64,000 bases of DNA from a virus (lineage: Duplodnaviria > Caudoviricetes). The DNA is taken from the IMG/VR virus record IMGVR_UViG_2582581306_000002, positions 15,726 through 79,725 of that record; one strand, given 5' to 3'. Under the pieces are notes generated by a model that worked only from the letters and a program-made list of their open reading frames with translations, had not been told where the DNA came from and made no database searches. Of the stretch, positions 1 to 64,000 are shown one piece after another. A program made the translations under genes and the position numbers. Position 1 is the first letter of the stretch. The number at the start of each line of letters is the position of its first letter.

Positions 1-426
1 GACGCAATAGGCGTCTCCAAGCGTCAGTTCCCATTGAGCGATATGCTTGGGGTTCGACCAACTCGGTTTCATGATAGCGATGAAAGCGTCGGCTACCGAG
101 CCGAACGTTTCGAGCTTGATAGCGGCTCGGCGATCGGTGGCCTCCATGAATGGATCCCCTCGCCTTCCAAGGATATCGCGGACCTCCTGCGCTTTGTGGC
201 GCGCCTGCTTCAAGGAGATGGTCTCAGCCTTGCCGGCTTTCGCCGCGGAACCGAGCCCCATCTCGTACCGCTTTCCGCTGGTGACCCACATGAACAGCCA
301 GGACTTTGCCCCGGTCTTGGAGACGTTGAGATAGAGCCCGCCGCCATCACTGTGCCGGCCGGCTGCGAGTTTGTCGGATGAGACGAATGAAGCCGATAGT
401 TTGTTCAGGCCACGTGCCAAATCCAT
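1..426 (-). CDS. P4-like tyrosine integrase, N-terminal arm-binding part (runs off the left edge)
   Basis: Manual translation: MDLARGLNKLSASFVSSDKLAAGRHSDGGGLYLNVSKTGAKSWLFMW...RYEMGLG...ISLKQAR...DP, the DUF4102/Arm-DNA-bind pattern; not in the ORF track because it is open at the edge. Confidence 0.85.
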   Translation of the reverse strand, partial: MDLARGLNKLSASFVSSDKLAAGRHSDGGGLYLNVSKTGAKSWLFMWVTSGKRYEMGLGSAAKAGKAETISLKQARHKAQEVRDILGRRGDPFMEATDRRAAIKLETFGSVADAFIAIMKPSWSNPKHIAQWELTLGDAYCV

Positions 427-565
427 CCCCACTTCTTTCCCCACTTTGGGGCTAGGTTGAAGGCGAATTATAGCGGACGGCCATGAATTGGGAAAGACAG
501 TTTGTTGTTTTAGTTCAATACGATAGCGGACATTCGCGGACGGCTGCGAACGGTAATTAGCCAGA

Positions 566-579
566 CACCTCTTCCGCCA
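566..579 (+). mobile_element. Possible att core (tRNA 3'-end-like CACCTCTTCCGCCA) of the left-hand integrative element
   Basis: Resembles a tRNA-Ser acceptor end with CCA; lies 140 bp upstream of the integrase; tandem TCCCCACTT repeats at 426-447 may be arm sites. Confidence 0.4.
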
Positions 580-857
580 GAACTTCAGCCTATCGTGTGA
601 AAATATTCGATGATATTTTCCGAGCAAGCCCCCTTCTCCAATTTTACCTTTACCGTTTTTTGGGTGAAATCGGATATTTTGCTCGCCATCGTGGATTCAT
701 CCCGCCCGTTCGCAGCATTGATCAGCGCCGTTCCTCCCCTGCCCTCATGATAACCAGTCAAGAGTAACCTTCTCCGGATGCCCGCAACCTTTTTGATGAT
801 GATGTCATTTGATTAGGGGGGTATAAAATACACGCAGGTGGTCGAAGGAGGTCTGCG

Positions 858-1130
858 ATGAAATCTGCAGTTTTCTTAGCGGCAGCGCTTGTGCTTGCCG
901 CATGCACAGCAGTGGAACTCGAGCCCATCCCGGGCAGCATCACCTATGGTGGCCAGCCACGGACCAAACTGACCAAGTCGCCTGCCGGCAGCACCTTCAC
1001 GCACACGTTCCACGACGAGCGCGGCGGATATTGGAGCGAGACCTATCAGATACAGCCTGACCGCTCGCTGAAGATCATTTCGCGGCGCAGAGCCGAAGAC
1101 TTCAGACTGAACGCAAACGGCGGATTGTAA
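858..1130 (+). CDS. Small lipoprotein
   Basis: Lipobox LAAC after a hydrophobic signal; strong SD AAGGAGG. Confidence 0.7.
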   Translation: MKSAVFLAAALVLAACTAVELEPIPGSITYGGQPRTKLTKSPAGSTFTHTFHDERGGYWSETYQIQPDRSLKIISRRRAEDFRLNANGGL

Positions 1131-1290
1131 GACGCTGGAATGGTCTCTTGCCCCGCCAAGGATGCCCGGACCATATTCGTCAGATGAAGCAGATGGCCAA
1201 CATCTTGATTTTCGCCATCTCGCTTTCATGACACCGATGAGGGCGCTCGCTGCGGATACATGCTCCATCCTGTCCGTGAATAGCTGTTGT

Positions 1291-1437
1291 CTAGCCCGCC
1301 ATGTTACCGACGGTGGCGATGACCGTAGTCAGGGCGGGTGCGCTGGCGTGCGTCCAAAGCTGATACCCGACGACACCGCCGAGAATAGCGGACCATATCG
1401 CAAAATCCCCGATCCGAAACAGTGGCTCTCTTTTCAT
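1291..1437 (-). CDS. Small hypothetical membrane protein (48 aa)
   Basis: MKREPLFRIGDFAIWSAILGGVVGYQLW...; purine-rich leader. Confidence 0.35.
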   Translation of the reverse strand: MKREPLFRIGDFAIWSAILGGVVGYQLWTHASAPALTTVIATVGNMAG

Positions 1438-1772
1438 CCCAGTCATCCTCACATCCAATGTGATTTCTTGAGAACAATATTGCGCCGATCGTTCATTTTT
1501 AGAAGACGACGTTTAGTGAACACAGCATTTCACATTGAACAATCAAAACCTGTAACCGCGGGAACTGCCGCGACTGTGAGCAACACGGTGGCCAGGATGT
1601 CAACGCTGGGATGGGAGAGCGACGGGGAGTAACTCGCCGCAAGAATGATTCCCCCATTCGTCGAAACATGTTATCGTCCTGCCGGCACACTGCATCGAAG
1701 GTTGTGATGCTTATTGATGCCTTGTTGCATCATTTGTGCTATAGGTTGCTGAGTTCGTCGGAGGAGAAGGCA

Positions 1773-1991
1773 ATGCATTATAGCGTGCAGTTTTTCACTT
1801 GGACTCCGAAACAGGGCGTTCATCAGGTCGGATCGACGATTGAGATTGATGCGGTCAATCCGAAGCTTGCAGCCGTATCCCTGTTGGGGCTGAGGCTGGA
1901 GGAGACCGGCGCCGCCAAGAAACTCGCAGTGCGCGTCTGGAATGCGCCTGATGACAGCAAGGCTGATTGCGAGTGCTTCTACTACCATTGA
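1773..1991 (+). CDS. Hypothetical protein
   Basis: SD GGAGGAGAAGG before ATG 1773 (MHYSVQFFTW). Confidence 0.6.
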   Translation: MHYSVQFFTWTPKQGVHQVGSTIEIDAVNPKLAAVSLLGLRLEETGAAKKLAVRVWNAPDDSKADCECFYYH

Positions 1992-2255
1992 CCAGTCGTC
2001 GCATTCAGCACCGTGAATCCTGCTGCTACCCAACGTGATAGGAACCCCTTTGCGGGGGCGAATGGGTCGTTTCATCTATGATGGATTTGCCTGTCGCGTC
2101 GCCGCGAGACGGCGTTGACGTGGCGTTCAGGAAACGGCTTGCATTCTTGTCAGGGAGAACAATCTGTCAGCATCTGTTCAGAATGCCGAGAAAAAGCGTT
2201 CAGAACGGCGCGATCTCGAAACCGCACTACGTATTGTAATCATTGTGGGAAAATT

Positions 2256-2299
2256 TGGAGGCCTCGCCCGGAATTGAACCGGGGTGCAAGGATTTGCAG
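2256..2299 (-). mobile_element. Prophage att site: 3' half of tRNA-Cys (GCA anticodon loop to CCA)
   Basis: Minus strand CTGCAAATCCTTGCACCCCGGTTCAATTCCGGGCGAGGCCTCCA; no D-arm or 5' acceptor strand; inverted GTTATGAAGA/TCTTCATAAC repeat at 2330-2412 may be arm sites. Confidence 0.9.
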
Positions 2300-2417
2300 G
2301 CCTCGGAGCATTCAGGAAAATCAAGGCCCGTTATGAAGAAATAGCCCTTTTTCGGCTTTTTCCACCGATTTTTCATCGTTGATTTTGTTCATAAAAATCG
2401 CGTCTTCATAACAGCTT

Positions 2418-2534
2418 TCACGCGATAATGGCCGTGAAAAACACGTAGACGACAACCATAACAACGGCCACAAGCAACGTCGGTATCTGCGGCTTCGCGG
2501 CCTGCTTCAGAACCTTTGTCTTCGACCTATTCAT
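2418..2534 (-). CDS. 38-aa single-TM peptide, last gene of the lysis cassette
   Basis: MNRSKTKVLKQAAKPQIPTLLVAVVMVVVYVFFTAIIA; SD AAGGAG; overlaps the holin stop. Confidence 0.55.
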   Translation of the reverse strand: MNRSKTKVLKQAAKPQIPTLLVAVVMVVVYVFFTAIIA

Positions 2535-2850
2535 GGGGCTGCTCCTTCAGTTGGCGACTGCGGATGCGGAATGCCTTGAGAATAATTTCGACGATGATGA
2601 CGCCGCCGACACCGATGATGAAACCCCCGACACTGGCTGCTTGTTCCCCGATATCTATGGCGCCCAGCGCCCAGCGGAACATGGGGACGCCGATGGGACC
2701 GAGATAGTACGCCGTTACGGCACCAACGAACAGCTTCCGAATTGCGGGAAGGACACCAGTCCATTCCATCGCCACGGACACTGCGGATCCTGCGATGCCC
2801 GCCAAGGCGAGCTCACCGTTCCTGCTGGAAAGCCAATCCCAGAAATTCAT
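2527..2850 (-). CDS. Putative holin
   Basis: Small protein with about three hydrophobic segments and a basic C-tail; in the lysis cassette; ATGA overlap with the o-spanin. Confidence 0.7.
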   Translation of the reverse strand: MNFWDWLSSRNGELALAGIAGSAVSVAMEWTGVLPAIRKLFVGAVTAYYLGPIGVPMFRWALGAIDIGEQAASVGGFIIGVGGVIIVEIILKAFRIRSRQLKEQPHE

Positions 2851-3122
2851 TGCCCCTGCCCTTCCAATGCCGTCGCCGCTTCCGCCAGCGCTCGATGTCG
2901 TTTGCCGCAATTACCCAGCGCGATCCGATCCAGCGCCCAGGACCGCTGTGTCTCTTCGTCCTGCAGGGCGCGGTCCGGTAGTTCCACGGCTTGCGGGCAC
3001 GGCTGTTTCAGCGCGGCAGGAATTTTCGCCGGTTCCGGGGTGTCAACGACCAAGGGGGGCGAGGAGATCGCGCACCCGCTTAGAAACAGCAGGCCGGCAC
3101 TTAGCGTTAGGATCTTGCGCAT
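2847..3122 (-). CDS. o-spanin (Rz1-like lipoprotein)
   Basis: MRKILTLSAGLLFLSGC lipobox; Pro-rich; overlaps the 3' end of the i-spanin. Confidence 0.75.
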   Translation of the reverse strand: MRKILTLSAGLLFLSGCAISSPPLVVDTPEPAKIPAALKQPCPQAVELPDRALQDEETQRSWALDRIALGNCGKRHRALAEAATALEGQGQ

Positions 3123-3486
3123 TTTCGGCCCTTTCGGCTTCAAGTGCTTTTTCGAGCGAGGAGAGGTGCAGGGCTTGGCTGGTCTGCTCGGACCAGTATT
3201 CGGCCTCGATGCGGTCGATCTTCGCCTGTGTGGCGCGGCGATCGTCATCCAGCTTGATGCTGGCCCTGCGCTGCTTCTCCTGCCACGCCAGGCGCTCGGA
3301 CAGCGCGCCGGCATCGAAGGCGCGATCGACGCGGCCGAACGCAAGATCGGAGACAACGGGCACGTATTCGATGTACGGCACCGACTTCACCAGAGGGACG
3401 CCCTCATAGAAGACGATAACGGCAACGGCGATGATGCCGTGCCAGCCGAGAAATCGGAGCGCTGCGATAACGGTTGGCATCCACAT
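3043..3486 (-). CDS. i-spanin (Rz-like)
   Basis: N-terminal TM, coiled coil, C-terminal Cys; follows the endolysin. Confidence 0.7.
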   Translation of the reverse strand: MWMPTVIAALRFLGWHGIIAVAVIVFYEGVPLVKSVPYIEYVPVVSDLAFGRVDRAFDAGALSERLAWQEKQRRASIKLDDDRRATQAKIDRIEAEYWSEQTSQALHLSSLEKALEAERAENAQDPNAKCRPAVSKRVRDLLAPLGR

Positions 3487-3496
3487 GGGAGCGACC

Positions 3497-4033
3497 TCAG
3501 ACCTTGGCGATCTGCGCGGTGACTTCGTCCCGCAGTTTCTTGCCGCACATCGCGGCACCCAGTACCAGTGGAGCGAAGGCGAGCCGGGTGAAGTCCCATT
3601 TGCCGCGCTGCTGGATACCCAGCGTGCCCTGCACCTCGGCGTGGGAAAGAACGGTCTGAGGCGTCACCCCGATCTTGTAGCGCAGGCAGAGCTCGGCGAC
3701 GACAATGATCATCTTGTCCCACTGCACCTTGGTCATGGGATGGTGGCCCGCATCGAACGGCTTTTCGGTTGCGCCCGCCATGCAGCACAGCGAAACACCG
3801 ATGGAGCCGCCGTTGCAGTTCAGGGTGTGAGCGGCGTAGTCACCTTTGATCGGCCGTTCGTTCTGGGCGATGGTGTGGTCGCCCCGGATCAACTTACCGT
3901 CACCCTCGACGAGGATGTGATAATGCTCCTTGTCGACCGGGCCGGCCCTGCTGGCGCCGGCGGTCCAGTGACAGATGACGCGGCTCATTTTCGCGTCGGG
4001 CATCCAGTCTTTGGGGATTACTTGCGTGATCAT
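3497..4033 (-). CDS. Endolysin, N-acetylmuramoyl-L-alanine amidase (Amidase_2)
   Basis: VICHWTAG, YHILV, AAH..N.N..SIGV, HAEV motifs; SD GGAG before ATG 4033. Confidence 0.88.
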   Translation of the reverse strand: MITQVIPKDWMPDAKMSRVICHWTAGASRAGPVDKEHYHILVEGDGKLIRGDHTIAQNERPIKGDYAAHTLNCNGGSIGVSLCCMAGATEKPFDAGHHPMTKVQWDKMIIVVAELCLRYKIGVTPQTVLSHAEVQGTLGIQQRGKWDFTRLAFAPLVLGAAMCGKKLRDEVTAQIAKV

Positions 4034-4054
4034 GATGTCGGCTCCGTTGGAACC

Positions 4055-4067
4055 GCACCTCATGCGC
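4055..4067 (-). promoter_or_regulatory. Late-leader motif GCGCATGAGGTGC (endolysin)
   Basis: One of six copies; 21 nt upstream of the ATG. Confidence 0.85.
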
Positions 4068-4102
4068 AGGAAGATGCCGTCTGAATATCACAACAAGCCT
4101 TA

Positions 4103-4131
4103 TTGCAACAATCCCGCATTTGTCGTATTTA
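4103..4131 (+). promoter_or_regulatory. Putative promoter TTGCAA-N17-TATTTA for the capsid operon
   Basis: Sigma70-like spacing directly upstream of the leader motif. Confidence 0.5.
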
Positions 4132-4140
4132 GAGGCAGTT

Positions 4141-4153
4141 GCGCATGACGTGC
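4141..4153 (+). promoter_or_regulatory. Late-leader motif GCGCATGACGTGC (major capsid)
   Basis: 28 nt upstream of ATG 4182. Confidence 0.85.
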
Positions 4154-4181
4154 TGATGTCCCTTCCAGGAGATTGGCCCAC

Positions 4182-5279
4182 ATGACCGCAACCACAATCG
4201 CATTTGGCGATCCCAAAGCCCAGAAAAAATGGTCTGGCTCCCTTTTCATCGACACCGTGAAGAAGTCCTACTGGGAACGCAAGTTCGTTTCCACGGATGA
4301 CAACGCTATCATCCAGCGTCTCACGGATCTGGAATCGGCTGCGGGCGACCGTATCTCCTTCGATCTCTCGGTGCAGCTGCGCCAGAAGCCGACGTCCGGT
4401 GACAACCGGCTGGAAGGCAAGGAAGAAGGCCTGAAGTTCTTCACGGACGAGGTCAACATCGACCAGCTCCGTCACGGTGTAAACACCGGCGGCAAGATGA
4501 GCCGGAAGCGCACCACGCACAATCTGCGCACCATCGGCCGCAACCGCCTCTCCGACTACTGGTCCAAGTACATCGACGAGCTGAATTTCATTTACCTCTC
4601 CGGTTCCCGCGGTATCAACCAGGACTATACCGAAGAAGTCACCTATGCCGGTCACGCCAGCAACCCCATCCAGGCGCCGGACACCGCGCATCTCGTCTAC
4701 GGCGGTGATGCGACGTCCAAGGCCTCGATCGACAGCACCGACACAATGTCGAAGGCAACGATCGAAAAGGCTGTGGTCAAGGGTCGCATGATGCGCTCGA
4801 CCGATCCGACCACGGCAAACATGCTGCCGGTCATGATCAACGGCGAGGCCCACTACGTCTGCGTCATGTCGCCGTTCCAGGAGCACTCCCTGCGCACCGC
4901 CGACACCACGGGCTGGTTGGAAATCCAGAAGGCCGCGATTACGGCCGAAGGCAAGGCGAACCCGATCTTCAAGGGCGGCCTCGGCATGATCAACAACTGC
5001 GTGCTTCACAGCCATGAAAGCGTGATCCGTTTCTCGGACTATGGCGCCGGTACCAACCTTCCAGCGGCTCGCGCACTGTTCATGGGCCGTCAGGCCGGTG
5101 TGGTCGCCTACGGTTCGTCCGGCGGCCTCCGCTTCACATGGACCGAAGAAGAGAAGGATCACGGCAACGAAAAGGTTATCGCTGCCGGCGTCATCATCGG
5201 TGTCAAGAAGTCCCGCTTCAACAGCAAGGATTTCGGCGTCACCGCCATCGACACCTATGCGGTCGATCCGAACGCCTAA
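4182..5279 (+). CDS. Major capsid protein, N4-gp56 family
   Basis: AGDRISFDL, LEGKEEGL, IDQLRHGV, RHNLR-like, NPIFKGGLG, KKSRF...DFGV motifs; strongly biased codon usage. Confidence 0.9.
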   Translation: MTATTIAFGDPKAQKKWSGSLFIDTVKKSYWERKFVSTDDNAIIQRLTDLESAAGDRISFDLSVQLRQKPTSGDNRLEGKEEGLKFFTDEVNIDQLRHGVNTGGKMSRKRTTHNLRTIGRNRLSDYWSKYIDELNFIYLSGSRGINQDYTEEVTYAGHASNPIQAPDTAHLVYGGDATSKASIDSTDTMSKATIEKAVVKGRMMRSTDPTTANMLPVMINGEAHYVCVMSPFQEHSLRTADTTGWLEIQKAAITAEGKANPIFKGGLGMINNCVLHSHESVIRFSDYGAGTNLPAARALFMGRQAGVVAYGSSGGLRFTWTEEEKDHGNEKVIAAGVIIGVKKSRFNSKDFGVTAIDTYAVDPNA

Positions 5280-5292
5280 TCCGTAGCAGGAC

Positions 5293-5321
5293 GGTCCCGC
5301 TCCGGCGGGGCCAATTCTTTT
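5293..5321 (+). terminator. Hairpin with U-tract after the capsid gene
   Basis: GGTCCCGC-TCCG-GCGGGGCC-AATTCTTTT. Confidence 0.55.
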
Positions 5322-5346
5322 CACCCCGCCGTTAGGAGACGTTTCC

Positions 5347-5808
5347 ATGGCACTCATTCAGAGCAAAACCGCACAGGGCATCATTGGCATCCCGATCCCG
5401 GGTTTCGCTGGCGACGCTATCGGGGTCCGCTTCTCGCACACCCTTCTCGCCAACCCGTCGATCAACGACATCCTCGAGCTCGGCTGCATCCCGGCTGGCT
5501 GCCGCGTCCTCGACATGGTCATCGACAGTGATGACCTCGACACCAACGGCGCCCCGACGATCGCTTACGATGTCGGCGTGATGTCTGGCGATCATGGCGT
5601 CAACGATGCGGCCCGTACCTGCGGCGCAGAGTTCTTCGCAGCATCCGCAGCCAGCCAGGCCGGCACAGTTGTCCGCCCCACCATCAAGACGGCGTTCCGT
5701 ACCGCCCCGACTGACAAAGATCGCTCGATCGGTGTGAAATTCACGGCCGCCGCCGCCACGTTTGCCTCCGGCACGATCGGCATGACCGTATTCTACGCTA
5801 CGGCCTGA
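5347..5808 (+). CDS. Virion structural protein (capsid decoration/cement-like)
   Basis: Directly follows the capsid gene; IPAGCRVLD..DDLDTNG beta-rich pattern. Confidence 0.7.
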   Translation: MALIQSKTAQGIIGIPIPGFAGDAIGVRFSHTLLANPSINDILELGCIPAGCRVLDMVIDSDDLDTNGAPTIAYDVGVMSGDHGVNDAARTCGAEFFAASAASQAGTVVRPTIKTAFRTAPTDKDRSIGVKFTAAAATFASGTIGMTVFYATA

Positions 5809-5832
5809 TCCTCCTTCCCAGCACTGATCCGG

Positions 5833-5869
5833 CAAGGGGGCAATTTATCTTTGCCCCCTTGTTTTGTTT
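5833..5869 (+). terminator. Rho-independent terminator
   Basis: CAAGGGGGCAA-N7-TTGCCCCCTTG then TTTTGTTT. Confidence 0.75.
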
Positions 5870-5888
5870 AAACCGAGGAGCCCCTGTT

Positions 5889-6500
5889 ATGCCTCTGATC
5901 GAATGCACCGCCGGCCCTGCTGAAACCCCTGTGGGCGGCACCGTCTACTCCTTCAATCGCGACAAGGCCGGCCGCTACGTCGCCGATGTCTACGACCTCA
6001 GCCACGCGATGTGCCTGCTCTCCGTCGTCTGGTACCGCGAGGTCAAGCCGATCTCCGACGGCGCCACCGAACAGACCGAGCAGCCCTCGGAGGAAACTCC
6101 GGCTGCTCCGGTTGAGAAGCCCGTTGCCACAGCCCGCGCGAAAAAGGTGAAGACGGAAACGCCTTCCGGCTTCGGTCTGCTCGGCGTCGGTGGACCGACA
6201 CCAACTGTGCCCGCCGTCGAGGCGGCCGCTGAAAACGCGGCTCCCGAGAACGACGTCGTCGAGGATGCCGTCGGCACCGACGAATCGGGCGATGGCTCGG
6301 GTTCCGAGGATGACACTGGAGCCGACGATACCGGCGCCGGAGACGAAGGCTCCGACGACGGCAGCGACGAAACCGCCGAGGATGACACGGGCGGACAGGA
6401 ACAGACCGAGCAGCCCTCCGAGGAAACTCCGGCTGCTCCGATCGTCTTGCCAACCGCAACACCTACCCGTCAGGGTCGCCGCCGCAATCGGAGGGGCTAA
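5889..6500 (+). CDS. Hypothetical protein with an acidic low-complexity tail
   Basis: SD GAGGAG; folded-looking N-terminus, D/E/P-rich remainder. Confidence 0.75.
   Translation: MPLIECTAGPAETPVGGTVYSFNRDKAGRYVADVYDLSHAMCLLSVVWYREVKPISDGATEQTEQPSEETPAAPVEKPVATARAKKVKTETPSGFGLLGVGGPTPTVPAVEAAAENAAPENDVVEDAVGTDESGDGSGSEDDTGADDTGAGDEGSDDGSDETAEDDTGGQEQTEQPSEETPAAPIVLPTATPTRQGRRRNRRG
6069..6440 (+). repeat. 42-bp direct repeat (6069-6110 and 6399-6440, one mismatch)
   Basis: Both copies encode EQTEQPSEETPAAP. Confidence 0.9.
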
Positions 6501-6503
6501 TCC

Positions 6504-7238
6504 GTGGCCGTTCTCGCGAGCGAACTGATGGTGAAGGCCGGTATACTCCTGCAGGACATCGACAACACCCGATGGCCGCTCGCAGAACTGGCGGGATGGA
6601 TCAATGATGCGGTCCGCGCCATCGTTCTTGCCAAGCCCAACGCCGCCTCCAAGAGCATTGTTCTGGATCTCGCGGTCGGCACCCTTCAGAAGGTGCCCGT
6701 TTCCGGCAATCCTCTGCCATTGGCGCTGCTGCGCGTGATCAGGAACCTTGCGAGTTCGAGCGACCTCAATCGCACCGCCGGTCGCTCCGTTCGGATGACT
6801 GCGCGCGACCTGCTCGATAGCCAGCAGCCCAATTGGCATGATGGGACTGTCACACCGTTCAAGAAGGAGGTTCGTAACGTCATCTTCGATGAAATGAACC
6901 CGCTTGAGTTTTACGTCTATCCGGGCAACGACGGCACCGGCTTCCTCGAGGCGGTGATTTCTTATTGCCCCGCCGCCGTTGCGCTCGCCGAAGGCGATGA
7001 GGCCAGCGACATCGAAAGCTGGGAGCAGGACATCGGCCTGCCGGAGCCATTTTCGGTTCCCGTGCTGGATTACATCCTATACCGGGCGCAGCTGAAGGAT
7101 GACACCTTCGCCAACACAGAGCGGGCAACGGTGCACTACCAGCAGTTCGCCAACGCGATCGGCATCAAGGTGCAGAACACGCGCAGCTATAGCCCGAACG
7201 CACCGAAGGCCGCCCCAGCACCTGAAGGCTCGGCATGA
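6504..7238 (+). CDS. Virion structural protein (head-tail adaptor-like)
   Basis: LLQD...RW...EL..WINDA, FYVYP, DYILYRA motifs; position in the operon. Confidence 0.75.
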   Translation: MAVLASELMVKAGILLQDIDNTRWPLAELAGWINDAVRAIVLAKPNAASKSIVLDLAVGTLQKVPVSGNPLPLALLRVIRNLASSSDLNRTAGRSVRMTARDLLDSQQPNWHDGTVTPFKKEVRNVIFDEMNPLEFYVYPGNDGTGFLEAVISYCPAAVALAEGDEASDIESWEQDIGLPEPFSVPVLDYILYRAQLKDDTFANTERATVHYQQFANAIGIKVQNTRSYSPNAPKAAPAPEGSA

Positions 7239-7858
7239 GCGATATCGACGATCTTCTGCCGGAAGTTCTACTTCACGCGCCGAACTGCGCCGACGTCGTC
7301 GCGTATCGCTATCTGCGCGAGGCGGCGCGCGAGCTGTGCCAACGCTCCCGTGCGTGGCGTGTCACTGAAACCCTGTTGGTCACGACGCCGGAAAGCCAAG
7401 CCATCATCGCGACCGAGGATGCCAGCATCTTCGAGATAGCGAACGCTTTCCTAGACGAGTTCGAACTGACACCGGTAACGCCGGCATGGCTGGATAGCGA
7501 ATATCCGGGCTGGCACGATTCGTACGCCGATACCGGCCCGGCCCGCTTCATCACCCAGATCGCGCCCAACACGGTCACCATCGTCCCGAAGGTCACCGGC
7601 ACCCTGAAAATGCGTCTGGTGCTGGAACCGTCGCGCACAGCGATGACAGTCCCGGATTTCATCGTCGAGCAATACGCCACTGAGATTGGCAAAGGCGCCG
7701 CCGGCCGCGTGCTCATGCTGCCGAGCAACACGGTCGGAAATCCAAACTACGGCACCAAGCTGCTCGCCGAATTTGAGGATCTGCTCGATACCGTCGCGGT
7801 GCAGGCCACCAAGGGACAGCAGGGCGCAAGGCTGCGTAGCAAGGGAGCGTATTTCTAA
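7235..7858 (+). CDS. Virion structural protein (adaptor-like)
   Basis: Translationally coupled; LREAARELC..S.AWR pattern. Confidence 0.7.
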   Translation: MSDIDDLLPEVLLHAPNCADVVAYRYLREAARELCQRSRAWRVTETLLVTTPESQAIIATEDASIFEIANAFLDEFELTPVTPAWLDSEYPGWHDSYADTGPARFITQIAPNTVTIVPKVTGTLKMRLVLEPSRTAMTVPDFIVEQYATEIGKGAAGRVLMLPSNTVGNPNYGTKLLAEFEDLLDTVAVQATKGQQGARLRSKGAYF

Positions 7859-8895
7859 TGGCCGTTAAGCTCGCAAACAACGCCTCCTCGACCCTGCAGG
7901 GCTCAATCAACACGTCCGTGACGACGATCTCGGTTGACGCCGGTGATGCCTCGAAATTCCCGACACTTGGTGGCGGCGAGTGGTTCCCGGTGACGGTCAT
8001 CGATGCCGGCGGCAACATGGAAATCATGCGGTGCACCGCGCGCACCGGTGCTACCCTGACTGTGACGCGAGCCCAGGAAGGTACGACGGCCAAATCCTTC
8101 GCAGCTGGTGCCATCGTCAGCCATCGCCTCACCAAGGCGGTCATTGATGAGATCATGGGCGCCGCTCATGACGCATCCCTGCTGACAACAGGCACTTTGC
8201 CTTCCGGACGGCTGTCTGGAAGCTACAGTTTCGGCGGTCTGAGCCTCACCGGCACGCTGACCATTTCCAACACGGCGCCGCAGATCAAGATGATCGACAC
8301 GACGTCGGGTCAATACAGTTCCCGCATGCGTCAGGACAGCAACAACGTCACGTTGGACGGCTCGACCGACGATGTGGTGTTTACCACCGTCTATCGGTTC
8401 GAGATGGACACCAGGCGCGGTTTCATCGACGGCGACCAGATCACGACGGCTGGCGCCGGTACGGGCTACGATTCGGCCCGGCTGGGGAACCAGCTTCCGG
8501 CCTTCTATGCCACGGCGGCCAGCAACGCGCTGAAAGCGCCTCTGGCCTCCCCCACATTTACCGGGACACCGGATGCGCCGACGCCACCTGCGGGCGATAA
8601 TTCGACCCGGCTCGCGACCACTGAATTCGTCCAGACCGAACTGGAAGACTACGCACAGTTCTACAGCGGCTCGTCGGCGAGCAATACCGCGTTCCCGATC
8701 GGCTCGACCATCGATGTCTTCACGGACGGAGAAACGATCAACCGCAACGGAATTATCGTTCCCGCACTTTCCGACATCGATTCGATTTATTACCGGAGGA
8801 GCGGAAACGCGGGGGCCGGTGCGATCATTGCGGGAACGTGGCGTTCCTCCGGGATGATCGAGGACGACTATTGCAGACCTAGAAGGACGTTGTAA
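7858..8895 (+). CDS. Tail fibre protein
   Basis: N-terminal LTVTRAQEGT attachment domain; KAPLASPTFTGTPDAPT..GDNSTRLATTEFV fibre motif. Confidence 0.8.
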   Translation: MAVKLANNASSTLQGSINTSVTTISVDAGDASKFPTLGGGEWFPVTVIDAGGNMEIMRCTARTGATLTVTRAQEGTTAKSFAAGAIVSHRLTKAVIDEIMGAAHDASLLTTGTLPSGRLSGSYSFGGLSLTGTLTISNTAPQIKMIDTTSGQYSSRMRQDSNNVTLDGSTDDVVFTTVYRFEMDTRRGFIDGDQITTAGAGTGYDSARLGNQLPAFYATAASNALKAPLASPTFTGTPDAPTPPAGDNSTRLATTEFVQTELEDYAQFYSGSSASNTAFPIGSTIDVFTDGETINRNGIIVPALSDIDSIYYRRSGNAGAGAIIAGTWRSSGMIEDDYCRPRRTL

Positions 8896-9125
8896 TGTTT
8901 GAGGCTCACTTGCTCAACGTGTTCTCGGTACAGGCAACAGCCGAAACCGATGTTCTCCTCTTCGACATTGAAACGGTCGACGGTTTCGGTGTCGTATCGC
9001 GTTCACTGTTTTGCAGCCGCCCGGACGATCCGTACGGTTTCGGTCCCGTTATCAGGACCTATCTGGCGGATAACCTCGCCGAGATCGAAATCATACCCTA
9101 CCAGCCGCCCTCCGCTCCGGAATAG
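8895..9125 (+). CDS. Probable tail-fibre assembly protein
   Basis: Small acidic protein ending IIPYQPP, coupled to the fibre gene. Confidence 0.55.
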   Translation: MFEAHLLNVFSVQATAETDVLLFDIETVDGFGVVSRSLFCSRPDDPYGFGPVIRTYLADNLAEIEIIPYQPPSAPE

Positions 9126-9134
9126 GATGTCCAC

Positions 9135-10886
9135 ATGGTGGCCCTGAAACTATCCGGATTCGGCGGGGAACGCCCTCTCCTCCTGCCGCGTCTCCTGCCG
9201 GACACTGCCGGCACCGCCGCCGTCAATGTGCGGATGAACGACGGCGCCCTGACGCCGATCAACATTTCGCTGCTTGCCGGCGAGGCCGGTGCTTCCAGCC
9301 ACCAGACAATCTACTACTATCAGGGTGACTGGATTTCATGGTCTGGCGTCGTCAATGCGGTGCCTGGTCCCGTTGCCAGCGACCGGCTCTACTATACCGG
9401 CGATGGCGCCCCGAAGATGCGGATCGGCGCCACGGTCTACGGGCTGAAAATTGCGCGCCCCAGCGGCGACCTCACAGGCACGCTTGTCGGGGTCGGCGCC
9501 GGCGATATCCAGAGCAGGACGTACGTTTACACCTGGGTGACGTCCTACGGCGAGGAATCGGAGCCGAGCCCTGCCGGCAACATTGTGGATTGGAAGCCGG
9601 GCCAGACAGTGACGGTGAGCGGGTTCGCGGCGACGCCGGGCGGCCGTTCCATCACGTTGCAGCGGATCTACCGCTCACAGACCGGCCGGTCCGGCACTTA
9701 CCTCTATCTGATCGCGGAACGGGCGGCAACGAACGCGGACTTCAACGACAACATCGCCGTTGACGCCCTGCAGGAGCCGTTGCCGTCCGCTGACTGGAAC
9801 GAACCGCCGGACGCGCTCGCGGGGCTCATCGCGATGCCAAACGGCATGATGGCGGCTTTTTCGGGCCGTGATGTCTATTTCTGCGAACCCTACCGCCCGC
9901 ATGCCTGGCCTGAAAAATACGTGATGACCTGCGATTCGGACGTGGTCGGGCTCGGCGCGGTCGGCAACGTGCTCATCGTGATGACGAAGGCGCACCCCTA
10001 CATCATGTCGGGTTCGCATCCCGCATCGATGCAAGCCCTGAAACTGGAAACCAACGCACCGTGCCTCACCGCGCGCGGCATCGTCGATCTCGGCTATGCC
10101 ATTGTCTACCCCAGCACCGAGGGCCTCATCGTTGCCCGTGCCGATGGTTCGATATCGCTAGCAACGGCTGACCTGTTAAGCCGCGAGGACTGGCTGCTGC
10201 TCTCCCCGAGCACGATCATCGGTGCGCAGATCGCCGGGGATTACGTCCTTTTCTACGACAACCTCGACGCGGCGGGGAACAAGGTATTCGGCGCCCTGTT
10301 CATCCGCATCAATGCGACGCCGTTTCTGGTGCGATCGAGCGAGCGGGCCTCGGCCGTCTATTACGATGTTCCGACCGGTGCGCTGTATTTCAAGCGAACC
10401 GGCCAGAAAAGCATCATGCGGCTCGATTCGCCGGATGGCGAGCCGAGCACGCTGTATTGGCGATCGAAGGAGTTCTGGTTGACCACGCCGGACACGATGG
10501 GTGTTCTCCTGGTCGATCTCGGCGCACCCCGTTCGGCGCAGGATCAGGCCAACATCGAGGCGGAGATCGCGCGCATCATGGCCGAGAACGCTGCCTTGTT
10601 CGCGACCGGGGCCTTGCTGGGTGATATCAACGATCATGAAATCAATCTCTACGCGATCGGCGGCGATGCCATGCAGGACGTTCCAACCGAAGCTGCGGAT
10701 GGCAAGTTGTCAGTCAGCGTCTACGCCGACGGAAAACTTGTCCGGACCATCAACACGGGGGGCACGATCCACCGGCTGCCCGGCGGTTTCAAAGCCCGAA
10801 AATGGGAACTGGCGGTTTCCAGCAATATACAGGTGGCGCAGCTGATCCTTGCGAAAACCATGGACGAGCTCAAGAAGGTTATCTGA
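9135..10886 (+). CDS. Tail tubular/nozzle protein
   Basis: 583 aa, beta-rich; YVYTWVT..GEES.PSP, FCEPY.PHAWP. Confidence 0.7.
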   Translation: MVALKLSGFGGERPLLLPRLLPDTAGTAAVNVRMNDGALTPINISLLAGEAGASSHQTIYYYQGDWISWSGVVNAVPGPVASDRLYYTGDGAPKMRIGATVYGLKIARPSGDLTGTLVGVGAGDIQSRTYVYTWVTSYGEESEPSPAGNIVDWKPGQTVTVSGFAATPGGRSITLQRIYRSQTGRSGTYLYLIAERAATNADFNDNIAVDALQEPLPSADWNEPPDALAGLIAMPNGMMAAFSGRDVYFCEPYRPHAWPEKYVMTCDSDVVGLGAVGNVLIVMTKAHPYIMSGSHPASMQALKLETNAPCLTARGIVDLGYAIVYPSTEGLIVARADGSISLATADLLSREDWLLLSPSTIIGAQIAGDYVLFYDNLDAAGNKVFGALFIRINATPFLVRSSERASAVYYDVPTGALYFKRTGQKSIMRLDSPDGEPSTLYWRSKEFWLTTPDTMGVLLVDLGAPRSAQDQANIEAEIARIMAENAALFATGALLGDINDHEINLYAIGGDAMQDVPTEAADGKLSVSVYADGKLVRTINTGGTIHRLPGGFKARKWELAVSSNIQVAQLILAKTMDELKKVI

Positions 10887-11155
10887 TGGCCGGCAATAAA
10901 TTCGACCTCGCCATCTTGCAGGAAAAAACTGAAATCCTGCATGGCTCCCGCGCCGGCGGCACGACACCGGAAGCCGCGGTGCGGATCGAGGACGTCAACA
11001 GCATCCTACAGCTATCCCAGCAGTCGATGACGGCTGCCAAGGCTGTCGGGGCGGCCCCCACGAAGGCCGAGTACGATGCTTTGCTTGCCGACGTCTCGCG
11101 TTTGAGGGAATGCCTCGTTACGATGGCCCAAGCCCTGCAGGAGCGGTTGCTGTGA
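10886..11155 (+). CDS. Hypothetical structural protein
   Basis: TGATG coupling; APTKAEYDAL motif. Confidence 0.7.
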   Translation: MAGNKFDLAILQEKTEILHGSRAGGTTPEAAVRIEDVNSILQLSQQSMTAAKAVGAAPTKAEYDALLADVSRLRECLVTMAQALQERLL

Positions 11156-11601
11156 AGCGCCTGGTCTATGGCGAGGACGAGCACTGCATCGCATGGGCAG
11201 AGGCGACGATGGAGGGCTGCAAGTTTCGCGAGGACGCGAAGTGCATCGCGATCGAGCGCGACGGTGCCCTTGCTGCAGCTGCGGTGTTCGACACCTTCTC
11301 CCGGACGTCCTGTTTTCTCCACCTCGTTTCAGACGGCTCGAAACAGTTCCTGAATCGGCAATTCATCGTCCACGTCTTCGCCTATCCGTTCATCCAGTGC
11401 GGATACCGGCGGGTGAGCGCAATGGTCGCCGAAAGCAATGAGAAATCCCTGCGCTTGGTAAAGCATTTCGGGTTCGTCGAGGAAGGCCGGCTGCGGCAGG
11501 ACACCGACGACGGAAGCGATCTCATGGTGTTCGGGATGCTGCGATCGGAGTGCCGCTGGCTGCCTGCGGGAACTGGCTTCCTTCAGGGTTTTGCAGTATA
11601 G
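11152..11601 (+). CDS. GNAT-family acetyltransferase
   Basis: V.ESN.KS.RL.KHFGF.EEG.LR motif; GTG start overlapping the upstream stop. Confidence 0.85.
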   Translation: MKRLVYGEDEHCIAWAEATMEGCKFREDAKCIAIERDGALAAAAVFDTFSRTSCFLHLVSDGSKQFLNRQFIVHVFAYPFIQCGYRRVSAMVAESNEKSLRLVKHFGFVEEGRLRQDTDDGSDLMVFGMLRSECRWLPAGTGFLQGFAV

Positions 11602-11662
11602 AAGGTCATACCTGCGTGCGGGAGGGCAAGCGCCCTACGCCCAAAGCTTTTGAAACCTCACT

Positions 11663-11675
11663 GCGCATGATGTGC
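11663..11675 (+). promoter_or_regulatory. Late-leader motif GCGCATGATGTGC (ejection protein)
   Basis: 22 nt upstream of ATG 11698. Confidence 0.85.
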
Positions 11676-11697
11676 GGGCCAGATTAAGGCTCGTGAA

Positions 11698-12855
11698 ATG
11701 GGTAAAGGTTCATCTTCGGCCCCATCGCCGGACCCTCAGATCGGAGAAGCCGCCTTAAAGCAAGCCGCCCTCGGTGAGGAGTGGCTGTCATTTGCCAAGG
11801 ATTCGTTCAAGGTCTCGACCGAGCGCCAGAAGCAGATTGATGCGACGACACAGAAAATCGTCGACCAGCAGTTTGGCGTCGCGAAAGATCAGGCGGCGTG
11901 GGCTAAAGAAGATCGGGATAGGTACTCCAAGACCTTCAAGCCCATCGAAGACGACTTCATCAAGGAAGCGACCAACTATGCGACGCCGGCCAAGCAGGCT
12001 GAGGCCGCAGCGGAGGCTCGGGCCGATGTTCAGACCGCTGCGGCCACTGCGCGCGCGACGGGCCAGCGCGAGGCGATGGCCATGGGCATCAATCCCAATT
12101 CGGGGAGGTTTGCCGGTGTACAGCGTTCGGGTGAGCTCGGTACGACGCTGGCCGAGGCCGGTGCGGCCAACAATGCGCGTACCGCTGTGCGCGACAAAGG
12201 CCTCGCCCTTAAAGCCGATGTTTCCAATCTCGGGAAAGGGTTGCCGGCACAATCCGCTCAGGCGGCCGCTCTCGGTCTCAACGCCGGAAATTCCGTCACC
12301 GGCAATATCAATGCCGCCAACGGACAATACCTCGCATCGACCGGTATCATGGGGCAAGGATATTCCGGCGCCCAGCAGGGCTACGCCAGTCAGGCGAATA
12401 TTTTACAGAACCAGTACAACAGCCAGCTTCGCGCCTGGGAGGTGGAGCAGAACAGCGCGAACGCTGGCGCTGCTGGCATCGGTTCTGCGCTGGGCAGCAT
12501 CGCCGGCATGTTTCGGTTCACGTCCGATGAGAACGAGAAGGAAAACAAGCGCGCCCTCGCCGACGGCGAAGCGTTGGATGCCGTCAACAATATGCCTGTT
12601 GAGGAATGGGATTATAAGGAGGGGTCCGGCGACGGCGGGCGCCATGTAGGTACCTACGCTGCGGAGTTCGCCCGAGAGGTCGGGGGTGATGGCAAATCCA
12701 TCGATGTCATCTCTGCACTCGGCGTCTCAATGGGCGCAATCAAGGATCTCAGCTCGAAGGTGGATAAGATCGCCCAGCAGGTCGGGCTTGGTGGCCGAAA
12801 GCCTGCAAACAGCAACAGTGACAGAGCATATGGCCTGTCCGCAGGGAGGGCGTAG
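11698..12855 (+). CDS. Internal virion/DNA ejection protein with a C-terminal peptidase S74-like domain
   Basis: MGKG..AP..DP start; A/G/Q-rich helices; SDENEKEN...W.YK...HVG..A motif. Confidence 0.75.
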   Translation: MGKGSSSAPSPDPQIGEAALKQAALGEEWLSFAKDSFKVSTERQKQIDATTQKIVDQQFGVAKDQAAWAKEDRDRYSKTFKPIEDDFIKEATNYATPAKQAEAAAEARADVQTAAATARATGQREAMAMGINPNSGRFAGVQRSGELGTTLAEAGAANNARTAVRDKGLALKADVSNLGKGLPAQSAQAAALGLNAGNSVTGNINAANGQYLASTGIMGQGYSGAQQGYASQANILQNQYNSQLRAWEVEQNSANAGAAGIGSALGSIAGMFRFTSDENEKENKRALADGEALDAVNNMPVEEWDYKEGSGDGGRHVGTYAAEFAREVGGDGKSIDVISALGVSMGAIKDLSSKVDKIAQQVGLGGRKPANSNSDRAYGLSAGRA

Positions 12856-12857
12856 AT

Positions 12858-14249
12858 TTGAGCAGCTTTGGAATTGGTTTAGGCGGGTTCGTTGAGGGTT
12901 ATGCTAAATCCAGGCGGCTTCGCCTGGACGAGGAAGAGCAGGATCGTCGTGATAAGCGGCTGGAATTGCAGGACGCGAGGCAGGTCAAGCTGGACGCCCG
13001 GACCGATCTCGAAAACCAGCGTGCGGACGTCGAGTATGACCGAGCGGTTGGGCAGAGAAACCAACTTGATGCGATTACGTCTGATACGAAAAACAAGTTC
13101 GATACTGCTGTCAAAGCCGGAACCGCACAACCAGATGAGTTTGACACGTTCTGGAATACAGAGGCTCTCCCCCGGTTGAAGCAAACATATCTGCTGCGAG
13201 GCGATACTGAAAACGCCAAGAAGGTGCAGGAGTGGGGTGATAGCGAAGGAGTAAAAGCAGGAGCAAAGCTCTTCGCAACCGCACTCACCAAATCGATGGC
13301 CGGTGATTGGGAAGGGTCGATCGCAGACGCCAATAAGGCGCTGCAGCAGCCAGGGTATTTCGGGGATGGCTACAGTCTTAACTTCGTTGATAAGCTGGTT
13401 GACCCGAGCGGAAAAGAGTTGGGATACCGCGTCCGGTTGGACCGTCCCAACGGCGAGCCTGTCATGCAAGATGTCAAATTCTCTGAGTTCCCATCGTTGA
13501 TAGCCACTCTGGGCAACCCTCCTGAGGCCTACAAGCATCAACAGGCCGCGCTTTCCGAGGCGGCGAAGCGCGATCAGGAGTTGGAAACGTACACGAAGAA
13601 GAAAGAGATCGATAAATCATATGGCCTCGGAAGCGCCAACAAGGGACGAAGCTCGGCAATCACATCGCTGCGAAAACGCATGGATGGCGGGCTCGATGGT
13701 TCCGGACCAAACTTCGATGCTCTTCCTGCAGATGAGAAGGAAAAATTGATTGCGGCCGAACTCGAGCTGCAGACCGGTGCGGCGGAGCAGCCAGGGCTCG
13801 CTGCGCCGGCGCAACGAAAGGTCATTGTTGATCAGACGACAGGTGAGCGGGTTGACCCGGCAGCGGCACGCAAGCCAACCCCACAGAAAGCAGTCGAGGC
13901 AACGCCGGAGCAGCCCCCAGCCGAATCGAACTCAATTCTCGGCAATATGGCGAGGCGAGCCAAGGCGGAGTTCAACTATATGACAGGGCAAGGTCAAGCT
14001 CCGGCCCTGTTCATGACCGGGGGCGATAATTCTCCTGGCCGTCAGATCGCCGAACAAGGCCAGCAAGCCGAGCCCCAGAGCAAAAGCCAAATTATGATCG
14101 CGAATGCGATGAAGTGGGCCGCCGCAGGCGAGAACCCTCAGGTTATCGCCAAACAGCTGATTGACAATGGTATTCCACCGGAACAGTGGCCGCCCGAGCT
14201 GCGCCAAACACTCCAGCAAAATCGGGCTATTGGTCTAGGGGCTCGGTAG
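12858..14249 (+). CDS. Probable DNA ejection protein
   Basis: G-rich N-terminus, helical; follows the ejection gene; TTG start with SD GGGAGG. Confidence 0.65.
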   Translation: MSSFGIGLGGFVEGYAKSRRLRLDEEEQDRRDKRLELQDARQVKLDARTDLENQRADVEYDRAVGQRNQLDAITSDTKNKFDTAVKAGTAQPDEFDTFWNTEALPRLKQTYLLRGDTENAKKVQEWGDSEGVKAGAKLFATALTKSMAGDWEGSIADANKALQQPGYFGDGYSLNFVDKLVDPSGKELGYRVRLDRPNGEPVMQDVKFSEFPSLIATLGNPPEAYKHQQAALSEAAKRDQELETYTKKKEIDKSYGLGSANKGRSSAITSLRKRMDGGLDGSGPNFDALPADEKEKLIAAELELQTGAAEQPGLAAPAQRKVIVDQTTGERVDPAAARKPTPQKAVEATPEQPPAESNSILGNMARRAKAEFNYMTGQGQAPALFMTGGDNSPGRQIAEQGQQAEPQSKSQIMIANAMKWAAAGENPQVIAKQLIDNGIPPEQWPPELRQTLQQNRAIGLGAR

Positions 14250-14442
14250 CTTTAGCGGGCAATGTTTCCTTCGAGCCCGCACCTAGGAAAAATGTGACAG
14301 ACCCAGTCCATCTGTCCAATTGATATGCGCCAGCCCGGTTTGACGTGTTGAACGTGCGGATATCATAACGAGCAAGCCACGCCACTACTACAATGCACGC
14401 GATCGCCAAAGTCATCCATGGGTTTTTCTTTGCAAACTCCAT
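14227..14442 (-). CDS. Small membrane-anchored protein
   Basis: N-terminal TM; LDRWTG motif; convergent overlap with the upstream gene. Confidence 0.6.
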   Translation of the reverse strand: MEFAKKNPWMTLAIACIVVVAWLARYDIRTFNTSNRAGAYQLDRWTGSVTFFLGAGSKETLPAKATEPLDQ

Positions 14443-14452
14443 AATGACACCT

Positions 14453-14665
14453 TTATGCGGGACGAACGGCAGGCGCGACTTCGTCCTGCGGCCACCTCTT
14501 GGTCGCTACAACCCAAAGGAAGATGATCGGGACAATGGGAATGAAGGCGAGCAGCGAAAGGGCTGGAGGAATGCCTGTTCGCTTGAATATTTTCCAAAAA
14601 GGAACGACCAAACAAACAGCATAAATACCGACAATCAGAAAATGGTAGACGCTAAAACTTCCCAT
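14453..14665 (-). CDS. Small two-TM membrane protein
   Basis: MGSFSVYHFLIV...PFWKIFKRTG...FIPIV...RWP; SD AAGGGGG. Confidence 0.7.
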   Translation of the reverse strand: MGSFSVYHFLIVGIYAVCLVVPFWKIFKRTGIPPALSLLAFIPIVPIIFLWVVATKRWPQDEVAPAVRPA

Positions 14666-14696
14666 TATGCCCCCTTAAGTTGAGCGTCATCATGCA

Positions 14697-14906
14697 TCAT
14701 TTTTCCGGAGTGTCGAGATACCCATGTCCAACCAACCAATCCCGAAGGATTCGCCGAAGTGCTTCTGAACGCTCGATCGGAGCATCCGCGTGAGCATCCC
14801 CATCGTTCATGTACCTGTCTAACGCGTCGAGCACTCGCCGTTCAACCCGCGATCTGACAAGTTCGCTATCAACTGGGGGTCTACCCATCTTACTTTCTGT
14901 GCTCAT
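14697..14906 (-). CDS. Ribbon-helix-helix DNA-binding protein
   Basis: MGRPP..SE.V..R.....LDALD.......RSEALRRIL. Confidence 0.7.
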   Translation of the reverse strand: MSTESKMGRPPVDSELVRSRVERRVLDALDRYMNDGDAHADAPIERSEALRRILRDWLVGHGYLDTPEK

Positions 14907-15015
14907 TAAGTTTGACAATCCAGAGTATATGAGCATATAAAGTAGACGAGCCGAGCTGAGGGTGCAACCTCAATCTCGGCTCTAACCGAAACGACGATCC
15001 TAAGGAGATCCTCGA

Positions 15016-15414
15016 ATGGCTGCGCTTGCCAATAGCACCTCCGTGCCGATTTATGAACCGACACTTTCGGTCGAAACGATCGAACATCACAGCGAACTCT
15101 ACACGCTGATGGAAGCGTTGACGGCGCTGGGCGACTTCGCGGCCTCGCTGACCCATGCACCGCACTTTCGTGACCCCGCAAGGGGCGGCTACAATCCTGC
15201 CGGCGACGTCATGTATGGAACGATGGAGTTCCTTTGCATCCAGTCCACCCGCGTCGTAGAACGTGCCAAGGCCCTCCCCGCCACAACGCCCAGTGAGATG
15301 GCGATGCGTGCCCGGACCATCCTTTACTACGAGCTCCGCTGCGCCCACGATCTCAACGATGTCTCCGAGTTCGCCAACCTGGCCTTCTCTCTTGTCAGCG
15401 CGAGGCCGAACTGA
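15016..15414 (+). CDS. Hypothetical protein
   Basis: SD TAAGGAG; divergent from the RHH gene; TTGACA at 14912. Confidence 0.7.
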   Translation: MAALANSTSVPIYEPTLSVETIEHHSELYTLMEALTALGDFAASLTHAPHFRDPARGGYNPAGDVMYGTMEFLCIQSTRVVERAKALPATTPSEMAMRARTILYYELRCAHDLNDVSEFANLAFSLVSARPN

Positions 15415-15665
15415 TGGGAACCGATACCGACAACGCCCGCCGCAACTTCCTTCTGGCTGCTGCTGGTGTCCCGCTCATTGTTTCCGCGCCGGCGCCAGCA
15501 GTTGCGGCACCGGCCGGCAGCATCGACCTGGTCAACTACCATCTCCGCGAGTTGGTGAAGGCGATCGAGGCTGTGGACCCGACCGTCAACAGCTGGAAGA
15601 TTTCGGATTTTACCGCCGGCAGCGATCGTGGCTGCGCGATCGCCCTCGCGGCATGGCGGGAGTGA
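15414..15665 (+). CDS. Small protein with a twin-arginine-like N-terminus (paralog family A)
   Basis: ARRNFLLAAAG; YHL.EL.KA....DP...W...GCAI. Confidence 0.65.
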   Translation: MGTDTDNARRNFLLAAAGVPLIVSAPAPAVAAPAGSIDLVNYHLRELVKAIEAVDPTVNSWKISDFTAGSDRGCAIALAAWRE

Positions 15666-15670
15666 TAAGC

Positions 15671-15832
15671 ATGGAGAAGGTCAAACGCATTCTCGACGAA
15701 CTGAAATATGCGGTGCGGGAGGTTGACCCGACGATCAACGGATGGCTCATCACCCACGATCTTCACCGAAGTGGCGGAGCAGGTTGTGCGATCGTAATTA
15801 CTGGTATTCGGGACAGGAAGCATGCCCAATAA
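15671..15832 (+). CDS. Small protein, paralog family A, without the signal
   Basis: LDELKYAVREVDPTINGW...GCAIVI. Confidence 0.55.
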   Translation: MEKVKRILDELKYAVREVDPTINGWLITHDLHRSGGAGCAIVITGIRDRKHAQ

Positions 15833-16631
15833 ATCATGCGCTGTTGAGGGGTGTGGCAAACCGCATAAAGCTAAGGGTTTATGCAGCACACATTACGTGT
15901 ATTGGAAAAACCACGGCGTCGCCCAGTATATCCCTGTCGTCGTCATGAAAACCCCCATATCTTGCTCCGTCCCAGGGTGCGAGCGCCCGAAGGAAGCTCG
16001 TGGCTGGTGCAGTATGCACTGGAAGCGCTGGAGAGCGCATGGCGACCCGGTCCAACTCAAATTTGCGCCGGGCGCGTTGTGCTCCGTGGAAGGTTGCGAA
16101 AGATCGTTAAAGGCGCTTGGCTTTTGCCAGTTGCACTATCATCGGACGAGGCGCACGGGTGGTACACAGATCGAAGGGCCATCATCATCTGACAAACAGG
16201 ATTTCATCGCCTCGGCGATCGCTCACAGCGGTGACAACTGTCTACCCTGGCCGTTCGCCATTTCACCGGAGGGCTACGGAAGGATCAATAACGAATATGT
16301 TCACAGAATTGTGTGTGAGGGCGTCGATGGGCCGCCGCCTACACCAGACCACGAAGCCTCTCACTCATGCGGGAACGGCCATCTTGCCTGTATCTCCGGC
16401 GGTCATCTTCGTTGGGCAACCAGGTTGGAGAACGCCAACGATATGGTCGCGCACGGAACCAGTACCAAAGGTGTGAAAAATGCGAGAGCGAAACTTACCA
16501 ATCATCAGGTCAGACAAATTAGATCGCTAGCAACCAGCGGAACCCGACACGAGATTGGCCAGATGTTCGGCGTGTCCGGAGCCTGTATCACCGCCATCCT
16601 CACCGGCCGCACCTGGTCCTGGCTCAAATAG
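15822..16631 (+). CDS. HNH endonuclease with three N-terminal Zn-finger repeats and a C-terminal HTH
   Basis: 3x C.V.GC......G.C..HY/W; GYG, VHR, ASH.CGN...C....HLRWAT..EN..D. Confidence 0.85.
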   Translation: MPNKSCAVEGCGKPHKAKGLCSTHYVYWKNHGVAQYIPVVVMKTPISCSVPGCERPKEARGWCSMHWKRWRAHGDPVQLKFAPGALCSVEGCERSLKALGFCQLHYHRTRRTGGTQIEGPSSSDKQDFIASAIAHSGDNCLPWPFAISPEGYGRINNEYVHRIVCEGVDGPPPTPDHEASHSCGNGHLACISGGHLRWATRLENANDMVAHGTSTKGVKNARAKLTNHQVRQIRSLATSGTRHEIGQMFGVSGACITAILTGRTWSWLK

Positions 16632-16649
16632 CCATCACCACAACCGCAA

Positions 16650-16680
16650 CAAAAAGCCCGCCGGAGCGGGCTTTCGTTTT
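16650..16680. terminator. Bidirectional terminator
   Basis: AAAAAGCCCGC-CGGA-GCGGGCTTT between convergent genes. Confidence 0.75.
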
Positions 16681-17315
16681 CAAGCGGCGACGACACCGCC
16701 GCCATCGAATCCTTGTCGGTCCGACTTCTTATCGACCTTGTGATCCACCTTGGCGATGTAGCGCGAGACCTTGGCCACTGCAGCCATCTCCGCTCGTTCG
16801 TCGGTCATGAAGGCGGTGAACTCCTTGAACATCTTCGAGGTCTCCGGCCAGCGCAGTATGAGCGCCACCATGCCTGATCTCAGGGCGCGATCAATCTCTT
16901 CGATCATGTCCGGACGGCTACGGCGCAGAGCATCAAACTCCTTCTTGACGAAGTTTTTGTCACCGCTCTCGCGTTCGTTGGCCAACGATCCACGGACCAG
17001 TTCCTTGACGAAATATTTCGCGACGTCATGGTGGCCGATGGCGCGAGCCAAGGACATGACAAGTAGTTTCATCTCTTTGGAGACGGCCGGCTCGTTGATG
17101 ATCTTGTCGTATGCGAGGGAAAACGTCTCGAGGCTGGCGCGCGCGATCTTCAGATCTCGCGCTCGATCCCGGTATTTCTGCGCCCGCATTTTGAGGAACG
17201 TCGCCGCGATGCTACCGATGGCGATAGCAGTGAGCGCCGAAATGAGGATGTCAGTGTCGAATATCATCATGACACCATACTCCGCGAGAGTTAAAATTGT
17301 TCCGATCCCGATCAC
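16680..17315 (-). CDS. Membrane-anchored hypothetical protein
   Basis: N-terminal hydrophobic segments; GTGA-type overlap with the upstream gene. Confidence 0.7.
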   Translation of the reverse strand: MIGIGTILTLAEYGVMMIFDTDILISALTAIAIGSIAATFLKMRAQKYRDRARDLKIARASLETFSLAYDKIINEPAVSKEMKLLVMSLARAIGHHDVAKYFVKELVRGSLANERESGDKNFVKKEFDALRRSRPDMIEEIDRALRSGMVALILRWPETSKMFKEFTAFMTDERAEMAAVAKVSRYIAKVDHKVDKKSDRQGFDGGGVVAA

Positions 17316-17602
17316 TTTATTCGTCCAACCTTGCTTCGGTCTAACGCGACTTTGGCAGCCAATTCGGCCCGCTTCGTGTCGAACGCCAGCTGGTTTTGCT
17401 TTGCTTCATGTTTGTCGCTTTCCTTTGCCCTGTACAGATAGAGCAGGTAAAGCGCCAGCGGAAACCCGAATGCGTACATGTCGGTGGCGCCGGCCGCCTT
17501 CGCCGCAACGGAGACCAACCCCAACCCGAATATCAGTAACGCTTCTGCTTTGCCGGAAAGGCCTTTGGCGACTGAGTTTAAAACGTCCGACAGTTTGTCC
17601 AT
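17312..17602 (-). CDS. Two-TM hypothetical protein
   Basis: Two hydrophobic segments and a basic tail; AT-rich upstream region. Confidence 0.65.
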   Translation of the reverse strand: MDKLSDVLNSVAKGLSGKAEALLIFGLGLVSVAAKAAGATDMYAFGFPLALYLLYLYRAKESDKHEAKQNQLAFDTKRAELAAKVALDRSKVGRIK

Positions 17603-17880
17603 TATTGCAACCGTTAAAAATGCAACTAGACAACTATTGGATTCCCTTTCTCATGTCACGCCCCGTTAAGGTTGTTCTTACCATATATCGTGCGTATCAA
17701 ATAGCATTTCAATGTGACGTTTCGTCAGCCGCATTTCTGCTGACACTAATTGCGCCAGGATTGCGCCGCCATCATCCATTTTGATGACTTCCGCATTGTT
17801 TCTGCCGCATTTCCGGAACGTTTTCATTCATCTATTGATTCTTGGCTCAAATAACCCCTGCCCTCGATATTTCGATGGCC

Positions 17881-18717
17881 TTAGAAATAAGGTCGGGGGG
17901 TCCAGACGCCGTCCAGACTTGGGTAATAGACCCCGCCGGTGGACAAGCCTTCAAAGGTGATCTGCAATGGCCCGGCCGTTCCGAACTGCGCGTAGCAAAC
18001 GACAGCAACAGCTGCGAGCGCATCCAACAACATTTCCACAGTCGCGCTTTTCAGGCATCCCTCTCGGTCATGTTTGACGGCGTTGTACGCCTTCCACCAG
18101 CTCGGCGTCTTCTTTGCAAAATCAGCGAAAGGCAGACGCTTTTCGATCAATGGAAATTGAGGAATGAAGATCCCGTACCGCGATAACCCCAGGAAGGGTT
18201 CGACCTTCTTGAAGTCTGTAATCGTCAAATTACCTTGCGCTTTGTAGCCATTTTCCTTCAGAGCGCTGGCGAGGTGACTTTCAACCTCCATCGAACACAG
18301 CATCAAAAGCTGGCGGATGCGATCTCCGTAGACCTTTAGGTTGTCCTGGTCTGGATAGATGACCTGAAAGACATCTTGGGTATCGGAAAAAAGCATGGTG
18401 AGGTGTCGCATCGCGTCTGCGCGAGCCGGTGGATTGAGGTCCGGCAGACCACTAGGCTGCGCGTCCCTATACACCCTCGGATGATATTCTCCCCGATCGA
18501 GCCTTTGCACCGTCGTTTCAATTTTACTTGGGCCGTAACCATGGTGAAAATGGAAACCAGAACTCATTTTTTCGATCAATTCTTCAACGCTGCTCACGAC
18601 CAGCGGTGCGAGGTTTTCGTCGGCTTCTGCAAGAGAATAGGCTTTCGTGCCGGTCAAATGCCAATCCGAGCTGTATCGACTGCCGCCCGGCGCCGTTTCA
18701 GTAATCGTCACAATCAC
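17881..18717 (-). CDS. Hypothetical protein with a HEPN-like motif
   Basis: LLMLCSMEVES...WWKAYNAVKHDR; SD GGGAG. Confidence 0.6.
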   Translation of the reverse strand: MIVTITETAPGGSRYSSDWHLTGTKAYSLAEADENLAPLVVSSVEELIEKMSSGFHFHHGYGPSKIETTVQRLDRGEYHPRVYRDAQPSGLPDLNPPARADAMRHLTMLFSDTQDVFQVIYPDQDNLKVYGDRIRQLLMLCSMEVESHLASALKENGYKAQGNLTITDFKKVEPFLGLSRYGIFIPQFPLIEKRLPFADFAKKTPSWWKAYNAVKHDREGCLKSATVEMLLDALAAVAVVCYAQFGTAGPLQITFEGLSTGGVYYPSLDGVWTPRPYF

Positions 18718-18753
18718 GTTCTTCTCCCAATCCTCACAACCGCATCTGGCCCG

Positions 18754-19689
18754 TCATTCTTCGGGCTCGTAATCCTCGTTGGCTTCAGAGCGCTGATCAG
18801 GCAACTCTGTCATCCTGTCGAGGTCGGCCAGGAGACCATGCCCTTCTGGATCAGGAAAAAGCCGGCGAAAATTCCCTTCGAACTCCGCCCAGTTGTCCGA
18901 GACCCGCATCAGCGTGACGATCTGCAGGACGTGATCGCGCAGATCCTGCTGGCCGATATCCTCGCTGAGGAACTGATGGTGCTTCCATTTCCGCCGGCCG
19001 CTACCCGGCGGGTTCGGAATCGTCGATCTCAGGCTTTCGTTTACGCCAGCCGTCATCTGCTTGAATATCAGCTTGTCCGTTATGCGGCCGACGGTCGGCA
19101 GCACGCTGTCTTCATCCACCCAGTCCAGTCCGCTGAGACGAAAGAGCTGACGATAATATTCGTCTGGCAGGCGGAGCGCCCAGGCCAACTGGTATTCCGG
19201 AAGTTCCGCAGCCAGGTACTCCTTGAGCACGCTGCGGCGCCTCTCATCCTGAAATCCCGTCGCTTCATCGATCAGCGCGATAAGCCCGACCCGGGCAAAG
19301 GATCTGATCAGCCGTTCCGCGAAATGCGCGTATCGGAGTTCTTGTGGTGTCCGAAGGTCCCCCGCTTCACGTGCATCAAGAATGGCGGCACACAAATCGC
19401 TGAGAACGACGGCCTCGTATCCGGCAGTGGCGCGGGTACCGACACCGGAAAAAAAGATCGGTTTTTCCAAAGCGTCGGAAAGCTCCTCGGACAGATGCGA
19501 CTGTAGCGATGGGTGGTTGAGTATCCTGCCGATACCGCTTCCCCGCCCCTTCATACCGATGGCAGCAGTCACACCTCGGCCAGAAATCACGCGGCGGCCG
19601 TCGCCCAGGATAAAGCAGGGCAACTCAATATCACCGACCACCAGCGTGCCGCTATGCGTCGCCACCGTCTCTGTTTCCCGTCCAATCAT
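18754..19689 (-). CDS. P63C-domain protein
   Basis: LPCFIL.DGRRVIS.RG, ALIDEATGFQ, P.EYY.QLFRL.G, HHQFL. Confidence 0.85.
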   Translation of the reverse strand: MIGRETETVATHSGTLVVGDIELPCFILGDGRRVISGRGVTAAIGMKGRGSGIGRILNHPSLQSHLSEELSDALEKPIFFSGVGTRATAGYEAVVLSDLCAAILDAREAGDLRTPQELRYAHFAERLIRSFARVGLIALIDEATGFQDERRRSVLKEYLAAELPEYQLAWALRLPDEYYRQLFRLSGLDWVDEDSVLPTVGRITDKLIFKQMTAGVNESLRSTIPNPPGSGRRKWKHHQFLSEDIGQQDLRDHVLQIVTLMRVSDNWAEFEGNFRRLFPDPEGHGLLADLDRMTELPDQRSEANEDYEPEE

Positions 19690-19808
19690 CCCGCCTCCAA
19701 GTCCTTATCCGCTCATCGCATTCTGGATGGCCATTAAACAAGCATTATTTGGCCATTCTGGTTTACAACCGGTAATGCCGATGTTATCAAAAGTCGCAGA
19801 GCCGAGTA

Positions 19809-20102
19809 ATGACACAACCTCTGCTCCGAGAAAATCAATGGGGGTGCGGGGTGGCAGGACAGGCACAGAATTCCAGGCGCATATTTCTGCAAGCAGCCGC
19901 CGGTGTGGCGCTCTGTCCTGCCGTCGCAGCGGGCCGTCCGCGCGAGGAGGAACTGACGCCTGCCGAACGCATAGAATACCACATCAGCGAATTGATCAAA
20001 GCAGCCGAGGAAGCTGATCCCAGCATCACATCCTGGCGGGTTACCGGCCTTGATAGCACTAGCCAACACGGCTGCGCCATCGTGATCGCGGCGTGGCGAT
20101 AG
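19809..20102 (+). CDS. Small protein, paralog family A, twin-arginine-like
   Basis: SRRIFLQAAAG; YHISELIKA....DPSITSW...GCAIVIAAWR. Confidence 0.6.
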   Translation: MTQPLLRENQWGCGVAGQAQNSRRIFLQAAAGVALCPAVAAGRPREEELTPAERIEYHISELIKAAEEADPSITSWRVTGLDSTSQHGCAIVIAAWR

Positions 20103-20116
20103 TAGTATCGGCGCAA

Positions 20117-20302
20117 TCAGTGCGTTGTGATTGGTTCGCAGACACAGTTGCTTGCGGGGAGACCGCACCGGTTGCAAGCCAGAGACGGCTTCATATCGAT
20201 GAACTTTACCAGGACTTCGCGCAGATCGTCGACGGTGGCGGCCTTCAGCGCGTCCTGACGCAGGGCTTTCAGGGTTTTCAGCGTCTTGTCGTCAGATGCC
20301 AT
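20117..20302 (-). CDS. Small protein (paralog family B) with a C-terminal CxxC...CxC
   Basis: SD GGGAG; LKALRQDALKAATVDDLREVLVKFID. Confidence 0.65.
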   Translation of the reverse strand: MASDDKTLKTLKALRQDALKAATVDDLREVLVKFIDMKPSLACNRCGLPASNCVCEPITTH

Positions 20303-20365
20303 CGCGGCGGGCTCCCATGGTTCCATATAGGATATGCCAGCGGTAGCCCTACCGTAAATAGCAGT

Positions 20366-20382
20366 GTTGCGTTTTGTGCAAC
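20366..20382. promoter_or_regulatory. Operator GTTGC-N7-GCAAC
   Basis: Same palindrome as in the immunity region. Confidence 0.75.
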
Positions 20383-20392
20383 GGACCAATGA

Positions 20393-23300
20393 TCAACGAT
20401 AGATTGGGTCCGGAAGCTTCTCGCGCAGTGATTTCCCGAGCGCGGGATTTCCGATAAGCACACCATCCTCACGCTTCGCCGCGTTCCTCGCCCGTGTTTT
20501 CAGTGAGCGCTTCAAGGTTTCCGCGGTGATGGCGAGCGGCCCGTTGACCGGCACAGCGTTGAACTTCTTGATATCGGCGATCGCCTCCTTCCGGGCCTCG
20601 TCATCCTTCATCGTAACGGCCATGGCGAACCGATTCATGAGCATCCTGCGCTTGTCGAGGATTGCCTGCTCCGCGTTCTTCAATGAGATGTTGCGATCCC
20701 AAGTCTCCGCGACCTTAGCCGGTGTGAAACCGAGGAATTGAGCGACGAGGTCATGATAGTCGATTTGGTTCGCCGGCAGGATTTCGTCGCCGCGAGCCGA
20801 CGTCACACCCTCCTGGGCATAGCGATAGGTTTTCAGGAGATCGCGGATGAACTTGGGCGCGGCGACTTCCAGGCCGCGCGCTACGTTGCCTTCGTCCTTG
20901 ATTACCGAGAACCCCTGCCAGAACTGGCCGATCATGCTGACACTGGCGCCGAGCGACTGAAGGGCCCAGTATTCATATTCGGATTTGCCCTGGAGATCGC
21001 GTGACGGGGAACGGAACCAGAGATCCGGCATGCCGATACGCGATGTCAGATCAATACCGAGATAATGACCAGGCGCACCGTTGAGAACGATGCCACCGAG
21101 CTCGGGACCGAGAATGTCCTGTACGGATTTCCGGAACTGCTGCTCGAAATCCATGGGATCGTCGTCGTCGCCGAAAATCGCGGAGGCAAGCGCCATCACT
21201 AGATTGAAACCGATGGTTCCGGTGACACCGGCGAGCAGCGACATCATGCCGACCACACCGGCCAACTGGTACCGCGCCTCCTTGCGCACCGCAGCACTCT
21301 CGCCCTTCAGCGACTGGTGGATGTCGCGGAAGACACGATACAGATAGTTGATCTGGTACTGACGGAACACCAGCGCGACCTTGGCAAAATCATTTTGCAT
21401 GATCGCTGGCCGGCTGGAGTTGGAATAGTCGAAGTGCGTTTTAAGGGTGAGCTCGTGCGCTGCGTCGATCGCGTCAGGCTCTGTCCTACCGGCGGCGCGC
21501 GCCATGCGGTAAGCAGCCAGCGCGGTGACGGACCGATTGACGACTTCTGCCTGCTGAAACGCCCACGAAATCACTTTCATCGTCTTGGCGCGAATGGAGG
21601 TCTGGTTGATGCCGTTCTGTCCGGCACCGGCGAGGTCATAACTCTGGGTACGGTCGATCAGGCCCGATTCGTAGAATGCCTCCATGGCGCGTTTTTCATC
21701 GTCCGTGGTGCTGGAGCCCATCAGGCGCCCCTTACTGACGACAAAATCCTTGGAGGCGCGGAGCAGTGCCGCACTCGATTTGGCGACACCACCGTATTTC
21801 GCACCGAGGATCGGCACACCGAGCATGACGGTCTGGGTCAGATTGACCATGGCCGCGGCTGGGGAGGCGGCGAGATAATAGACGAAGGCAACGGACGTCA
21901 TCCATTGCGCCCATTCCGATCCTGTCGGGTTCATCACCCAGTCGTGACGTTTGGCGAGTTCGTTGGCCAGTGTCATCGCCCGGGTCTGATCGTCAGCTTC
22001 CTCTGCCTGGTCCTTCGCCTTATTGGTCAGTTCTTGCAGCTCAAGCCCGTACTTAATTTTCCCCATCTGGTGTGCGCCGTGGAAGAGCGCATTGGCAAAC
22101 ACGCGCATCGCGTCCTCATGGTAGCCGGCCGTCCCTTTGCGGTGAATAAACCGCTTCCGTGCCGAAAGCTCAGGCATACTTTCCAAATATCTTTGCCAGA
22201 TGGCGTCTTGCAGTTCCGGAGCCGCGCCGGCGTCTCCGAGCAGAGTTTCGATCTCGGCGACAATGCGGGGGTCCATTGCCTGGCGGAGCTCGGAGCTGTT
22301 TTCGGTGACCCCGACCTTCACCGTACCAGCCGGATAGGCCTTTTGAACTCTGGTGGCGGTCTGATCGCGCTCATGCGCGGTTTCATGCTTGGAGAAATAC
22401 AGGGTCTCGCCGTCGACATCACGCACCGCGACGAAGTACCGCCCGAAACGGCCGAGCGGGAAATAGGGCGCCGGAACGCGACTGTTCTCGAACGCGATGC
22501 GCATCTTCGTCATCCGCGCCTTCATCGTCCACTGCGCCCGGGTTTTCTGCTCTTTATATTGTGTCGCGAGTTCCGCCTCCTTCGCCTTCCGCGTCTTCGC
22601 GGTCAGGTTCTTCTTGTCGAGATCGGCGATATTCTTCTGATAGTCGGCCTCGGCACGGTCGAGCGCGATCTGCTGGGCTTTGCGGACATTGTCCAGGAGC
22701 AACTGATCCAGTTCCTCAGCCTGCTGACGATAGGTGTCACGGACCGTCGAGAAAAGCTCCCGCGCCTTCACCGGCAGCGCGAGGTACTGTTTGCGCAGGG
22801 CGTCATAGCCGGTCTTTGCGATGGTCTCCGCGTCGGTCAGGGACGGATCAACGCCAGCGAGGGTGGCGTCGTGCATCAGGCTGGATATCTGTGCCGCGCG
22901 GGACTTATCCTTTCCGAGATAGCCGGTGCTGATGACCTTGCGCCACTGTTCTACAACCTCGCCAGCTTTTTCGTGCTTCTTGCCACGATAAGTGTCGAGG
23001 AGGCGTTTGACCCGCAGGTAATCGCCGACGGCCGTCATGTTCGGACGTGCAAGTTCCGGGAAATAATTAAGCGGGATGGTTTTGAGCATAGCTGGCTGGA
23101 TGTCTGTCAGTTTTCCGCTCAACGCCGAGGCGATGGCGCCCGGAGTGGGGATGAGACGGTCGCTGTCCTCGGCGATCGAGAACTGTGTTGCCTCGACCTT
23201 CGGCTTCGAGACCGGCGTGCGCTGCGCGATCGCGCCCGACTTGGCACGGTCAAAGACGTCCTCTGCGGTCTGGAAGCCCCTGCCCTGCAAGAAATTCTGC

Positions 23301-26300
23301 ACCTGACGGATAGCCTTCAGGATGCGGTCCCATGCCGCCCGCAACGCGGTGTGCGGCTTGATCGTCGATACGCCGGTAGCGTAGGCCGCAAAGGCTTCTG
23401 CCTCGACCTCGTGAGCCGTCATCTTCGCTGCCTGCTTCTCACGGCCGATCCGCTGCTGCACCATGCGTCGCAGACGGCCAATTTCGGCCTTGAGGACAGC
23501 TTTCTCGGCATTTGACAGGAAGAGGTGCTGCAGGCGGTGGAAAGCCTCATGGTAGGCGTTCGTGGCGCTCGCCGTGTTTTCAGCGATGGCAATGACGTCC
23601 TGCCCGGGCGAGTAGAAGCCGCCGGCCGTCGTCGGCGTCGTCGTACCCCATGCTGCGGCGCCGTTCGGGAGGTCGATGCGCTTCATCCACATCACATCGT
23701 TGAGGCCAGCGACCTTGCGGACGATGTCATTCACAGCTTGGATGTCAGCGGGGGAGCCGAGCCCTGTATCAGTGGAAGTATCGACATCTCCCCAGCCCAT
23801 TGGGGCCGCGGCTTTGCGCTTTGGTGAGACAATTTTGACCCGGCTATCGTCGTAGATCACGTAATTGTAGGTGCCATCTCCAGCATCGCGAGACGCGCCG
23901 TCGAGGAAACGGTGACCCGGGATGCCTGCCGCGCGCAATGCTTCGGAAGCCGCCTTGTCGGAGCCACGTTCCTTAACGAGGCTTTCATAATAATCCTGAA
24001 AGGTTTGATCGAGGTTTAACCTGCCGGACAGCGCATTATTGAACTTTTCGCGAATACCTTCGAGCGTGGCACGCTGAGCCGGAGTGAGCTCGTACACAAG
24101 ATCAAATTCTTCGTCTATGCCGAGGTCATCGCGAATGTAACGCTCTCCATGCTGTTGCCCTATTATATTGCCGGCAAGCGTGGAAAACCTTCTGATATCC
24201 GCTTTGGATGCCTTCCGAGCACCGGCTGGTGCCAACTTCTGAAGTATTTTCCGCACGCCCTCCGGCTGGTCCGAAATATCACCATCCCACCATGCAAGTT
24301 CGCTATCCTCGGGAACATCGACCTCGAAAAGCTGCCCACCTCCCTCATGTTTGAGGTTTGCGCTTTTCAGCCAATCCCGTCCGCCCTCGTAGAATGCCTT
24401 CATTCGGCCGGTGTCTGTTGCTGCAAACTGTTCGAGCTGCTCGATTGCCTCTGCAACACTCAGAACACCCAAGAGAGCATCCGTCCCGGCCTTCTCCTCG
24501 TTGGTCATTTTGGAGCGATCCAACGTTTTCACGTCGACGCCGTTGAGAAGGAAGCGACTGTTCCGGGTCAACATACGCCTATAATGGTTCGCGACCTCCT
24601 TCTTGCCCGCAAAATAGAGGCCCCAACCGAACGACTGGTTGCCTTCGCCGGTACCAATCATCTCAGTGCTGAACTCATCGAAGTCTGAGCCTGTGCCATG
24701 GTAGGCCGCCTGAAACTCCGCATCTTCGGGCGGCTTTACATTCTCGGCAGCATCAACGTCTGCCGCAGACGACATGCCGTCGAAGGCGGTGGCACGGGGA
24801 TCGTATTTCACGCCCATGTACCAGGACTTCAAATAGGGCCGCGCGACGTCGCCGAGATCGGCCAGCATAGCCGTGGCAAATGCCGCGAAGGTGCGGGCGC
24901 CCTTTTCGATGTGATAACCGGCCAGCGTGACACCGGCCTGCAGGATTTCGGGATCGATGCCGCTGTTCAGCGTCGAGCCGGATAGTTTCTTGCGGAGCAG
25001 CGCGCGCGCCTTCTCCGCAGCGTCTTCGGTGAAAACGGTGTTTTCTGTCACCGGAAGTTTCTGCTTCGCTGGTGGCTTGGACGTCCGTGCCTCATGCTTC
25101 GCCTTCATGTCCGCGAGCGATTCCTTGAACTCCTTGCGGATCGCGTCGGCGAGCTGCTTGCCCTTGAGGACGATCCGGCGCTTGCCATCGTCCTTGTCGA
25201 GGATGAACGTGATGGCTGGCCCGGGGCGGGTCTCCACCATGTATTTGTTGCCACCGGCACCACCGGTACCGAATTTCTTCTCGACGAGCTCCAGCAGCTC
25301 CTTATCCTGCATTCCGGCTTTGACGGCTGCCGCGATGTCGTCATCGCCGCCATTGGTCTGGGTAAGGCGGCCAAGTGCATCGGAAATCGCATCATCTTCA
25401 CTGCCCCAGACATCGTCCCAGGGATGATCGTCGGCGTTGAAGGCGCGCTTGACCTCTGGAACCGGCGTCTGCTCGACGGTCGCCGCCTTTACCGACGGCG
25501 TGGCGTTAGTACCGCGCTTTCCTCCGACATCCCCGTTCCGAGGCGATAGTGAATCGTCGATGGGCACAGACCGACCTGTTCCGCCCATGCTGTCAGGGTC
25601 TTGGTCTCCCCCCCGATCGTCATCATGTGGTTTTTCCGCATGTTGTGGGCTTGCTCCTTCTTTGTCGCCCAACGAAGGTTCCCCGGCTCGTAGTTTCCCT
25701 CGTTGTCTATCCGGTCCAGCTGATGTTTCGGTGTCGGCCTGTCCCCGACGATTTCCAGAAAGGTCGAGAACCTGCTCATCCTCGGATCTAGGGCGATCCC
25801 CCGCCCCCCGTAGTTGTGGTAGTACGGGCTCTTCGGGTTTTGCGTCCGGTCCAATATGTTGAGCCACGTCTTGTACAGGGGATGCCTGCTCAGTCCGTGA
25901 TATTCTCGCTGCCCCCTGGGGCGAGCGTGTTGCCTTGTCATCTTTGAGGAGTACCTTCAGGTCCTGGACCGACATCTCAGTGATGTCGCCCATGCGGCGC
26001 GAAGCGGAGGCATCGGAAAAGCCCCGGCTGTAAATATCGACCGCGTCCGCACGATCTGATGCGCCAAGTATAACCTTCAACTCGTCGAAACGTCCAGTGT
26101 CCGGGTCGATCTGATCGACAACAAACGCAGGGTTCTCGTCGGAGATATCCGATGTTCCGGCTTTCACGTACAGATCGACATGATCGCCATCGGCACCGGT
26201 GGTTCCCCTGAAATATCCGTAGTGCGCCGGCATCGTAACCGACCACGGTTTACCGTCTGGGCCTGTTCCCTTACGCTCCGAACCAACCGGATTTTCAATC

Positions 26301-29300
26301 GAAATATCCAGCCCACCCAGCCGAATGTGGCCCTTTTTGTAATTTCCTTCTTTTTGCTGTGCTTCCGTCGGCTCTGGAAGATCATTCAGTGGAGATGTCG
26401 CTGCAGCATGCGCCTCGGTGTCGACATTGGAGATCGCGTTAGCCGGTACCAAGGCGTTCAGTTTCTTCCTGACCCCGCCGGAATGACCGGCCCAATCCAG
26501 CTTTTCAGACCGTTTGATGCCGGCGGTATCGAGCACGACGCGACGCTCGTCCGGCGACATCGCATCCCACCAGACCTGCGCCTCGTCGATCGGCGCCACT
26601 GGTTCGTCTATTGCGCCGCTGCGACGGTGCTCCGACTGCCACTCCTTCAGGCGCTTGTCGTTGACCGGCGGCATCTTGATCGCCAGTTTCGACCGGGCTT
26701 CCTTGGCGGCGCGCTCGACGCGGTACCGGAAGTCATCACTGAGCTGACCCAGTGCCTGCGAATCGATCTCGAACTCCTTGGCGAGCAGCCGCTGTTCCGC
26801 CGGCAGCGCCTCGTCCATGCCGAGTTGGCTGGTCCCCATGATCCGCTTGCTGGTCAGACGCTCCTTGCCGAGGTCGTAGAGGCGGGCATGCAAGGCGTCG
26901 GGCATGGACACCGTTTTGTCACCGAGACGGCGATCGGTGCCGGTCAGCACAGGCGTTTCCCGCTCGACCGGCGGATTGCGCTTCAACTCCTGCTCTTCGA
27001 CCTGCTTCGCATTGAGCTTGCTGACAAACAGCGCCGCGGCGGGCACCTGGTAGGATTGGCCTGCATCGTTGGTCACGAGGACCTCGGTCGCGCCTTCCTC
27101 GTAGGAACCGACCTTGGCCGAAAACCTGCCGAGCTCCGGCGTATCGACGATGACGCGCTGACCCGGCTGCGGTGCCGACGGCAGTTTCTCAAGCGCAGGC
27201 ATCTGCTCGCTACGTGGCGGCAATTCGCTGGTGATTTCACCGGCAACGGGCTCCTGCGGGCGCAGTGCCTCATCGTCCGAGGATTCGGGCAAAGCGTCGC
27301 GCGTCGGCAGCAACGAGCCCGACGGTGGTTTCGCGATCTCGGTCAACTGGCCCAGCGGGATCTGGTAGACCTCGCCGCTTCCGCTATCGACGACGACGGC
27401 CTCGTCGCCCTCGTAGCCTTCGACGGTCGCCATGAAGGGCTCGACACCGTCGGCATCGACGCGCACCGTGGCACCTTGAGCCGGACGGATGCCGCTCGAA
27501 GCTGCCGCAGCTGCTGCGACCTGCGCGCCGATACCATGCTCCTGCTGCTGCCGGACCGCTTGCGTTTCGCCGTGTTCCAGCGCTCGCGCAAGCGGCCCAG
27601 CCCGCCTTGCCCCCGCAGGCGGTGCCTGTTGGGTCGCTGGTGAAGCGACCTGTTCGTCGATTTCGTTGCTGATCTCGGCAGAGGCTGGGCTGATTGCCCC
27701 ACCAGCACCACCCAGCCCGCCGCCCATGGCTGCGCCGGCAGCGAGCCCGCCCGCAGCTGCCTCCGCGACACCCTCGGTTAGATTTTGGCTTGGATCGACC
27801 GTCTGCACGGCCGCGTTTTCAGCGACCTTCTGCGATGCACTCTGTGGGAGTTCTTCGAGGATGCCCTCACCGGCCGCACCGCGACCGGCTCCAACCAGAA
27901 GACGTTTCGCGACGGTACCGCCGACGCCTTCCGCAATAATCTTGGCGAGAGCACGGTCACCAAGACCGCCGAATGCGCCGGTTGTTACACCGGCTACCAA
28001 AAAAGCTTGCGAGGCGGCGTCATCTGTTATCGAGGCAATAGCTTCGTCCGGCGACATTCCCTGAGAAATAAGTGCCTTGACGGAATCAGCCTCCAACAAC
28101 TGATCGCGAGGTATCTCCGCGATACGATCGCGTACTTCTATCGCTGACTGTCCCCCTCCAAGGCCGCCCTCACCGACGGCGCCAGCGACAAGCGCTGTCT
28201 TCGCGGCTGTTGCAGCTGCGGCCTTCTCGCCCAGGCCACCCACGATCGCTGCGGTGTAGGCACCCCGCGCCAAAAGCGCGCTTGGCCCCATCGTGGCCAG
28301 CGTGCTCGGTGCAGATTCGGCTATCGCGCCGAGGTAACTGTCAGGATCCGACCATGCAGGTCCAAGCGTACCCTTCTCGCTGTCCCACCACGTCTTGTTG
28401 TAGCTGACTTTGCCGGCCTCGGTGACAGATGCTCGGGCTGTCGTCGCGTAGTCACGGAGCCGCTGTTCAACAGGTTTTCCCGTTACCCACTCATCCACAG
28501 CGTCCAGACCGCCGACGATCGATGGACCGACCTTGGGTATCATTCCCACAACAGCGCGCACCGTTCGGCCCAGATCTGCGTTCCCGGCACCAACCTTTCG
28601 GGCGAGGTCACCACCGCGACCAGTCGATCGGTTCTCTTTTTCCCATTCTGCCTTCCACGCCTCGTATTCCACCTCGGACATGGTGAGGTATTTTCCAGGC
28701 TCACGTGTATCTAGGGCTGCATGGGTCTCTTCTATCAGCTGATTTTCAGCAGCGACGCCTGCCCCAGCACCACCGGCGGCAGACCGAGCCTTTGCAGCCG
28801 CCTCGGCCTCTTTCACCGACTTGAAGCGCTCGAACGTCTGTCCGTTCGCCTGCTCATAGGCCTGCATTGTGCGAAGGATGTTGTCCTCGTCGCCGGCGTC
28901 GAACTGCACTGGCCCCTTTGGACCCATCCACAACGATGGGACGTTGACCCACTCGCCGCTTGGGAGCTGCCACGTGGTGGAAATCTCGGTCGAATAGCTG
29001 CCGTCCGCGTTCGGGCGCTGCTCGTCTGGCCTGAACGGTCGCAACTGGGCAGTAGATGCAGCCATTTCCTTGAACGGATTGGCCTCACCGTACAGTTTCA
29101 TGTCGTCTTTCGGCTGGAAGTCGCCGGAGACAGGGATACCGCCCTTTTCGGCGTTCGTCGTGCCTTCCGCCTGCGCGACTGCCTGCGGAGCCCCTCCTGC
29201 CGCGACATCCTGAAACCAGCGCGGAGCCTTGTTCATGTTCCTGTTGGTCTTGTCGTGCATGAACCAGGTGGAACCGTCTCCCTTCTGGTCCTTCAGATCG

Positions 29301-30406
29301 ACGTGCAGCATGTCCGGTGAATCGGTATAGGTGATGAACCGCTTCGCACCGCGCGCGCGGAGATCCTGCACCAGTGCGGCCCGCTCCTGGTCGGACATGC
29401 CCTTCATGGAGATGTCGGACGCATCGCCGCGCGAATGTTCACCGGGGCCACCGGCCTTGGCAGCCTCAACACGGTGCTGCGGCGACCGGAAGCCGGAAAG
29501 CACGGTTAGATCGCGACCGAGCGCTTTGGACGAATCGACCAGGATGCTTTCGAACGCCGGCGCCAGCTTGTTCTGCTCCGGATGGCTGAAAAACAGTTTC
29601 CCGCCACTGCCGGCCGGCGCTTCCTCTTCGGGCCGCACCAGACGGGCAAGACCTTTCGCTGAAGGATTCGGCACATAGCTGCTCGACTGGTCAGTTGCCG
29701 CCGCACGCGCCGCTGTCTCCTTGTCCACCGCCGCAAACGGGTCTTTGCCACCATAGAGCCCGAGGCCATCCTTGACCTCGAACCCCTCGCCGATCGTCAC
29801 GCCGCCCGCCGGCGCCGCAGCTTCCTGCCGCTTACCCGTGGACGAATAGTAGGTATGGCCGCCGATCTTCGTGGTCACCGGCATGGTCTTGGCCCAATCC
29901 GGCGACACATAGCCGGCATGGAAGTGATCAGCACCGCCGGTCGGGTCTTGCAGCGTGCCATCAAACACGCCCTGCACGATCTTCTCCGCCTCGCTGCGGA
30001 TCATGGGATTGCGCTGCGCTTCCCGGGAACCCTCACGCGGGTTTTCATAACCCTCGAACTGCGACGGCTGGCGAACAACATCTGCTGGCGAGATACCGCG
30101 AGCTGCTGCCCGGTTCTTGATGACAGACGCGACGCCCACCATGCCCTGGGGACCGTCACCGGCCGCCTCGGCGATGACGGTATCCACCATGTCGTTCCAA
30201 TCCTTCGCGTCGAACGACGTGTTCTTGTTCACGACGCGGGATGGGAGCTCTTGTGTGTTGGTGCCAGGTGTCTGGGTGTTGACCGCGCGCGTCGTGCTCT
30301 CGGCAGGCTTCGGGTTCAGCCCGCCACCGCCATAGAGGCCGAGCGGGTCTTTGAACTCAGAAGCGTCCTTGGAATTGCCGAGACCGATGACAATGGGGGG
30401 GGGCAT
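20393..30406 (-). CDS. Giant polyvalent virion/injected protein (3337 aa)
   Basis: Recognisable segments: SleB-type cell-wall hydrolase, M15 peptidase (SGFRS..H...D...HVD), inorganic-pyrophosphatase-like (GNYKKGH...HYGY...DGDHVD), ART-like (YHGT...GWGLYF), zincin HEAFH, PLxRFG (YFPLGRFG). Confidence 0.9.
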   Translation of the reverse strand: MPPPIVIGLGNSKDASEFKDPLGLYGGGGLNPKPAESTTRAVNTQTPGTNTQELPSRVVNKNTSFDAKDWNDMVDTVIAEAAGDGPQGMVGVASVIKNRAAARGISPADVVRQPSQFEGYENPREGSREAQRNPMIRSEAEKIVQGVFDGTLQDPTGGADHFHAGYVSPDWAKTMPVTTKIGGHTYYSSTGKRQEAAAPAGGVTIGEGFEVKDGLGLYGGKDPFAAVDKETAARAAATDQSSSYVPNPSAKGLARLVRPEEEAPAGSGGKLFFSHPEQNKLAPAFESILVDSSKALGRDLTVLSGFRSPQHRVEAAKAGGPGEHSRGDASDISMKGMSDQERAALVQDLRARGAKRFITYTDSPDMLHVDLKDQKGDGSTWFMHDKTNRNMNKAPRWFQDVAAGGAPQAVAQAEGTTNAEKGGIPVSGDFQPKDDMKLYGEANPFKEMAASTAQLRPFRPDEQRPNADGSYSTEISTTWQLPSGEWVNVPSLWMGPKGPVQFDAGDEDNILRTMQAYEQANGQTFERFKSVKEAEAAAKARSAAGGAGAGVAAENQLIEETHAALDTREPGKYLTMSEVEYEAWKAEWEKENRSTGRGGDLARKVGAGNADLGRTVRAVVGMIPKVGPSIVGGLDAVDEWVTGKPVEQRLRDYATTARASVTEAGKVSYNKTWWDSEKGTLGPAWSDPDSYLGAIAESAPSTLATMGPSALLARGAYTAAIVGGLGEKAAAATAAKTALVAGAVGEGGLGGGQSAIEVRDRIAEIPRDQLLEADSVKALISQGMSPDEAIASITDDAASQAFLVAGVTTGAFGGLGDRALAKIIAEGVGGTVAKRLLVGAGRGAAGEGILEELPQSASQKVAENAAVQTVDPSQNLTEGVAEAAAGGLAAGAAMGGGLGGAGGAISPASAEISNEIDEQVASPATQQAPPAGARRAGPLARALEHGETQAVRQQQEHGIGAQVAAAAAASSGIRPAQGATVRVDADGVEPFMATVEGYEGDEAVVVDSGSGEVYQIPLGQLTEIAKPPSGSLLPTRDALPESSDDEALRPQEPVAGEITSELPPRSEQMPALEKLPSAPQPGQRVIVDTPELGRFSAKVGSYEEGATEVLVTNDAGQSYQVPAAALFVSKLNAKQVEEQELKRNPPVERETPVLTGTDRRLGDKTVSMPDALHARLYDLGKERLTSKRIMGTSQLGMDEALPAEQRLLAKEFEIDSQALGQLSDDFRYRVERAAKEARSKLAIKMPPVNDKRLKEWQSEHRRSGAIDEPVAPIDEAQVWWDAMSPDERRVVLDTAGIKRSEKLDWAGHSGGVRKKLNALVPANAISNVDTEAHAAATSPLNDLPEPTEAQQKEGNYKKGHIRLGGLDISIENPVGSERKGTGPDGKPWSVTMPAHYGYFRGTTGADGDHVDLYVKAGTSDISDENPAFVVDQIDPDTGRFDELKVILGASDRADAVDIYSRGFSDASASRRMGDITEMSVQDLKVLLKDDKATRSPQGAARISRTEQASPVQDVAQHIGPDAKPEEPVLPQLRGAGDRPRSEDEQVLDLSGNRRGQADTETSAGPDRQRGKLRAGEPSLGDKEGASPQHAEKPHDDDRGGDQDPDSMGGTGRSVPIDDSLSPRNGDVGGKRGTNATPSVKAATVEQTPVPEVKRAFNADDHPWDDVWGSEDDAISDALGRLTQTNGGDDDIAAAVKAGMQDKELLELVEKKFGTGGAGGNKYMVETRPGPAITFILDKDDGKRRIVLKGKQLADAIRKEFKESLADMKAKHEARTSKPPAKQKLPVTENTVFTEDAAEKARALLRKKLSGSTLNSGIDPEILQAGVTLAGYHIEKGARTFAAFATAMLADLGDVARPYLKSWYMGVKYDPRATAFDGMSSAADVDAAENVKPPEDAEFQAAYHGTGSDFDEFSTEMIGTGEGNQSFGWGLYFAGKKEVANHYRRMLTRNSRFLLNGVDVKTLDRSKMTNEEKAGTDALLGVLSVAEAIEQLEQFAATDTGRMKAFYEGGRDWLKSANLKHEGGGQLFEVDVPEDSELAWWDGDISDQPEGVRKILQKLAPAGARKASKADIRRFSTLAGNIIGQQHGERYIRDDLGIDEEFDLVYELTPAQRATLEGIREKFNNALSGRLNLDQTFQDYYESLVKERGSDKAASEALRAAGIPGHRFLDGASRDAGDGTYNYVIYDDSRVKIVSPKRKAAAPMGWGDVDTSTDTGLGSPADIQAVNDIVRKVAGLNDVMWMKRIDLPNGAAAWGTTTPTTAGGFYSPGQDVIAIAENTASATNAYHEAFHRLQHLFLSNAEKAVLKAEIGRLRRMVQQRIGREKQAAKMTAHEVEAEAFAAYATGVSTIKPHTALRAAWDRILKAIRQVQNFLQGRGFQTAEDVFDRAKSGAIAQRTPVSKPKVEATQFSIAEDSDRLIPTPGAIASALSGKLTDIQPAMLKTIPLNYFPELARPNMTAVGDYLRVKRLLDTYRGKKHEKAGEVVEQWRKVISTGYLGKDKSRAAQISSLMHDATLAGVDPSLTDAETIAKTGYDALRKQYLALPVKARELFSTVRDTYRQQAEELDQLLLDNVRKAQQIALDRAEADYQKNIADLDKKNLTAKTRKAKEAELATQYKEQKTRAQWTMKARMTKMRIAFENSRVPAPYFPLGRFGRYFVAVRDVDGETLYFSKHETAHERDQTATRVQKAYPAGTVKVGVTENSSELRQAMDPRIVAEIETLLGDAGAAPELQDAIWQRYLESMPELSARKRFIHRKGTAGYHEDAMRVFANALFHGAHQMGKIKYGLELQELTNKAKDQAEEADDQTRAMTLANELAKRHDWVMNPTGSEWAQWMTSVAFVYYLAASPAAAMVNLTQTVMLGVPILGAKYGGVAKSSAALLRASKDFVVSKGRLMGSSTTDDEKRAMEAFYESGLIDRTQSYDLAGAGQNGINQTSIRAKTMKVISWAFQQAEVVNRSVTALAAYRMARAAGRTEPDAIDAAHELTLKTHFDYSNSSRPAIMQNDFAKVALVFRQYQINYLYRVFRDIHQSLKGESAAVRKEARYQLAGVVGMMSLLAGVTGTIGFNLVMALASAIFGDDDDPMDFEQQFRKSVQDILGPELGGIVLNGAPGHYLGIDLTSRIGMPDLWFRSPSRDLQGKSEYEYWALQSLGASVSMIGQFWQGFSVIKDEGNVARGLEVAAPKFIRDLLKTYRYAQEGVTSARGDEILPANQIDYHDLVAQFLGFTPAKVAETWDRNISLKNAEQAILDKRRMLMNRFAMAVTMKDDEARKEAIADIKKFNAVPVNGPLAITAETLKRSLKTRARNAAKREDGVLIGNPALGKSLREKLPDPIYR
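25489..25941 (-). CDS. HNH-family endonuclease-like gene nested in the +1 frame of the giant gene
   Basis: HG....PLY.TW..I..R.......Y.NYGGRGI...LDRIDNEGNYEPGNLRWAT..EQ..N, plus a C-terminal TLTAWAE..G...TI..RL HTH. Confidence 0.85.
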   Translation of the reverse strand: MTRQHARPRGQREYHGLSRHPLYKTWLNILDRTQNPKSPYYHNYGGRGIALDPRMSRFSTFLEIVGDRPTPKHQLDRIDNEGNYEPGNLRWATKKEQAHNMRKNHMMTIGGETKTLTAWAEQVGLCPSTIHYRLGTGMSEESAVLTPRRR

Positions 30407-30431
30407 TTATGGCGGCTCCTGAGAAGAAGCC

Positions 30432-30444
30432 GCACGTCATGCGC
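30432..30444 (-). promoter_or_regulatory. Late-leader motif GCGCATGACGTGC (giant gene)
   Basis: 25 nt upstream of the ATG; preceded by TTCCAA-N17-TATAAC. Confidence 0.85.
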
Positions 30445-30741
30445 GGTCGATGCGCAGTTATAGAATGAGCGGGAGCGATTTGGAAGCGCACGCCTTTGAA
30501 CGATGTCAAATACGTGATGGTAACGTTAAAATTAACGATTGGTGCGCCGCTCGGCTCCGCCTATAGTGAGGGCAGGTCAGGGAAACGGAGTGCTGATAAC
30601 ACATCGATACCGTCCCCTGACCTTGGCGCTATGCCCGCAGTTGGCGAGAGGTGGATGCAACCATCTCTCGCCGATTTGCTTGCTTAACATTATGCAGGCA
30701 TTCCGACTGCGGCGCAAATGATATCATTGCCATTACATCGT

Positions 30742-30779
30742 GTGAAAAAGTGAAAGAGCCCGCCGTTGCTGACGGGCTC
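30742..30779 (-). terminator. Rho-independent terminator
   Basis: GAGCCCGTC-AGCAAC-GGCGGGCTC-TTTCACTTTTT on the minus strand. Confidence 0.75.
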
Positions 30780-31015
30780 ACCATCGGAACGTCCATCTGG
30801 CTCCCAGCTTTCCAGACGCCCAATAAGTCTCCGGAACGTGACCGCAACCACCCTTCACCGACGCCGGTTCGCCGTCCGATCGCAAAGCCAGCATTCCGAG
30901 CAGCCGATCGGCGCCGCTTCGAAACACTCCGGTTCTAGGCTCCGGTGCTATCCTTTGGGGCAGCTTCCGTCCCCATACCTTCACACCTTCAACGCCCTCC
31001 CCGGCTCAGGGATCT
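30742..31015 (-). ncRNA. Candidate GGA-rich small RNA
   Basis: No convincing ORF; 12 GGA on the minus strand in about 210 nt; ends in a terminator. Confidence 0.3.
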
Positions 31016-31018
31016 CTG

Positions 31019-31090
31019 TTACTTCGGCGCCGGAGTGAAATCGACGTAGAACGTGTCGCCGACCTCGAACCTACCGGCCGCGTCGACCAT
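31019..31090 (-). pseudogene. 23-codon ORF, likely a C-terminal remnant of a phage gene
   Basis: MVDAAGRFEVGDTFYVDFTPAPK. Confidence 0.35.
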
Positions 31091-31092
31091 CG

Positions 31093-31368
31093 CTAAACCC
31101 TCGGCGGCCAGTGCCACGTGCCGATTTCGCCGCCTTCCGAATACATCACCGAGCCACGGTGCGCGACGACACCAGCGTCGTTGCTGCCGTCCAGGAACAG
31201 CTGCAGGTTCGACATGCCGGAATGCGGATCGTCTTCGAGGATGTCACGGTATGCACGCGTGACGATGGCGGCGCGGATCTGACCCGTCGCCAGCACGTAA
31301 TGCACAATGCGGCCAACTGTCACCGGCTGGTTGAACTTCGTGCCGAAATCCTGCTGTTGTTCAGCCAT
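31093..31368 (-). CDS. Conserved phage hypothetical protein
   Basis: P.VGRIVHY...AAIVT...WHWPPRV; SD AGGAG. Confidence 0.75.
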   Translation of the reverse strand: MAEQQQDFGTKFNQPVTVGRIVHYVLATGQIRAAIVTRAYRDILEDDPHSGMSNLQLFLDGSNDAGVVAHRGSVMYSEGGEIGTWHWPPRV

Positions 31369-31801
31369 TGTAGCGCTCCTGCAAGGCTTTCCTGATGGTG
31401 CCCGAAAGGTCGCGGGCGGACGGGAAGCGGAGGCGTTCGTCGCCGGGGCCAAAACCGTGCTGCTGCTGCTCGCCCTTTGCAAGGGCAGTGGCAACGGCAA
31501 ACGCCATTTCCTCGCTGTCATACTCGGCGCTGTCCGTGTACGCCGACGGCACGCTGTTCCCGGTCAGATCGAAGCGACGGGCGACGTAGCGCACGACGGC
31601 AACGACTTCATAAAGGACTTCGGGCTGAACCGCCTTTTCGCTGGCGCAATCCGTGTCCTGCATGGGCGGCGTCGGCGGCACGTTGCCGGTAACGTACTGT
31701 TCAAGAGTTTGCGCAGCGGCAACCCTTTCGTGAGCGCTCAACATTGGGTGGTTGACCAATTCGAGGATTTCAATGCGCTGATGTGGCTGCAGAGTTGACA
31801 T
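31361..31801 (-). CDS. Hypothetical protein
   Basis: SD AGGAG before ATG 31801. Confidence 0.65.
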   Translation of the reverse strand: MSTLQPHQRIEILELVNHPMLSAHERVAAAQTLEQYVTGNVPPTPPMQDTDCASEKAVQPEVLYEVVAVVRYVARRFDLTGNSVPSAYTDSAEYDSEEMAFAVATALAKGEQQQHGFGPGDERLRFPSARDLSGTIRKALQERYNG

Positions 31802-31896
31802 TTTGGGGCTCCTGTCACTGCCTCTGCCCTCGATCGAGCACAGGAAGAGACAGAAGCGGACCGGCGGGTCCGCTTCCATTGCAGTCCACTAAGGCG

Positions 31897-32208
31897 TCAG
31901 CAGCGCCGGCGGACTTCGATGAAGTTCAGTGCGTCCGTCGCCATCGCTTCCGCGTATTCCGGTTTCAGGATGTCGATACTTCGGTAACTGCCCGGGCGGG
32001 TGACGTCCGGCTTTTCGACCGTCGCGACGGCCGTCTCGATCAGGCTGAAATCGTGCACCATGACGGCGATGTCGTCGAACGGCGACGCCTGGTAGATGCG
32101 GAGCACGTCGTTACCGACATAGGCGGAGGCCGGCGCGGCGAAGACGAACATCGCAGCGATCGCCGCGAAGCTGGATAGGATGAAAATTCGGAGAGGCATG
32201 CGGTTCAT
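31897..32208 (-). CDS. Secreted hypothetical protein
   Basis: Signal peptide ending ASA; SD AAAGG; directly downstream of the tRNA. Confidence 0.6.
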   Translation of the reverse strand: MNRMPLRIFILSSFAAIAAMFVFAAPASAYVGNDVLRIYQASPFDDIAVMVHDFSLIETAVATVEKPDVTRPGSYRSIDILKPEYAEAMATDALNFIEVRRRC

Positions 32209-32231
32209 GCGAAAGCCTTTCTGTATGGGAA

Positions 32232-32308
32232 TGGTTGCGGGGGTAGGATTTGAACCTACGACCTTCAGGTTATGAGCCTGATGAGCTACCGAACTGCTCC
32301 ACCCCACG
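32232..32308 (-). tRNA. tRNA-fMet (CAT), initiator
   Basis: 77-nt cloverleaf; C1:A72 mismatch; TCAGG-CTCATAA-CCTGA anticodon arm; GTTCAAAT T-loop; encoded CCA. Confidence 0.95.
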
Positions 32309-32346
32309 CACTGACCAGAATTCCACCGAGCGTTTTTGTCAACACG

Positions 32347-34305
32347 TCAGGTGATGAAGCACGCAGACACGAGAAACCGCTTGTCCGTCCCGGCCGATGA
32401 CGGAAAGTCAGTGATCTGAAGATCGGTTGTCGTCACCCCAGACCCCATTGCCTTGAAATTGAAGCGGTCCGCGCTTGGCCCGATACGAGGCACAAATTGC
32501 GTAAACCCGGCCTTCGTCAATCCGGCGAACTCGAACGATCCTGATATCTGCTGCATGTCGGGAAACCCGCTTTCCGGCATACCTTCCATGCGGACTGCCC
32601 CGGTCGCAGTGCTGTATTCAAGCTTGCCGATCCATTCAGCGGTGACAAACACCAGCCTGCCAACGCGGATTATGTATCCTTTAGGCGTCCCCGTTGGTGT
32701 GAGCGCCAAATCCCCCAGCACCGCGCAGCTGATCGTTGGTGTCCAAAGCGTTACGGTATTCGCCCCTTCCGCCAGATCGAGAAGCGCCACGCTTTCAGCC
32801 GCCAACGCAAGAAGAGGCACGCGCTCCGCCACCAATTCGGCCTTCGGCGCATTGATCAGCGCCGCAACGTCAACGCTTATCGTTCGCACTGCGGCCGCCC
32901 GTATCGCGGTTTCCTTGCCGTAGGCCATCAGGGCTTTGCCGCTGTCCGGATTGATGAACAGCGACGGGTAGCCCGAGCTATCTAACAGTTCAGGGACCAG
33001 CGATATCTCAGAGCCCCAATTCGTGGGAGCTGCGAGAGCAAGGGCTGCCGTGGTCCAGCGGGCGCAGATCGCGTCCGGTGTGGGTGGCGGGCTACTCAGA
33101 ACACTGCGAGCCATGTAGGTCATGAAGACGTAACGCACGCCGTCAACATCGATCACGTTCAGTTCATGCGACTGATAGCCGCCTGATGCGGGCAGGTTCG
33201 TTTCGGCCGGCACGGACCACGTCACGCCGCGGTCGGAAGTCTTCGCTGTGCGCATGCCGCTCACAGCAGCATCGACGCGAAGCAATGTGAGCCAGTTGTT
33301 TTCGTCAATGATCGCTATCGCCTGCTCAGAGAGCCCAGGCGATGCAGAAGTGGCGATAAGGTGCGCCGTCCAGCTCGTCCCTTGCCAGTCGTCAGAGACC
33401 ACGACGTAATTGTCATTGCCGGTGTATATGCTTGCGACCTGATCGCCAGACGGCAGGATCTTGATTTGCCCGTACCAGGCTATTGCTACGCTGGGCAGTC
33501 CAGATATGGCCATGACCTGCAACGGCGTCCAATCATCCTTGCCGGTGAGCGACGTGGTCTGATACCTCGTACGAGCGCCCGTGGTAACATCGAGGGTCGA
33601 GAAGATCGCGATCAGCGAGCCATCCTTGCGCCGCCCGAGCGCTGGATAGTAGAAAATCGTCTGCCCGTCCGTCATGCCGTCGCCCAGGATCACCTCGTTG
33701 GGGAACGTCGCGCCGCCGTTTTCGCTCCATGCGTAGACGATATCAGCGGCGATGCGGAGGAGACCAACAGTAACCGCGCCGGCCGGATTGCCATCGACCG
33801 TCACCGATGTAATCGAATTCGGATCAATGCTGCCGACCAGAGTGACCGTCGAAGCGTTGCCGCCAGCTCCACTGCGAACGACAGGCACGCCGTTGAGAGT
33901 GCCGGTCACCGTGAAGATACGGCCCGTGTCATTTCCGGCAGACGTGACTGTTACCTCAGTCGCACGCAGGACGCCCGTCACGACGCCAGCAGTCGTCTCG
34001 TTGCCGTTGATGACAAGAGACTGCACGCCGCCCGCCGCTGGCGTCTGTGAGGCGCAGATGGCCGCCGTGTCGGATTGCCCGTGATTGCGCCCGCGATGGT
34101 ACAGCACGCCGACCACATCGAAGCCAGCGGCCAGAACCGGGAAATGTGAATACAGCCCGTCATCGACCAGCGCCGCAGCGGCCGGCACTTGTGGCCATTC
34201 ACGTTGCCGCTGCACGGCGACGTCTGCGGCCCGCCCTTGTTCCTGTGTGGCGAAGTAGCTTGTGGGTTTCTGAGTGTTGCTTGCGCCGTTATAGAGCCCC
34301 TGCAT
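32347..34305 (-). CDS. Putative tail spike with a sialidase-like BNR beta-propeller
   Basis: Asp-boxes WSENGGATF and TSDRGVTW; HFP, SEQ, GYP motifs; C-terminal fibre-like domain; TGATG coupling. Confidence 0.7.
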   Translation of the reverse strand: MQGLYNGASNTQKPTSYFATQEQGRAADVAVQRQREWPQVPAAAALVDDGLYSHFPVLAAGFDVVGVLYHRGRNHGQSDTAAICASQTPAAGGVQSLVINGNETTAGVVTGVLRATEVTVTSAGNDTGRIFTVTGTLNGVPVVRSGAGGNASTVTLVGSIDPNSITSVTVDGNPAGAVTVGLLRIAADIVYAWSENGGATFPNEVILGDGMTDGQTIFYYPALGRRKDGSLIAIFSTLDVTTGARTRYQTTSLTGKDDWTPLQVMAISGLPSVAIAWYGQIKILPSGDQVASIYTGNDNYVVVSDDWQGTSWTAHLIATSASPGLSEQAIAIIDENNWLTLLRVDAAVSGMRTAKTSDRGVTWSVPAETNLPASGGYQSHELNVIDVDGVRYVFMTYMARSVLSSPPPTPDAICARWTTAALALAAPTNWGSEISLVPELLDSSGYPSLFINPDSGKALMAYGKETAIRAAAVRTISVDVAALINAPKAELVAERVPLLALAAESVALLDLAEGANTVTLWTPTISCAVLGDLALTPTGTPKGYIIRVGRLVFVTAEWIGKLEYSTATGAVRMEGMPESGFPDMQQISGSFEFAGLTKAGFTQFVPRIGPSADRFNFKAMGSGVTTTDLQITDFPSSAGTDKRFLVSACFIT

Positions 34306-34619
34306 CACGCTGGCTCCCATGCCAGGCGGTCGCCGGGTTGGGAGAAATAGTCGACCGTCTCCTCCCGTGGCAGGAACATCCGGGGGCTGACACTGGAATC
34401 GGGGTCCTGCTTGATGGAGATCCAGGCATCGACACTGGATCTGACGCGGAAGATAGGCTGTCCGTGAACGTCGCCTTCCCTTGGCGCTTCGCTGGCGGTT
34501 TCGCCGGCTACCTCAAGGGTCTCCGACCACACCCGCTTTATCATCAGCGGCTGGATCGAATCCTTGTAACCGCGAGCGCCGGCAAATCCGACAACGACGT
34601 GAAGGCCAACAAGAGGCAT
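34305..34619 (-). CDS. Small structural adaptor (paralog of 36361-36678)
   Basis: GLHV..GFAG.RG..DSIQ....KRVWSET. Confidence 0.75.
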   Translation of the reverse strand: MPLVGLHVVVGFAGARGYKDSIQPLMIKRVWSETLEVAGETASEAPREGDVHGQPIFRVRSSVDAWISIKQDPDSSVSPRMFLPREETVDYFSQPGDRLAWEPA

Positions 34620-34639
34620 GTGCTATCTCCGAAGGGACA

Positions 34640-34652
34640 GCACATCATGCGC
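34640..34652 (-). promoter_or_regulatory. Late-leader motif GCGCATGATGTGC
   Basis: 20 nt upstream of the ATG; preceded by TAGCAA-N17-TAATGT. Confidence 0.85.
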
Positions 34653-34730
34653 GGGAACAGGCGGACATTAGCGCGGTTCCGGGGATTTTGCTAGACGTCG
34701 CATCCCCGCAGATGATCTAGGGGCGCGGGG

Positions 34731-36182
34731 TTATGCTAGCGCCAAGAAAGCATTGGCGATCGGCGGCGCAAGCACTGACGCCAGCATGTCCATGCCAGTC
34801 TGGCCGGGATGTGTTCCATCCGTTGAAGTGTAGCCAGACCCGCCGCCTGTCAGGGTATATGCACCCGTTGCACGGAAGTCATAGAAGGCTACGCGACTGG
34901 TATCGGATACAGCGGCATATCCAGCCGCAATAGCTGTCGTGCAAGCATTGGATGATGTCGTGTCCGCATATGGGCTTATCCCGACGATGCGAACCTTCGG
35001 CAAAGCGGACAGCAAATCATTGAGACGTGCTGTCACCTCGGCGGTCAACCCTGCCGCGCCCTCTCCTGCGACAATTGAAGCCCACTGAAACATATCGTTG
35101 ATGCCGAGCGCAAGAACGAGCATGTCTGGCGCCTGCGCGATGATCGATGCGATCTCGGCAGAAAAGAGGCTCGATCCTCTGATGAAGCCTTGCCCACTCG
35201 TGCCATACTGAACGAACCTCTCTTGCAGCCCGAGCATATAGGCCGATTGGCGGGTCCAGTTTCCGAACGCGTAGGAGCCATGAAGATTTTCGATGAAGCT
35301 GTCGCCGGCCATCATCAACTTGGCTTTGTCCGTGTTTTCGGGCCAGGGCAGGACGCTGACACCGCCGCCCACATTCAAGCCTGCGAACTTTGTTCCGAAC
35401 CCGAGGATCAGCTCGACGGTGCGCATTCTCTTGGTAGTGTGAAGCTTGCCGAGAGCCACCGTAAATGTCGCGCCGGTACCAGACCCCGACGTTGATCCTT
35501 GTGACATCGTCGCGGCCGAAGCGGAATAGACGCCCAGACGGCAGATCGCAACAGATGCAACAGCACTGCCGCTGAGCGATGTCACGCGGACCTGCGCAGC
35601 GGTCGTAAATGCACCCCCGGCCAGCGTGATGATCTCACCAAGGGCATAACCAGTGCCGCCGGCAAGGACCACCGCATTCGCAAGCTCGTAGCTCAGCGTG
35701 TCCGCGCCAAATTCATAGAGAACGAAGTGCTCGGTGTCGTTGTTCATTCCTGGGCTATCGACAGAGAAGCGGCCTTTGGAGACCGGCTTGCCGTCAATCA
35801 GCACCGTGTGCTGGCTTTGCCCGAGATAGGACTTCAATTTCAGATCGAAGGTTCCGTCAACGAGCCAGCGATACCTGACGCCAGCTTTGGTGCCGGCCTT
35901 GTAGCCGCTGCTGTCAACAAATGCGCCACCGAGTTTTGTCAGGCGTGTATCGTCACGACCGACACCAACGGAGGTGTTCCCGCTGATTGTGCTGTTGCCG
36001 CCGGCAGCTCCGGACGTCACGACCGGCGGGGACGCCATCACATCGGGGAAAGCGCCGAAACCGTTCAAGCCCAGCTTCCATCGGTGGAACTTCGACAGGC
36101 CGACATATGCCGCCCGCTCGACGGAGATATCGCCGCCGCTGAGGACTGGCGCCACATCGGCAGCAGCAACGTAATTTGGCAT
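34731..36182 (-). CDS. Putative tail spike with an SGNH/GDSL esterase domain
   Basis: GDSF, GTSG, GIND, DGTHP catalytic blocks; GGTGY..G repeat. Confidence 0.8.
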   Translation of the reverse strand: MPNYVAAADVAPVLSGGDISVERAAYVGLSKFHRWKLGLNGFGAFPDVMASPPVVTSGAAGGNSTISGNTSVGVGRDDTRLTKLGGAFVDSSGYKAGTKAGVRYRWLVDGTFDLKLKSYLGQSQHTVLIDGKPVSKGRFSVDSPGMNNDTEHFVLYEFGADTLSYELANAVVLAGGTGYALGEIITLAGGAFTTAAQVRVTSLSGSAVASVAICRLGVYSASAATMSQGSTSGSGTGATFTVALGKLHTTKRMRTVELILGFGTKFAGLNVGGGVSVLPWPENTDKAKLMMAGDSFIENLHGSYAFGNWTRQSAYMLGLQERFVQYGTSGQGFIRGSSLFSAEIASIIAQAPDMLVLALGINDMFQWASIVAGEGAAGLTAEVTARLNDLLSALPKVRIVGISPYADTTSSNACTTAIAAGYAAVSDTSRVAFYDFRATGAYTLTGGGSGYTSTDGTHPGQTGMDMLASVLAPPIANAFLALA

Positions 36183-36364
36183 TATGCAGCCCTCGCTGTG
36201 AATATCGCGCCGTTGTCACGGCTGACCAGTGGTTGATTGTTGGTTCTGCTGACGAGAGCGTTCGGGGGCACCCCCGCGCCCGCTAAACGGTTGGCATCGA
36301 GCCCGACCATGTCGATGCGCTTTGGGAGGTTGATCGCAAACGTCGCAAGCAACCCGGCCATCAC
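36182..36364 (-). CDS. Small hypothetical protein
   Basis: Overlaps both neighbours (translational coupling). Confidence 0.6.
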   Translation of the reverse strand: MMAGLLATFAINLPKRIDMVGLDANRLAGAGVPPNALVSRTNNQPLVSRDNGAIFTARAA

Positions 36365-36678
36365 GGCACCAGGATGAACGCGACCTTATCGCCCGGCTCG
36401 CACGGCTCGTCGAGGCGTTCGCCTGCCCGGATCAGGATGCGGGGATTTGCCGCCGCATTCGGGTTGGCACCGATCGCGATGTAGGAATCGGCCTGGGCGC
36501 TGATACGCAGGATCATCTGGCCGGAGCCCTGACCGCTCTGCGGCGCGGAGCCGACCGTCGTGCCTGGTGCTGCCACCGTTTCCGACCAGACGCGCTTTTG
36601 AAGGATGGATTGGATGGTGTCGTTGGCGCCGCGCACGCCGGCGAACCCGGCTTCGACGTGAATACCTGCAAAGGCCAT
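36361..36678 (-). CDS. Small structural adaptor (paralog of 34305-34619)
   Basis: GIHV..GFAG.RG..DTIQ....KRVWSET. Confidence 0.75.
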   Translation of the reverse strand: MAFAGIHVEAGFAGVRGANDTIQSILQKRVWSETVAAPGTTVGSAPQSGQGSGQMILRISAQADSYIAIGANPNAAANPRILIRAGERLDEPCEPGDKVAFILVP

Positions 36679-36698
36679 GTGCTCTCTCCGAAAAGACA

Positions 36699-36711
36699 GC
36701 ACATCATGCGC
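36699..36711 (-). promoter_or_regulatory. Late-leader motif GCGCATGATGTGC
   Basis: 20 nt upstream of the ATG; preceded by TGGTAA-N17-TAATGT. Confidence 0.85.
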
Positions 36712-36788
36712 GGGTAGAGCGCGACATTACCGCACGCTCATGGTTTTTACCAGACCGACAAACCTTGAGGCGTTACGCGCTAGAATTC

Positions 36789-36805
36789 GTTGCATTAAAT
36801 GCAAC
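36789..36805. promoter_or_regulatory. Operator GTTGC-N7-GCAAC
   Basis: GTTGC-ATTAAAT-GCAAC. Confidence 0.75.
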
Positions 36806-36869
36806 TATACTCTTTACGGCACTATCACAGGTGGATTATCGTGCCTCGGCACAATGGGGATTGGTTGCG

Positions 36870-37073
36870 GTGGCATCTTACTACGAAAAGCTCGAAGGCC
36901 TGAGAGCCATGCGCCAGTCCGCGCTCCACGCGGCCAGCATCGACGAACTGCGTCAGATTGTCGTGAAGCTCATCGATGGCGAGATCGACACCGTGAAGTC
37001 GATTGTCGGCCAGTGGTCAGACGATGACCTCCCCGAGGTGCCTACCGCTGCCTTGAGCGTTGCCGCCGGCTGA
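36870..37073 (+). CDS. Small protein, paralog family B
   Basis: GTG start; LRAMRQSALHAASIDELRQIVVKLID. Confidence 0.6.
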   Translation: MASYYEKLEGLRAMRQSALHAASIDELRQIVVKLIDGEIDTVKSIVGQWSDDDLPEVPTAALSVAAG

Positions 37074-37218
37074 TCTCTTCACAGAGCTTCAACTCTTCCA
37101 AGTCCTTCTCCGTCGGGTGGCAACACGCGACGAAGTGCAGCAGCAAGCCACGGCTGCGATGGCATGCGCAGTGACAGTCGCCGTATGCTGGCGGAGCTTC
37201 ACGTCTATCATCATCCAT
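37042..37218 (-). CDS. Small Cys/His-rich hypothetical protein
   Basis: CHCACH...HFVACCH. Confidence 0.45.
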   Translation of the reverse strand: MDDDRREAPPAYGDCHCACHRSRGLLLHFVACCHPTEKDLEELKLCEEISRRQRSRQR

Positions 37219-37278
37219 GTCGTCATCCTTCCAAACCGCCAACCTGCGCAAAACCGCAAACTGACCGAAATGCTTGCT

Positions 37279-37611
37279 TCAAGCCGCCCCGACGCGCAAG
37301 CCAGTGTTTATCTGCACCTGAATTGCGCGATCGTCCCACAGCTCGATCATGCCGAAATCCTTGATGTTGGTCACTTCGAGTATCGGAAGCCCGTTGGATG
37401 CGAGCCATGCGTGGATATGCGCGATCACTTCCGCTTTCTCCGGCTCAGCCACACTGACCCGGGCCGTGAAGATCTTCATATCACGCCCCTGCCTCTGCCA
37501 TTCCCGGACGCGCTCCGTCATCAAGGGAATGGGCTCGCCTATGTGCTCGATCCCTTTCCATCCATCATATCGCGCTAATGTACCGTCTAGATCGATGCCG
37601 ATCCATGCCAT
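37279..37611 (-). CDS. HAD-superfamily phosphatase-like protein
   Basis: IDLDGTL, FTAR, TN.K, WDDRA. Confidence 0.8.
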   Translation of the reverse strand: MAWIGIDLDGTLARYDGWKGIEHIGEPIPLMTERVREWQRQGRDMKIFTARVSVAEPEKAEVIAHIHAWLASNGLPILEVTNIKDFGMIELWDDRAIQVQINTGLRVGAA

Positions 37612-37648
37612 CGTAGTTCCTTCCCCTTTAGGGCCTGACAAAACCCCG

Positions 37649-37873
37649 TCAGGCCTTCCGGACGTCGCGGAAGAACGTCCGCTCCACCTCGGGTGCCAGA
37701 CCCGATATGCCGGGCGTGAACTTCGCCGGGATCAAGCCGTTGGCCAAAACCTTGACCGCGTGCTTGGTGGCGATGATCAGCCGGACCGATTGGCCCGACT
37801 TCCAGTCCACCTTGACGCAGGCGGCGTCCCCGATCTCAACCGCCTGCCCCACCTTCACTGACAGTGAAATCAT
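37649..37873 (-). CDS. Divergent CsrA/RsmA-like RNA-binding protein (74 aa)
   Basis: Gapless match to the CsrA pattern: M..L..KVG....IGD...V.V....G..VR; SD AAGGAG. Confidence 0.7.
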   Translation of the reverse strand: MISLSVKVGQAVEIGDAACVKVDWKSGQSVRLIIATKHAVKVLANGLIPAKFTPGISGLAPEVERTFFRDVRKA

Positions 37874-37895
37874 CCCGTTGCGCTCCTTCGGGCGC

Positions 37896-38864
37896 TCAAT
37901 TGGCAAGATATTGTTCACGTTCCGCCTCCGACATCTTTGCCAGTGCGTTTTCGTAAGCCAGGGCATCGGTGTCGGCGAGGCGATCCAGCCACGCAAACTT
38001 GCTGCCGTCGCTGTCGGCGTCGTTGATATCGGCTGCGGGGACATGCGCGAGTGACGGCACCACTTCCCGCTTCGCAGCGGGCTTGGCTGGCGTGGTCGGC
38101 TTTGGCGTCGGCGGCGTTTCCGCGCCGATGGATTTCCTGATCTGCGCGTCGATGACCTTGTGGGCCTGCTCCAGCAGACGCGGGTCAAGTGGGTTGGTGG
38201 CCGTTGCCTGGAGCTTCTTCACCTCATCATCAAGCGCCTTGTAGAGGATGGTTCCCGGCTCCGAATACTGGGTGTGTTTCGCGAAGAACGTCGGAACTGC
38301 AACGCTGCTCCAGTGCGTGACAGCCGCCTCCTGGGCGAGGACGGTCTTGAACCGCTCTTCGCGAAGATCCTCACGCTGATCGTTGAGCTTGCGGAACTGT
38401 GCCCGGTATTCTCCGCCGGTCAGATCGCCGTCGTCGAATTTCTGGGTGATCTCGTCGAGCTGCTTCTCGATCTCATCGAGTTTGGTCGCGTTGTCAGCCG
38501 GCAACGCGCGCCAACCCGGTCCCGGTGCGATATCACTGGCATCGTCGTCGTCGGCGTCCGGCTCGGTGACGGCAGCCGCTGCCGCCTCGGCCGTGACATT
38601 TTCGGCCACGGCTGGTGTCGCTGCAGCCTCGGCACCTGAGACGGGCTCGACGACGGCGGGCGTGACTGCGGCGCCCTCAGCCGTCGTCGTCGCATCTGCT
38701 GCAGCCGCCGCTGCGGCTTCCTCGCCTTCTGCCGCAGCTGCAGCCTCCGCGCCTTCCGTGTCGTCGGCCCCTTCGTCGTCATTGTCGATATCCTCGAGGA
38801 GGCCTTCGCGCTCCTCGTCGGACAGGAGTTCTAGTTCTTCTTCACTGAATTTCGGGGCTGCCAT
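37896..38864 (-). CDS. Probable scaffolding protein
   Basis: Acidic, coiled coil, directly after the portal. Confidence 0.7.
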   Translation of the reverse strand: MAAPKFSEEELELLSDEEREGLLEDIDNDDEGADDTEGAEAAAAAEGEEAAAAAAADATTTAEGAAVTPAVVEPVSGAEAAATPAVAENVTAEAAAAAVTEPDADDDDASDIAPGPGWRALPADNATKLDEIEKQLDEITQKFDDGDLTGGEYRAQFRKLNDQREDLREERFKTVLAQEAAVTHWSSVAVPTFFAKHTQYSEPGTILYKALDDEVKKLQATATNPLDPRLLEQAHKVIDAQIRKSIGAETPPTPKPTTPAKPAAKREVVPSLAHVPAADINDADSDGSKFAWLDRLADTDALAYENALAKMSEAEREQYLAN

Positions 38865-38885
38865 ATCAGGCGTCCTTTCTGGGGC

Positions 38886-41153
38886 TTAAGGAGTTGCCGG
38901 CGCAAGGCCGAACTGTGGGGTTTGCGGGGGTTGGGCCTGCGGGGCGGGTTGCTGTGCTGCTGCGGCCTCCTGCTGCTGTGCCAGTCCGATGGCCTGCGCC
39001 ATCGTCTCTTCTCGCTCGGAGCGAGACTGGAAGCCGCTTTCATGCAGAATAACGTCAGCGACGTGGGCGGCGGCAGGGATTGCAATGGCGGACTGCGCGG
39101 CGGTGAGAGCGTTCTGCTGGCTTGTGACGTTCGTCGATGCGATCTTCGACGCCAGTTCCTCAACCTTGGCGGCGGCGAGCTTCGCCTCCTCCTGTGTCTT
39201 GGCGGCTTTTGCCGTGGCTTCGGCCAGCTGCGCCTGCATCATCTGCTGCTGCATCTGCTGCTGTATCTGCTGGTTCTGCTCCTTGCCCTGCTCTTCCGGG
39301 GTGAGCTCCTCGGCATCCGGATCGCGCATGCCGGTGACCTGCCTGATGCGCTTCACCAGTTCCTCGCGCTGCGGGATGTCCATGCCCTCGACGATGAGAT
39401 CGAGCATGACCATGGCGAGTTGCGGGGCGCCTGGTGCAAGCTTCATGAGGAGATCGAGCAATGCCTCGGTTTGTGCCTGGCGCACGCTGGCCCGCCAATC
39501 CTCCTCGGAAATGACGAAATCTGCCTTCGATCGAACGATATCGTTTTCCGGAAGGCCGTCGTTGACCTCGATATATTCGGGCGTGCCGCGCATGTTCGTG
39601 ATGCGAAACTGCTTCGGTTCCGACATGAACTGCTCGACGTTGGCGAGCTGCTTTTCGCCGCGCACCTGTGATGCGTAGCGCAGGTTGTCGAAGTAGATCG
39701 ATGACGTCAACGAGCCCTGATCCTGACGGCGCTCGATCGCGATGCCGCTGCGGGCATTGGTCTGGCGCCCGAGGTTTTCGTCGGTAACGCCGGAAGCGGA
39801 TTGAATGAGGCTGATCGAACGTGCCATCAGATCGAGATGGCCCTGCTCCAGGCCGCGATCCGCGTCGAGCTTCAGTTCCTTGCCGGTATTGACGACGATG
39901 ACAGCATCGGAGCGCGAGTTTTCCTCGATAAACTCGTCCAGATCGTCAACGGCGCCCTTCTCCATGATGGTCTTGTTCGTGGAAAGGATGTGCAGCGCCT
40001 TTGACGCGCGCTTGTTGACGTCGATCTGGATGTCCTTCAAGCCGCGGATCATGCCGTACGGCATCCCGTCGCGGCCGCGCCGCTTGCCCCAGATCGGCGT
40101 GAAGGGAAACCGATTGTGGCGATAGGGTGACGGCGAATACCAGAGCATGCCGGCCGTCGTGAAAATGGCCACGTTCATCCGCATCGTCGGCTTGGTGACA
40201 AGTTCGGCCTTACCGCTCTCTACCTCGTCGCGGTGGCCCGGCGAGAAGGGATCGTATATCTCACCGGAGAACACCCCGCCTGTGACCTTTTCCGCCTTCG
40301 CCGGCATGCGGATCCAGCCTTCGATGACGCGGACCCGTTTGCGCTGGTAGCCGGTGATGTTGTCGGAGCGCCCGTTGGAGTTCTGCTCCAGTTCCAGTTC
40401 CTGCTGGTCAAGCACCTCGTCGCCATAGGCATCCATGCCGAGGAAATTATCGGAATCGGCGGCGGCACGCTCCAGGAGCGCCTTCCGCTTCGGGAACATG
40501 GCGCAGGCGATGTCGAGGTCGAGCCATTTATGCCGGAAGATGTAACGTCCATCGGACAGGTCCATCTCGGTGGCCGCGCTGTCCCAGAGGATGTTGCGCC
40601 AGCTTTCGTAGCGGGTGTACAGCGGCTCTTCGAGGTCGCTATCCTCGTAACCGTCTTCGACCCATCCGAGCCCTACTTTCGTGGCATCGGTGAACGCGCG
40701 TGAAACGTCGAACGGCGTCCGGTTGACGTCGGAGAGATATTTCAGGAGCTGGGTTTTCCGCTCCGCCGGCTTGCCGTCTTCCTTGCGGCGCGGCAGGATC
40801 TTGAAATCCGCCCTGCTGCGCTTCTCGGTGCCAAGAACCCAGTCGACCGACGCGGATATGACGTTGTAGACTAGCGGTATCTGGCCGCGATCGCGCAGGA
40901 TCTGCGCATCCTCTTCCGGCCACTGGTCATTGTCGTACATGTCCTCGTCATGCGCCATCTCCATGCGGTTCGGCAGCTGGCGGTCCATTTCGCGGGTGAA
41001 GAGATCGAGGAGACGATGATGGATTTCGACCATGCCGCTGCTGTCGAGCTTGTTGCCCGTGACGGCCCGCTCGGCACGGACGTCGCCGACGGGTACCGGA
41101 GATTTCATCTCCTTCCGTCGGACCGATCCATCTGTCGCCTGAAGATCAAACAT
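38886..41153 (-). CDS. Portal protein
   Basis: YD.DQW.....L..RGQ.P..YN, PYG.IR...D.Q...N, SG.AI..RQ.QG; Q-rich barrel tail. Confidence 0.9.
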   Translation of the reverse strand: MFDLQATDGSVRRKEMKSPVPVGDVRAERAVTGNKLDSSGMVEIHHRLLDLFTREMDRQLPNRMEMAHDEDMYDNDQWPEEDAQILRDRGQIPLVYNVISASVDWVLGTEKRSRADFKILPRRKEDGKPAERKTQLLKYLSDVNRTPFDVSRAFTDATKVGLGWVEDGYEDSDLEEPLYTRYESWRNILWDSAATEMDLSDGRYIFRHKWLDLDIACAMFPKRKALLERAAADSDNFLGMDAYGDEVLDQQELELEQNSNGRSDNITGYQRKRVRVIEGWIRMPAKAEKVTGGVFSGEIYDPFSPGHRDEVESGKAELVTKPTMRMNVAIFTTAGMLWYSPSPYRHNRFPFTPIWGKRRGRDGMPYGMIRGLKDIQIDVNKRASKALHILSTNKTIMEKGAVDDLDEFIEENSRSDAVIVVNTGKELKLDADRGLEQGHLDLMARSISLIQSASGVTDENLGRQTNARSGIAIERRQDQGSLTSSIYFDNLRYASQVRGEKQLANVEQFMSEPKQFRITNMRGTPEYIEVNDGLPENDIVRSKADFVISEEDWRASVRQAQTEALLDLLMKLAPGAPQLAMVMLDLIVEGMDIPQREELVKRIRQVTGMRDPDAEELTPEEQGKEQNQQIQQQMQQQMMQAQLAEATAKAAKTQEEAKLAAAKVEELASKIASTNVTSQQNALTAAQSAIAIPAAAHVADVILHESGFQSRSEREETMAQAIGLAQQQEAAAAQQPAPQAQPPQTPQFGLAPATP

Positions 41154-41580
41154 CTGCACGTATCTCCGTCTCTGTTACCCGCCCCGTCGCCAGATCGACG
41201 AGGGTGGCCTCGCCGACAACCTCTCCCTTTTCGGATTGGTACGGCTTGATGGTCAGCAGGTCGCCGAGATGATCGTGGATGATCGTGGTGATACGGATGC
41301 AGTTTTGCGGGGTGATATCGAAGCCCATGTGCTCCGCGAACGATGCGGAGGTTCGGGCTGATAGCCGGGGGTCCCCAATTCCAACTGCCTCTGACCATAC
41401 CCACGCCTTGTCCACCGTGACCACGCACGGGACCAGCCTGTCAGAATATTCCCCGCCCGTTGGAATAAGCACCAGGCACGGTCTGAATTGCCCCTCGGAC
41501 CGTAACCAAGTTCCGATAGCGGTAATGGGACCGTGCGTTTTTGTCCATGCCCGTTTATTAAGGTCGAGTGCCTGTGTCAT
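41146..41580 (-). CDS. Hypothetical protein between terminase and portal
   Basis: ATGA coupling; IHDHLGDL motif. Confidence 0.7.
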   Translation of the reverse strand: MTQALDLNKRAWTKTHGPITAIGTWLRSEGQFRPCLVLIPTGGEYSDRLVPCVVTVDKAWVWSEAVGIGDPRLSARTSASFAEHMGFDITPQNCIRITTIIHDHLGDLLTIKPYQSEKGEVVGEATLVDLATGRVTETEIRADV

Positions 41581-43109
41581 GCTGCCAATCCTGATCTTGA
41601 TTTGCGTTTTGGAGTGGTGGGGGTACCACCGTTGCGGACCTCGTCGGCCATCTGCGCGTGCTGGCGCAGGGCATCGGCGGCGTGCTGGTGACCGTTCTTC
41701 TGAGGCTCTTCGGACCAGTTCTGGTTCCGGACGTTCCACTGCTTCCGGTAACCTTCGAGATGCTTGAGGCCGGCATCGCAGTTCACCGCGTCGAAATAGT
41801 AGGTCGAAAACTGCTCGCGCAGCGCGGGGATGCCGACGCCATTCAGATCGGGCGTCCTGGGGACGATGACGATGTTGCGCAGCTTGAGCTCTTCCAGCAT
41901 GTCCGCCGGTGTCTTCAACTGCTTCGCGTCGGGCCGTCTCTGGTTGCCGTCGTGCGGCAGGAAATGGCGGCCCCAGATGTAACCCATCGCCTCCATCTGC
42001 TTCACGAAGTAGGAATAGGCCTCGCCGGATCCTTCAATGAAGTTGATGAAGCAGTTCGCCTGCCCGACCTGCTGGTGAAACCAGATCGCGATGTCATCGC
42101 TGATACCAAGGTCCCAGAACGTGTTGACTGGCAGATCGGTGCGGTGTGGCACCAGCGTGATGCGGTTCTGCTTCCGGGCCAACACCAGCTGGTCGCGCAG
42201 ATAGGTGCCCTCGGTGGAAATCTGAAACGCCTCGTCGAGATGCGTCGGATATTCCGTCCACATCTTCTCTTCGGCGCCTGAAAACGTGTTCTCCCGAGTG
42301 GCGACGTACCAGGCCCGCTTCGGAAGGCTGATCTCCGTCTTGATGATCGTTTCCATGCGGTCGAAATAGTCGTGATCCTTCTTCGACATGACCACATAGG
42401 CGGGATCGACCTCGTACTCGTCGGCGTCCCACCAGGACGCGAAGTGCAGCCGGTAATCCTGCTTCGAAAGCTGTTTGCCTGAATCCTGCCTCTTCTTGGC
42501 GATCTGCACCATGTCGTAGTAGGCGCCGTCGCGACCCTTGGCGGTCGATTCGATGATCGTGATGCCGTTCTCGGCCGCCGGCAGGGCGCCGGTGATGATC
42601 TCCTCGGCCTTATCCGGCGAGTTGGCGCAGATCGCGCCGAACTCGGAGACATGGAGCCAGCTCAAGGTGTCGCCGCGCGCCGAGGTGGAAACCGTGATCG
42701 ACGAGCCGTTGCCGAACGTCATTTCGTGGACGTTGTTGATCACATACGGCACCGCCTTGCGGATGAAGGCGGGGAGCTTGAAATAGGCGAACTTGATCTT
42801 CTGCCGCATGATCTTCGCGGCAATGGTCTGGTCCTGGGCGATGACGGCACCGATCGTGTTCACAACGAAGAGGCAGGCGTCCAGGATGACAAGTTGCGCC
42901 ACGGTGGAGAAGCCGCGCTGGCGGGCCTTCGGGATGATGTTCCGGTACCAGAGGTCCTCTAGGAATTTCTCCTGCGCCTCGTTGGGCACGAACAGGACGG
43001 TCTGCTTGTCCTTGTCGAGGATGTAGTAGAGGTTCCTGATCCGCCACATAGGGTTTTTCAGGTTCTCTTTCAGCGCGGCTTCCGTCATGCCTCGGAGGTG
43101 CTCGTACAT
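41577..43109 (-). CDS. terL: Terminase large subunit
   Basis: Walker A KARQRGFST, Walker B LHVSE, coupling ESTA, nuclease WDLG..D, HAADA. Confidence 0.93.
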   Translation of the reverse strand: MYEHLRGMTEAALKENLKNPMWRIRNLYYILDKDKQTVLFVPNEAQEKFLEDLWYRNIIPKARQRGFSTVAQLVILDACLFVVNTIGAVIAQDQTIAAKIMRQKIKFAYFKLPAFIRKAVPYVINNVHEMTFGNGSSITVSTSARGDTLSWLHVSEFGAICANSPDKAEEIITGALPAAENGITIIESTAKGRDGAYYDMVQIAKKRQDSGKQLSKQDYRLHFASWWDADEYEVDPAYVVMSKKDHDYFDRMETIIKTEISLPKRAWYVATRENTFSGAEEKMWTEYPTHLDEAFQISTEGTYLRDQLVLARKQNRITLVPHRTDLPVNTFWDLGISDDIAIWFHQQVGQANCFINFIEGSGEAYSYFVKQMEAMGYIWGRHFLPHDGNQRRPDAKQLKTPADMLEELKLRNIVIVPRTPDLNGVGIPALREQFSTYYFDAVNCDAGLKHLEGYRKQWNVRNQNWSEEPQKNGHQHAADALRQHAQMADEVRNGGTPTTPKRKSRSGLAA

Positions 43110-43657
43110 CAGGCCCCCTTCGGCTTGATGCTGTGGCCGGAGATTTCGGACATGAAATCTGCGAGCGGGCTATCGGGCTCGACGTCGTGCTTGATGTTCT
43201 TGGTGTCGCGCCACTGGTCCGGCATCCGGTTCTTCAGCCAGAAGATGCCAGCGGCGGCGTTCGGCGGGACGTGCTCGATGACGGGCACATGCTCCGGCAC
43301 ACCGTCGACGATCATCACCTTGACCGAATCGAAGCTGTAACCGGTTGCCAGCTTGTACAGGCTGTCCTGAACCTTGGTGTCGGCCTCGGTCTTGCCGATC
43401 TTCAGGGCGTCGGCAAATTCCGGGTGCTCCAGCTTCCAGCGGTAGATGGTGCGGATATCGACAACCAGCGCATCAGCAACTTCGAGATCAGTGGCACCGA
43501 GCTTTGCCAGCGCCTTGGCGATCTGGATGAAACGATCTTCCCACAACGTGGGGCGGCCGACACGGGGGCGCTGTCTCTGCGGCTTCCGTTTCGCCTTTGC
43601 CTTCGTCTTCGGTTTGGCCGCCGGCTTTTTCGCGGGTGTCGCCTTGTCGACTGCCAT
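43109..43657 (-). CDS. terS: Terminase small subunit
   Basis: GRPT, HTH, HPEF..A, FWLKNR.P..WRD. Confidence 0.88.
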   Translation of the reverse strand: MAVDKATPAKKPAAKPKTKAKAKRKPQRQRPRVGRPTLWEDRFIQIAKALAKLGATDLEVADALVVDIRTIYRWKLEHPEFADALKIGKTEADTKVQDSLYKLATGYSFDSVKVMIVDGVPEHVPVIEHVPPNAAAGIFWLKNRMPDQWRDTKNIKHDVEPDSPLADFMSEISGHSIKPKGA

Positions 43658-44247
43658 CAGTGCGGTTTTCTCCGCAATGCACCGGCGACAGAGGCGTAAC
43701 GCTGCCCTGCAGGCTGGCGCCTATCCAGCACTTCGACGAGGTGAGAATTATCGGCAGAGCGTTGAACCTCTCCCTGCCCTGTTTCCCCGGTCTCTGAACT
43801 ATCAGTATTATTTAAGTTTGGTTCTGGCTTTGGAATTACAGCGCTTATGCGTTGCATTTGCTCGGCACCGGCATTGTTTTTATTTACAGATTTCGAATGG
43901 TCAGTGACTTTTGGCTTTGGTTTCGTAGCGTTTTCAGCGCGTTTTCGGCTGATTTCCAGCGATTTCCCCATCTCCTCTTCGCAGCGGTGGTTGCTGATTT
44001 TCCCAGCCGAAGTGATATAAATTTTGCGAAGCGTAAGCAGTTCGGAGACCATCGCGCGGCACTTCCGGATGCTGCAATTCATTTGCCCGGCAAGCCACCG
44101 ATCGTTGTTCTCGATCGGGCCGAACTCGTCATAGATGAGGTCCTGAATGGTCTGGTAGGCGCCTCGCTGTTCGAGCGTCATGGTGCGGTAGCCGTTCATG
44201 GCGTCCTGCTGATAGCGCCGGTGATACGGCATGGAGCGTCTACTCAT
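43657..44247 (-). CDS. DUF1376/YdaU-family replication protein
   Basis: PYHRRY..D......MTLEQRGAY....D..Y; SD GGAGGAG. Confidence 0.8.
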   Translation of the reverse strand: MSRRSMPYHRRYQQDAMNGYRTMTLEQRGAYQTIQDLIYDEFGPIENNDRWLAGQMNCSIRKCRAMVSELLTLRKIYITSAGKISNHRCEEEMGKSLEISRKRAENATKPKPKVTDHSKSVNKNNAGAEQMQRISAVIPKPEPNLNNTDSSETGETGQGEVQRSADNSHLVEVLDRRQPAGQRYASVAGALRRKPH

Positions 44248-44836
44248 CGGACACTCCTCCCTTCCAAAATTTACCCAAGACGATGCCACTCACGTGCGCT
44301 TGAGAGATGCCGAATAGCTTGGCGATCTCGACTTGACGCACTGTTCCCGCCATCTGGCGGATGGCGTCCACCTGATGTTTTCTGAGTTTTGAAACCGGGG
44401 ATTGTTCTCCTTGGAGGTATGTCCCGTGCCTCTTTCGGTCCGCCTGATTTTCGGATGGGCTTCCCCAGTAGATGTTGGTCAACCGGCAGTTCTTTGGAAC
44501 GCCATTTCGGTGGCAAGCCAACTTTCCAGGCGGGCGTTCGCCAAGGAACGCATCTGCCACCAGCGTGTGGACGGACCGCTGACGCTTTTCGTGCTCACGC
44601 CATAAGGTGACGCTGAGATAGCCCTTTGCGCTCGCTGTTGGGGTTAAGATTGTCTCTTTGAGATTGATGTAGCATCCGTCCGGATTTCGGGACGATGGCT
44701 GACGCCAGACACGCCTACCGAGACTGCGGACACGCCCCATGTCCGAGACCTCGTAAAGCCCCTCAAACCCGGCGATAGCCAGCCATCGCTCTTTCTTCAG
44801 TTCTTTGGCGGTCAACAGTATGGAGCGACGGCTCAT
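44240..44836 (-). CDS. NUMOD4-HNH homing endonuclease
   Basis: W..I.GFEG.YEVS..GRVRS, VH.LVA.AF, CH.NG...N....N..W....EN..D. Confidence 0.9.
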   Translation of the reverse strand: MSRRSILLTAKELKKERWLAIAGFEGLYEVSDMGRVRSLGRRVWRQPSSRNPDGCYINLKETILTPTASAKGYLSVTLWREHEKRQRSVHTLVADAFLGERPPGKLACHRNGVPKNCRLTNIYWGSPSENQADRKRHGTYLQGEQSPVSKLRKHQVDAIRQMAGTVRQVEIAKLFGISQAHVSGIVLGKFWKGGVSDE

Positions 44837-45516
44837 AGCATCGCCTCCTGCATCCTAACCGGTCGTATCGCCGGGTCGGCCTCGGCGAAGGTCCGGCCGC
44901 GCAATTGCCTGCAGACGGCATCGCGCACCTCCCTGCCAGTCATGAGCAGCGACATCTCTTGGATCATGAACCCGCGTGTGGCGCGTGACCCAGCTGAGAT
45001 CTTGTATCTGGCGCACTCCGCCTGCAACTCGTTGGCCCACAGCATTTCGAGCATGTCGGAGCTGCGTAGTGGGTATTTCTCCGAGATATCCCGCAGGTCG
45101 AACGTCCAAATCTGGCGATGGTTGGCGTCAGGGTCCGGGCGAGGGAAACGCCAGACATGCCTGCGCTTTGTGTATTTTCCGAAGAACAGGGGATGGTTGA
45201 GATCAATGTACGGCGGAACGTCGTCACGCCAGCAAGCTTCGCGATATGGCGCGAAGTGTTTTTCGTGAGCCGCGACAATGAGATAATGGCAGCACTTGCT
45301 GAACGCCTTCCACTGATCGTCGAGCCGCTTGAGCACGTCCTTCTTCGACTTGATCTCGACGCCGACGATGGCGGATTCGGTAATAGCTGCCACGTCGATG
45401 CGGTTGGTACCTTGCCCGGCGCAATTCAATTCGTGCACGATGCGCGCCGACGGCAGGAGCTCCCGCAGTCTGGTCACGACGGCGTCGCGCAACTCGCGTT
45501 CGTCTGGTGAGCTCAT
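44833..45516 (-). CDS. PD-(D/E)xK nuclease-like protein
   Basis: E..LR, HEL, RIDVA....GVEIKS..D.L.RL..Q. Confidence 0.7.
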   Translation of the reverse strand: MSSPDERELRDAVVTRLRELLPSARIVHELNCAGQGTNRIDVAAITESAIVGVEIKSKKDVLKRLDDQWKAFSKCCHYLIVAAHEKHFAPYREACWRDDVPPYIDLNHPLFFGKYTKRRHVWRFPRPDPDANHRQIWTFDLRDISEKYPLRSSDMLEMLWANELQAECARYKISAGSRATRGFMIQEMSLLMTGREVRDAVCRQLRGRTFAEADPAIRPVRMQEAML

Positions 45517-45761
45517 GGCGCCCCCTTCTGTTCCAACTGGGCGGCCTCAAGGAACAGCCGGAAGCGATCGGCGACGGCGCCCTTGGCGGTCTCCTCGCTG
45601 CCACTCCTGCCCGATGACGCCGCCAGAAAATTGCCGTTCAGCCAGAACCGCCATCGCCAGTGCTTCTCGCGACCGGCGGGCGGGAACACGGCGCCCATGT
45701 CGATCGCGCCTGTGCGGGCGATGCGACGATCCAGCGGGTATTGAGGTGTCGACCAGATCAA
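45513..45761 (-). CDS. Hypothetical protein
   Basis: Coupled; WRWRFW. Confidence 0.6.
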   Translation of the reverse strand: MIWSTPQYPLDRRIARTGAIDMGAVFPPAGREKHWRWRFWLNGNFLAASSGRSGSEETAKGAVADRFRLFLEAAQLEQKGAP

Positions 45762-45904
45762 GCGGCCTCCTCACTCGGGAGACGCCGACGGGTCGCGTCT
45801 GGCTGTCCCTCGACGATGTCGCGGATGATCTGGTCCGACGTGTCATCGCAGGCCGGAAGCCTGACGAGAACGACGTTCGGAGAACGGATGGCGCGGCGTC
45901 TCAT
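45758..45904 (-). CDS. 48-aa hypothetical protein
   Basis: Overlaps both neighbours by 4 nt. Confidence 0.45.
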   Translation of the reverse strand: MRRRAIRSPNVVLVRLPACDDTSDQIIRDIVEGQPDATRRRLPSEEAA

Positions 45905-46968
45905 GCTGCCTCCGCTCGGCGATCGCGATCAGCGATCAGTTCGGCATATCGTCCATGAATGCTGGATCTGTCGGTAAACGTGGGTTTGAAACCCAAGACG
46001 TGCGCGATGGCGCCACGGACGGTGCCGAGAATGTCTGCCTCTTGATCCGTGAGCATTCGGACCGGCCAACCTTTGACGTAGAGCATGTCCTTCGTGATCG
46101 CCTTCTCGAAGCGGACACGCTCCTGCGCCTTGACCTTTGTTTCGGCAAGGCGGCGCTGCATCGAGGCATCGAGAAGATCGGGAGCGACGTCACCGAGCCA
46201 TCTGGCGCCCTGGAAAGCGAATGTGCTTCTGCATTCCAGGTCGACCATGCTCCGGAAGAGATCGTGCGCTTCTGGCTGGGCAGCCGCGGCCGCAAGATCG
46301 CTCTGGTTCGACATAATGCAAAACCGGCAAGAAACACGGCTCATATTGAACTGGCGATAGGCCGGGTGCGGCTGCAGACCACTATCGTCGATCGATGCGA
46401 ACACATCCTCGACGCTCCAGTCGAGAATTGGCCGCCAGTTCCACACCCTGCCCTCTCGATCGCTGTCGGCGATGGTGGCTTTCGCGCGCTTCGAACTCTC
46501 TGCCCGGCGGATACCGGTCACATTGATGACCGTCTGACCTTTGAAGCGACGCTTCAACTCGGCCAGGATGACATGCGTTTTCAGCTCCGAGGTGCAGAAC
46601 CGCATTTCAGGGGTAGACCAGCACGGTATGACGGTGACGGTACTGAGCTTTTCATATCGGTCGGTGCTGAGCTCGAACCGGCGCTCCCAGCGCTGCATCA
46701 AGCCACCGGCTTTGCGACGCACCACAACGAGATCGCAGCCAAGATGCGCCGCAAGGGCTTCGCATACCGACAGCGAATCGTTCCACTCGACGGAGCCGAG
46801 GTCGCTGTGGATCAATATTCTAGGGCCGGTGTGCCCAATGCTATCGAGATGTGCGAACGTCGCCAAAGCGCAGGCTTGACTGTCTTTACCGCCTGAGACG
46901 CCAACAGCCACCGGCGCGCCGCCCCTGAGCAGCTCGGATATCTCCGGAATGATGGCGATCTGCATCAA
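45901..46968 (-). CDS. Phosphoadenosine phosphosulfate (PAPS) reductase-family protein
   Basis: SGGKDS PP-loop, [24 protein letters not shown]. Confidence 0.88.
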
Positions 46969-47342
46969 TCCGCCTCCGGCGCGTCGATCATGCCCAGGGC
47001 GGCGAGATAGGTGTCGAGGATCGCCTCCTGCTCCATCCGCTCGTCCTTGTCCTGCTTCCGGATCGCGATGACCTTTTTCAGAACCTTGGTGTCGAACCCG
47101 GTACCCTTGGCCTCGCCGTAGACGTCCTTGATGTCCTCGGCGATCGTCTTCTTTTCCTCTTCGAGCCGCTCGATGCGCTCGATGAACGAACGGAGCTGGG
47201 TGCGGGCGACCGTATGAGCGTCAGAGCTGCCGGTTTCCTTCGGTGAAAACGCCTCGATCTGGCGGGTATCGGTTTTCAGGGGGCGGCCCGCGGCCTCGGC
47301 GGTGACGGCTTTCGCGGCACCCGGTATGACTTTCATATTCAT
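46965..47342 (-). CDS. DUF2312/GapR-like nucleoid-associated protein
   Basis: [31 protein letters not shown]. Confidence 0.9.
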
Positions 47343-47785
47343 GACGCATCCTCGGTTTCGGTTTGAAAAACGGCGAGCCGCACCGCCTGCCCGCCAAGGG
47401 GCCGGCGTTTCAGCTTCCGGTGAATTTTCTTGATCTTCTGTTTCAGCTCGAACTCGGAGAGCTGCCGCATCCGCCGATGCGATCGGATGAAACCGAGGCG
47501 CACCGTTGTGATGACGCCGTTGCTGGGATCGATCTTCACGAAGAAGCGGCCGTTGCCGACATAGGGAACGCCGAACGAAACCGCCAAGGCGATGCCGGGC
47601 GTATAGATGACGCGCTGGACATCAAGGATGGTGTAGCCCGCTGCCTTGCAGTGTGCCGCGGCGCAGGCGTACTCAGTCGGATAACCGCCGGGAGGTTCCG
47701 GCAGTTCGATCTCCAGGAGCCGCTGCACATAGCGGGTTACGGCATGGTAGCTGACATGCCTGGCGCATTCGGGAGGTCTGGCCAT
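47339..47785 (-). CDS. Hypothetical protein
   Basis: [12 protein letters not shown]; coupled. Confidence 0.65.
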
Positions 47786-47790
47786 TGCGG

Positions 47791-48003
47791 CTATCCCTCA
47801 ACCGGGTCGCGAGCGTTCGCCTTGCCCTGAAAATGGTTGGCTGCCTGATGCAGCACCGCGAGGTTGCGCCGCTGCTGCTCGATTTCCGCCGCCGGGCGCG
47901 GTTTGCTGCCGGTGGAGAAGTTCGTAATCCAAGTTCGTTTGGAATCGGCCATACGGCGGAGGCCGTCGGCCATCTCTTGATGCGATAGATTATCGTGCCC
48001 CAT
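47791..48003 (-). CDS. Hypothetical protein
   Basis: SD AGGAAG; in operon. Confidence 0.6.
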   Translation of the reverse strand: MGHDNLSHQEMADGLRRMADSKRTWITNFSTGSKPRPAAEIEQQRRNLAVLHQAANHFQGKANARDPVEG

Positions 48004-48026
48004 GACTTCCTGCGCCCCAGAGGCGG

Positions 48027-48383
48027 CTAGGAAGCCGCCCGCATTAAATCTCGCTCCTGCTGGAGCCTCTGTATTTCGGCGTCGAGAGAGCGCCCCCGCT
48101 CAAGTTCGACAGCCGATTCAATCCATTCCGGCGACTGCCGCAGGCATGCACGGACCAGCGAAGGTCCGAATACCGACAGAAGAACGCTGAAATGCTCCAC
48201 GGATGGACGCGACCGCCGGTGCAGCCAGTTTTCGACGGATGCCGCCGAAATGCCGGTGCGGGACTGGACGTGATAGCCGGTGGAAACTGGAAACCGGCCT
48301 TTCAGCCAGCTGATAAGACCAGCCGTGTTGAACAGGGCTGCATGATCTTTCCCGCAATTCTGCGGGACGTTCTTGGCGGACAT
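48027..48383 (-). CDS. HTH-like protein (CII-like position)
   Basis: TGIS..SVENWL....P; SD GAGGAG. Confidence 0.55.
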   Translation of the reverse strand: MSAKNVPQNCGKDHAALFNTAGLISWLKGRFPVSTGYHVQSRTGISAASVENWLHRRSRPSVEHFSVLLSVFGPSLVRACLRQSPEWIESAVELERGRSLDAEIQRLQQERDLMRAAS

Positions 48384-48737
48384 GGTGGGCTCCTCTGCGC
48401 TTGAATAGCGGCGCAGAGGGATCACTCCGGAAGAAGTAAAATCCTGAAACATATGGCTCCTCATACAAAATACAGGAAAGAAGGAGGTCGTTTTGAAGGG
48501 CAAGCATGGCAATCAGGCGACGTTCAAAGCGGACGGCCGTTGCGATCATGGCATGCTGCCAGCCCCGCGGAGATGCGGCGACTTCGAACCCGTCGGTGAC
48601 GCAGCGTGCAGGCTGCTCGACGGGATCAGGACGAAGAAAGAAAACCGGTGCCAAAAAAACGGCACCGGCCAAGGTCAAGCGGCGGTACGCAAACAATCCG
48701 CCGTCTTGGGGGAACAAGCATTCACATGAGGCCGCCT

Positions 48738-48971
48738 TCACGCTGCTGCCCCCTGCTTCTCGGCAGTCCGGTAGAAATCCGGCCTGAGAACTTCACGGGG
48801 AATACCCGTTACCGATTCGACTTCGAGCACCCGGTCCATAGGCACGCCGTTCCGTTCCCACCGCAAAATGGTGGACTTGTCGAACGGTTCGTCGAACATT
48901 GCGCCAAGAGCTTCCATGCTCATGCCGTCAAAGCCTTCGCGAAATATGGTGAGTGGCGAAACGATCTGCAT
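48738..48971 (-). CDS. Cro-like transcriptional regulator
   Basis: STILRWE.G.P......E..TGIP...LRPD; divergent from the repressor. Confidence 0.8.
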   Translation of the reverse strand: MQIVSPLTIFREGFDGMSMEALGAMFDEPFDKSTILRWERNGVPMDRVLEVESVTGIPREVLRPDFYRTAEKQGAAA

Positions 48972-48980
48972 GACGCAGAA

Positions 48981-48999
48981 AGTTGCACATTCCGCAACT
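48981..48999. promoter_or_regulatory. Operator AGTTGC-N7-GCAACT
   Basis: Palindrome just upstream of cro. Confidence 0.8.
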
Positions 49000-49059
49000 A
49001 TGCGCAAGACCGATTTATGCAGGTTTCGCTAACGACCTCAGCACGGCTGGTTTGGTAAA

Positions 49060-49076
49060 GTTGCGCAATGAGCAAC
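49060..49076. promoter_or_regulatory. Operator GTTGC-N7-GCAAC overlapping the repressor start codon
   Basis: GTTGC-GCAATGA-GCAAC. Confidence 0.75.
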
Positions 49077-49412
49077 AAAGCATCCACAGATCCACAGATC
49101 CCGCTTCGTCTCCACTTCATCCCGGAATGGACGAAGGCAAAGAAAATGCGGCCGACGGACCTCGCCGCGAAAATCGGCGCGGATAAAGGTTCGGTATCCC
49201 GCTGGTTCAGCGGTGTCCTGCCCCAGGACCGATGGTTGCTCATCATCGCGGAGGCCTTCGAGACCGATTATCATGGCCTCTTCCGCCATCCAGCCGATCA
49301 GTGGATGATTGATCTCTTCAAGGGTCGCAGCGCACCCGAGAAGCTCAAGATCAGGCAGATGCTGGCACTCATGCTCGACAAGCCGGCTCCCGAGCCTACT
49401 CCCGAGGGCTGA
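49068..49412 (+). CDS. CI-like XRE repressor without a peptidase domain
   Basis: DLA.KIG..KGSVSRW..G..P HTH. Confidence 0.8.
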   Translation: MSNKASTDPQIPLRLHFIPEWTKAKKMRPTDLAAKIGADKGSVSRWFSGVLPQDRWLLIIAEAFETDYHGLFRHPADQWMIDLFKGRSAPEKLKIRQMLALMLDKPAPEPTPEG

Positions 49413-50084
49413 TCAGCGCGCCGCACACCCCGGGAAGAGACCCATTGGGTCCTTCGGCTTAAATCCTTCGGGGAACGGGCAGGCCGCCGCGGTCTCGTCT
49501 GACGCATCGTTGACCAGGCGCAACGCTACCAGTTCTTCCCTGCTGAACACATACATGTCGTCGGCAGGGGTCATCATCGCCCTGGTCAGAACCGCGCTAT
49601 CGATCCCCATCGCGGTGAAATAGCCCAGCAGGACGCCGGATATCGCCTGCGCCTTACCCGCTGCATCGTCTCCCGCCGCCGAATCGTCCCGCCACCGGAA
49701 CTGGTGGACACCGAGCTTCCCCGTCGGCCCGACCTCTCTCTCGGCACCGCCGATGAAGGCGAAGGCGCAGGCGGAGAAGCAATCCGCGATCGACGGGATA
49801 AAGGTCTTGTAGGATCCGGCGCGCAGCAGCTCGCCCAGCTCAACACCGCCGAGAACGCTGCCACCCTTTGAATTCAGAGTGACAATACCGGCTCGTCGAT
49901 CTTGCCCCGCAACAAACGCGCTGAACTCGGCGGCCGTGGTGTCTGAAATCGGGCCTGTCGCCGAAATGAAGGCGAGGCCGTCGGGCGTCTGCATCATCCT
50001 GAATTCCATCGCGACCGAATCGGTTGCGGAAACCATCAACGCAGCGGCGACTATCAGGCTGTGCAAAACGGTTTTCAGGGGCAT
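49413..50084 (-). CDS. Exported ClpP/crotonase-like protein (moron)
   Basis: Signal peptide; LNS.GG, C.SAC...F.GG..R, GVHQF. Confidence 0.75.
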   Translation of the reverse strand: MPLKTVLHSLIVAAALMVSATDSVAMEFRMMQTPDGLAFISATGPISDTTAAEFSAFVAGQDRRAGIVTLNSKGGSVLGGVELGELLRAGSYKTFIPSIADCFSACAFAFIGGAEREVGPTGKLGVHQFRWRDDSAAGDDAAGKAQAISGVLLGYFTAMGIDSAVLTRAMMTPADDMYVFSREELVALRLVNDASDETAAACPFPEGFKPKDPMGLFPGCAAR

Positions 50085-50150
50085 CTCGGCTCCAGCGTTG
50101 AAGCCAGATTTATAGAGGAATTTCCGCGCTCTAAACAGTGCCGCTCGAAC

Positions 50151-50203
50151 GGTTGCGTTATGTGCAACTTTTTCATTTGACGGCAGTTGCGCTTTCTGCA
50201 ACT
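50151..50203 (+). promoter_or_regulatory. Two operators (50152-50168, 50185-50203) flanking the TTGACG -35 of the early promoter
   Basis: GTTGC-N7-GCAAC twice. Confidence 0.8.
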
Positions 50204-50258
50204 ATTCCCGTCATAGAGTTCCAAGCAGACACCCCTCGCTTGTTCCCCGGAGAGCGTC

Positions 50259-50390
50259 ATGAAGTGCTTCCTTCTATCGATTTCGGCTGTCTTGTCGATC
50301 TTCGCCGCCTCCGTTGCGGCACCGGACGGGATGGCGACCTGCGTCGTGAAGCACAGCTTCGACACCTGCCACCACGCCCTGAACCGCTGA
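50259..50390 (+). CDS. 43-aa secreted peptide, first early gene
   Basis: MKCFLLSISAVLSIFAASVAAPDGMATCVVKHSFDTCHHALNR; SD GGAGAG. Confidence 0.55.
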   Translation: MKCFLLSISAVLSIFAASVAAPDGMATCVVKHSFDTCHHALNR

Positions 50391-50402
50391 GGACAGCCGG
50401 AC

Positions 50403-50729
50403 ATGACCCTTTGGATTTGCAACAGCTGCGGCTGCACCGAACGTCTCAATATTTTGCCCGACGCCTGCTCGCTTTGCGGCGGCACGCTGGAAACGCAGGA
50501 CGGCCGCTCCACCGCGGCTCTCCATGAACACGCCGGCTACGACCAGGCCCACTACGAGGCCATGGAAGTCGCGATGGGCGAAACGTCGGACCCGGCGGAA
50601 ATCATCTGGCTCTGGCATGAGGGGAACCCGCTGACCACGGCGCAGCAGGCCGTTCTCGACGACATGCTGCATCAGAACCGCATGGGCTTGATGGCTGCGG
50701 CCTACGCCGATTTCAGCGAGGCCGCATGA
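50403..50729 (+). CDS. Zn-ribbon hypothetical protein
   Basis: CxxC...CxxC; SD GAGGA. Confidence 0.65.
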   Translation: MTLWICNSCGCTERLNILPDACSLCGGTLETQDGRSTAALHEHAGYDQAHYEAMEVAMGETSDPAEIIWLWHEGNPLTTAQQAVLDDMLHQNRMGLMAAAYADFSEAA

Positions 50730-51031
50730 TCAACGCGGTGACGCTTTATACCCCGGCACAGGACCGCGACGTCGTTTCAGTTGCGCTGGCAGAAGCTGAG
50801 GCAGCGATCGGCGATCCGGTTCGCGCCAAGCATATCGCTTTTGAGGCTCTTCTCGTCGCCTATCCGGGCTGGTCCCCGGTTCGGCTCGGCTTCCAGCTCA
50901 ATTACCGGGTGCCGCGCGAGGCTCGCGCCGACGTCAACCGGTTCAAAACTACCAGATGGTGGAACGATTACATCGTCGACTGCGTCGTCGGTGCCCTCGT
51001 CGCCGATCAATACGGCGACAGGGCGAACTGA
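50726..51031 (+). CDS. Hypothetical protein
   Basis: Coupled. Confidence 0.6.
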   Translation: MINAVTLYTPAQDRDVVSVALAEAEAAIGDPVRAKHIAFEALLVAYPGWSPVRLGFQLNYRVPREARADVNRFKTTRWWNDYIVDCVVGALVADQYGDRAN

Positions 51032-51618
51032 TGAGCAAGTATTCCAAGATGCCGCGGGTTCCGCAGGACGCCTACCAGACACCGGAATGGCCGGTGCAGG
51101 TGGTTGTCCCGCATTTGATCGGCGTCAAGAAGTTCGCGGAACCCTGCTTCGGTGAGGGCAAGCTGGTGCGCTGGCTGGAAACCGCCGGTCTGACCTGCAC
51201 CCACTTTGGCGACATCAAGACCGGCCAGGACGCCCTGACGGACCCGACACTGGCGACGGTAAGGTTCGACGCCATCATCACGAACCCGCCCTACACCGAG
51301 AAGCTGCTCTATGCGCTGCTTCGCCGGTTCATGAGCATCGCGCCGACATGGCTGCTGCTCGAGGCGGACTTCCTGCACAAGGTCGGGGCGGCGGAGCTCA
51401 TCGCGCACTGCAGCCTGATCGTGTCCGTCGGCCGTATCAAATGGTTTGAGGGCACCCGGGACGAAAGCAAAAGCAATTACGCCTGGTACCGCTTCGACGC
51501 CCAACACACGACGGGGCCTCGTTTCATTCCGCGCATCGCGAAACCGCGTCCGCCGCGGGCGCCACGCAAAAAAATCCCGGCCCCAGCCCCGGAAACCCCA
51601 GAGGATATCGCAGCATGA
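51031..51618 (+). CDS. DNA amino-methyltransferase
   Basis: D.Y.TP, EPC.G.G, IITNPPY. Confidence 0.8.
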   Translation: MSKYSKMPRVPQDAYQTPEWPVQVVVPHLIGVKKFAEPCFGEGKLVRWLETAGLTCTHFGDIKTGQDALTDPTLATVRFDAIITNPPYTEKLLYALLRRFMSIAPTWLLLEADFLHKVGAAELIAHCSLIVSVGRIKWFEGTRDESKSNYAWYRFDAQHTTGPRFIPRIAKPRPPRAPRKKIPAPAPETPEDIAA

Positions 51619-52034
51619 TGCCGGACATCGCGAATTTTGTCAGTGCCTTCGCCGCTGAAAACAAGACCGCCCTTCTTGTCGGGGCAACCAGCATTGTCGG
51701 GCTCGGTGTTCTCGTCGCTGGTCTCACCGTGTTCGGGGTCCGCCCCGAGGTGTCGGAACAGCCGGAGCTTGTCGAAGCCGACGAGGAAACCAGTATCGAC
51801 GATGACGATGTGAGCTGGTGCGACATCGACAACACCGACATCGAAGCCGCGATCGACGAGGCTTATTTCGACGAGATCGCCGCTCGCCGGGCTCAAAACG
51901 ACGACATCAGCATCATTGCCCGCGATCTCGGCATTCCGGTGAGCAAGGCGCTCGCCCTGCTCACCGATCCGCGTTTCGTAGCCACCACCGTTCTAATTCA
52001 ACCGCCTCAACTGAGAGGTCAACAAGGAGCATGA
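51615..52034 (+). CDS. Membrane-anchored acidic protein
   Basis: One TM followed by a D/E-rich region. Confidence 0.6.
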   Translation: MMPDIANFVSAFAAENKTALLVGATSIVGLGVLVAGLTVFGVRPEVSEQPELVEADEETSIDDDDVSWCDIDNTDIEAAIDEAYFDEIAARRAQNDDISIIARDLGIPVSKALALLTDPRFVATTVLIQPPQLRGQQGA

Positions 52035-52375
52035 GCATGTTGCAGAAAACCAAATCCCCTGATGCTATCGACATCAACGTCGGAGCCCGGGTCCGCATGG
52101 CGCGGGAACACAGCAAGATGAGCCAGGAGGTTCTTGGCAAGGCCGTCGGCATCACGTTTCAGCAGATCCAGAAATACGAGAAGGGCATGAACCGGATGGG
52201 TGCGAGCCGCCTCGTCCAGATCGCCCGGGTGCTCAACGTCAGCCCGGCCTTTCTGCTCGCCGAGTATATGCCGGATGCCGAGGCGACGGCCGGCATTGAG
52301 ACCGCGCTACGCGCCGAAAACGAAACCCTGAAAAGCCAGCTCGCCGAAATCCGGAAGCTGGTTGCGAAGGCCTGA
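52031..52375 (+). CDS. XRE-family HTH regulator
   Basis: ID..VG.RVR..R....MSQ..LG..VGITFQQIQKYEKG.NR. Confidence 0.9.
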   Translation: MSMLQKTKSPDAIDINVGARVRMAREHSKMSQEVLGKAVGITFQQIQKYEKGMNRMGASRLVQIARVLNVSPAFLLAEYMPDAEATAGIETALRAENETLKSQLAEIRKLVAKA

Positions 52376-52436
52376 TCCATTCCGGTTTCCGCCCGCTGCC
52401 ACGGGCGGTTTCCCGAGTGGATCAAGGAGAGCCCCA

Positions 52437-52934
52437 ATGTCTATATTTAACAGACCGCCGCGCCCCAGGCGCTATTCGACGCGGGTGAAGACTATGGCCG
52501 TCACCGAGGGTCTTGACGACGTCCAGGAATGGATGAAGCGGGCGATCGAGGCCGCTGAAGTCAATGACCTCATCGTGGCCTATGACGATGATGCTTATAA
52601 ATATGCGAAGAACCTTGAAGATCGGGGCTGGAACGTGAACGCCGCGTTGGTCCATGTGCTCGGCGGCATAGGCCTGTCTCTTGCGAATGCGCATGAGAAA
52701 CTGGTCAAAGCGTGGGTCATCTTTTTTGATGTGACCGGGTCGTTTGCTGATGGCGATTTGGTCGACACCAGGACACACAAGCGCGCGAAAGTCGCCCGTG
52801 TTCGTGCCGAAAAGGCGGAACTGCTGATCCAACCACTGGAAGGGGAATGGAGCCTCCGCGACGGTGGCGTCGTCATACCCTTCGAAGATGCGAGGGCGAC
52901 CGAGGCCAACGCCGCTGCCGAGGAACTGGCATGA
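52437..52934 (+). CDS. Hypothetical protein
   Basis: SD AAGGAG. Confidence 0.7.
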   Translation: MSIFNRPPRPRRYSTRVKTMAVTEGLDDVQEWMKRAIEAAEVNDLIVAYDDDAYKYAKNLEDRGWNVNAALVHVLGGIGLSLANAHEKLVKAWVIFFDVTGSFADGDLVDTRTHKRAKVARVRAEKAELLIQPLEGEWSLRDGGVVIPFEDARATEANAAAEELA

Positions 52935-53746
52935 TCCCGGCGCGCGAAATCAACACCGACGTCGGCATTACGCCGGAACTTTGCTGGGTTCCGGTCGATC
53001 AGATCGACGTCGACGAAAACTACCAGCGCGCCCTAAAACCGAAACGCGTCGCGCAGATCCTGCGGGATTTCAACTGGGCGCATTTCCAGCCCGTGATGCT
53101 GACCCAGCAGGAAAGCGGCCGATTCAATGTCTTCGACGGTCAACACCGCGTCGAAGCCGCGCGCCAGCATCCGCACATCACCGAGGTGCCGGCGGCCGTG
53201 GTGCATATCGAGCATAGCTGCGACGAGGCCGGCGCCTTCCTCGGCGTCAACGTCAACCGCACCGCGCTCTCCACGGTCGACAAATATTGGGCCGGCATTG
53301 AGGCCGGCGACGCCAGCATGATGGCGATCTGCGCCGTCCTGGACGAAGCGGGCTGCGAAGTCGTTCCGGCGAACACCAAATCACCGGCACCGAAGCGCAC
53401 CAATGCGGTAACGGCGGTTGATCGTGCCATCAAAACCTACGGTGAGGCCGCGGTGACGCAAGCCTGCGGGACGCTCGTTGTCGCATGGCCGAAAGATAAC
53501 TCGGCGCTGGGCGGTATCCTGATCCAGGCACTGGCCCGGCTGTTCCGCAACAATCCGACCACGATCAGCCGGGAGCGGATGGAGCTCAAGCTGCGCAGCA
53601 AGGACCGCAAGCTGCTCATGAGCGACGCTGAAACGATGCGGCGCCTGTCCGGCGGCGACGCCCACCTCGCTTTGGCTAAGACCCTCGTCGAAATCTACAA
53701 CAAGGGGCTGCAGCTCAATCACATCCAGATCGGAGCGAAGTCATGA
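52931..53746 (+). CDS. ParB/Srx-like domain protein
   Basis: VD..YQR, VFDGQHR..AA. Confidence 0.8.
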   Translation: MIPAREINTDVGITPELCWVPVDQIDVDENYQRALKPKRVAQILRDFNWAHFQPVMLTQQESGRFNVFDGQHRVEAARQHPHITEVPAAVVHIEHSCDEAGAFLGVNVNRTALSTVDKYWAGIEAGDASMMAICAVLDEAGCEVVPANTKSPAPKRTNAVTAVDRAIKTYGEAAVTQACGTLVVAWPKDNSALGGILIQALARLFRNNPTTISRERMELKLRSKDRKLLMSDAETMRRLSGGDAHLALAKTLVEIYNKGLQLNHIQIGAKS

Positions 53747-54078
53747 TCAGCAAAGACACGGCTACCGACATCGCCTTGGCCTACAGGGAGATCGAAACCG
53801 CTGAGGCGCTGCTAGCCGAGATTTCGGCGGAGATCAGCCGATATCCAGTTCCGGACGTCAGGGATAGTTTCGGGCGTCCCGTTCGAGGTCTTGAACTCGC
53901 CGTGCCATCCGCCGCCAATTCGCGCAGGCTCTTCGACGTTCCTTGGCCGCTAGCCCGTCCGATCATTGAGGCGCACATCGCGGAGAAGAGATCGAAGATC
54001 GCCATCCTCAACGAAAAAGCGAAGATCGAGGCCGTGACTGTCGTGCCGGCACCGGGCGATGACGGGGAAATTGCATGA
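53743..54078 (+). CDS. Hypothetical protein
   Basis: Coupled. Confidence 0.65.
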   Translation: MISKDTATDIALAYREIETAEALLAEISAEISRYPVPDVRDSFGRPVRGLELAVPSAANSRRLFDVPWPLARPIIEAHIAEKRSKIAILNEKAKIEAVTVVPAPGDDGEIA

Positions 54079-54743
54079 ACGCGGTCGCCCGAATCTTCGA
54101 GGACATGCCGGCCCGGATCGCCAAGCTGCCGCTTAGCCCGAAAGGCTTCCCTATTCCCTACTTCGCGGAAGAGGTGAACGGCGAGCGCGATTTTCGCGTC
54201 GTGTCCGCGGTGAAAATGTCCCATGCGGTCCGCAACGATCTCTGCTGGACCTGCGGCGAGCGCCTCGGCAAGTTCAAAGCGTTCGTCATCGGCCCGATGT
54301 GCGGCGTGAACCGCACCATTTCCGATCCACCGTCGCATCGTGACTGCGCCATCTTCTCCGCCACGAACTGCCCGTTCCTGTCCCGGCCGCTCGCCAAGCG
54401 ACGCACCGATGGGCTGCCCGAGAACGGACAGGAAGCCCCCGGTTTTGGTTTAAAGCGCAATCCCGGTGCCGTTGGTGTCTGGATCACGCTCAATTATCGC
54501 CGGATGCGGGCGCCGGCCGGCAATCCGGGCCTGCTTTTCCGGATAGGAGAGCCGCAAGAGGTTCTGTGGTTCGCCAACGGCCGGACGGCTACCCGCGAAG
54601 AAGTAGCCACATCAGTGGAAACCGGGCTGCCGTCGCTCTTTGACCTCGCCGCACTGGACGGCCCAGTGGCGATCGCCGAGCTCCGCAAGATGGCCGCCGA
54701 TTTCCAGAGGCTGCTACCGGCACCGTCCGAGGTGCAGACATGA
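54075..54743 (+). CDS. Conserved phage hypothetical protein
   Basis: CWTCG, PP.H.DC..FS...CPFL. Confidence 0.7.
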   Translation: MNAVARIFEDMPARIAKLPLSPKGFPIPYFAEEVNGERDFRVVSAVKMSHAVRNDLCWTCGERLGKFKAFVIGPMCGVNRTISDPPSHRDCAIFSATNCPFLSRPLAKRRTDGLPENGQEAPGFGLKRNPGAVGVWITLNYRRMRAPAGNPGLLFRIGEPQEVLWFANGRTATREEVATSVETGLPSLFDLAALDGPVAIAELRKMAADFQRLLPAPSEVQT

Positions 54744-54925
54744 ACGATGAGCAGATGACAGCGCTGGTCAGGCGCATCGCGATCCGGTTCTGCGAGTTCA
54801 CCGGCCACGGTTGCGCCTGTGCCGCCCGTCCGCGCGCCCGGCTGTGCGAGACGACGGAGAAGCAGGCAAAAGCGGTAATCCGCGCCGTTGAACTCGCTCA
54901 TGCGGAGGCTGTCACCAATGGCTGA
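54740..54925 (+). CDS. Small Cys-containing protein
   Basis: Coupled. Confidence 0.55.
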   Translation: MNDEQMTALVRRIAIRFCEFTGHGCACAARPRARLCETTEKQAKAVIRAVELAHAEAVTNG

Positions 54926-55994
54926 GATCACCGCAATCGAATGGACCGATTCGACAGTGAATTTCTGGTGGGGCTGCTCCAACGTCTCCCCGGGCTGCGA
55001 TCACTGCTACGCCGAGAAATGGAACGACTTCCGCGGCAACAAGCAGTGGGGACCTGGTGCGCCGCGTCGCAAGATCAAGGGCGCAGTTGCCATGCTCCGT
55101 TCCCTGCAGCGCGGCGCCTCCGCCTTCTTCCAACTCCACGGCCGGCCGCGTCGCGTGTTCATGCACTCCATGTCCGACGTGTTCGACCACGAAGTCGATG
55201 CGGCATGGAGCGCCGAAATGTTCGCCGAGGCCGAATCCGCCGACGGGCTCGACATCCAGTTCACCACGAAGCGCAGCGGCAACGTCCTGAAACTGATCCC
55301 GACGCACTGGCACGCCGCCGGCTGGCCCAAGCACATCGGCCTCATCTTCTCGATCACGTCGCAGAAGGAGGCGGAGCGCGATATCGAGCGCTTGCTGAAA
55401 CTGAAACGCGATCTCGTTATTCCGTGGGTCGGGGTCAGCCTGGAGCCGCTTCTGTCCTCGGTGAACGTCCGCATGTTGAAAGTCGGCAAGAACCTCTGGC
55501 TCGACGCGCTGACCGGATACTATTCCTACAAGGCGGGCCCCGGCCCCAACATCACCATCTGGAAAGAGGCACCGGGCCAGCCCGGACCGCTGCCGCCGCT
55601 CGATTGGGGCATCGTCGGTGGCGAGAGCGGGCCCGAGGCGAGGCCGATGCACCCGGACTGGGCGATCTCGCTGCAACGCCAGTTCGCGGCTGGCAAGGTT
55701 CCCTTCCTGTTCAAGCAGTGGGGCGAATGGCTGCCGGCATGCGATCTGGCGCCGGAGATCGACGACAAGATCTACAAGTCCAATCGTATCGCCAGGCCGG
55801 ACCAGTGCCAGGGAACGATTGACGAGCTTTACGGCCGGACCTGCAAGGTTCCCGTCATCACGCTCCAGCGCGACGGTACCGTGAAGAGCGATTACCCCAA
55901 CGGCGCCATGGACATGTTCAAGGTCGGGAAAAAGCTGTCCGGCCGGACACTTCACGGCAAAACCTACACCGATTTCCCAAGGAGGGCAGCATAA
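54918..55994 (+). CDS. Phage Gp37/Gp68 (DUF5131) family protein
   Basis: IEWTD.T.N...GC..VSPGCDHCYA, SMSD.F, TKR, S.EPLL, W.IVGGESG, FKQWG. Confidence 0.9.
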   Translation: MAEITAIEWTDSTVNFWWGCSNVSPGCDHCYAEKWNDFRGNKQWGPGAPRRKIKGAVAMLRSLQRGASAFFQLHGRPRRVFMHSMSDVFDHEVDAAWSAEMFAEAESADGLDIQFTTKRSGNVLKLIPTHWHAAGWPKHIGLIFSITSQKEAERDIERLLKLKRDLVIPWVGVSLEPLLSSVNVRMLKVGKNLWLDALTGYYSYKAGPGPNITIWKEAPGQPGPLPPLDWGIVGGESGPEARPMHPDWAISLQRQFAAGKVPFLFKQWGEWLPACDLAPEIDDKIYKSNRIARPDQCQGTIDELYGRTCKVPVITLQRDGTVKSDYPNGAMDMFKVGKKLSGRTLHGKTYTDFPRRAA

Positions 55995-56221
55995 TGGCGC
56001 GGCGCGATATCAGCATGAAAGACATTTCAGACACCGGCTTCCGGTGTGTGCCCGCTTCGAATGGCGGCTGGGTCGTTTTCGAGGTCACTGAACCAAATTT
56101 CATATCGGCGATGATCGGTGCCTATTCCGATACCGCAGCCCTGCTCAGCGGTCTCTCCACCCTACTGGCTCCCCCGACATCGACGGCACCGGCCGAGACG
56201 GTAACCGGAGTGATCCAATGA
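55994..56221 (+). CDS. Hypothetical protein
   Basis: Coupled. Confidence 0.55.
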   Translation: MARRDISMKDISDTGFRCVPASNGGWVVFEVTEPNFISAMIGAYSDTAALLSGLSTLLAPPTSTAPAETVTGVIQ

Positions 56222-56571
56222 CGCTGCTCGCGATCGACGGTGTATTGACGGAAACAGAGCCGGCCGTCGCCTGGGCGGTTGGCCCCGAAGATGGTTTCGG
56301 CTGGCAGGTCATCTGGGCTCCGACCGAGGAGTTGGCAATTTCGACCTGGCTGACCTTGCCGCGCGCCGAACTCGTCGACCCCGATATGATGGTGGCGACC
56401 CGCGTCGAGAGCTTCGACAGCCTCGATCGCCAGCCGAACACACAGGAATGGCTGGCGGCTGGTTTCGCGACGCGCTGCGCCAGATGCACCGATGTCGTCG
56501 ACAACGACGTCGGCGCCAACATCGTCGATGAGGAAACGGTGCTCTGCAGCTCCTGCGCGGAGGCATCATGA
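56218..56571 (+). CDS. Hypothetical protein with a C-terminal Zn finger
   Basis: CxxC...CxxC. Confidence 0.6.
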   Translation: MTLLAIDGVLTETEPAVAWAVGPEDGFGWQVIWAPTEELAISTWLTLPRAELVDPDMMVATRVESFDSLDRQPNTQEWLAAGFATRCARCTDVVDNDVGANIVDEETVLCSSCAEAS

Positions 56572-56870
56572 CCTTCACCAAGGGCGTGCCCGCTCCCAAT
56601 CGCAAAGTGCCCGCCGATGACATCATCATCCGCGAAGTGAATGCCGGCCTGACCAATGCCGAGATAGGCCGGAAGTACAATTGCTCCGCCCAGACCGTCT
56701 GCAGCCAGATCTTTCGCCTCGGCATCCGCCGCAAGGTGCTCGACCATCGCGCCCTGCCCGTCATTCCGCAGCGCGACCCGCGCGAGCACGTCGTTGTCCT
56801 GAAGAGCGCCACAGGCAAGCGCGTCTCCCTTGCCCGCGTCGCTGGCTACTACGAGGACACCGATGCCTGA
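56568..56870 (+). CDS. HTH hypothetical protein
   Basis: G.TN.EIG.KYN.S..TV. Confidence 0.6.
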   Translation: MTFTKGVPAPNRKVPADDIIIREVNAGLTNAEIGRKYNCSAQTVCSQIFRLGIRRKVLDHRALPVIPQRDPREHVVVLKSATGKRVSLARVAGYYEDTDA

Positions 56871-57207
56871 CCGAATCCGCTGCATCAACCCGAACTGCCG
56901 GCGGACCTTCGCGCCTGAAAAGCACCCCGGCTCCACTGACATCATCTGCGGCAAGTGCTGGAAAGCCCTGCCTGCCCGATTCCGTCTCCGGCACCGCAGT
57001 TTGGCGAAGCGCGACAAGACGCTGAACCGCCTGGTGACGAAGCGCGCCACCAGCCATGAGGCCCGTCTGAAGCAGTGGCACATCATCGCCGACCAGATGA
57101 GCCGCGCCGATCGCGTGCTCTGGGGCGCGATCCGCTCATATTTCACGGACGCCGCGGCACCGCCTGCAGGCCTCGATAATTTCTTGAAGGAGAACGGCAT
57201 TGCGTAG
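56863..57207 (+). CDS. Zn-finger hypothetical protein
   Basis: C.NP.C...IC.KCW..LP. Confidence 0.65.
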   Translation: MPDRIRCINPNCRRTFAPEKHPGSTDIICGKCWKALPARFRLRHRSLAKRDKTLNRLVTKRATSHEARLKQWHIIADQMSRADRVLWGAIRSYFTDAAAPPAGLDNFLKENGIA

Positions 57208-57793
57208 CAGCGATTGCATCATCTGCCGGGGCGGGGGCAGCATCAGACTGCCCACCTACAGCGAGGTGACGTTGCGGCCATTTCCGGGGCCGGTACTCGG
57301 CTTGGAGAGCCCTATAACCTCGTACAAAACATATTCCTGCCCGGAGTGCCACGGCGGCGAAACCGCAAAAGACGAATCCGTCTTTGTTATCGAGGCCCAT
57401 ACCTCAATGGACCCCATGATGCGAGAGCGTGCGCCCGGCTATGAGGAGCATGTCAGACGTGACCTGGTCCGCGCCATTTCCGACGAAATAGAAAAGGGGA
57501 ACTTCATCTCCTTCGCTACCGAGGAACCGAGACGCCGATACGATCGTACTAATATCGTTGCGCGGCTGGGCGTCACGTCTCAGACCCGGACGTTGACTAT
57601 TGAGCAGCGTGCCGCATGCCAAATGGAGACGTTCCTAAAGGACGTCGGAGAAGTGGCTCGGAACAAAATTTCCATCTGGGACAGCCACTACACCGGCAAT
57701 GACGGCATGATCTCCAAGTCACGGGCCATGGATTCGGTCACTGAGGCGTTCCGCGAACGCTGGGAGCAGCTGAACAAGGAGTTGAACCCATGA
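57200..57793 (+). CDS. Zn-finger hypothetical protein
   Basis: CxxCxGxG...CPEC. Confidence 0.6.
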   Translation: MRSSDCIICRGGGSIRLPTYSEVTLRPFPGPVLGLESPITSYKTYSCPECHGGETAKDESVFVIEAHTSMDPMMRERAPGYEEHVRRDLVRAISDEIEKGNFISFATEEPRRRYDRTNIVARLGVTSQTRTLTIEQRAACQMETFLKDVGEVARNKISIWDSHYTGNDGMISKSRAMDSVTEAFRERWEQLNKELNP

Positions 57794-58206
57794 CCCTGAG
57801 CACCACCGCCGCCCTCGTCGCCGAGCTCCGCGCCCGCGCTGTGCACCGTGCCGAGTTTCACAATCTCCAACCGCACACCGATATCAAACTCGATGCCGCC
57901 GATCTGCCGGAGGCGCGCGCGGCAGACATGATCGAGGGTGCCGACCGGGAACATCTCTTCTCGCCCTTTGGCAAGAAACGATCTTTCGCTGTCGCCGCCG
58001 CCAGCCAAGCTACCGATGCGGCGGCTGAGCTCTTGCGCTTCGCCCGCGAAGGGGAAGGACTGCACGGGACATTCGAGACGGAAGTGATCGAGCAGCTGCT
58101 GGACGCCGCGAAAATGGCAATCGAACTCCTTGGAGAGAGCGAGGAGGCCATCCGCTTCTTTGATATCTACCGTGCCATTGCAGGAGAATTGGAGGGATGG
58201 GCTTGA
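57790..58206 (+). CDS. Hypothetical protein
   Basis: SD AAGGAG; coupled. Confidence 0.65.
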   Translation: MTLSTTAALVAELRARAVHRAEFHNLQPHTDIKLDAADLPEARAADMIEGADREHLFSPFGKKRSFAVAAASQATDAAAELLRFAREGEGLHGTFETEVIEQLLDAAKMAIELLGESEEAIRFFDIYRAIAGELEGWA

Positions 58207-58397
58207 TCTCCACTCCCATTTTCATCGGCTGCGATCTCGCATCCGGCCCGGACCAGTCCGCCGAGGTCGTCTACCGCGTCCTGCCCGGCGGCCGCTTCGA
58301 GATTGTCTCCGTCCATCCAATTCCACGAACCATCGACCTCGGCACCGCCGAGTACGTCGTCGAGCCTCGGCACCGTCCGGAAGGATCACACTCATGA
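58197..58397 (+). CDS. Hypothetical protein
   Basis: IGCDLASGPD. Confidence 0.5.
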   Translation: MGLISTPIFIGCDLASGPDQSAEVVYRVLPGGRFEIVSVHPIPRTIDLGTAEYVVEPRHRPEGSHS

Positions 58398-59293
58398 GCA
58401 AGGAATACAAGGATCGCCGCGACCGCGCCAAGCAGGACGCCGGTAAGTACCTCGCCAACCACGTCATGATCGAGGAACCCGTCAAGTCGTTTCGCTTCCA
58501 CATGCATTATGTGGACAAGAAGCTGACCAGGCGACAGGAGGGCGCATACCCTTTCCTCCGCATCCTGCCACCGGTCGAGGGTGCCAAGTTCGGCTACAAC
58601 TCTACCTACGCCTACACGCTGACGTGGACCCCCGGTCATATGACGATTGTCGGTGACCTGGGTGAACTGACCGTCGTGCACTACCACGCGATGCCGACGC
58701 TCGAAGAAGCGTGCCGCTGGCTGCTATCGCCAGATTACGACTATCTGCTCTCCAAGACGAATGAGCAGAGGCAGTACGACGCCGACGCGACTTTGCAGGG
58801 CTTTCTTCAATACATCAACTCGGAAATCTTTGATCACGCCCTTGGCACGGCCGGCTGGGGTAAGGACCGCCGCCGCTCGAACGGAGACATCCACGAACTG
58901 CGCGCGTGGCGCCGGACGCAGCCGCGAGGCGGTCAGCTCAACGAGGAAGAAGAGAACGTTTTCGAGTGGCTCGATAACCGCCCTATCACGCTGTTCGATG
59001 ATCCTGATCGGGACTGCTGGCAGTGGTGGCGGGCTATCGCCAAACACTTCGGCTGGGGTTTCGACGAAGGGTTCATCTTAACCGCCAAAGGCCGCCGTAG
59101 TCTCCTCAGGCAATTCAAGGATGAGTTCGAGCACGTCCACAGCGCGGCTGATTTCATGCAGGCGATCGGCTTTGACGATCCACCGTTCGCCTACGAATAT
59201 CGTGACCACGCCTTCTTTCAGATCGCGGCGATCCAGCACGGCACCCGCATGATCCTTGATCGCCTGTTTCCTAGCGAGCAGGTGGCAGCATGA
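58394..59293 (+). CDS. Hypothetical protein
   Basis: W.PG...I.GDLG, DYLLSK. Confidence 0.7.
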   Translation: MSKEYKDRRDRAKQDAGKYLANHVMIEEPVKSFRFHMHYVDKKLTRRQEGAYPFLRILPPVEGAKFGYNSTYAYTLTWTPGHMTIVGDLGELTVVHYHAMPTLEEACRWLLSPDYDYLLSKTNEQRQYDADATLQGFLQYINSEIFDHALGTAGWGKDRRRSNGDIHELRAWRRTQPRGGQLNEEEENVFEWLDNRPITLFDDPDRDCWQWWRAIAKHFGWGFDEGFILTAKGRRSLLRQFKDEFEHVHSAADFMQAIGFDDPPFAYEYRDHAFFQIAAIQHGTRMILDRLFPSEQVAA

Positions 59294-59799
59294 CGGACCT
59301 TCTCCAATCCGGCAGCGCCGTCTTTTCCGACTGCGGCCTCTTCCGCTACCGCCTCGATCGCATCCTTGGCGCCGCTGGCATCGTCTACGCCTATTTCGGC
59401 GTCAACGGGTCCACGGCCGGCGCCGATGAAAATGACCACACCGTGACGAAGTGGAACGGCTTCACCGTTCGCAATGACGGCTACCGGCACATCGTCGGCA
59501 ATGCGTTTGCGAAAACCGCCACCGACGTCCGCGAGCTCCGCCGCGCACCCGATCCCATTGGCCCGCTGAACGATGCCTACCTCGCCGAGATCATTGCAGA
59601 GGCTGACGTCCTGGTCCCGTGCTGGGGCAGCCGCCACAAGCTGCCGCCTGTCCTGCGGCCTCGGCTCGACGTCGTGAAGGCCATGATCTTCGCCGCCGGT
59701 AAGCCGGTGAAAATCTTCGGCCTGACCAACTCCGGCGATCCGCTGCATCCGCTGACCCTCGCCTATGCCACGCCTCTCATCGATTGGAGCAACTCATGA
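59290..59799 (+). CDS. DUF1643 family protein
   Basis: A.FS.CG.FRY.L.R, N.STA....D.T, WG, G.P.HPL. Confidence 0.85.
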   Translation: MTDLLQSGSAVFSDCGLFRYRLDRILGAAGIVYAYFGVNGSTAGADENDHTVTKWNGFTVRNDGYRHIVGNAFAKTATDVRELRRAPDPIGPLNDAYLAEIIAEADVLVPCWGSRHKLPPVLRPRLDVVKAMIFAAGKPVKIFGLTNSGDPLHPLTLAYATPLIDWSNS

Positions 59800-60293
59800 A
59801 ACTCATGAAGGCCCTGACCGTCTGGCAACCGTGGGCCAGCTTCATCGCGATCGAAGCGAAGCCCTACGAATTTCGCGGATGGCGGCCGCCCGCGTCGATC
59901 ATCGGCGAGCGCATCGCAATTCACGCCGGCGCGCGGCCGATGAAACTGCTCGAGCTCCGCAATCTGCTGAACGCGCTCTGCGACCCGAACACTGACATCC
60001 CGACGCCGTGCCTGCACCGCGACAAGGCCTTGCCACTGTTGCAGCGGATCCTCGACGAGCACAGCCGCGCGATCCCGCGCTTCCTGCCGCTGTCGCACGT
60101 TCTCTGCACCGCCGTCGTCGGTGAGCCGAAACCCGGCAACGCCTGCGCCCGGGAGTTCGGGGAAACCGCCGGTAACGACAGCGATCGAGAAGGCACCTTC
60201 AATTGGGGCTGGCCCATGCTCGACGTTCAACCTTTGACCCCGCCGGCACCGGCTACCGGATTGCAAGGCCTTTGGAACTGGAGCCAACCATGA
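59796..60293 (+). CDS. ASCH-domain protein
   Basis: MKALTVWQPWA..I....K..EFR.W, IAIHA, G.QGLW. Confidence 0.85.
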   Translation: MKLMKALTVWQPWASFIAIEAKPYEFRGWRPPASIIGERIAIHAGARPMKLLELRNLLNALCDPNTDIPTPCLHRDKALPLLQRILDEHSRAIPRFLPLSHVLCTAVVGEPKPGNACAREFGETAGNDSDREGTFNWGWPMLDVQPLTPPAPATGLQGLWNWSQP

Positions 60294-60688
60294 ACGACTT
60301 CGTCGACAAAGCCGAGGCTTGGGATGCAGCACAGTCATCCTTCCGCAAAGGACACGCCGCCGGCATCGAGGCCGCTGCCGCCTACCACGACGCCGAGGCC
60401 GCCCGATACGCAAAAATGGGCGGGTTATTCCCGCAGGCCAGCCACGAAATCAGCGCCGCGCAGATCCGGGCGCTCACCATGGAAGACATCCACCGTGAGC
60501 AGCTCGCGCGGCCGCGTCTCAAGCCTGCTGCCCAACCAGCATCCGCCGAACCTCCGAACTTCGCCCAATGCTGCTCCAGTACCGACATCGCCTTCTGCGA
60601 CTGCGTGAACAAAAATCATATCCGGGTCAATTACGCGCCGTCGCGTGACGCCCCCGCACCCTCGGATCATGTGCGGGGCGCCGAGTGA
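60290..60688 (+). CDS. Hypothetical protein
   Basis: Coupled. Confidence 0.55.
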   Translation: MNDFVDKAEAWDAAQSSFRKGHAAGIEAAAAYHDAEAARYAKMGGLFPQASHEISAAQIRALTMEDIHREQLARPRLKPAAQPASAEPPNFAQCCSSTDIAFCDCVNKNHIRVNYAPSRDAPAPSDHVRGAE

Positions 60689-61194
60689 TGGGTGAGCACG
60701 GCAACATCACCGACAAAAGCGACGACTGGTACACGCCGCGCTATGTGTTCGACGCCCTCGGCTGCAGGTTCGATCTGGACGTTTCAGCGCCAATCGAAGG
60801 GCCACGCTACGTCCCGGCTGCTGGCTGGTTGTGGGAGCGGGGCCTTGAGCAAGACTGGCAGGGCTTCGTTTGGATGAACCCGCCGTTCGGCCACCAGAGC
60901 ACCAAGCGGGCTTGGCTGGCCAAATTCATCAAGCACGGTAACGGCATTGCGCTTTTGCCAGACCGGACCAGTGCGCCGTGGTGGCAATGGGCGGCACCCC
61001 AGATGGATGCACTCCTGTTCGTGTCCCCCAAAATCAAGTTTGAGCGACCGGACGGCAGCATAGGCGAGCAGCCCGGAACCGGCACTGTGCTCATGGCGCG
61101 CGGCGATGACGCCGTTCAGGCCCTGCATCGAGCGGCAATCGCTGCCCTTGGCATCCTCGCCCAACCCATCCGGCATACTGGAGAAGCAGCATGA
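60688..61194 (+). CDS. Phage DNA N6-adenine methyltransferase
   Basis: D.WYTP, FDLD, WMNPPF, LLP.RT. Confidence 0.85.
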   Translation: MGEHGNITDKSDDWYTPRYVFDALGCRFDLDVSAPIEGPRYVPAAGWLWERGLEQDWQGFVWMNPPFGHQSTKRAWLAKFIKHGNGIALLPDRTSAPWWQWAAPQMDALLFVSPKIKFERPDGSIGEQPGTGTVLMARGDDAVQALHRAAIAALGILAQPIRHTGEAA

Positions 61195-61240
61195 CAAAAA
61201 CTGTCACCCAAGCGCCCGCACCGAGGGAGCGGGGTACCCC

Positions 61241-61417
61241 ATGACCAACGGTCTCTACGGAAAATGCCCTTCCTGCGGCCATATCTTCATCGTGGCCAAA
61301 CTCCCCATGGAAGTATCGAAAGCCGCGGAACTGGCGTTCCGCGCCGCCTGCGCCGAGTGCGGCGAAACCAAGGGCATCAAGGTCGCCAGCCCGCCCACGG
61401 AAGGCGGTGCTTCATGA
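61241..61417 (+). CDS. Small Zn-ribbon protein
   Basis: CPSCG...CAECG. Confidence 0.55.
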   Translation: MTNGLYGKCPSCGHIFIVAKLPMEVSKAAELAFRAACAECGETKGIKVASPPTEGGAS

Positions 61418-61722
61418 GGTTAGATCGATCGCAAGCCGCGCTCGCACATTGGTGCGGTATTGTCGCGAGCCTGAAGCCTGGAGAGTGCATCGACATCTCC
61501 GTCGCGGATCTGCGCGACATTAACAGCTACGAACACAACGATGCGACCTTTACGCCGCCGGACCGCATCCTCGGAAACATCATGGGCTCCGCCTACACGC
61601 ACTCGTACCAGCTGCGGGGAGATACGGTGACGTTCATCCGCCATGAGCACACCGGCGAGCGTCGGCACAACGATCCCGACCATGATTTCCGGGTGGCGCG
61701 GCTGCGGAGGGATGACAAATGA
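61414..61722 (+). CDS. Hypothetical protein
   Basis: Coupled. Confidence 0.55.
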   Translation: MRLDRSQAALAHWCGIVASLKPGECIDISVADLRDINSYEHNDATFTPPDRILGNIMGSAYTHSYQLRGDTVTFIRHEHTGERRHNDPDHDFRVARLRRDDK

Positions 61723-61898
61723 CCGCCACCACCCTTCCCTACGTCTACGCCTGGGACCGCCAAGGCCGAAAAGGCCAGCCATGCGAGTGCCTGATCCGCA
61801 CCAAGGCCATGAACAGCTGCCTCGTCCGGTTCGCCGACGGCTACACCATGATCACGTCGCGCAACGCACTGCGGAAGAACAAGGCGGCAGTCGCATGA
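61719..61898 (+). CDS. 59-aa hypothetical protein
   Basis: RKGQPC......MNSCLVRF.DG....TSRNALRK; ATGA overlaps at both ends. Confidence 0.6.
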   Translation: MTATTLPYVYAWDRQGRKGQPCECLIRTKAMNSCLVRFADGYTMITSRNALRKNKAAVA

Positions 61899-62107
61899 GG
61901 ATCATCGAAAAGAAGCGCGGCTATTTTCGCGGCACGCACAAAGGTGGCGAGATCGAGATCACACGCGATCATGGCATGCACGACCGGAAATTCTATATCA
62001 TCGTCCGCTGGAAAGACGGCGGGCTCCTATACAACGGCTTCTCTCCTGTAGGCATCGAAACCATGGCGCAGGCCAAGAAAGAAGCGATCAGGGGTGCTTG
62101 CCTATGA
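61895..62107 (+). CDS. Hypothetical protein
   Basis: Coupled. Confidence 0.55.
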   Translation: MRIIEKKRGYFRGTHKGGEIEITRDHGMHDRKFYIIVRWKDGGLLYNGFSPVGIETMAQAKKEAIRGACL

Positions 62108-62574
62108 CAGAACACAGCAATCTCATTACGAGACTAACACAGGCACAAGGCGGCGATCGGGAGCTTGATGCTGCCATTTGTAAGGCCGTCGATCCGAAGA
62201 GATGGGCACAGGCTCGCAATTGGGCGGCAATGCCGTGCGGAGCGCCGGAAGATGTCATGGAACGAGGTGCGGTGAGGTGGGCTTTTGAGTACACCTCGTC
62301 CGTAGACGCCGCTGTCGCCCTACTTGAGCAACGCCTTCCCGGCTGGTTTTGGCGCTGCGGCCGCACGTCACTATTTCCAAACGGATGGGCATGGATCTCG
62401 GAGTATCACCCAGACCACACCACTCCTGGACTAAACGAATTTGGGTGCAGCGACGGTAAGGTTGCCACCCCGGCCTTGGCACTATGCGTCTGCATCCTTC
62501 TCGCTCACCAAGCCAGAGATAAGCGCCGTTCTCCTTCCGTACCTGTGGATGAAGTGGATAACGGGGAAAAATGA
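62104..62574 (+). CDS. Conserved phage hypothetical protein
   Basis: DRELDA.I, YTSSVDAA..L....PGW, TPALALC. Confidence 0.7.
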   Translation: MTEHSNLITRLTQAQGGDRELDAAICKAVDPKRWAQARNWAAMPCGAPEDVMERGAVRWAFEYTSSVDAAVALLEQRLPGWFWRCGRTSLFPNGWAWISEYHPDHTTPGLNEFGCSDGKVATPALALCVCILLAHQARDKRRSPSVPVDEVDNGEK

Positions 62575-62810
62575 GCCGAACTGCACATACTCCCCTTGGA
62601 TGCTGGCCCGCCGTTTTGCGTGACGAGGTCGCCGCTGCCTATGCTGGGGAGCGGACAGTCGAACAGTTTATGAGCAGGGTCGGAACAGTCTGGCCGCTGC
62701 CCTTCATTGACGTTGGGTCCGGGAAAGGCAAGTTCCGGGCGTGGCGGAAGGCGGACCTCGACAGCGTGATCCATCCAGAAGGAATCGGCGGCGACCCGGA
62801 GGGGTTGTGA
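62571..62810 (+). CDS. Probable excisionase
   Basis: WP......AAAY.G.....F...V...WP.P.......W...DLD; directly upstream of the integrase. Confidence 0.7.
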   Translation: MSRTAHTPLGCWPAVLRDEVAAAYAGERTVEQFMSRVGTVWPLPFIDVGSGKGKFRAWRKADLDSVIHPEGIGGDPEGL

Positions 62811-64000
62811 TGGTGCCGATGACCATGCCGCGCTACACCTCGTTTCGGACCCTGAGCAACGGTGCAACCGGTTTCTACTGGATATGCCCGATGTGGTTCC
62901 GCAAACAAGGCTGCCCCTACAAGGCCTCGCCCCTCGGTGAAAACCTCTCCATGAAGGAACTGGCCGCCGCCGCAAAGCTCTGGAACGATCGGCTCGATGC
63001 CTGGCTCTCTGAGCGAAAGCAACGAAAGGGTGGTCACGAGCCGGACACCAGCCGGTACGGCACCGTCGAGTGGCTGGTGAACACCTATCTCAACCATGAC
63101 AGTTTCCTCGAGCGCGTCGGTGAGTTCAGCCGACCGGATTACCGGCGGGTGTTCGATCGGGTCTGCGATACCGTCATCAAGGCAGAAAGAACCGGCATCC
63201 CGGCGCGGATCGGCGATGCAAAGATCAACCAGATCACGGTCAGGACCGCCGAGAAAATCTACCACGCGTTTTCCGAATCGGGCCGCACCTCCGAGAAAGT
63301 CATCACCTATTGCAAGGCGATGTGGAAGCGGATGCAGCCGCACTACCCTGAAATGATGAGGTCGGACACGGCCAATCCTTGGGAAGGCGTGACGGTGAAA
63401 AAGCGCGACAAGCAGATCAAGGGCCACGTCGATCGCGCTACAGTGTATCGGTTCGCCAATGCTGCCGTTGCGAAAGGCCGCGGAGAGCTGGCGGCGGCAG
63501 CGATCCTCGCGTTCGAATGGCTGATGAGACCGTCCAACATCGGCGCCGGCTACGCCGCATGGTCCGGCTACCGTGGCGGTGCCCACCCGGACAAGATCGA
63601 GATACGTCACCGGAAAACCGGTGAGATGGCGCTGCATCCACTCGAATTTGTCGAGGACGATCTGCTGATCAAGCTCTACCCGGACGCGGAAAAGATACTG
63701 GCCCAGGTGCCGCGATATGGGACGTCGATCGTCGCCCAGCATAACGGCAACCTCTTCGGCGATGGCGGATACCTGACGCAGGAAATCGCCGCCTTGGCCG
63801 CCGATGAAGACGTCGGCATGAAAGGTTTCACGCTGGATAAGGCGCGGCATGGCGGCATGACGGAGCTCGAAGAATTGGGCCTGACCGAGGGCGAAGGGCG
63901 CGCGCTGTCGAAGCATCGCACATCGCGATCCTACACCGGCTACGCGAAAGATACCGAATTGCGGGTGTTGAACGCGACCCGGAAGCGCGTCAGGAAGTGA
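62810..64000 (+). CDS. int: Tyrosine integrase
   Basis: R (LMRP), K (HRKTG), DKARHGG in place of HxxR, SKH, GYAK; stop codon at 63998-64000. Confidence 0.88.
   Translation: MVPMTMPRYTSFRTLSNGATGFYWICPMWFRKQGCPYKASPLGENLSMKELAAAAKLWNDRLDAWLSERKQRKGGHEPDTSRYGTVEWLVNTYLNHDSFLERVGEFSRPDYRRVFDRVCDTVIKAERTGIPARIGDAKINQITVRTAEKIYHAFSESGRTSEKVITYCKAMWKRMQPHYPEMMRSDTANPWEGVTVKKRDKQIKGHVDRATVYRFANAAVAKGRGELAAAAILAFEWLMRPSNIGAGYAAWSGYRGGAHPDKIEIRHRKTGEMALHPLEFVEDDLLIKLYPDAEKILAQVPRYGTSIVAQHNGNLFGDGGYLTQEIAALAADEDVGMKGFTLDKARHGGMTELEELGLTEGEGRALSKHRTSRSYTGYAKDTELRVLNATRKRVRK

Follow-up and report, generated by a model that had tools for sequence, protein, structure and literature searches.

A conserved leader box before six late genes of a podophage provirus as the putative operator of a phage CsrA-like protein

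The window analysed in this study is a stretch of 64,000 nucleotides from a 79,725-base provirus record. A preliminary description of this DNA had reported six sense-strand 13-mers 20-28 nt upstream of the ATGs of late genes. We located all six as exact copies of the box GCGCATGANGTGC, compared with 0.04 copies expected (100 dinucleotide shuffles, 0 of 100 reaching six). The complete provirus record contained the same six copies and no copy of the reversed-pattern control. A halo of degenerate copies was absent from the window (14 matches at ≤2 mismatches vs 13.3 expected). All six window copies were in sense orientation, and the distance from the end of the box to the ATG was 21 nt for the endolysin gene, 28 nt for the capsid gene, 22 nt for the virion protein gene, 25 nt for the giant protein gene and 20 nt for each of the two spike cassettes. 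The boxes and the putative regulated targets are as follows.

3497-4033, minus strand: endolysin gene (phrog_5867, E 1.9e-42), putative regulated target
4055-4067, minus strand: box GCGCAUGAGGUGC in the endolysin leader (leader 4031-4067, minus strand; AUG at 4033)
4103-4131, no strand assigned: putative divergent promoter core of the endolysin and capsid leaders, proposed from reading the sequence
4141-4153, plus strand: box GCGCAUGACGUGC in the capsid leader (leader 4141-4184; AUG at 4182)
4182-5279, plus strand: major head protein gene (phrog_334, E 1.1e-127), putative regulated target
11663-11675, plus strand: box in the leader of the virion structural ('ejection') protein (leader 11663-11700; AUG at 11698)
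11698-12855, plus strand: virion structural protein gene (phrog_8003, E 3.1e-144), putative regulated target
20393-30406, minus strand: gene of a 3337-aa DarB-like giant protein (phrog_10089), putative regulated target
30432-30444, minus strand: box in the leader of the giant DarB-like protein (leader 30404-30444, minus strand; AUG at 30406)
32347-34619, minus strand: spike cassette 1, a 104-aa ORF (34305-34619) followed by a 657-aa ORF (32347-34320)
34640-34652, minus strand: box in the leader of spike cassette 1 (leader 34617-34652, minus strand; AUG at 34619)
34731-36678, minus strand: spike cassette 2, a 105-aa ORF (36361-36678) followed by a 483-aa ORF (34731-36182)
36699-36711, minus strand: box in the leader of spike cassette 2 (leader 36676-36711, minus strand; AUG at 36678)
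37649-37873, minus strand: gene of a divergent 74-aa CsrA-like protein, 22 nt after the 322-aa gene that follows the portal gene

The two spike cassettes are paralogous, each consisting of a small ORF and a spike, and the first ORFs gave no family match. The portal gene, the terminase gene and the CsrA-like gene itself lack the box, so the earlier claim that it spans the whole late regulon does not hold.

The box is conserved across Bcep22/PEp14/PBC5-like podophages. The pattern GCGCADGA(N)GTGY was present in 1-5 copies in 30 of 33 near-complete relatives (0-2 copies for the reversed-pattern control), and the remaining three carried ACGCAGGAGTGT in front of the capsid gene. Phages of Rhizobiales, Burkholderia, Ralstonia, Erwinia and Pseudomonas have it in common. 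In a 6.4-Mb host genome containing a prophage with a 97% identical capsid, five of nine GCGCATGANGTGC sites were located ≤37 kb from the prophage, and clusters of 4-5 sites were found in three of four other host genomes. A box common in the host genome had been named as an observation that would speak against a phage regulatory element; we found it to be rare in host chromosomes beyond prophages. Among outgroup phages, four without CsrA had no box, and F116 encodes a canonical CsrA (79.4 bits) and has three copies of GCGCAGGAGTGC, two of them 25-26 nt before an ATG.

We then considered how these leaders may be transcribed. The putative promoter core separating the endolysin from the capsid leader contains a palindromic TTGCAA at 4103-4108, a possible -35 element on both strands, and TATTTA at 4126-4131, a possible -10 element for the capsid gene; its TTGCAACAATCC is conserved in relatives. 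A strict sigma-70 scan did not flag this core, nor any promoter immediately 5' of the window boxes. A hexamer resembling a -10 element preceded 69 of 95 distinct box contexts by 4-20 nt, compared with 338 of 2000 random positions. We infer that the box is transcribed; its 12-13 nt would belong to the 5' untranslated leader of the late mRNAs and probably fall among the first ~20 nt. As regards late transcription dependent on Q or on a sigma factor, the provirus gave no match at E ≤ 1 to Phage_antitermQ (PF06530, the Q family searched) or Sigma70_r2 (PF04542).

Minimum-free-energy (MFE) folds of the leaders recovered every stem that had been listed before. They also revealed that the start codon itself often pairs with the CAUG(A) part of the box, which had been overlooked. 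Compared with shuffled sequences, the leaders gave z-scores of -2.42 (endolysin), -0.86 (capsid), -1.57 (virion protein), -2.28 (giant protein), and -3.62 and -3.05 (spikes). Owing to these values the capsid and virion-protein leaders are individually unremarkable, the capsid leader being the weakest of the six, with a stability not above that of the shuffles. In the endolysin leader (MFE -15.2 kcal/mol), box positions 4-8 are paired to the AUG region, and in the leader of spike cassette 1, AGCACAU, including part of the AUG, pairs with AUGUGCU. The giant-protein leader holds its Shine-Dalgarno sequence in a 9-bp inner hairpin (GCGGCUUCU/AGGAGCCGC), and the virion-protein leader, when cut at the AUG, folds into the small hairpin described below and an inner hairpin. 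With the box blocked in silico, the start region became more accessible in each of the six leaders, its unpaired probability going from 0.24-0.41 to 0.48-0.62; the Shine-Dalgarno sequence of the endolysin and giant-protein leaders remained sequestered in inner hairpins.

The pairing between box and start region was assessed across relatives. In 30 non-redundant leaders, the duplex of each box with its own start region had a mean energy of -12.58 kcal/mol, compared with -9.04 ± 0.45 kcal/mol for permuted partners, and none of 5000 permutations matched the cognate energy. Duplexes of -9 kcal/mol or lower were formed by 23 of the 30 cognate pairs, compared with 23% of the combinations of window boxes with 57 other window start regions. 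Base and indel changes were matched in the partner, as in CAUGACGUG/CACGUCAUG, CAUGAGUG/CACUCAUG, GGAGUGUG/CACACUCC and GGACGC/GCGUCC. The closest relative of the window capsid leader, L122, has lost the CAC complement. This cognate-specific complementarity agrees with the earlier reading of the box as an RNA element, and the sequence comparison supports the conclusion that the box behaves as an RNA feature of two-state leaders.

As an alternative, the box can fold into a small hairpin similar to a CsrA site, GCGC-A-N-G-A-(N)-GUGC. The 4-bp stem of this hairpin is possible in all six window copies, and 79 of the 81 capsid leaders contain a stem of this length closing an A-N-G(G)A-(N) loop, which bears out the competing hairpin proposed in the preliminary description. 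Stem variants in capsid leaders stay paired (ACGC/GUGU, CCGC/GUGG, GCGU/GCGC and GUGC/GCGC). By itself the hairpin is weak, at -3.0 to -3.5 kcal/mol. Covariation, a check proposed earlier, supports the small hairpin weakly because its stem is almost invariant: 26 capsid leaders showed one two-sided change, and 40 of 500 shuffles equalled this. The window copies provide a short stem in the 5' leader near the ribosome-binding site, as in a CsrA-type operator; their loops are AUGAG (one), AUGAC (two) and AUGAU (three), with the CsrA-type GGA core in none of the six. Across the family the loop is A-N-G-A-(N), with AGGA or AUGGAN in other clades and F116, the canonical AUGGAN being found in distant clades.

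We next examined the 74-aa ORF as a candidate trans factor. It matched PF02599 with 22 bits (E 1.6e-4), below the gathering cut-off of 27 bits, and is therefore labelled 'CsrA-like' and not CsrA. The cut-off was exceeded in 6 of 33 relatives, and 30 of 43 homologs matched PF02599 at E ≤ 0.01. A profile of the 43 homologs matched nine distinct PDB CsrA/RsmE sequences (E 3.1e-07 to 1.1e-04, profile positions 2-44), the best being 2jpp, the RsmE-hcnA structure, and hhalign against F116 CsrA gave a probability of 95% (E 3.7e-08, 36 columns). At the profile level, the family of the 74-aa ORF is homologous to solved CsrA/RsmE proteins. CsrA folds as five strands in an intertwined homodimer with a C-terminal helix, and in E. 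coli CsrA the RNA contacts lie in strand 5 and the start of the helix, such as R44. The 74-aa protein aligns to CsrA over residues 1-43 only; beyond approximately residue 43 the family has the sequence P-I-x-x-x-x-x-G-x-I-P-x-x-F-x-x-G-x-x-G, unlike CsrA. Since the alignments end near residue 43, an R44 equivalent is not assignable. An AF2 monomer model (pLDDT 85.7) predicted strands at residues 2-6, 11-14, 18-21, 30-34 and 40-43 and a helical turn of only three residues. With this model, Foldseek returned nothing at E ≤ 0.001, and VIA-align gave a best Z of 2.9, with CsrA not among the matches listed.

Of the 33 relatives, 32 have the CsrA-like gene: Pfam detected it in 28, and the family profile in four of the remaining five. 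In the one exception, G019, the box was present and the gene was not detectable by either method. Co-occurrence of box and gene is confounded by shared ancestry. Canonical CsrA gave no match above the cut-off in five host genomes; at E ≤ 0.01, four of them had one sub-threshold match each, all near prophages, and the fifth had none. The CsrA-like protein, whose gene co-occurs with the box, is the candidate box-binding factor.

Taken together, we consider it somewhat better than an even chance that the phage CsrA-like protein has the box as its operator within a two-state leader, where it probably activates translation. The two folds of the box would be mutually exclusive. In the closed fold, CAUGA(N)GUGC, the 3' two-thirds of the box, would pair just before or across the AUG, often enclosing an inner hairpin with the Shine-Dalgarno sequence; in the open fold, the box would pair with itself as a 4-bp GCGC/GUGC hairpin and expose the A-N-G-A-(N) loop. 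The CsrA-like protein, produced from the portal/scaffold operon, which has no box, may bind the open fold or the single-stranded box. Binding would take the 5' arm out of the closed stem, so that the endolysin, capsid, virion-protein, giant-protein and spike messages would be translated more and perhaps also be more stable. We infer activation, not repression, from the arrangement of the leader: the box doubles as the 5' arm of a stem closing the start site, which points to activation. No published description of this leader box system was found in the literature.

An unlikely alternative is that the same protein uses the same operator to repress, in the manner of classical CsrA targets, with one face of its dimer on the upstream hairpin and the other on the Shine-Dalgarno GGA; late protein synthesis would thereby be limited or timed, and the repression possibly relieved by a protein antagonist. 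GGAG is the Shine-Dalgarno sequence in five of the six window leaders, 16-21 nt past the box loop, the Shine-Dalgarno sequence of F116 gene 49 is itself one of the three box copies, and repression is given as the commonest CsrA mode in the cited part of PMC7652899. However, a repressor would be redundant where a conserved, cognate-specific stem already shuts the start region, and the capsid protein needs very high expression. With no GGA in the window loops, it is also uncertain whether the divergent protein would recognise the GGA of the Shine-Dalgarno sequence. Quite improbable, in our view, is an element acting in cis only or through a host factor, namely a stem-loop at the 5' end that would make late mRNAs more stable or weaken translation of read-through transcripts, the CsrA-like gene being merely co-inherited. 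The moderate stability of the stems and the phylogenetic confounding are compatible with it, but it does not need an invariant 5'-arm sequence, and this is common to six unrelated leaders and to phages of five host groups; in the outgroup, moreover, the box occurs in 0 of 4 phages without CsrA vs 1 of 1 with it.

We give little credence to another trans factor, either a phage small RNA that would act as an anti-antisense by pairing to the 5' arm, in the manner of DsrA at rpoS, or an antiterminator of the N/boxB type. The box hairpin, with its small GC stem and purine-rich loop of 4-5 nt, is reminiscent of boxB; yet an antisense copy of the box is absent throughout the provirus, a candidate small RNA or N-like gene was not identified, and the leaders run into an AUG, not a terminator. 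Least credible of all is that the box works as DNA, serving a DNA-binding late regulator or a modified RNA polymerase as operator or promoter-proximal site. Although the box adjoins -10-like hexamers and is the near-palindrome GCGCAT-G-ATGTGC when N = T, its orientation is sense in all six copies, its spacing from the -10-like hexamer is variable (4-20 nt), its AUG partners change yet remain complementary, its stems contain G-U pairs tolerated in sense RNA only, and the Sigma70_r2, Phage_antitermQ and Com families were not found in the provirus.

In Mu Com/mom, a small phage protein opens the start site of a late gene closed by a translation-inhibiting stem, and the preliminary description had drawn this analogy. 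The likeness is that a small phage protein is proposed to bind 5' of or within an inhibitory stem. In contrast to Mu, the 79.7-kb provirus record has no match to the Com zinc ribbon (PF10122) at E ≤ 1, there are six targets instead of one, and the candidate comes from another family. Of the earlier interpretation, the two-state RNA leader, the small hairpin and a candidate binding protein are retained; kinship with Com/mom is not, any more than whole-regulon coverage, and CsrA-type control, as at ymdA, is closest.

With classical CsrA/RsmE repression (glgC, hcnA) the leaders share a short GC stem and purine-rich loop upstream of a GGA-containing Shine-Dalgarno sequence, a small regulator of the same family by profile, a dimeric beta-strand protein in CsrA/RsmE, and true (A)GGA loops in the distant relatives and F116. 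They differ in that GGA is absent from the window loops, conservation extends from the loop to the stem sequence, and the box also serves as an arm of the start-closing stem. A 'CsrA-like regulator' is annotated in Bcep22, BcepIL02, BcepMigl, DC1, GP4, PEp14, Pavtok, Parlo and F116 (PMC7366521 Table 3; PMC8310193; PMC12989515). These genes belong to the same family and phage lineage as the 74-aa ORF of the window, and in the cited parts of those papers they are listed without a phage target, function or leader box.

According to the cited part of PMC7652899, CsrA protects the 5' end of flhDC mRNA and activates ymdA, phz2 and moaA by preventing a structure that sequesters the Shine-Dalgarno sequence. 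Compared with this ymdA-type activation, the candidate protein here is phage-encoded and divergent, lies below the Pfam cut-off and has another C-terminus; the window loop is A-N-G-A-(N), not A-N-GGA-N; and one putative operator is repeated on six late messages of a single phage. As in ymdA (E. coli CsrA), RsmA-phz2 and CsrA-moaA, a leader hairpin sequesters the ribosome-binding region; the proposed protein site falls inside the 5' arm of that hairpin or immediately before it, and the bound protein would keep the hairpin from forming so that the ribosome can enter.

We searched the window and the provirus record for the 12-13-nt word that precedes the late genes (the box), and found six exact copies of GCGCATGANGTGC in the 64-kb window against 0.04 expected, a number reached by 0 of 100 shuffles. 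The preliminary description had placed six copies here, and every position proved exact. With two mismatches tolerated, matches were at chance level (14 against 13.3 expected). The window is a portion of an IMG/VR provirus, and the entire 79.7-kb record held no copies beyond these six, with none for the reversed-pattern control. All six are in sense orientation, as had been claimed, with 21, 28, 22, 25, 20 and 20 nt between box end and ATG. The genes behind them encode an endolysin, the major head protein, a virion structural protein and a 3337-aa DarB-like giant protein, and the remaining two boxes (34640-34652(-) and 36699-36711(-)) precede paralogous cassettes, each a small ORF followed by a spike. 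The stems originally listed were recovered in the minimum-free-energy folds of the leaders (box through AUG), where the start codon is often paired with the CAUG(A) part of the motif; the leaders are individually only moderately special (z-scores -2.42, -0.86, -1.57, -2.28, -3.62 and -3.05). Rfam at gathering thresholds returned nothing except one tRNA:

32235-32308, (-) strand: tRNA gene (RF00005, 63.6 bits), flanked by spike cassette 1 and the giant-protein unit

The capsid protein shares 60-73% identity with its counterparts in Sinorhizobium phage PBC5, Agrobacterium Atu_ph08, Ochrobactrum POI1126, Erwinia PEp14 and Serratia Parlo, and identity is in the same range with those of Ralstonia GP4-like phages and Burkholderia Bcep22. 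Identity falls to ~30% with the capsids of Stx phages and some Vibrio phages, and to 26% with that of F116. An N4-like phage with an N4-like virion RNA polymerase promoter was ruled out, the giant protein being DarB-like and the capsid relatives PBC5/Bcep22-like. The 'virion RNA polymerase' PHROG matches the giant protein only partially (residues 679-990), and megablast of the giant gene against phages gave no match. The early/middle leftward operon encodes a GapR-like DNA-binding protein (46965-47342(-); PF10073, E 2.9e-35), adjoined by a PAPS-reductase-like gene (45901-46968(-)).

In PBC5, the box precedes four genes (those of the endolysin, the capsid, gp19 and the DarB-like gp22), and most of these copies are the 12-mer GCGCATGAGTGC/T. 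A strict regular expression applied to 80 related viral loci and the window gave 106 distinct contexts, nearly all tens of nucleotides 5' of the ATG of a capsid, endolysin, 'MGKGSS' virion protein or 'MPAIKL' gene. Among 33 near-complete relatives, 30 carry one to five copies (reversed control, 0-2), and the remaining three, members of the Ralstonia clade, have ACGCAGGAGTGT instead; the family consensus is GCGC-A-N-G-A-(N)-GUGC. The preliminary description had asked whether the motif is simply common in the host genome. In five Rhizobiales genomes with related prophages it is not a common host word, since the degenerate pattern is rare there (11-27 scattered matches per 4-6.5 Mb; reversed control, 5-17) and phage-type variants cluster in prophages. 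The genome with a 97% identical capsid has five phage-type sites within 37 kb in its prophage and four elsewhere in 6.4 Mb, and three other genomes have prophage clusters of 4, 4 and 5. The fifth has none, and its capsid leader carries the variant loop AUCAA.

We then assessed the closed fold, in which the 3' part of the box pairs with the start region, by an alignment-free permutation test. Ten of 40 representatives were dropped, eight as intragenic or otherwise not bona fide leader matches to a relaxed regular expression and two for a doubtful start codon, the start being taken as the first ATG opening at least 70 codons. In the 30 non-redundant leaders left, the duplex between motif and own start region averaged -12.58 kcal/mol, against -9.04 +/- 0.45 kcal/mol for permuted partners, and 0 of 5000 permutations were as good; window motifs against 57 other window start regions averaged -6.96. 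Arm changes are matched across leaders: the 13-mer CAUGACGUG stands opposite CACGUCAUG, the 12-mer CAUGAGUG opposite CACUCAUG, GGAGUGUG opposite CACACUCC, and GGACGC opposite GCGUCC. Pair counts did not draw on a global MAFFT alignment of 47 capsid leaders, in which the 12/13-mer gap was misplaced and some row ends were wrong; a relaxed hairpin scan over all loci was too noisy and was also excluded. This complementarity is the strongest argument that the box would act as an RNA element.

The box can also fold on itself, as first proposed; the stem is GCGC/GUGC with a 4-5-nt loop, and 79 of the 81 capsid leaders contain such a hairpin. Pairing is retained in the variant stems ACGC/GUGU, CCGC/GUGG, GCGU/GCGC and GUGC/GCGC, and more distant clades have the loops AUGGAU or AUGGAC. 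The small hairpin is conserved and not covarying: across 26 distinct capsid leaders of the 13-mer form, pairing holds in 99% of cells, only one change is two-sided, and 40 of 500 shuffles score equally well. Taken alone, this hairpin is far weaker than the whole closed leaders (-3.0 to -3.5 vs -15.7 to -19.5 kcal/mol), so a ligand would be needed for it to compete. When the hairpin was forced or the box blocked in silico, the mean unpaired probability at positions -15 to +3 rose from 0.24-0.41 to 0.48-0.62; in the endolysin and giant-protein leaders, inner hairpins still hold the Shine-Dalgarno sequence. A Ciceribacter prophage (L138, 2957-2975) has GCGC-AUCAA-GUGC, with the loop G replaced by C, and the capsid leader of a Roseinatronobacter contig (L144) has GGGC-AUGGAU-GUCC, with stem pair 2 swapped.

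With its A-N-G(G)A-N loop, the hairpin resembles the sites bound by CsrA/RsmE. Table 3 of PMC7366521 lists CsrA homologs in GP4, DC1, Bcep22, BcepIL02, BcepMigl, PEp14, Pavtok, Parlo and F116, with no function given there, and these CsrA-bearing phages are the lineage of the window phage. The provirus itself has one candidate:

37649-37873, (-) strand: 74-aa CsrA-like ORF, the sole and weak CsrA match in the provirus (22 bits; Pfam cut-off 27)

The ORF lies 22 nt 3' of a 322-aa gene that follows the portal gene. An exhaustive homolog search with its protein found 45 relatives, 40 of which were combined with the query and two closer homologs into a family profile of 43 sequences. The results showed that this profile matches nine PDB CsrA/RsmE sequences (E 3.1e-07 to 1.1e-04), that 30 of the 43 members match PF02599 at E <= 0.01, and that hhalign aligns the family to the F116 CsrA with 95% probability. 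The homology is confined to residues 1-43, and the C-terminal part differs. An AF2 monomer model has five strands (pLDDT 85.7), and Foldseek and VIA-align searches with it did not retrieve CsrA, which is not surprising for a presumed intertwined dimer whose fold is a predicted one.

The CsrA-like gene accompanies the motif in the relatives. Pfam detects it in 28 of 33, six above the cut-off, and the family profile adds four of the other five, giving 32/33. In many relatives, the gene is directly 5' of the capsid leader (e.g., in PEp14, Parlo and G033, another near-complete relative) or of another motif-bearing leader. In an outgroup test, neither CsrA nor motif was found in four phages (Shigella phage 75/02 Stx, Vibrio D96a, Aeromonas phiARM81mr and Pseudomonas KPP25), and F116 has both. 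No CsrA match above cut-off was found in the five host genomes; at E <= 0.01, four of them have one sub-threshold match each, adjacent to the capsid gene or motif cluster of the prophage or no more than ~30 kb away, and the fifth has none. These phages apparently bring the cell's only CsrA-family protein. Protein subtype also tracks motif form across loci L088-L121: long ...DGxIPxRFTxGITG C-termini occur with 13-mers and PBC5-type ...GPITI... proteins with 12-mers, and where the protein is of the Ralstonia type the 12-mers contain AGGA. The pattern suggests co-evolution, though it is confounded by phylogeny, and was excluded from the evidence.

The box quite probably serves the phage CsrA-like protein as its RNA operator. 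The fuller statement, that it is the operator of a two-state leader which binding opens so that translation is activated, we consider somewhat probable. The protein would bind the box, favour the open state and raise translation, and might also protect the 5' end. The portal/scaffold operon that carries the CsrA-like gene is motif-free, so capsid, virion proteins, spikes and endolysin would be delayed until that operon is expressed.

Repression is a serious rival, in which the protein bridges the box to the Shine-Dalgarno GGA. In F116 (AY625898.1), whose CsrA is canonical (79.4 bits), GCGCAGGAGTGC occurs three times. Two copies precede an ATG by 25-26 nt and show the same arrangement of motif and inner hairpin. 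The third (L117 10042-10053; record 33966-33977) lies 3 nt before the gene 49 ATG, its AGGAG being the Shine-Dalgarno sequence; this site fits repression, and would be the layout of classical CsrA repression beside two upstream-layout copies. Several points count against the reading of the box as an activating operator: the CsrA-like protein is below the Pfam cut-off, with a foreign C-terminus and a predicted fold; the window loops are without GGA; the self-folded hairpin has little stability and almost no covariation; the window's capsid leader does not stand out, and in its closest relative the complement is partly lost; the motif occurs in one relative with no detectable CsrA-like gene; and the co-occurrence is confounded by ancestry.

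An element acting in cis only is less likely. Another trans factor acting on the box is also less likely. The provirus search found no sigma-70 region 2 or Q (PF06530) family, and the analogy to Mu Com/mom in the preliminary description did not hold up, as it found no Com family either. A DNA-level element is likewise less likely, since G-U pairs and the strict sense orientation argue against a double-stranded DNA site.

The -10-like hexamers (TATAAG, TATAAC, GATAAT, GATATT and similar) end 4-20 nt 5' of 69 of 95 distinct contexts versus 338 of 2000 random positions, and fuller promoter-like matches precede 25 of 95 versus 39 of 2000. From this spacing, the box would lie no more than about 20 nt from the 5' end of the transcript. 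A strict consensus promoter scan flagged none directly 5' of the window copies. The 4068-4140 spacer common to the divergent endolysin and capsid leaders contains a palindromic TTGCAA (4103-4108), which could serve as -35 on both strands; TTGCAACAATCC in this spacer is kept in many relatives. Upstream of the giant-protein motif, a terminator-like hairpin (30779-30756, within 30718-30779(-)) is followed by the region's best sigma-70-like match (TTCACA-17-TATCAT, 10/12, with TG). This match is ~270 nt 5' of the motif, so the giant-gene transcript may begin well before the box. A perfect 7-bp palindrome, GTTGCATTAAATGCAAC (36789-36805), lies within the 360-nt gap 5' of the spike cassette 2 leader.

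The annotation 'CsrA-like regulator' in phage genomes is more than a decade old. In PMC7366521, PMC8310193 and PMC12989515, the passages on such genes do not say what they do for the phage. The literature searched on phage CsrA-like proteins, which did not extend to Gill et al. 2011 (PMC3187461), gave annotations only, with no leader box or phage target, and the motif word GCGCATGA returned primers only. The proposal amounts to CsrA-type control transferred to the late regulon of a phage, working through a non-GGA loop and a self-closing leader. With a conserved operator on the messages for capsid, lysis, giant protein and spikes, these genes acquire a definite target set that is open to direct testing. 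The operator also points to post-transcriptional late-gene timing in a widespread podophage group, temperate and lytic, that infects plant and opportunistic pathogens, may indicate the extent to which CsrA-family specificity can depart from GGA, and could offer synthetic biology a compact protein-RNA switch. It is a doubtful, though conceivable, extension that in Bcep22/PEp14/PBC5-like phages the master switch governing the majority of late proteins is translational, not transcriptional, with a CsrA-like protein of altered specificity (A-N-G-A loops) unlocking self-closed late mRNAs. If true, a protein from the portal/scaffold operon would work this switch even in hosts without their own CsrA.

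The proposed activation would resemble that by CsrA at ymdA, phz2 and moaA, and the possible 5' end protection that at flhDC, both treated in the review PMC7652899. The CsrA-like gene is beside scaffold and capsid genes in many relatives, which makes titration by an assembly protein conceivable; such titration might add an assembly checkpoint like FliW-CsrA-flagellin.

What the first reader, a model, noticed from the sequence alone, without database searches (positions are those of the whole stretch)
25489..25941. Complete HNH-family gene overprinted in the +1 frame inside the 10-kb giant gene
Seen: a 150-aa ORF with a clear phage HNH-like signature (YGGRGI...DRIDN.GNYEPGN.RWAT..EQ..N plus an HTH) lies wholly within the giant ORF, same strand, +1 frame (about codons 1489-1639). 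The host frame stays open and reads as a disordered linker right after the pyrophosphatase-like domain. No intein or intron features are evident. Inference: a mobile endonuclease that avoids disrupting its host gene by dual coding rather than splicing. The DRID in place of DHID leaves nuclease activity uncertain.
Basis: partly seen in the sequence, partly recalled or inferred. Interest (0 to 1): 0.8.

Follow-up and report, generated by a model that had tools for sequence, protein, structure and literature searches.

The report
Hidden HNH gene inside giant phage gene
A complete HNH-type (DNA-cutting enzyme family) gene is written one base out of step inside a 10-kb phage virion-protein gene, which reads straight through it as a floppy linker; the layout is real and kept by selection, but this kind of hidden gene was first published in 2025, so this is a new example, not a new principle.

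Summary
Confirmed. On the minus strand, a 150-aa ORF (25489-25941) lies in the +1 frame inside an unbroken 3337-codon DarB-like polyvalent gene (20393-30406), directly after its InPase domain. It matches PHROG HNH families (phrog_3377, E 2.6e-45) but not Pfam HNH_3. None of 135 related giant-gene loci carries it. The host frame is stop-free against expectation (P 0.0004-0.016), and 3 of 93 other HNH-homologue loci have no stop in that frame. Against a second nested copy (L152, 63% identical), conservation follows the HNH frame. Four nested copies form one HNH clade with the eight closest homologues, whose contexts are unknown. Nineteen other large proteins carry the host-frame 'shadow', 17 right after InPase. 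Presence is patchy on the InPase tree. No intron signal. The catalytic His is Arg family-wide, so nuclease activity is unproven. The closest known case is the 'hidden HNH' ShiLan insertion in phage methylases (PMC11855218, 2025). Earlier notes of this scan report the same layout on other DNA. Verdict: a well-supported new member of a known kind.

The parts
20393..30406 (-). Host gene: an unbroken 3337-codon polyvalent (DarB-like) virion protein gene.
   Evidence: ORF list and translation. Pfam hits are Hydrolase_2, InPase and LPD39 above cut-off, with ART-PolyVal and Peptidase_M15_3 below it. phrog_10089 'DarB-like antirestriction' matches at E 0. Homology to Atu_ph08 gp21 lies in the same frame on both sides of the overlap.
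25946..26365 (-). InPase domain of the host protein (residues 1348-1487), ending just before the hidden gene.
   Evidence: Pfam PF18823 at E 2e-46. In 17 of 19 other 'shadow'-bearing proteins the same domain directly precedes the shadow.
25954..25958 (-). Shine-Dalgarno-like GAAGG, 12 nt upstream of the hidden gene's ATG. An in-frame TGA lies at 25957-25959, so the ATG is the first possible start.
   Evidence: Read from the sequence. SD-like purine runs lie 4-12 nt upstream of the start in 5 of 5 nested loci. The function is inferred.
25489..25941 (-). Hidden HNH-like gene: 150 aa, +1 frame relative to the host, with an N-terminal helical part, a beta-beta-alpha core (residues 73-100) and a C-terminal helix-turn-helix (about 105-146).
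   Evidence: phrog_3377 at E 2.6e-45. The AlphaFold model has mean pLDDT 91.4. Structural matches are weak: PacI Z 5.5, the I-TevI DNA-binding domain Z 3.3 and the I-HmuI C-terminal part Z 2.6.
25490..25942 (-). The same DNA read in the host frame (codons 1489-1639): a hydrophilic, stop-free 'shadow' linker.
   Evidence: Hydrophobic fraction is 0.119, the lowest in the protein. Host-frame identity to the L152 copy is 34%, no better than the unused third frame at 38%. There are 0 stops where 6.4 are expected.
24743..25441 (-). Conserved downstream domain of the host protein (residues 1656-1888), where homology to HNH-less relatives resumes in the same frame.
   Evidence: 63% identity to Atu_ph08 gp21. 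Matched in 80 viral and 35 genome loci.

Best explanation
This is a 'hidden' out-of-frame HNH-type element. A small gene for a modular DNA-binding, nuclease-like protein (beta-beta-alpha core plus helix-turn-helix) sits at the domain junction after the InPase domain of a giant polyvalent virion-protein gene. It is written in the +1 frame. Shown: both frames are intact. The HNH frame carries the sequence conservation. The host frame is kept free of stops and reads as a hydrophilic linker, so the giant protein is made uninterrupted without RNA or protein splicing. Inferred: the small protein is translated on its own from an internal SD-like site plus ATG on the giant gene's mRNA. Also inferred: it spreads like a free-standing homing endonuclease gene, by binding and cutting or nicking HNH-less alleles near the 3' end of InPase-coding DNA in co-resident phages, with repair copying the element and some flanking sequence. 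The element belongs to one HNH clade that lives this way in many different giant genes. Whether it cuts DNA is open. The canonical general-base His is Arg in the whole family. An invariant Tyr in the loop between the two strands could take over, as in PacI.
For: The ORF is real: PHROG HNH families hit down to E 2.6e-45 and there are 522 homologues.

The host gene is continuous: homology to Atu_ph08 gp21 and to 135 loci lies in one frame on both sides.

The element is absent elsewhere: 0 of 80, 0 of 35 and 0 of 20 related giant loci have an HNH hit. These include loci with the same InPase subtype at 58% identity.

Composition follows the HNH frame: GC by host codon position is .75/.54/.48 in the overlap against .66/.47/.70 gene-wide.

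A second nested copy exists. L152 has an HNH 63% identical, in the same +1 relation, after InPase, in a giant protein that is 37-50% identical. Nucleotide identity by HNH codon position is .67/.78/.45. Amino-acid identity is 63% in the HNH frame, 34% in the host frame and 38% in the third frame, which has 8 and 11 stops.

Stops are avoided in the host frame. P(open) is 0.0006, 0.0016, 0.0022, 0.21 and 0.0096 under host codon usage in the 5 nested loci, and 0.016, 0.0014, 0.026, 0.0068 and 0.016 on permuting own codons. Only 3 of 93 other unique HNH-homologue loci have 0 stops in that frame. One is L152 and two are short partial matches. In a second set, 7 of 80 loci have 0 stops. Three of these sit inside ORFs of 1278-2757 codons, and four are in 64-74% GC DNA with no gene-like reading.

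Clade: window, L152, L232, L233 and the 8 closest database proteins form one group (SH-aLRT 94) with no known free-standing member. At least 2 changes of state are needed on 114 rows.

Spread: 19 other proteins of 375-5742 aa match the host-frame shadow (E 6e-12 to 4e-4), and 17 of the 19 have InPase directly before it. All 10 that I read (of the 19) carry the shadow motif of the YGGRGI block.

Patchiness: on the InPase tree (19 with, 57 without) at least 11 changes are needed, and starred branches force at least 3.

No intron family is found at E<=1.

Precedent for the layout: PMC11855218 (abstract, Results and Discussion read).
Against: No expression data exist, and no RNA run holds the stretch. 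Translation from the internal start, absence of splicing and homing are all untested.

The SD-like site in the window is 12 nt from the ATG, which is longer than usual.

Pfam HNH_3 is below threshold. NCBIfam gives nothing. There are no sequence relatives in the PDB. Foldseek has no match at E<=0.001, and the best VIA Z is 5.5, in the range the tool calls unreliable.

The general-base His is Arg in 64 of 64 aligned members, so the protein may only bind DNA.

No close empty allele was found. The nearest HNH-less relatives are 50-66% identical in flanking domains, so exact insertion borders and target site cannot be read. Relative to Atu_ph08-like genes a conserved ~45-aa stretch is missing, so the event was not a simple insertion.

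The low hydrophobicity of the shadow against simulations is confounded with avoidance of T at HNH third positions, and it is not significant in L255.

The trees are 'quick' trees on ~140-150 columns with many unresolved forks.

Confidence: 0.8

Rival explanations
1. It is a domesticated DNA-binding protein, not a selfish nuclease. The family has lost the catalytic His. The nested gene would encode a regulator or accessory factor that serves the phage, for example one acting with the injected giant protein. It would be kept inside the giant gene for co-expression.
For: Arg replaces the general-base His in 64 of 64 family members. A C-terminal HTH is present. The HNH frame is under purifying selection. 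The nested clade is tied to one position after InPase in 17 of 19 shadow-bearing proteins. His-Me domains without the His and without a substitute are known to be DNA binders (PMC5714182 passages).
Against: The distribution is sporadic: 0 of 135 related giant loci carry it, and at least 11 changes are needed on the InPase tree. That is what a selfish element shows, and it does not fit a needed partner. The family is scattered through unrelated phage contigs as free-standing genes. An invariant loop Tyr and the retained Asp/Asn positions leave room for PacI-like catalysis.
Confidence: 0.2
2. It is a decaying relic. An HNH gene once landed in the linker, is no longer expressed, and survives only because its DNA now encodes part of the giant protein.
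For: The host frame must stay open whatever the HNH does. There is no expression evidence for the small ORF.
Against: Intact ORFs with start codons and SD-like sites are present in 5 of 5 nested loci. Between copies at 63% nucleotide identity, the conservation pattern is that of the HNH frame (.67/.78/.45). The host-frame peptide (34%) is no better conserved than the unused frame (38%). The profile match is full-length and the model is confident (pLDDT 91.4).
Confidence: 0.05
3. It is an intron- or intein-borne homing endonuclease, with the segment spliced out of the RNA or the protein.
For: HNH genes commonly ride in phage group I introns (general knowledge; also discussed in PMC11855218).
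Against: The Rfam evalue-mode scan of 24500-27000 gives only a chance snoRNA match (E 0.67) and no intron family. The ORF fills 453 of the roughly 490 nt that lack homology to relatives, which leaves no room for an intron core. The HNH is in a different frame from the host, so it cannot be an intein domain. A spliced insert would be under no pressure to avoid stops in the host frame, yet stops are avoided.
Confidence: 0.03
4. It is a frameshift product. Ribosomes shift +1 at the end of InPase and make a truncated giant protein that ends in an HNH domain.
For: The HNH frame opens exactly at the domain junction, and polyvalent proteins carry many nuclease domains (PMC5512222, passages).
Against: A stop lies in the HNH frame 15 nt (window) or 0 nt (L152) before the ATG, which leaves almost no room to shift. 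No in-frame fusion of this HNH to a long protein was found among 70 longer homologues, whose maximum length is 526 aa (weak evidence). The element has its own ATG and SD-like sites.
Confidence: 0.02

Closest known systems
'Hidden' out-of-frame HNH insertions in actinophage DNA methylase genes: the ShiLan domain (gp65) and Pacc40 gp60 (Arsenault, Gosselin and Gogarten, Genes 2025, PMC11855218; abstract, Results and Discussion read)
   Same: A complete HNH-type ORF lies in another frame on the same strand inside a host gene. The host frame has no stop across the insert and reads as an unassignable, loop-like peptide. There are no intron or intein features. The stop codon of the hidden gene sits at the end of the insert. 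Distribution among homologous host genes is sporadic.
   Different: The host gene is a polyvalent DarB-like virion protein of a proteobacterial prophage, not a methylase. The site is a domain junction after InPase. The start is an ATG with an SD-like site, whereas the paper proposes leaderless GTG initiation. The protein family has Arg where the catalytic His should be. This report adds tests that I did not see in the sections I read of that paper: stop-avoidance statistics, frame-specific conservation, a dedicated nested clade and 19 further host proteins. Homology between the two HNH proteins was not tested because no ShiLan sequence was at hand.
Free-standing phage homing endonucleases of the I-HmuI / HNH_3 group (His-Me finger group 2; PMC5714182, passages read)
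   Same: The build is modular: a beta-beta-alpha core plus a C-terminal helix-turn-helix DNA-binding module. They are encoded by phages and occur sporadically. I-HmuI is the top Foldseek row (E 0.43) and its C-terminal part matches at Z 2.6.
   Different: All structural scores are weak. Pfam HNH_3 is below threshold. The general-base His is Arg. The gene is overprinted inside another gene instead of lying between genes or in an intron.
PacI restriction endonuclease (PDB 3m7k/3ldy; His-Me finger group 20)
   Same: It is the best structural match to the N-terminal 105 residues (Z 5.5, rmsd 4.1, 80 aligned, 22% identity). PacI also lacks the catalytic His, and a Tyr in the loop between the strands takes its role (PMC5714182 passages). 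This family has an invariant Tyr84 in that loop.
   Different: The match is in the unreliable Z range. PacI is a restriction enzyme, not a mobile-element gene. The original PacI paper could not be read.
Embedded same-strand out-of-frame phage genes such as Rz1 inside Rz (recalled; no call)
   Same: One gene lies wholly inside another on the same strand in another frame, with its own start.
   Different: Rz and Rz1 are functional partners that evolved in place. Here the inner gene is a family found free-standing elsewhere and looks like an invader.

Membership tests
HNH / His-Me finger nucleases | Match to a curated HNH profile above threshold | tested here: not met
   Pfam HNH_3 gives E 0.08 and 13 bits against a cut-off of 24.8, over residues 80-98 only. 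NCBIfam gives 0 families.
HNH / His-Me finger nucleases | Membership in phage protein families annotated as HNH endonuclease | tested here: met
   phrog_3377 at 2.6e-45, phrog_374 at 2.9e-38 and phrog_2081 at 1.3e-27. Seven of the 9 PHROG hits are annotated HNH or restriction endonuclease. These annotations are not experimental.
HNH / His-Me finger nucleases | Beta-beta-alpha-metal core fold | tested here: inconclusive
   The model (pLDDT 91.4) has strands 73-77 and 89-93 followed by helix 94-99. Foldseek's top rows are HNH enzymes but at E 0.43 or worse. The best VIA match is PacI at Z 5.5.
HNH / His-Me finger nucleases | General-base histidine at the end of the first strand | tested here: not met
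   The motif reads D76-R77. Arg77 is invariant in 64 of 64 aligned family members. A PacI-like Tyr substitute (invariant Y84) is possible but untested.
HNH / His-Me finger nucleases | Metal-ligand Asp/Asn positions | tested here: inconclusive
   D76, N100 and Q97 are at least 90% conserved and N80 and N88 are invariant. Their assignment as ligands rests on motif position only, with no superposition.
Hidden out-of-frame HNH insertion elements (ShiLan type) | Complete HNH-type ORF in another frame, same strand, wholly inside a host gene | tested here: met
Hidden out-of-frame HNH insertion elements (ShiLan type) | Host frame has no stop across the insert, and homology to the host family continues in frame on both sides | tested here: met
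   Openness is non-random.
Hidden out-of-frame HNH insertion elements (ShiLan type) | No intron or intein features | tested here: met
   The Rfam evalue-mode scan finds no intron family. The HNH lies in another frame than the host, so it is not an intein. Unknown intron types cannot be excluded by sequence.
Hidden out-of-frame HNH insertion elements (ShiLan type) | Sporadic presence among homologous host genes | tested here: met
   0 of 135 related loci carry it. At least 11 changes are needed on the InPase tree of 76 rows.
Hidden out-of-frame HNH insertion elements (ShiLan type) | Active homing (cleavage of empty alleles and gene conversion) | not testable with these tools
   Needs enzyme assays and mixed infections.
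Group I intron with HNH ORF | Conserved intron RNA core around the ORF | tested here: not met
   No Rfam intron family at E<=1 in 24500-27000. Only about 40 nt of the insert lie outside the ORF.
Phage polyvalent proteins (host gene) | Many unrelated enzymatic domains in one giant phage polypeptide, including LPD domains | tested here: met
   Hydrolase_2, InPase and LPD39 are above cut-off. phrog_10089 DarB-like matches. InPase is listed as a phage-type polyvalent domain in PMC5512222 (passages).

The most novel reading that the evidence does not exclude
This is not a one-off landing. It is a specialised lineage of HNH-like genes whose codon choice has evolved to be 'frame-transparent', meaning stop-free and hydrophilic in the -1 frame. 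That lets the lineage live obligately inside the linkers of giant injected phage proteins, targeting the DNA at the end of the InPase module and moving together with it between otherwise unrelated giant genes. It may use a His-less, PacI-like tyrosine chemistry. That would make it a distinct class of mobile element adapted to overprinting, and it would mean that many 'disordered linkers' of polyvalent proteins are really shadows of hidden genes.
Probability: 0.3. Interest if true: 0.7.

Novelty: new member of a known kind. Interest (0 to 1): 0.5.

Why it matters
Hidden out-of-frame homing-type genes are missed by gene callers, and they make host proteins look as if they have odd disordered inserts. 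This case extends the 2025 methylase observation in three ways. It shows the layout in the giant injected 'polyvalent' proteins of proteobacterial phages. It shows that a whole clade of one HNH-like family lives this way, in at least 5 DNA loci and 19 further protein clusters. It gives quantitative evidence that selection keeps both readings. It also offers a clean test system for two open points: how such genes are translated from inside another gene (here an SD-like site plus ATG), and whether a His-less HNH variant can still cut DNA.

Tried and rejected
Close empty allele: I looked for a relative of the giant gene that differs only by the insert. I used blastn against phages, viral contigs with the downstream domain, genome contigs and viral contigs with the InPase domain. 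The nearest relatives are 50-66% identical in flanking domains, so no exact borders could be read.

Word-index search with the host-frame peptide among proteins of 1835-5840 aa found only the window's own protein. The full HMMER search then found 19 others.

In-frame fusion of the HNH to long proteins: 70 longer homologues were found, all 264-526 aa and none giant. The tool itself calls this weak evidence.

Structure: the Foldseek PDB search gave no match at E<=0.001. Profile and single-sequence searches of PDB sequences gave only chance rows.

Expression: one search for sequencing runs listed a single DNA holder that may be the source sample, and no RNA holder was listed. I laid no reads. This says nothing about expression.

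Other nested ORFs: five further same-strand ORFs of at least 87 aa inside the giant gene have no PHROG hit at E<=0.01, and I do not claim them as genes.

Chance open frames: four loci with a stop-free host-equivalent frame (L235, L237, L245, L259) lie in 64-74% GC DNA. Their open frames of 236-600 codons read as junk, so I did not count them as nested.

Hydrophilicity as a separate selected trait: the effect is significant in 4 of 5 loci. I rejected it as independent evidence because avoiding T at HNH third positions lowers both stops and hydrophobic residues.

Rows dropped: for the HNH tree I kept only unique matches covering at least 115 query residues and added L255 by hand. For the InPase trees I kept only unique matches covering more than 120 residues.

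Supplements of papers were closed and not requested. The GitHub material and any supplements of PMC11855218 may list further hidden-HNH hosts that I could not see.
Full report
WHAT IS THERE. The window is part of an IMG/VR provirus record of 79.7 kb. On the minus strand an unbroken ORF of 3337 codons runs from 30406 to 20393. It is a phage polyvalent protein. Pfam finds a cell-wall hydrolase, an InPase domain (residues 1348-1487, E 2e-46) and LPD39, plus weaker M15 peptidase and ART-PolyVal hits. PHROG places it in phrog_10089 'DarB-like antirestriction'. Its best named relative is gp21 of Agrobacterium phage Atu_ph08. Inside it, on the same strand, the ORF 25941-25489 (150 aa, ATG to TAA) lies in the +1 frame and covers host codons 1489-1639.

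THE INNER ORF IS A REAL FAMILY MEMBER. It matches phrog_3377 'HNH endonuclease' at E 2.6e-45 over residues 13-150, and eight further PHROG families, seven of the nine annotated as nucleases. There are 522 homologues in the protein collection, the best 73% identical. Pfam HNH_3 is below threshold (E 0.08) and NCBIfam has nothing. With 64 aligned homologues, AlphaFold gives a confident model (pLDDT 91.4). It has two strands (73-77, 89-93) and a helix (94-99), which is the order of a beta-beta-alpha-metal core, followed by a C-terminal helical module. Structural searches point to HNH enzymes and homing-endonuclease DNA-binding modules, but only weakly. Foldseek's top row is I-HmuI at E 0.43. VIA-align gives PacI at Z 5.5, the I-TevI DNA-binding domain at Z 3.3 and the I-HmuI C-terminus at Z 2.6. 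No PDB sequence relatives were found.

THE HOST GENE IS CONTINUOUS AND THE SEGMENT IS AN EXTRA. Atu_ph08 gp21 aligns to host residues 551-1491 and 1656-1888 in one frame. The gap is 164 residues in the window against 57 in the phage. I collected relatives through the downstream domain (80 viral loci and 35 genome loci) and through the InPase domain (20 viral loci). None of these 135 has an HNH hit near the junction. The Atu_ph08-like relatives share a conserved linker of about 57 residues, and most of it is missing in the window. The event was therefore an insertion with loss or replacement, a net gain of 107 codons, and not a clean 450-bp indel. HNH-less genes with the window's own InPase subtype also exist (L312 and L313, 58% identity). 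In these the domain is followed directly by an ordinary linker.

WHICH FRAME IS SELECTED. GC content by host codon position is .75/.54/.48 in the overlap against .66/.47/.70 for the whole gene. Shifted by one base, the overlap has the normal coding signature in the HNH frame. A metagenome locus, L152, holds a second nested copy. Its HNH ORF of 215 aa is 63% identical without gaps over 144 residues. It again lies in the +1 frame of a giant ORF (more than 2872 codons) right after InPase, and the two giant proteins are only 37-50% identical. Over the 432 shared bases, identity by HNH codon position is .67/.78/.45. Amino-acid identity is 63% in the HNH frame, 34% in the host frame and 38% in the third frame, which has 8 and 11 stops. 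Sequence-level selection therefore acts on the HNH frame, and the host frame is only kept open.

THE OPEN HOST FRAME IS NOT CHANCE. I redrew synonymous codons from the giant gene's own usage. The host frame then stays open in 0.04-0.06% of trials for the window, with 6.4 stops expected. Permuting the ORF's own synonymous codons gives 1.5-1.6%. The five nested loci give 0.0006, 0.0016, 0.0022, 0.21 and 0.0096 on the first test and 0.016, 0.0014, 0.026, 0.0068 and 0.016 on the second. The weakest value, 0.21, is L233 at 69% GC. Empirically, 3 of 93 other unique HNH-homologue loci have no stop in that frame. One is L152 and two are short partial matches. The host-frame peptide is the least hydrophobic 151-residue window of the protein. 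It is also less hydrophobic than simulated versions, but this is confounded with the avoidance of T that removes stops.

A LINEAGE THAT LIVES THIS WAY. A profile-guided scan of viral contigs found three more nested copies: L232 and L233 in the same clade, and L255 nearby. On a tree of 114 HNH sequences, the window, L152, L232, L233 and the eight closest database proteins form one group (SH-aLRT 94). The contexts of those eight could not be fetched. The group has no known free-standing member. I searched 1.84 billion representatives with the host-frame 'shadow' peptide. This returned 19 other proteins of 375-5742 residues, at 34-42% identity over about 130 residues. In 17 of the 19 the shadow directly follows an InPase domain. 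One of them, P0136, gives the same alignment figures as the L152 giant ORF and is probably its full-length form. All 10 that I read carry the shadow of the YGGRGI block. On an InPase tree of 76 rows (19 with the element, 57 without) the two states interleave. At least 11 changes are needed on the best tree, and at least 3 are forced by well-supported branches. The window's InPase groups with HNH-bearing ones (P0136, P0125) and not with the Atu_ph08-like genes that are closest in the flanking domains. This fits movement of the element together with adjacent InPase sequence. Polyvalent genes are mosaic anyway, so this point is only suggestive.

HOW IT IS PROBABLY EXPRESSED. In the window a TGA in the HNH frame lies 15 nt before the ATG, and in L152 a TAG lies directly before it. 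The ATG is therefore the first possible start in both. Purine-rich SD-like sites lie 4-12 nt upstream in 5 of 5 nested loci. In the window this is GAAGG, 12 nt upstream, which is rather far. In three of the five loci the ATG is built from a GAT-GAx (Asp-Asp) pair of the host frame. Independent initiation on the giant mRNA is the simplest reading, but it is untested.

IS IT A NUCLEASE. DRID is not a decayed copy of DHID. Arg77 is invariant in 64 of 64 aligned family members. So are N80, Y84 and N88, and D76, Q97 and N100 are at least 90% conserved. The classification of His-Me fingers notes that PacI lacks the catalytic His and uses a loop Tyr instead, while groups lacking both are DNA binders (PMC5714182, passages). 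PacI is the best structural match here, although a weak one, and Y84 lies in the corresponding loop. PacI-like chemistry is therefore a testable guess, and loss of activity remains possible.

RIVALS. An intron is unlikely. No Rfam intron family matches, there is almost no non-ORF sequence in the insert, and stop avoidance in the host frame would be pointless if the segment were spliced out. An intein is excluded by the frame. A relic is contradicted by the frame-specific conservation and by intact starts in all five copies. A frameshift fusion is made unlikely by the stops just upstream of the ATG and by the lack of long in-frame fusions (weak evidence). A domesticated DNA-binding role cannot be excluded.

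WHAT IS KNOWN. Arsenault, Gosselin and Gogarten (Genes 2025, PMC11855218; abstract, Results and Discussion read) described exactly this layout in mycobacteriophage methylase genes (the ShiLan domain and Pacc40 gp60) and mention further cases. A search listing also shows a 2026 preprint on an out-of-frame homing endonuclease in a cyanobacterial dnaX intein and a genome announcement of a methylase with an out-of-frame HNH (listing only). The polyvalent-protein survey (PMC5512222) has no occurrence of 'frameshift' or 'overlapping' and mentions HNH once in another context. My two full-text searches listed no paper placing hidden HNH genes in polyvalent proteins. Earlier AI notes of this scan report the same layout in giant phage genes on other DNA. 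I read them after my own tests, and they are not independent evidence.

VERDICT. This is a new, well-documented member of a recently described kind, in a new host-gene class and a different, His-less HNH-like family. The evidence points to a whole lineage specialised for this lifestyle. Expression, splicing status, cleavage and homing remain to be shown at the bench.

Noticed in passing
L044, L047, L123, L050 and L116 (L116:3869-4999): Several relatives of the giant gene carry 250-1100 extra bases inside the conserved domain that follows the linker. In L116 the extra piece, read in the host frame, hits phrog_10089 (E 1.6e-37), so it looks like an extra in-frame domain and not a hidden gene.
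   Followed up: partly
L116:4908-5561 (+): A 217-aa ORF one base out of the giant frame matches the last ~100 positions of phrog_938 (E 2.3e-44). It may be another overprinted gene, or members of that PHROG may end in a different frame.
   Followed up: no
window 25490-25942 against relatives' linker (for example L037:3830-4000): The Atu_ph08-like relatives share a conserved ~45-aa stretch between InPase and the next domain. This stretch is absent from the window's gene, where the hidden HNH lies instead. Its function is unknown.
   Followed up: partly
L255:4917-5426 and L232:4977-5438: Two further nested HNH copies sit in giant ORFs but are not preceded by a detectable InPase domain. L255 falls outside the main nested clade, so overprinting may have arisen more than once.
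   Followed up: partly
window 25105-25413, 25977-26246, 27343-27771, 28813-29088, 29506-29769 (all minus): Five other same-strand out-of-frame ORFs of 87-142 aa lie inside the giant gene. None has a PHROG hit at E<=0.01, and they are probably chance ORFs of GC-rich DNA.
   Followed up: partly
L152:3983-4630: The L152 copy of the hidden gene is 215 aa because its C-terminal helix-turn-helix module is duplicated. The second repeat is 33% identical to the first module of the window's protein.
   Followed up: no
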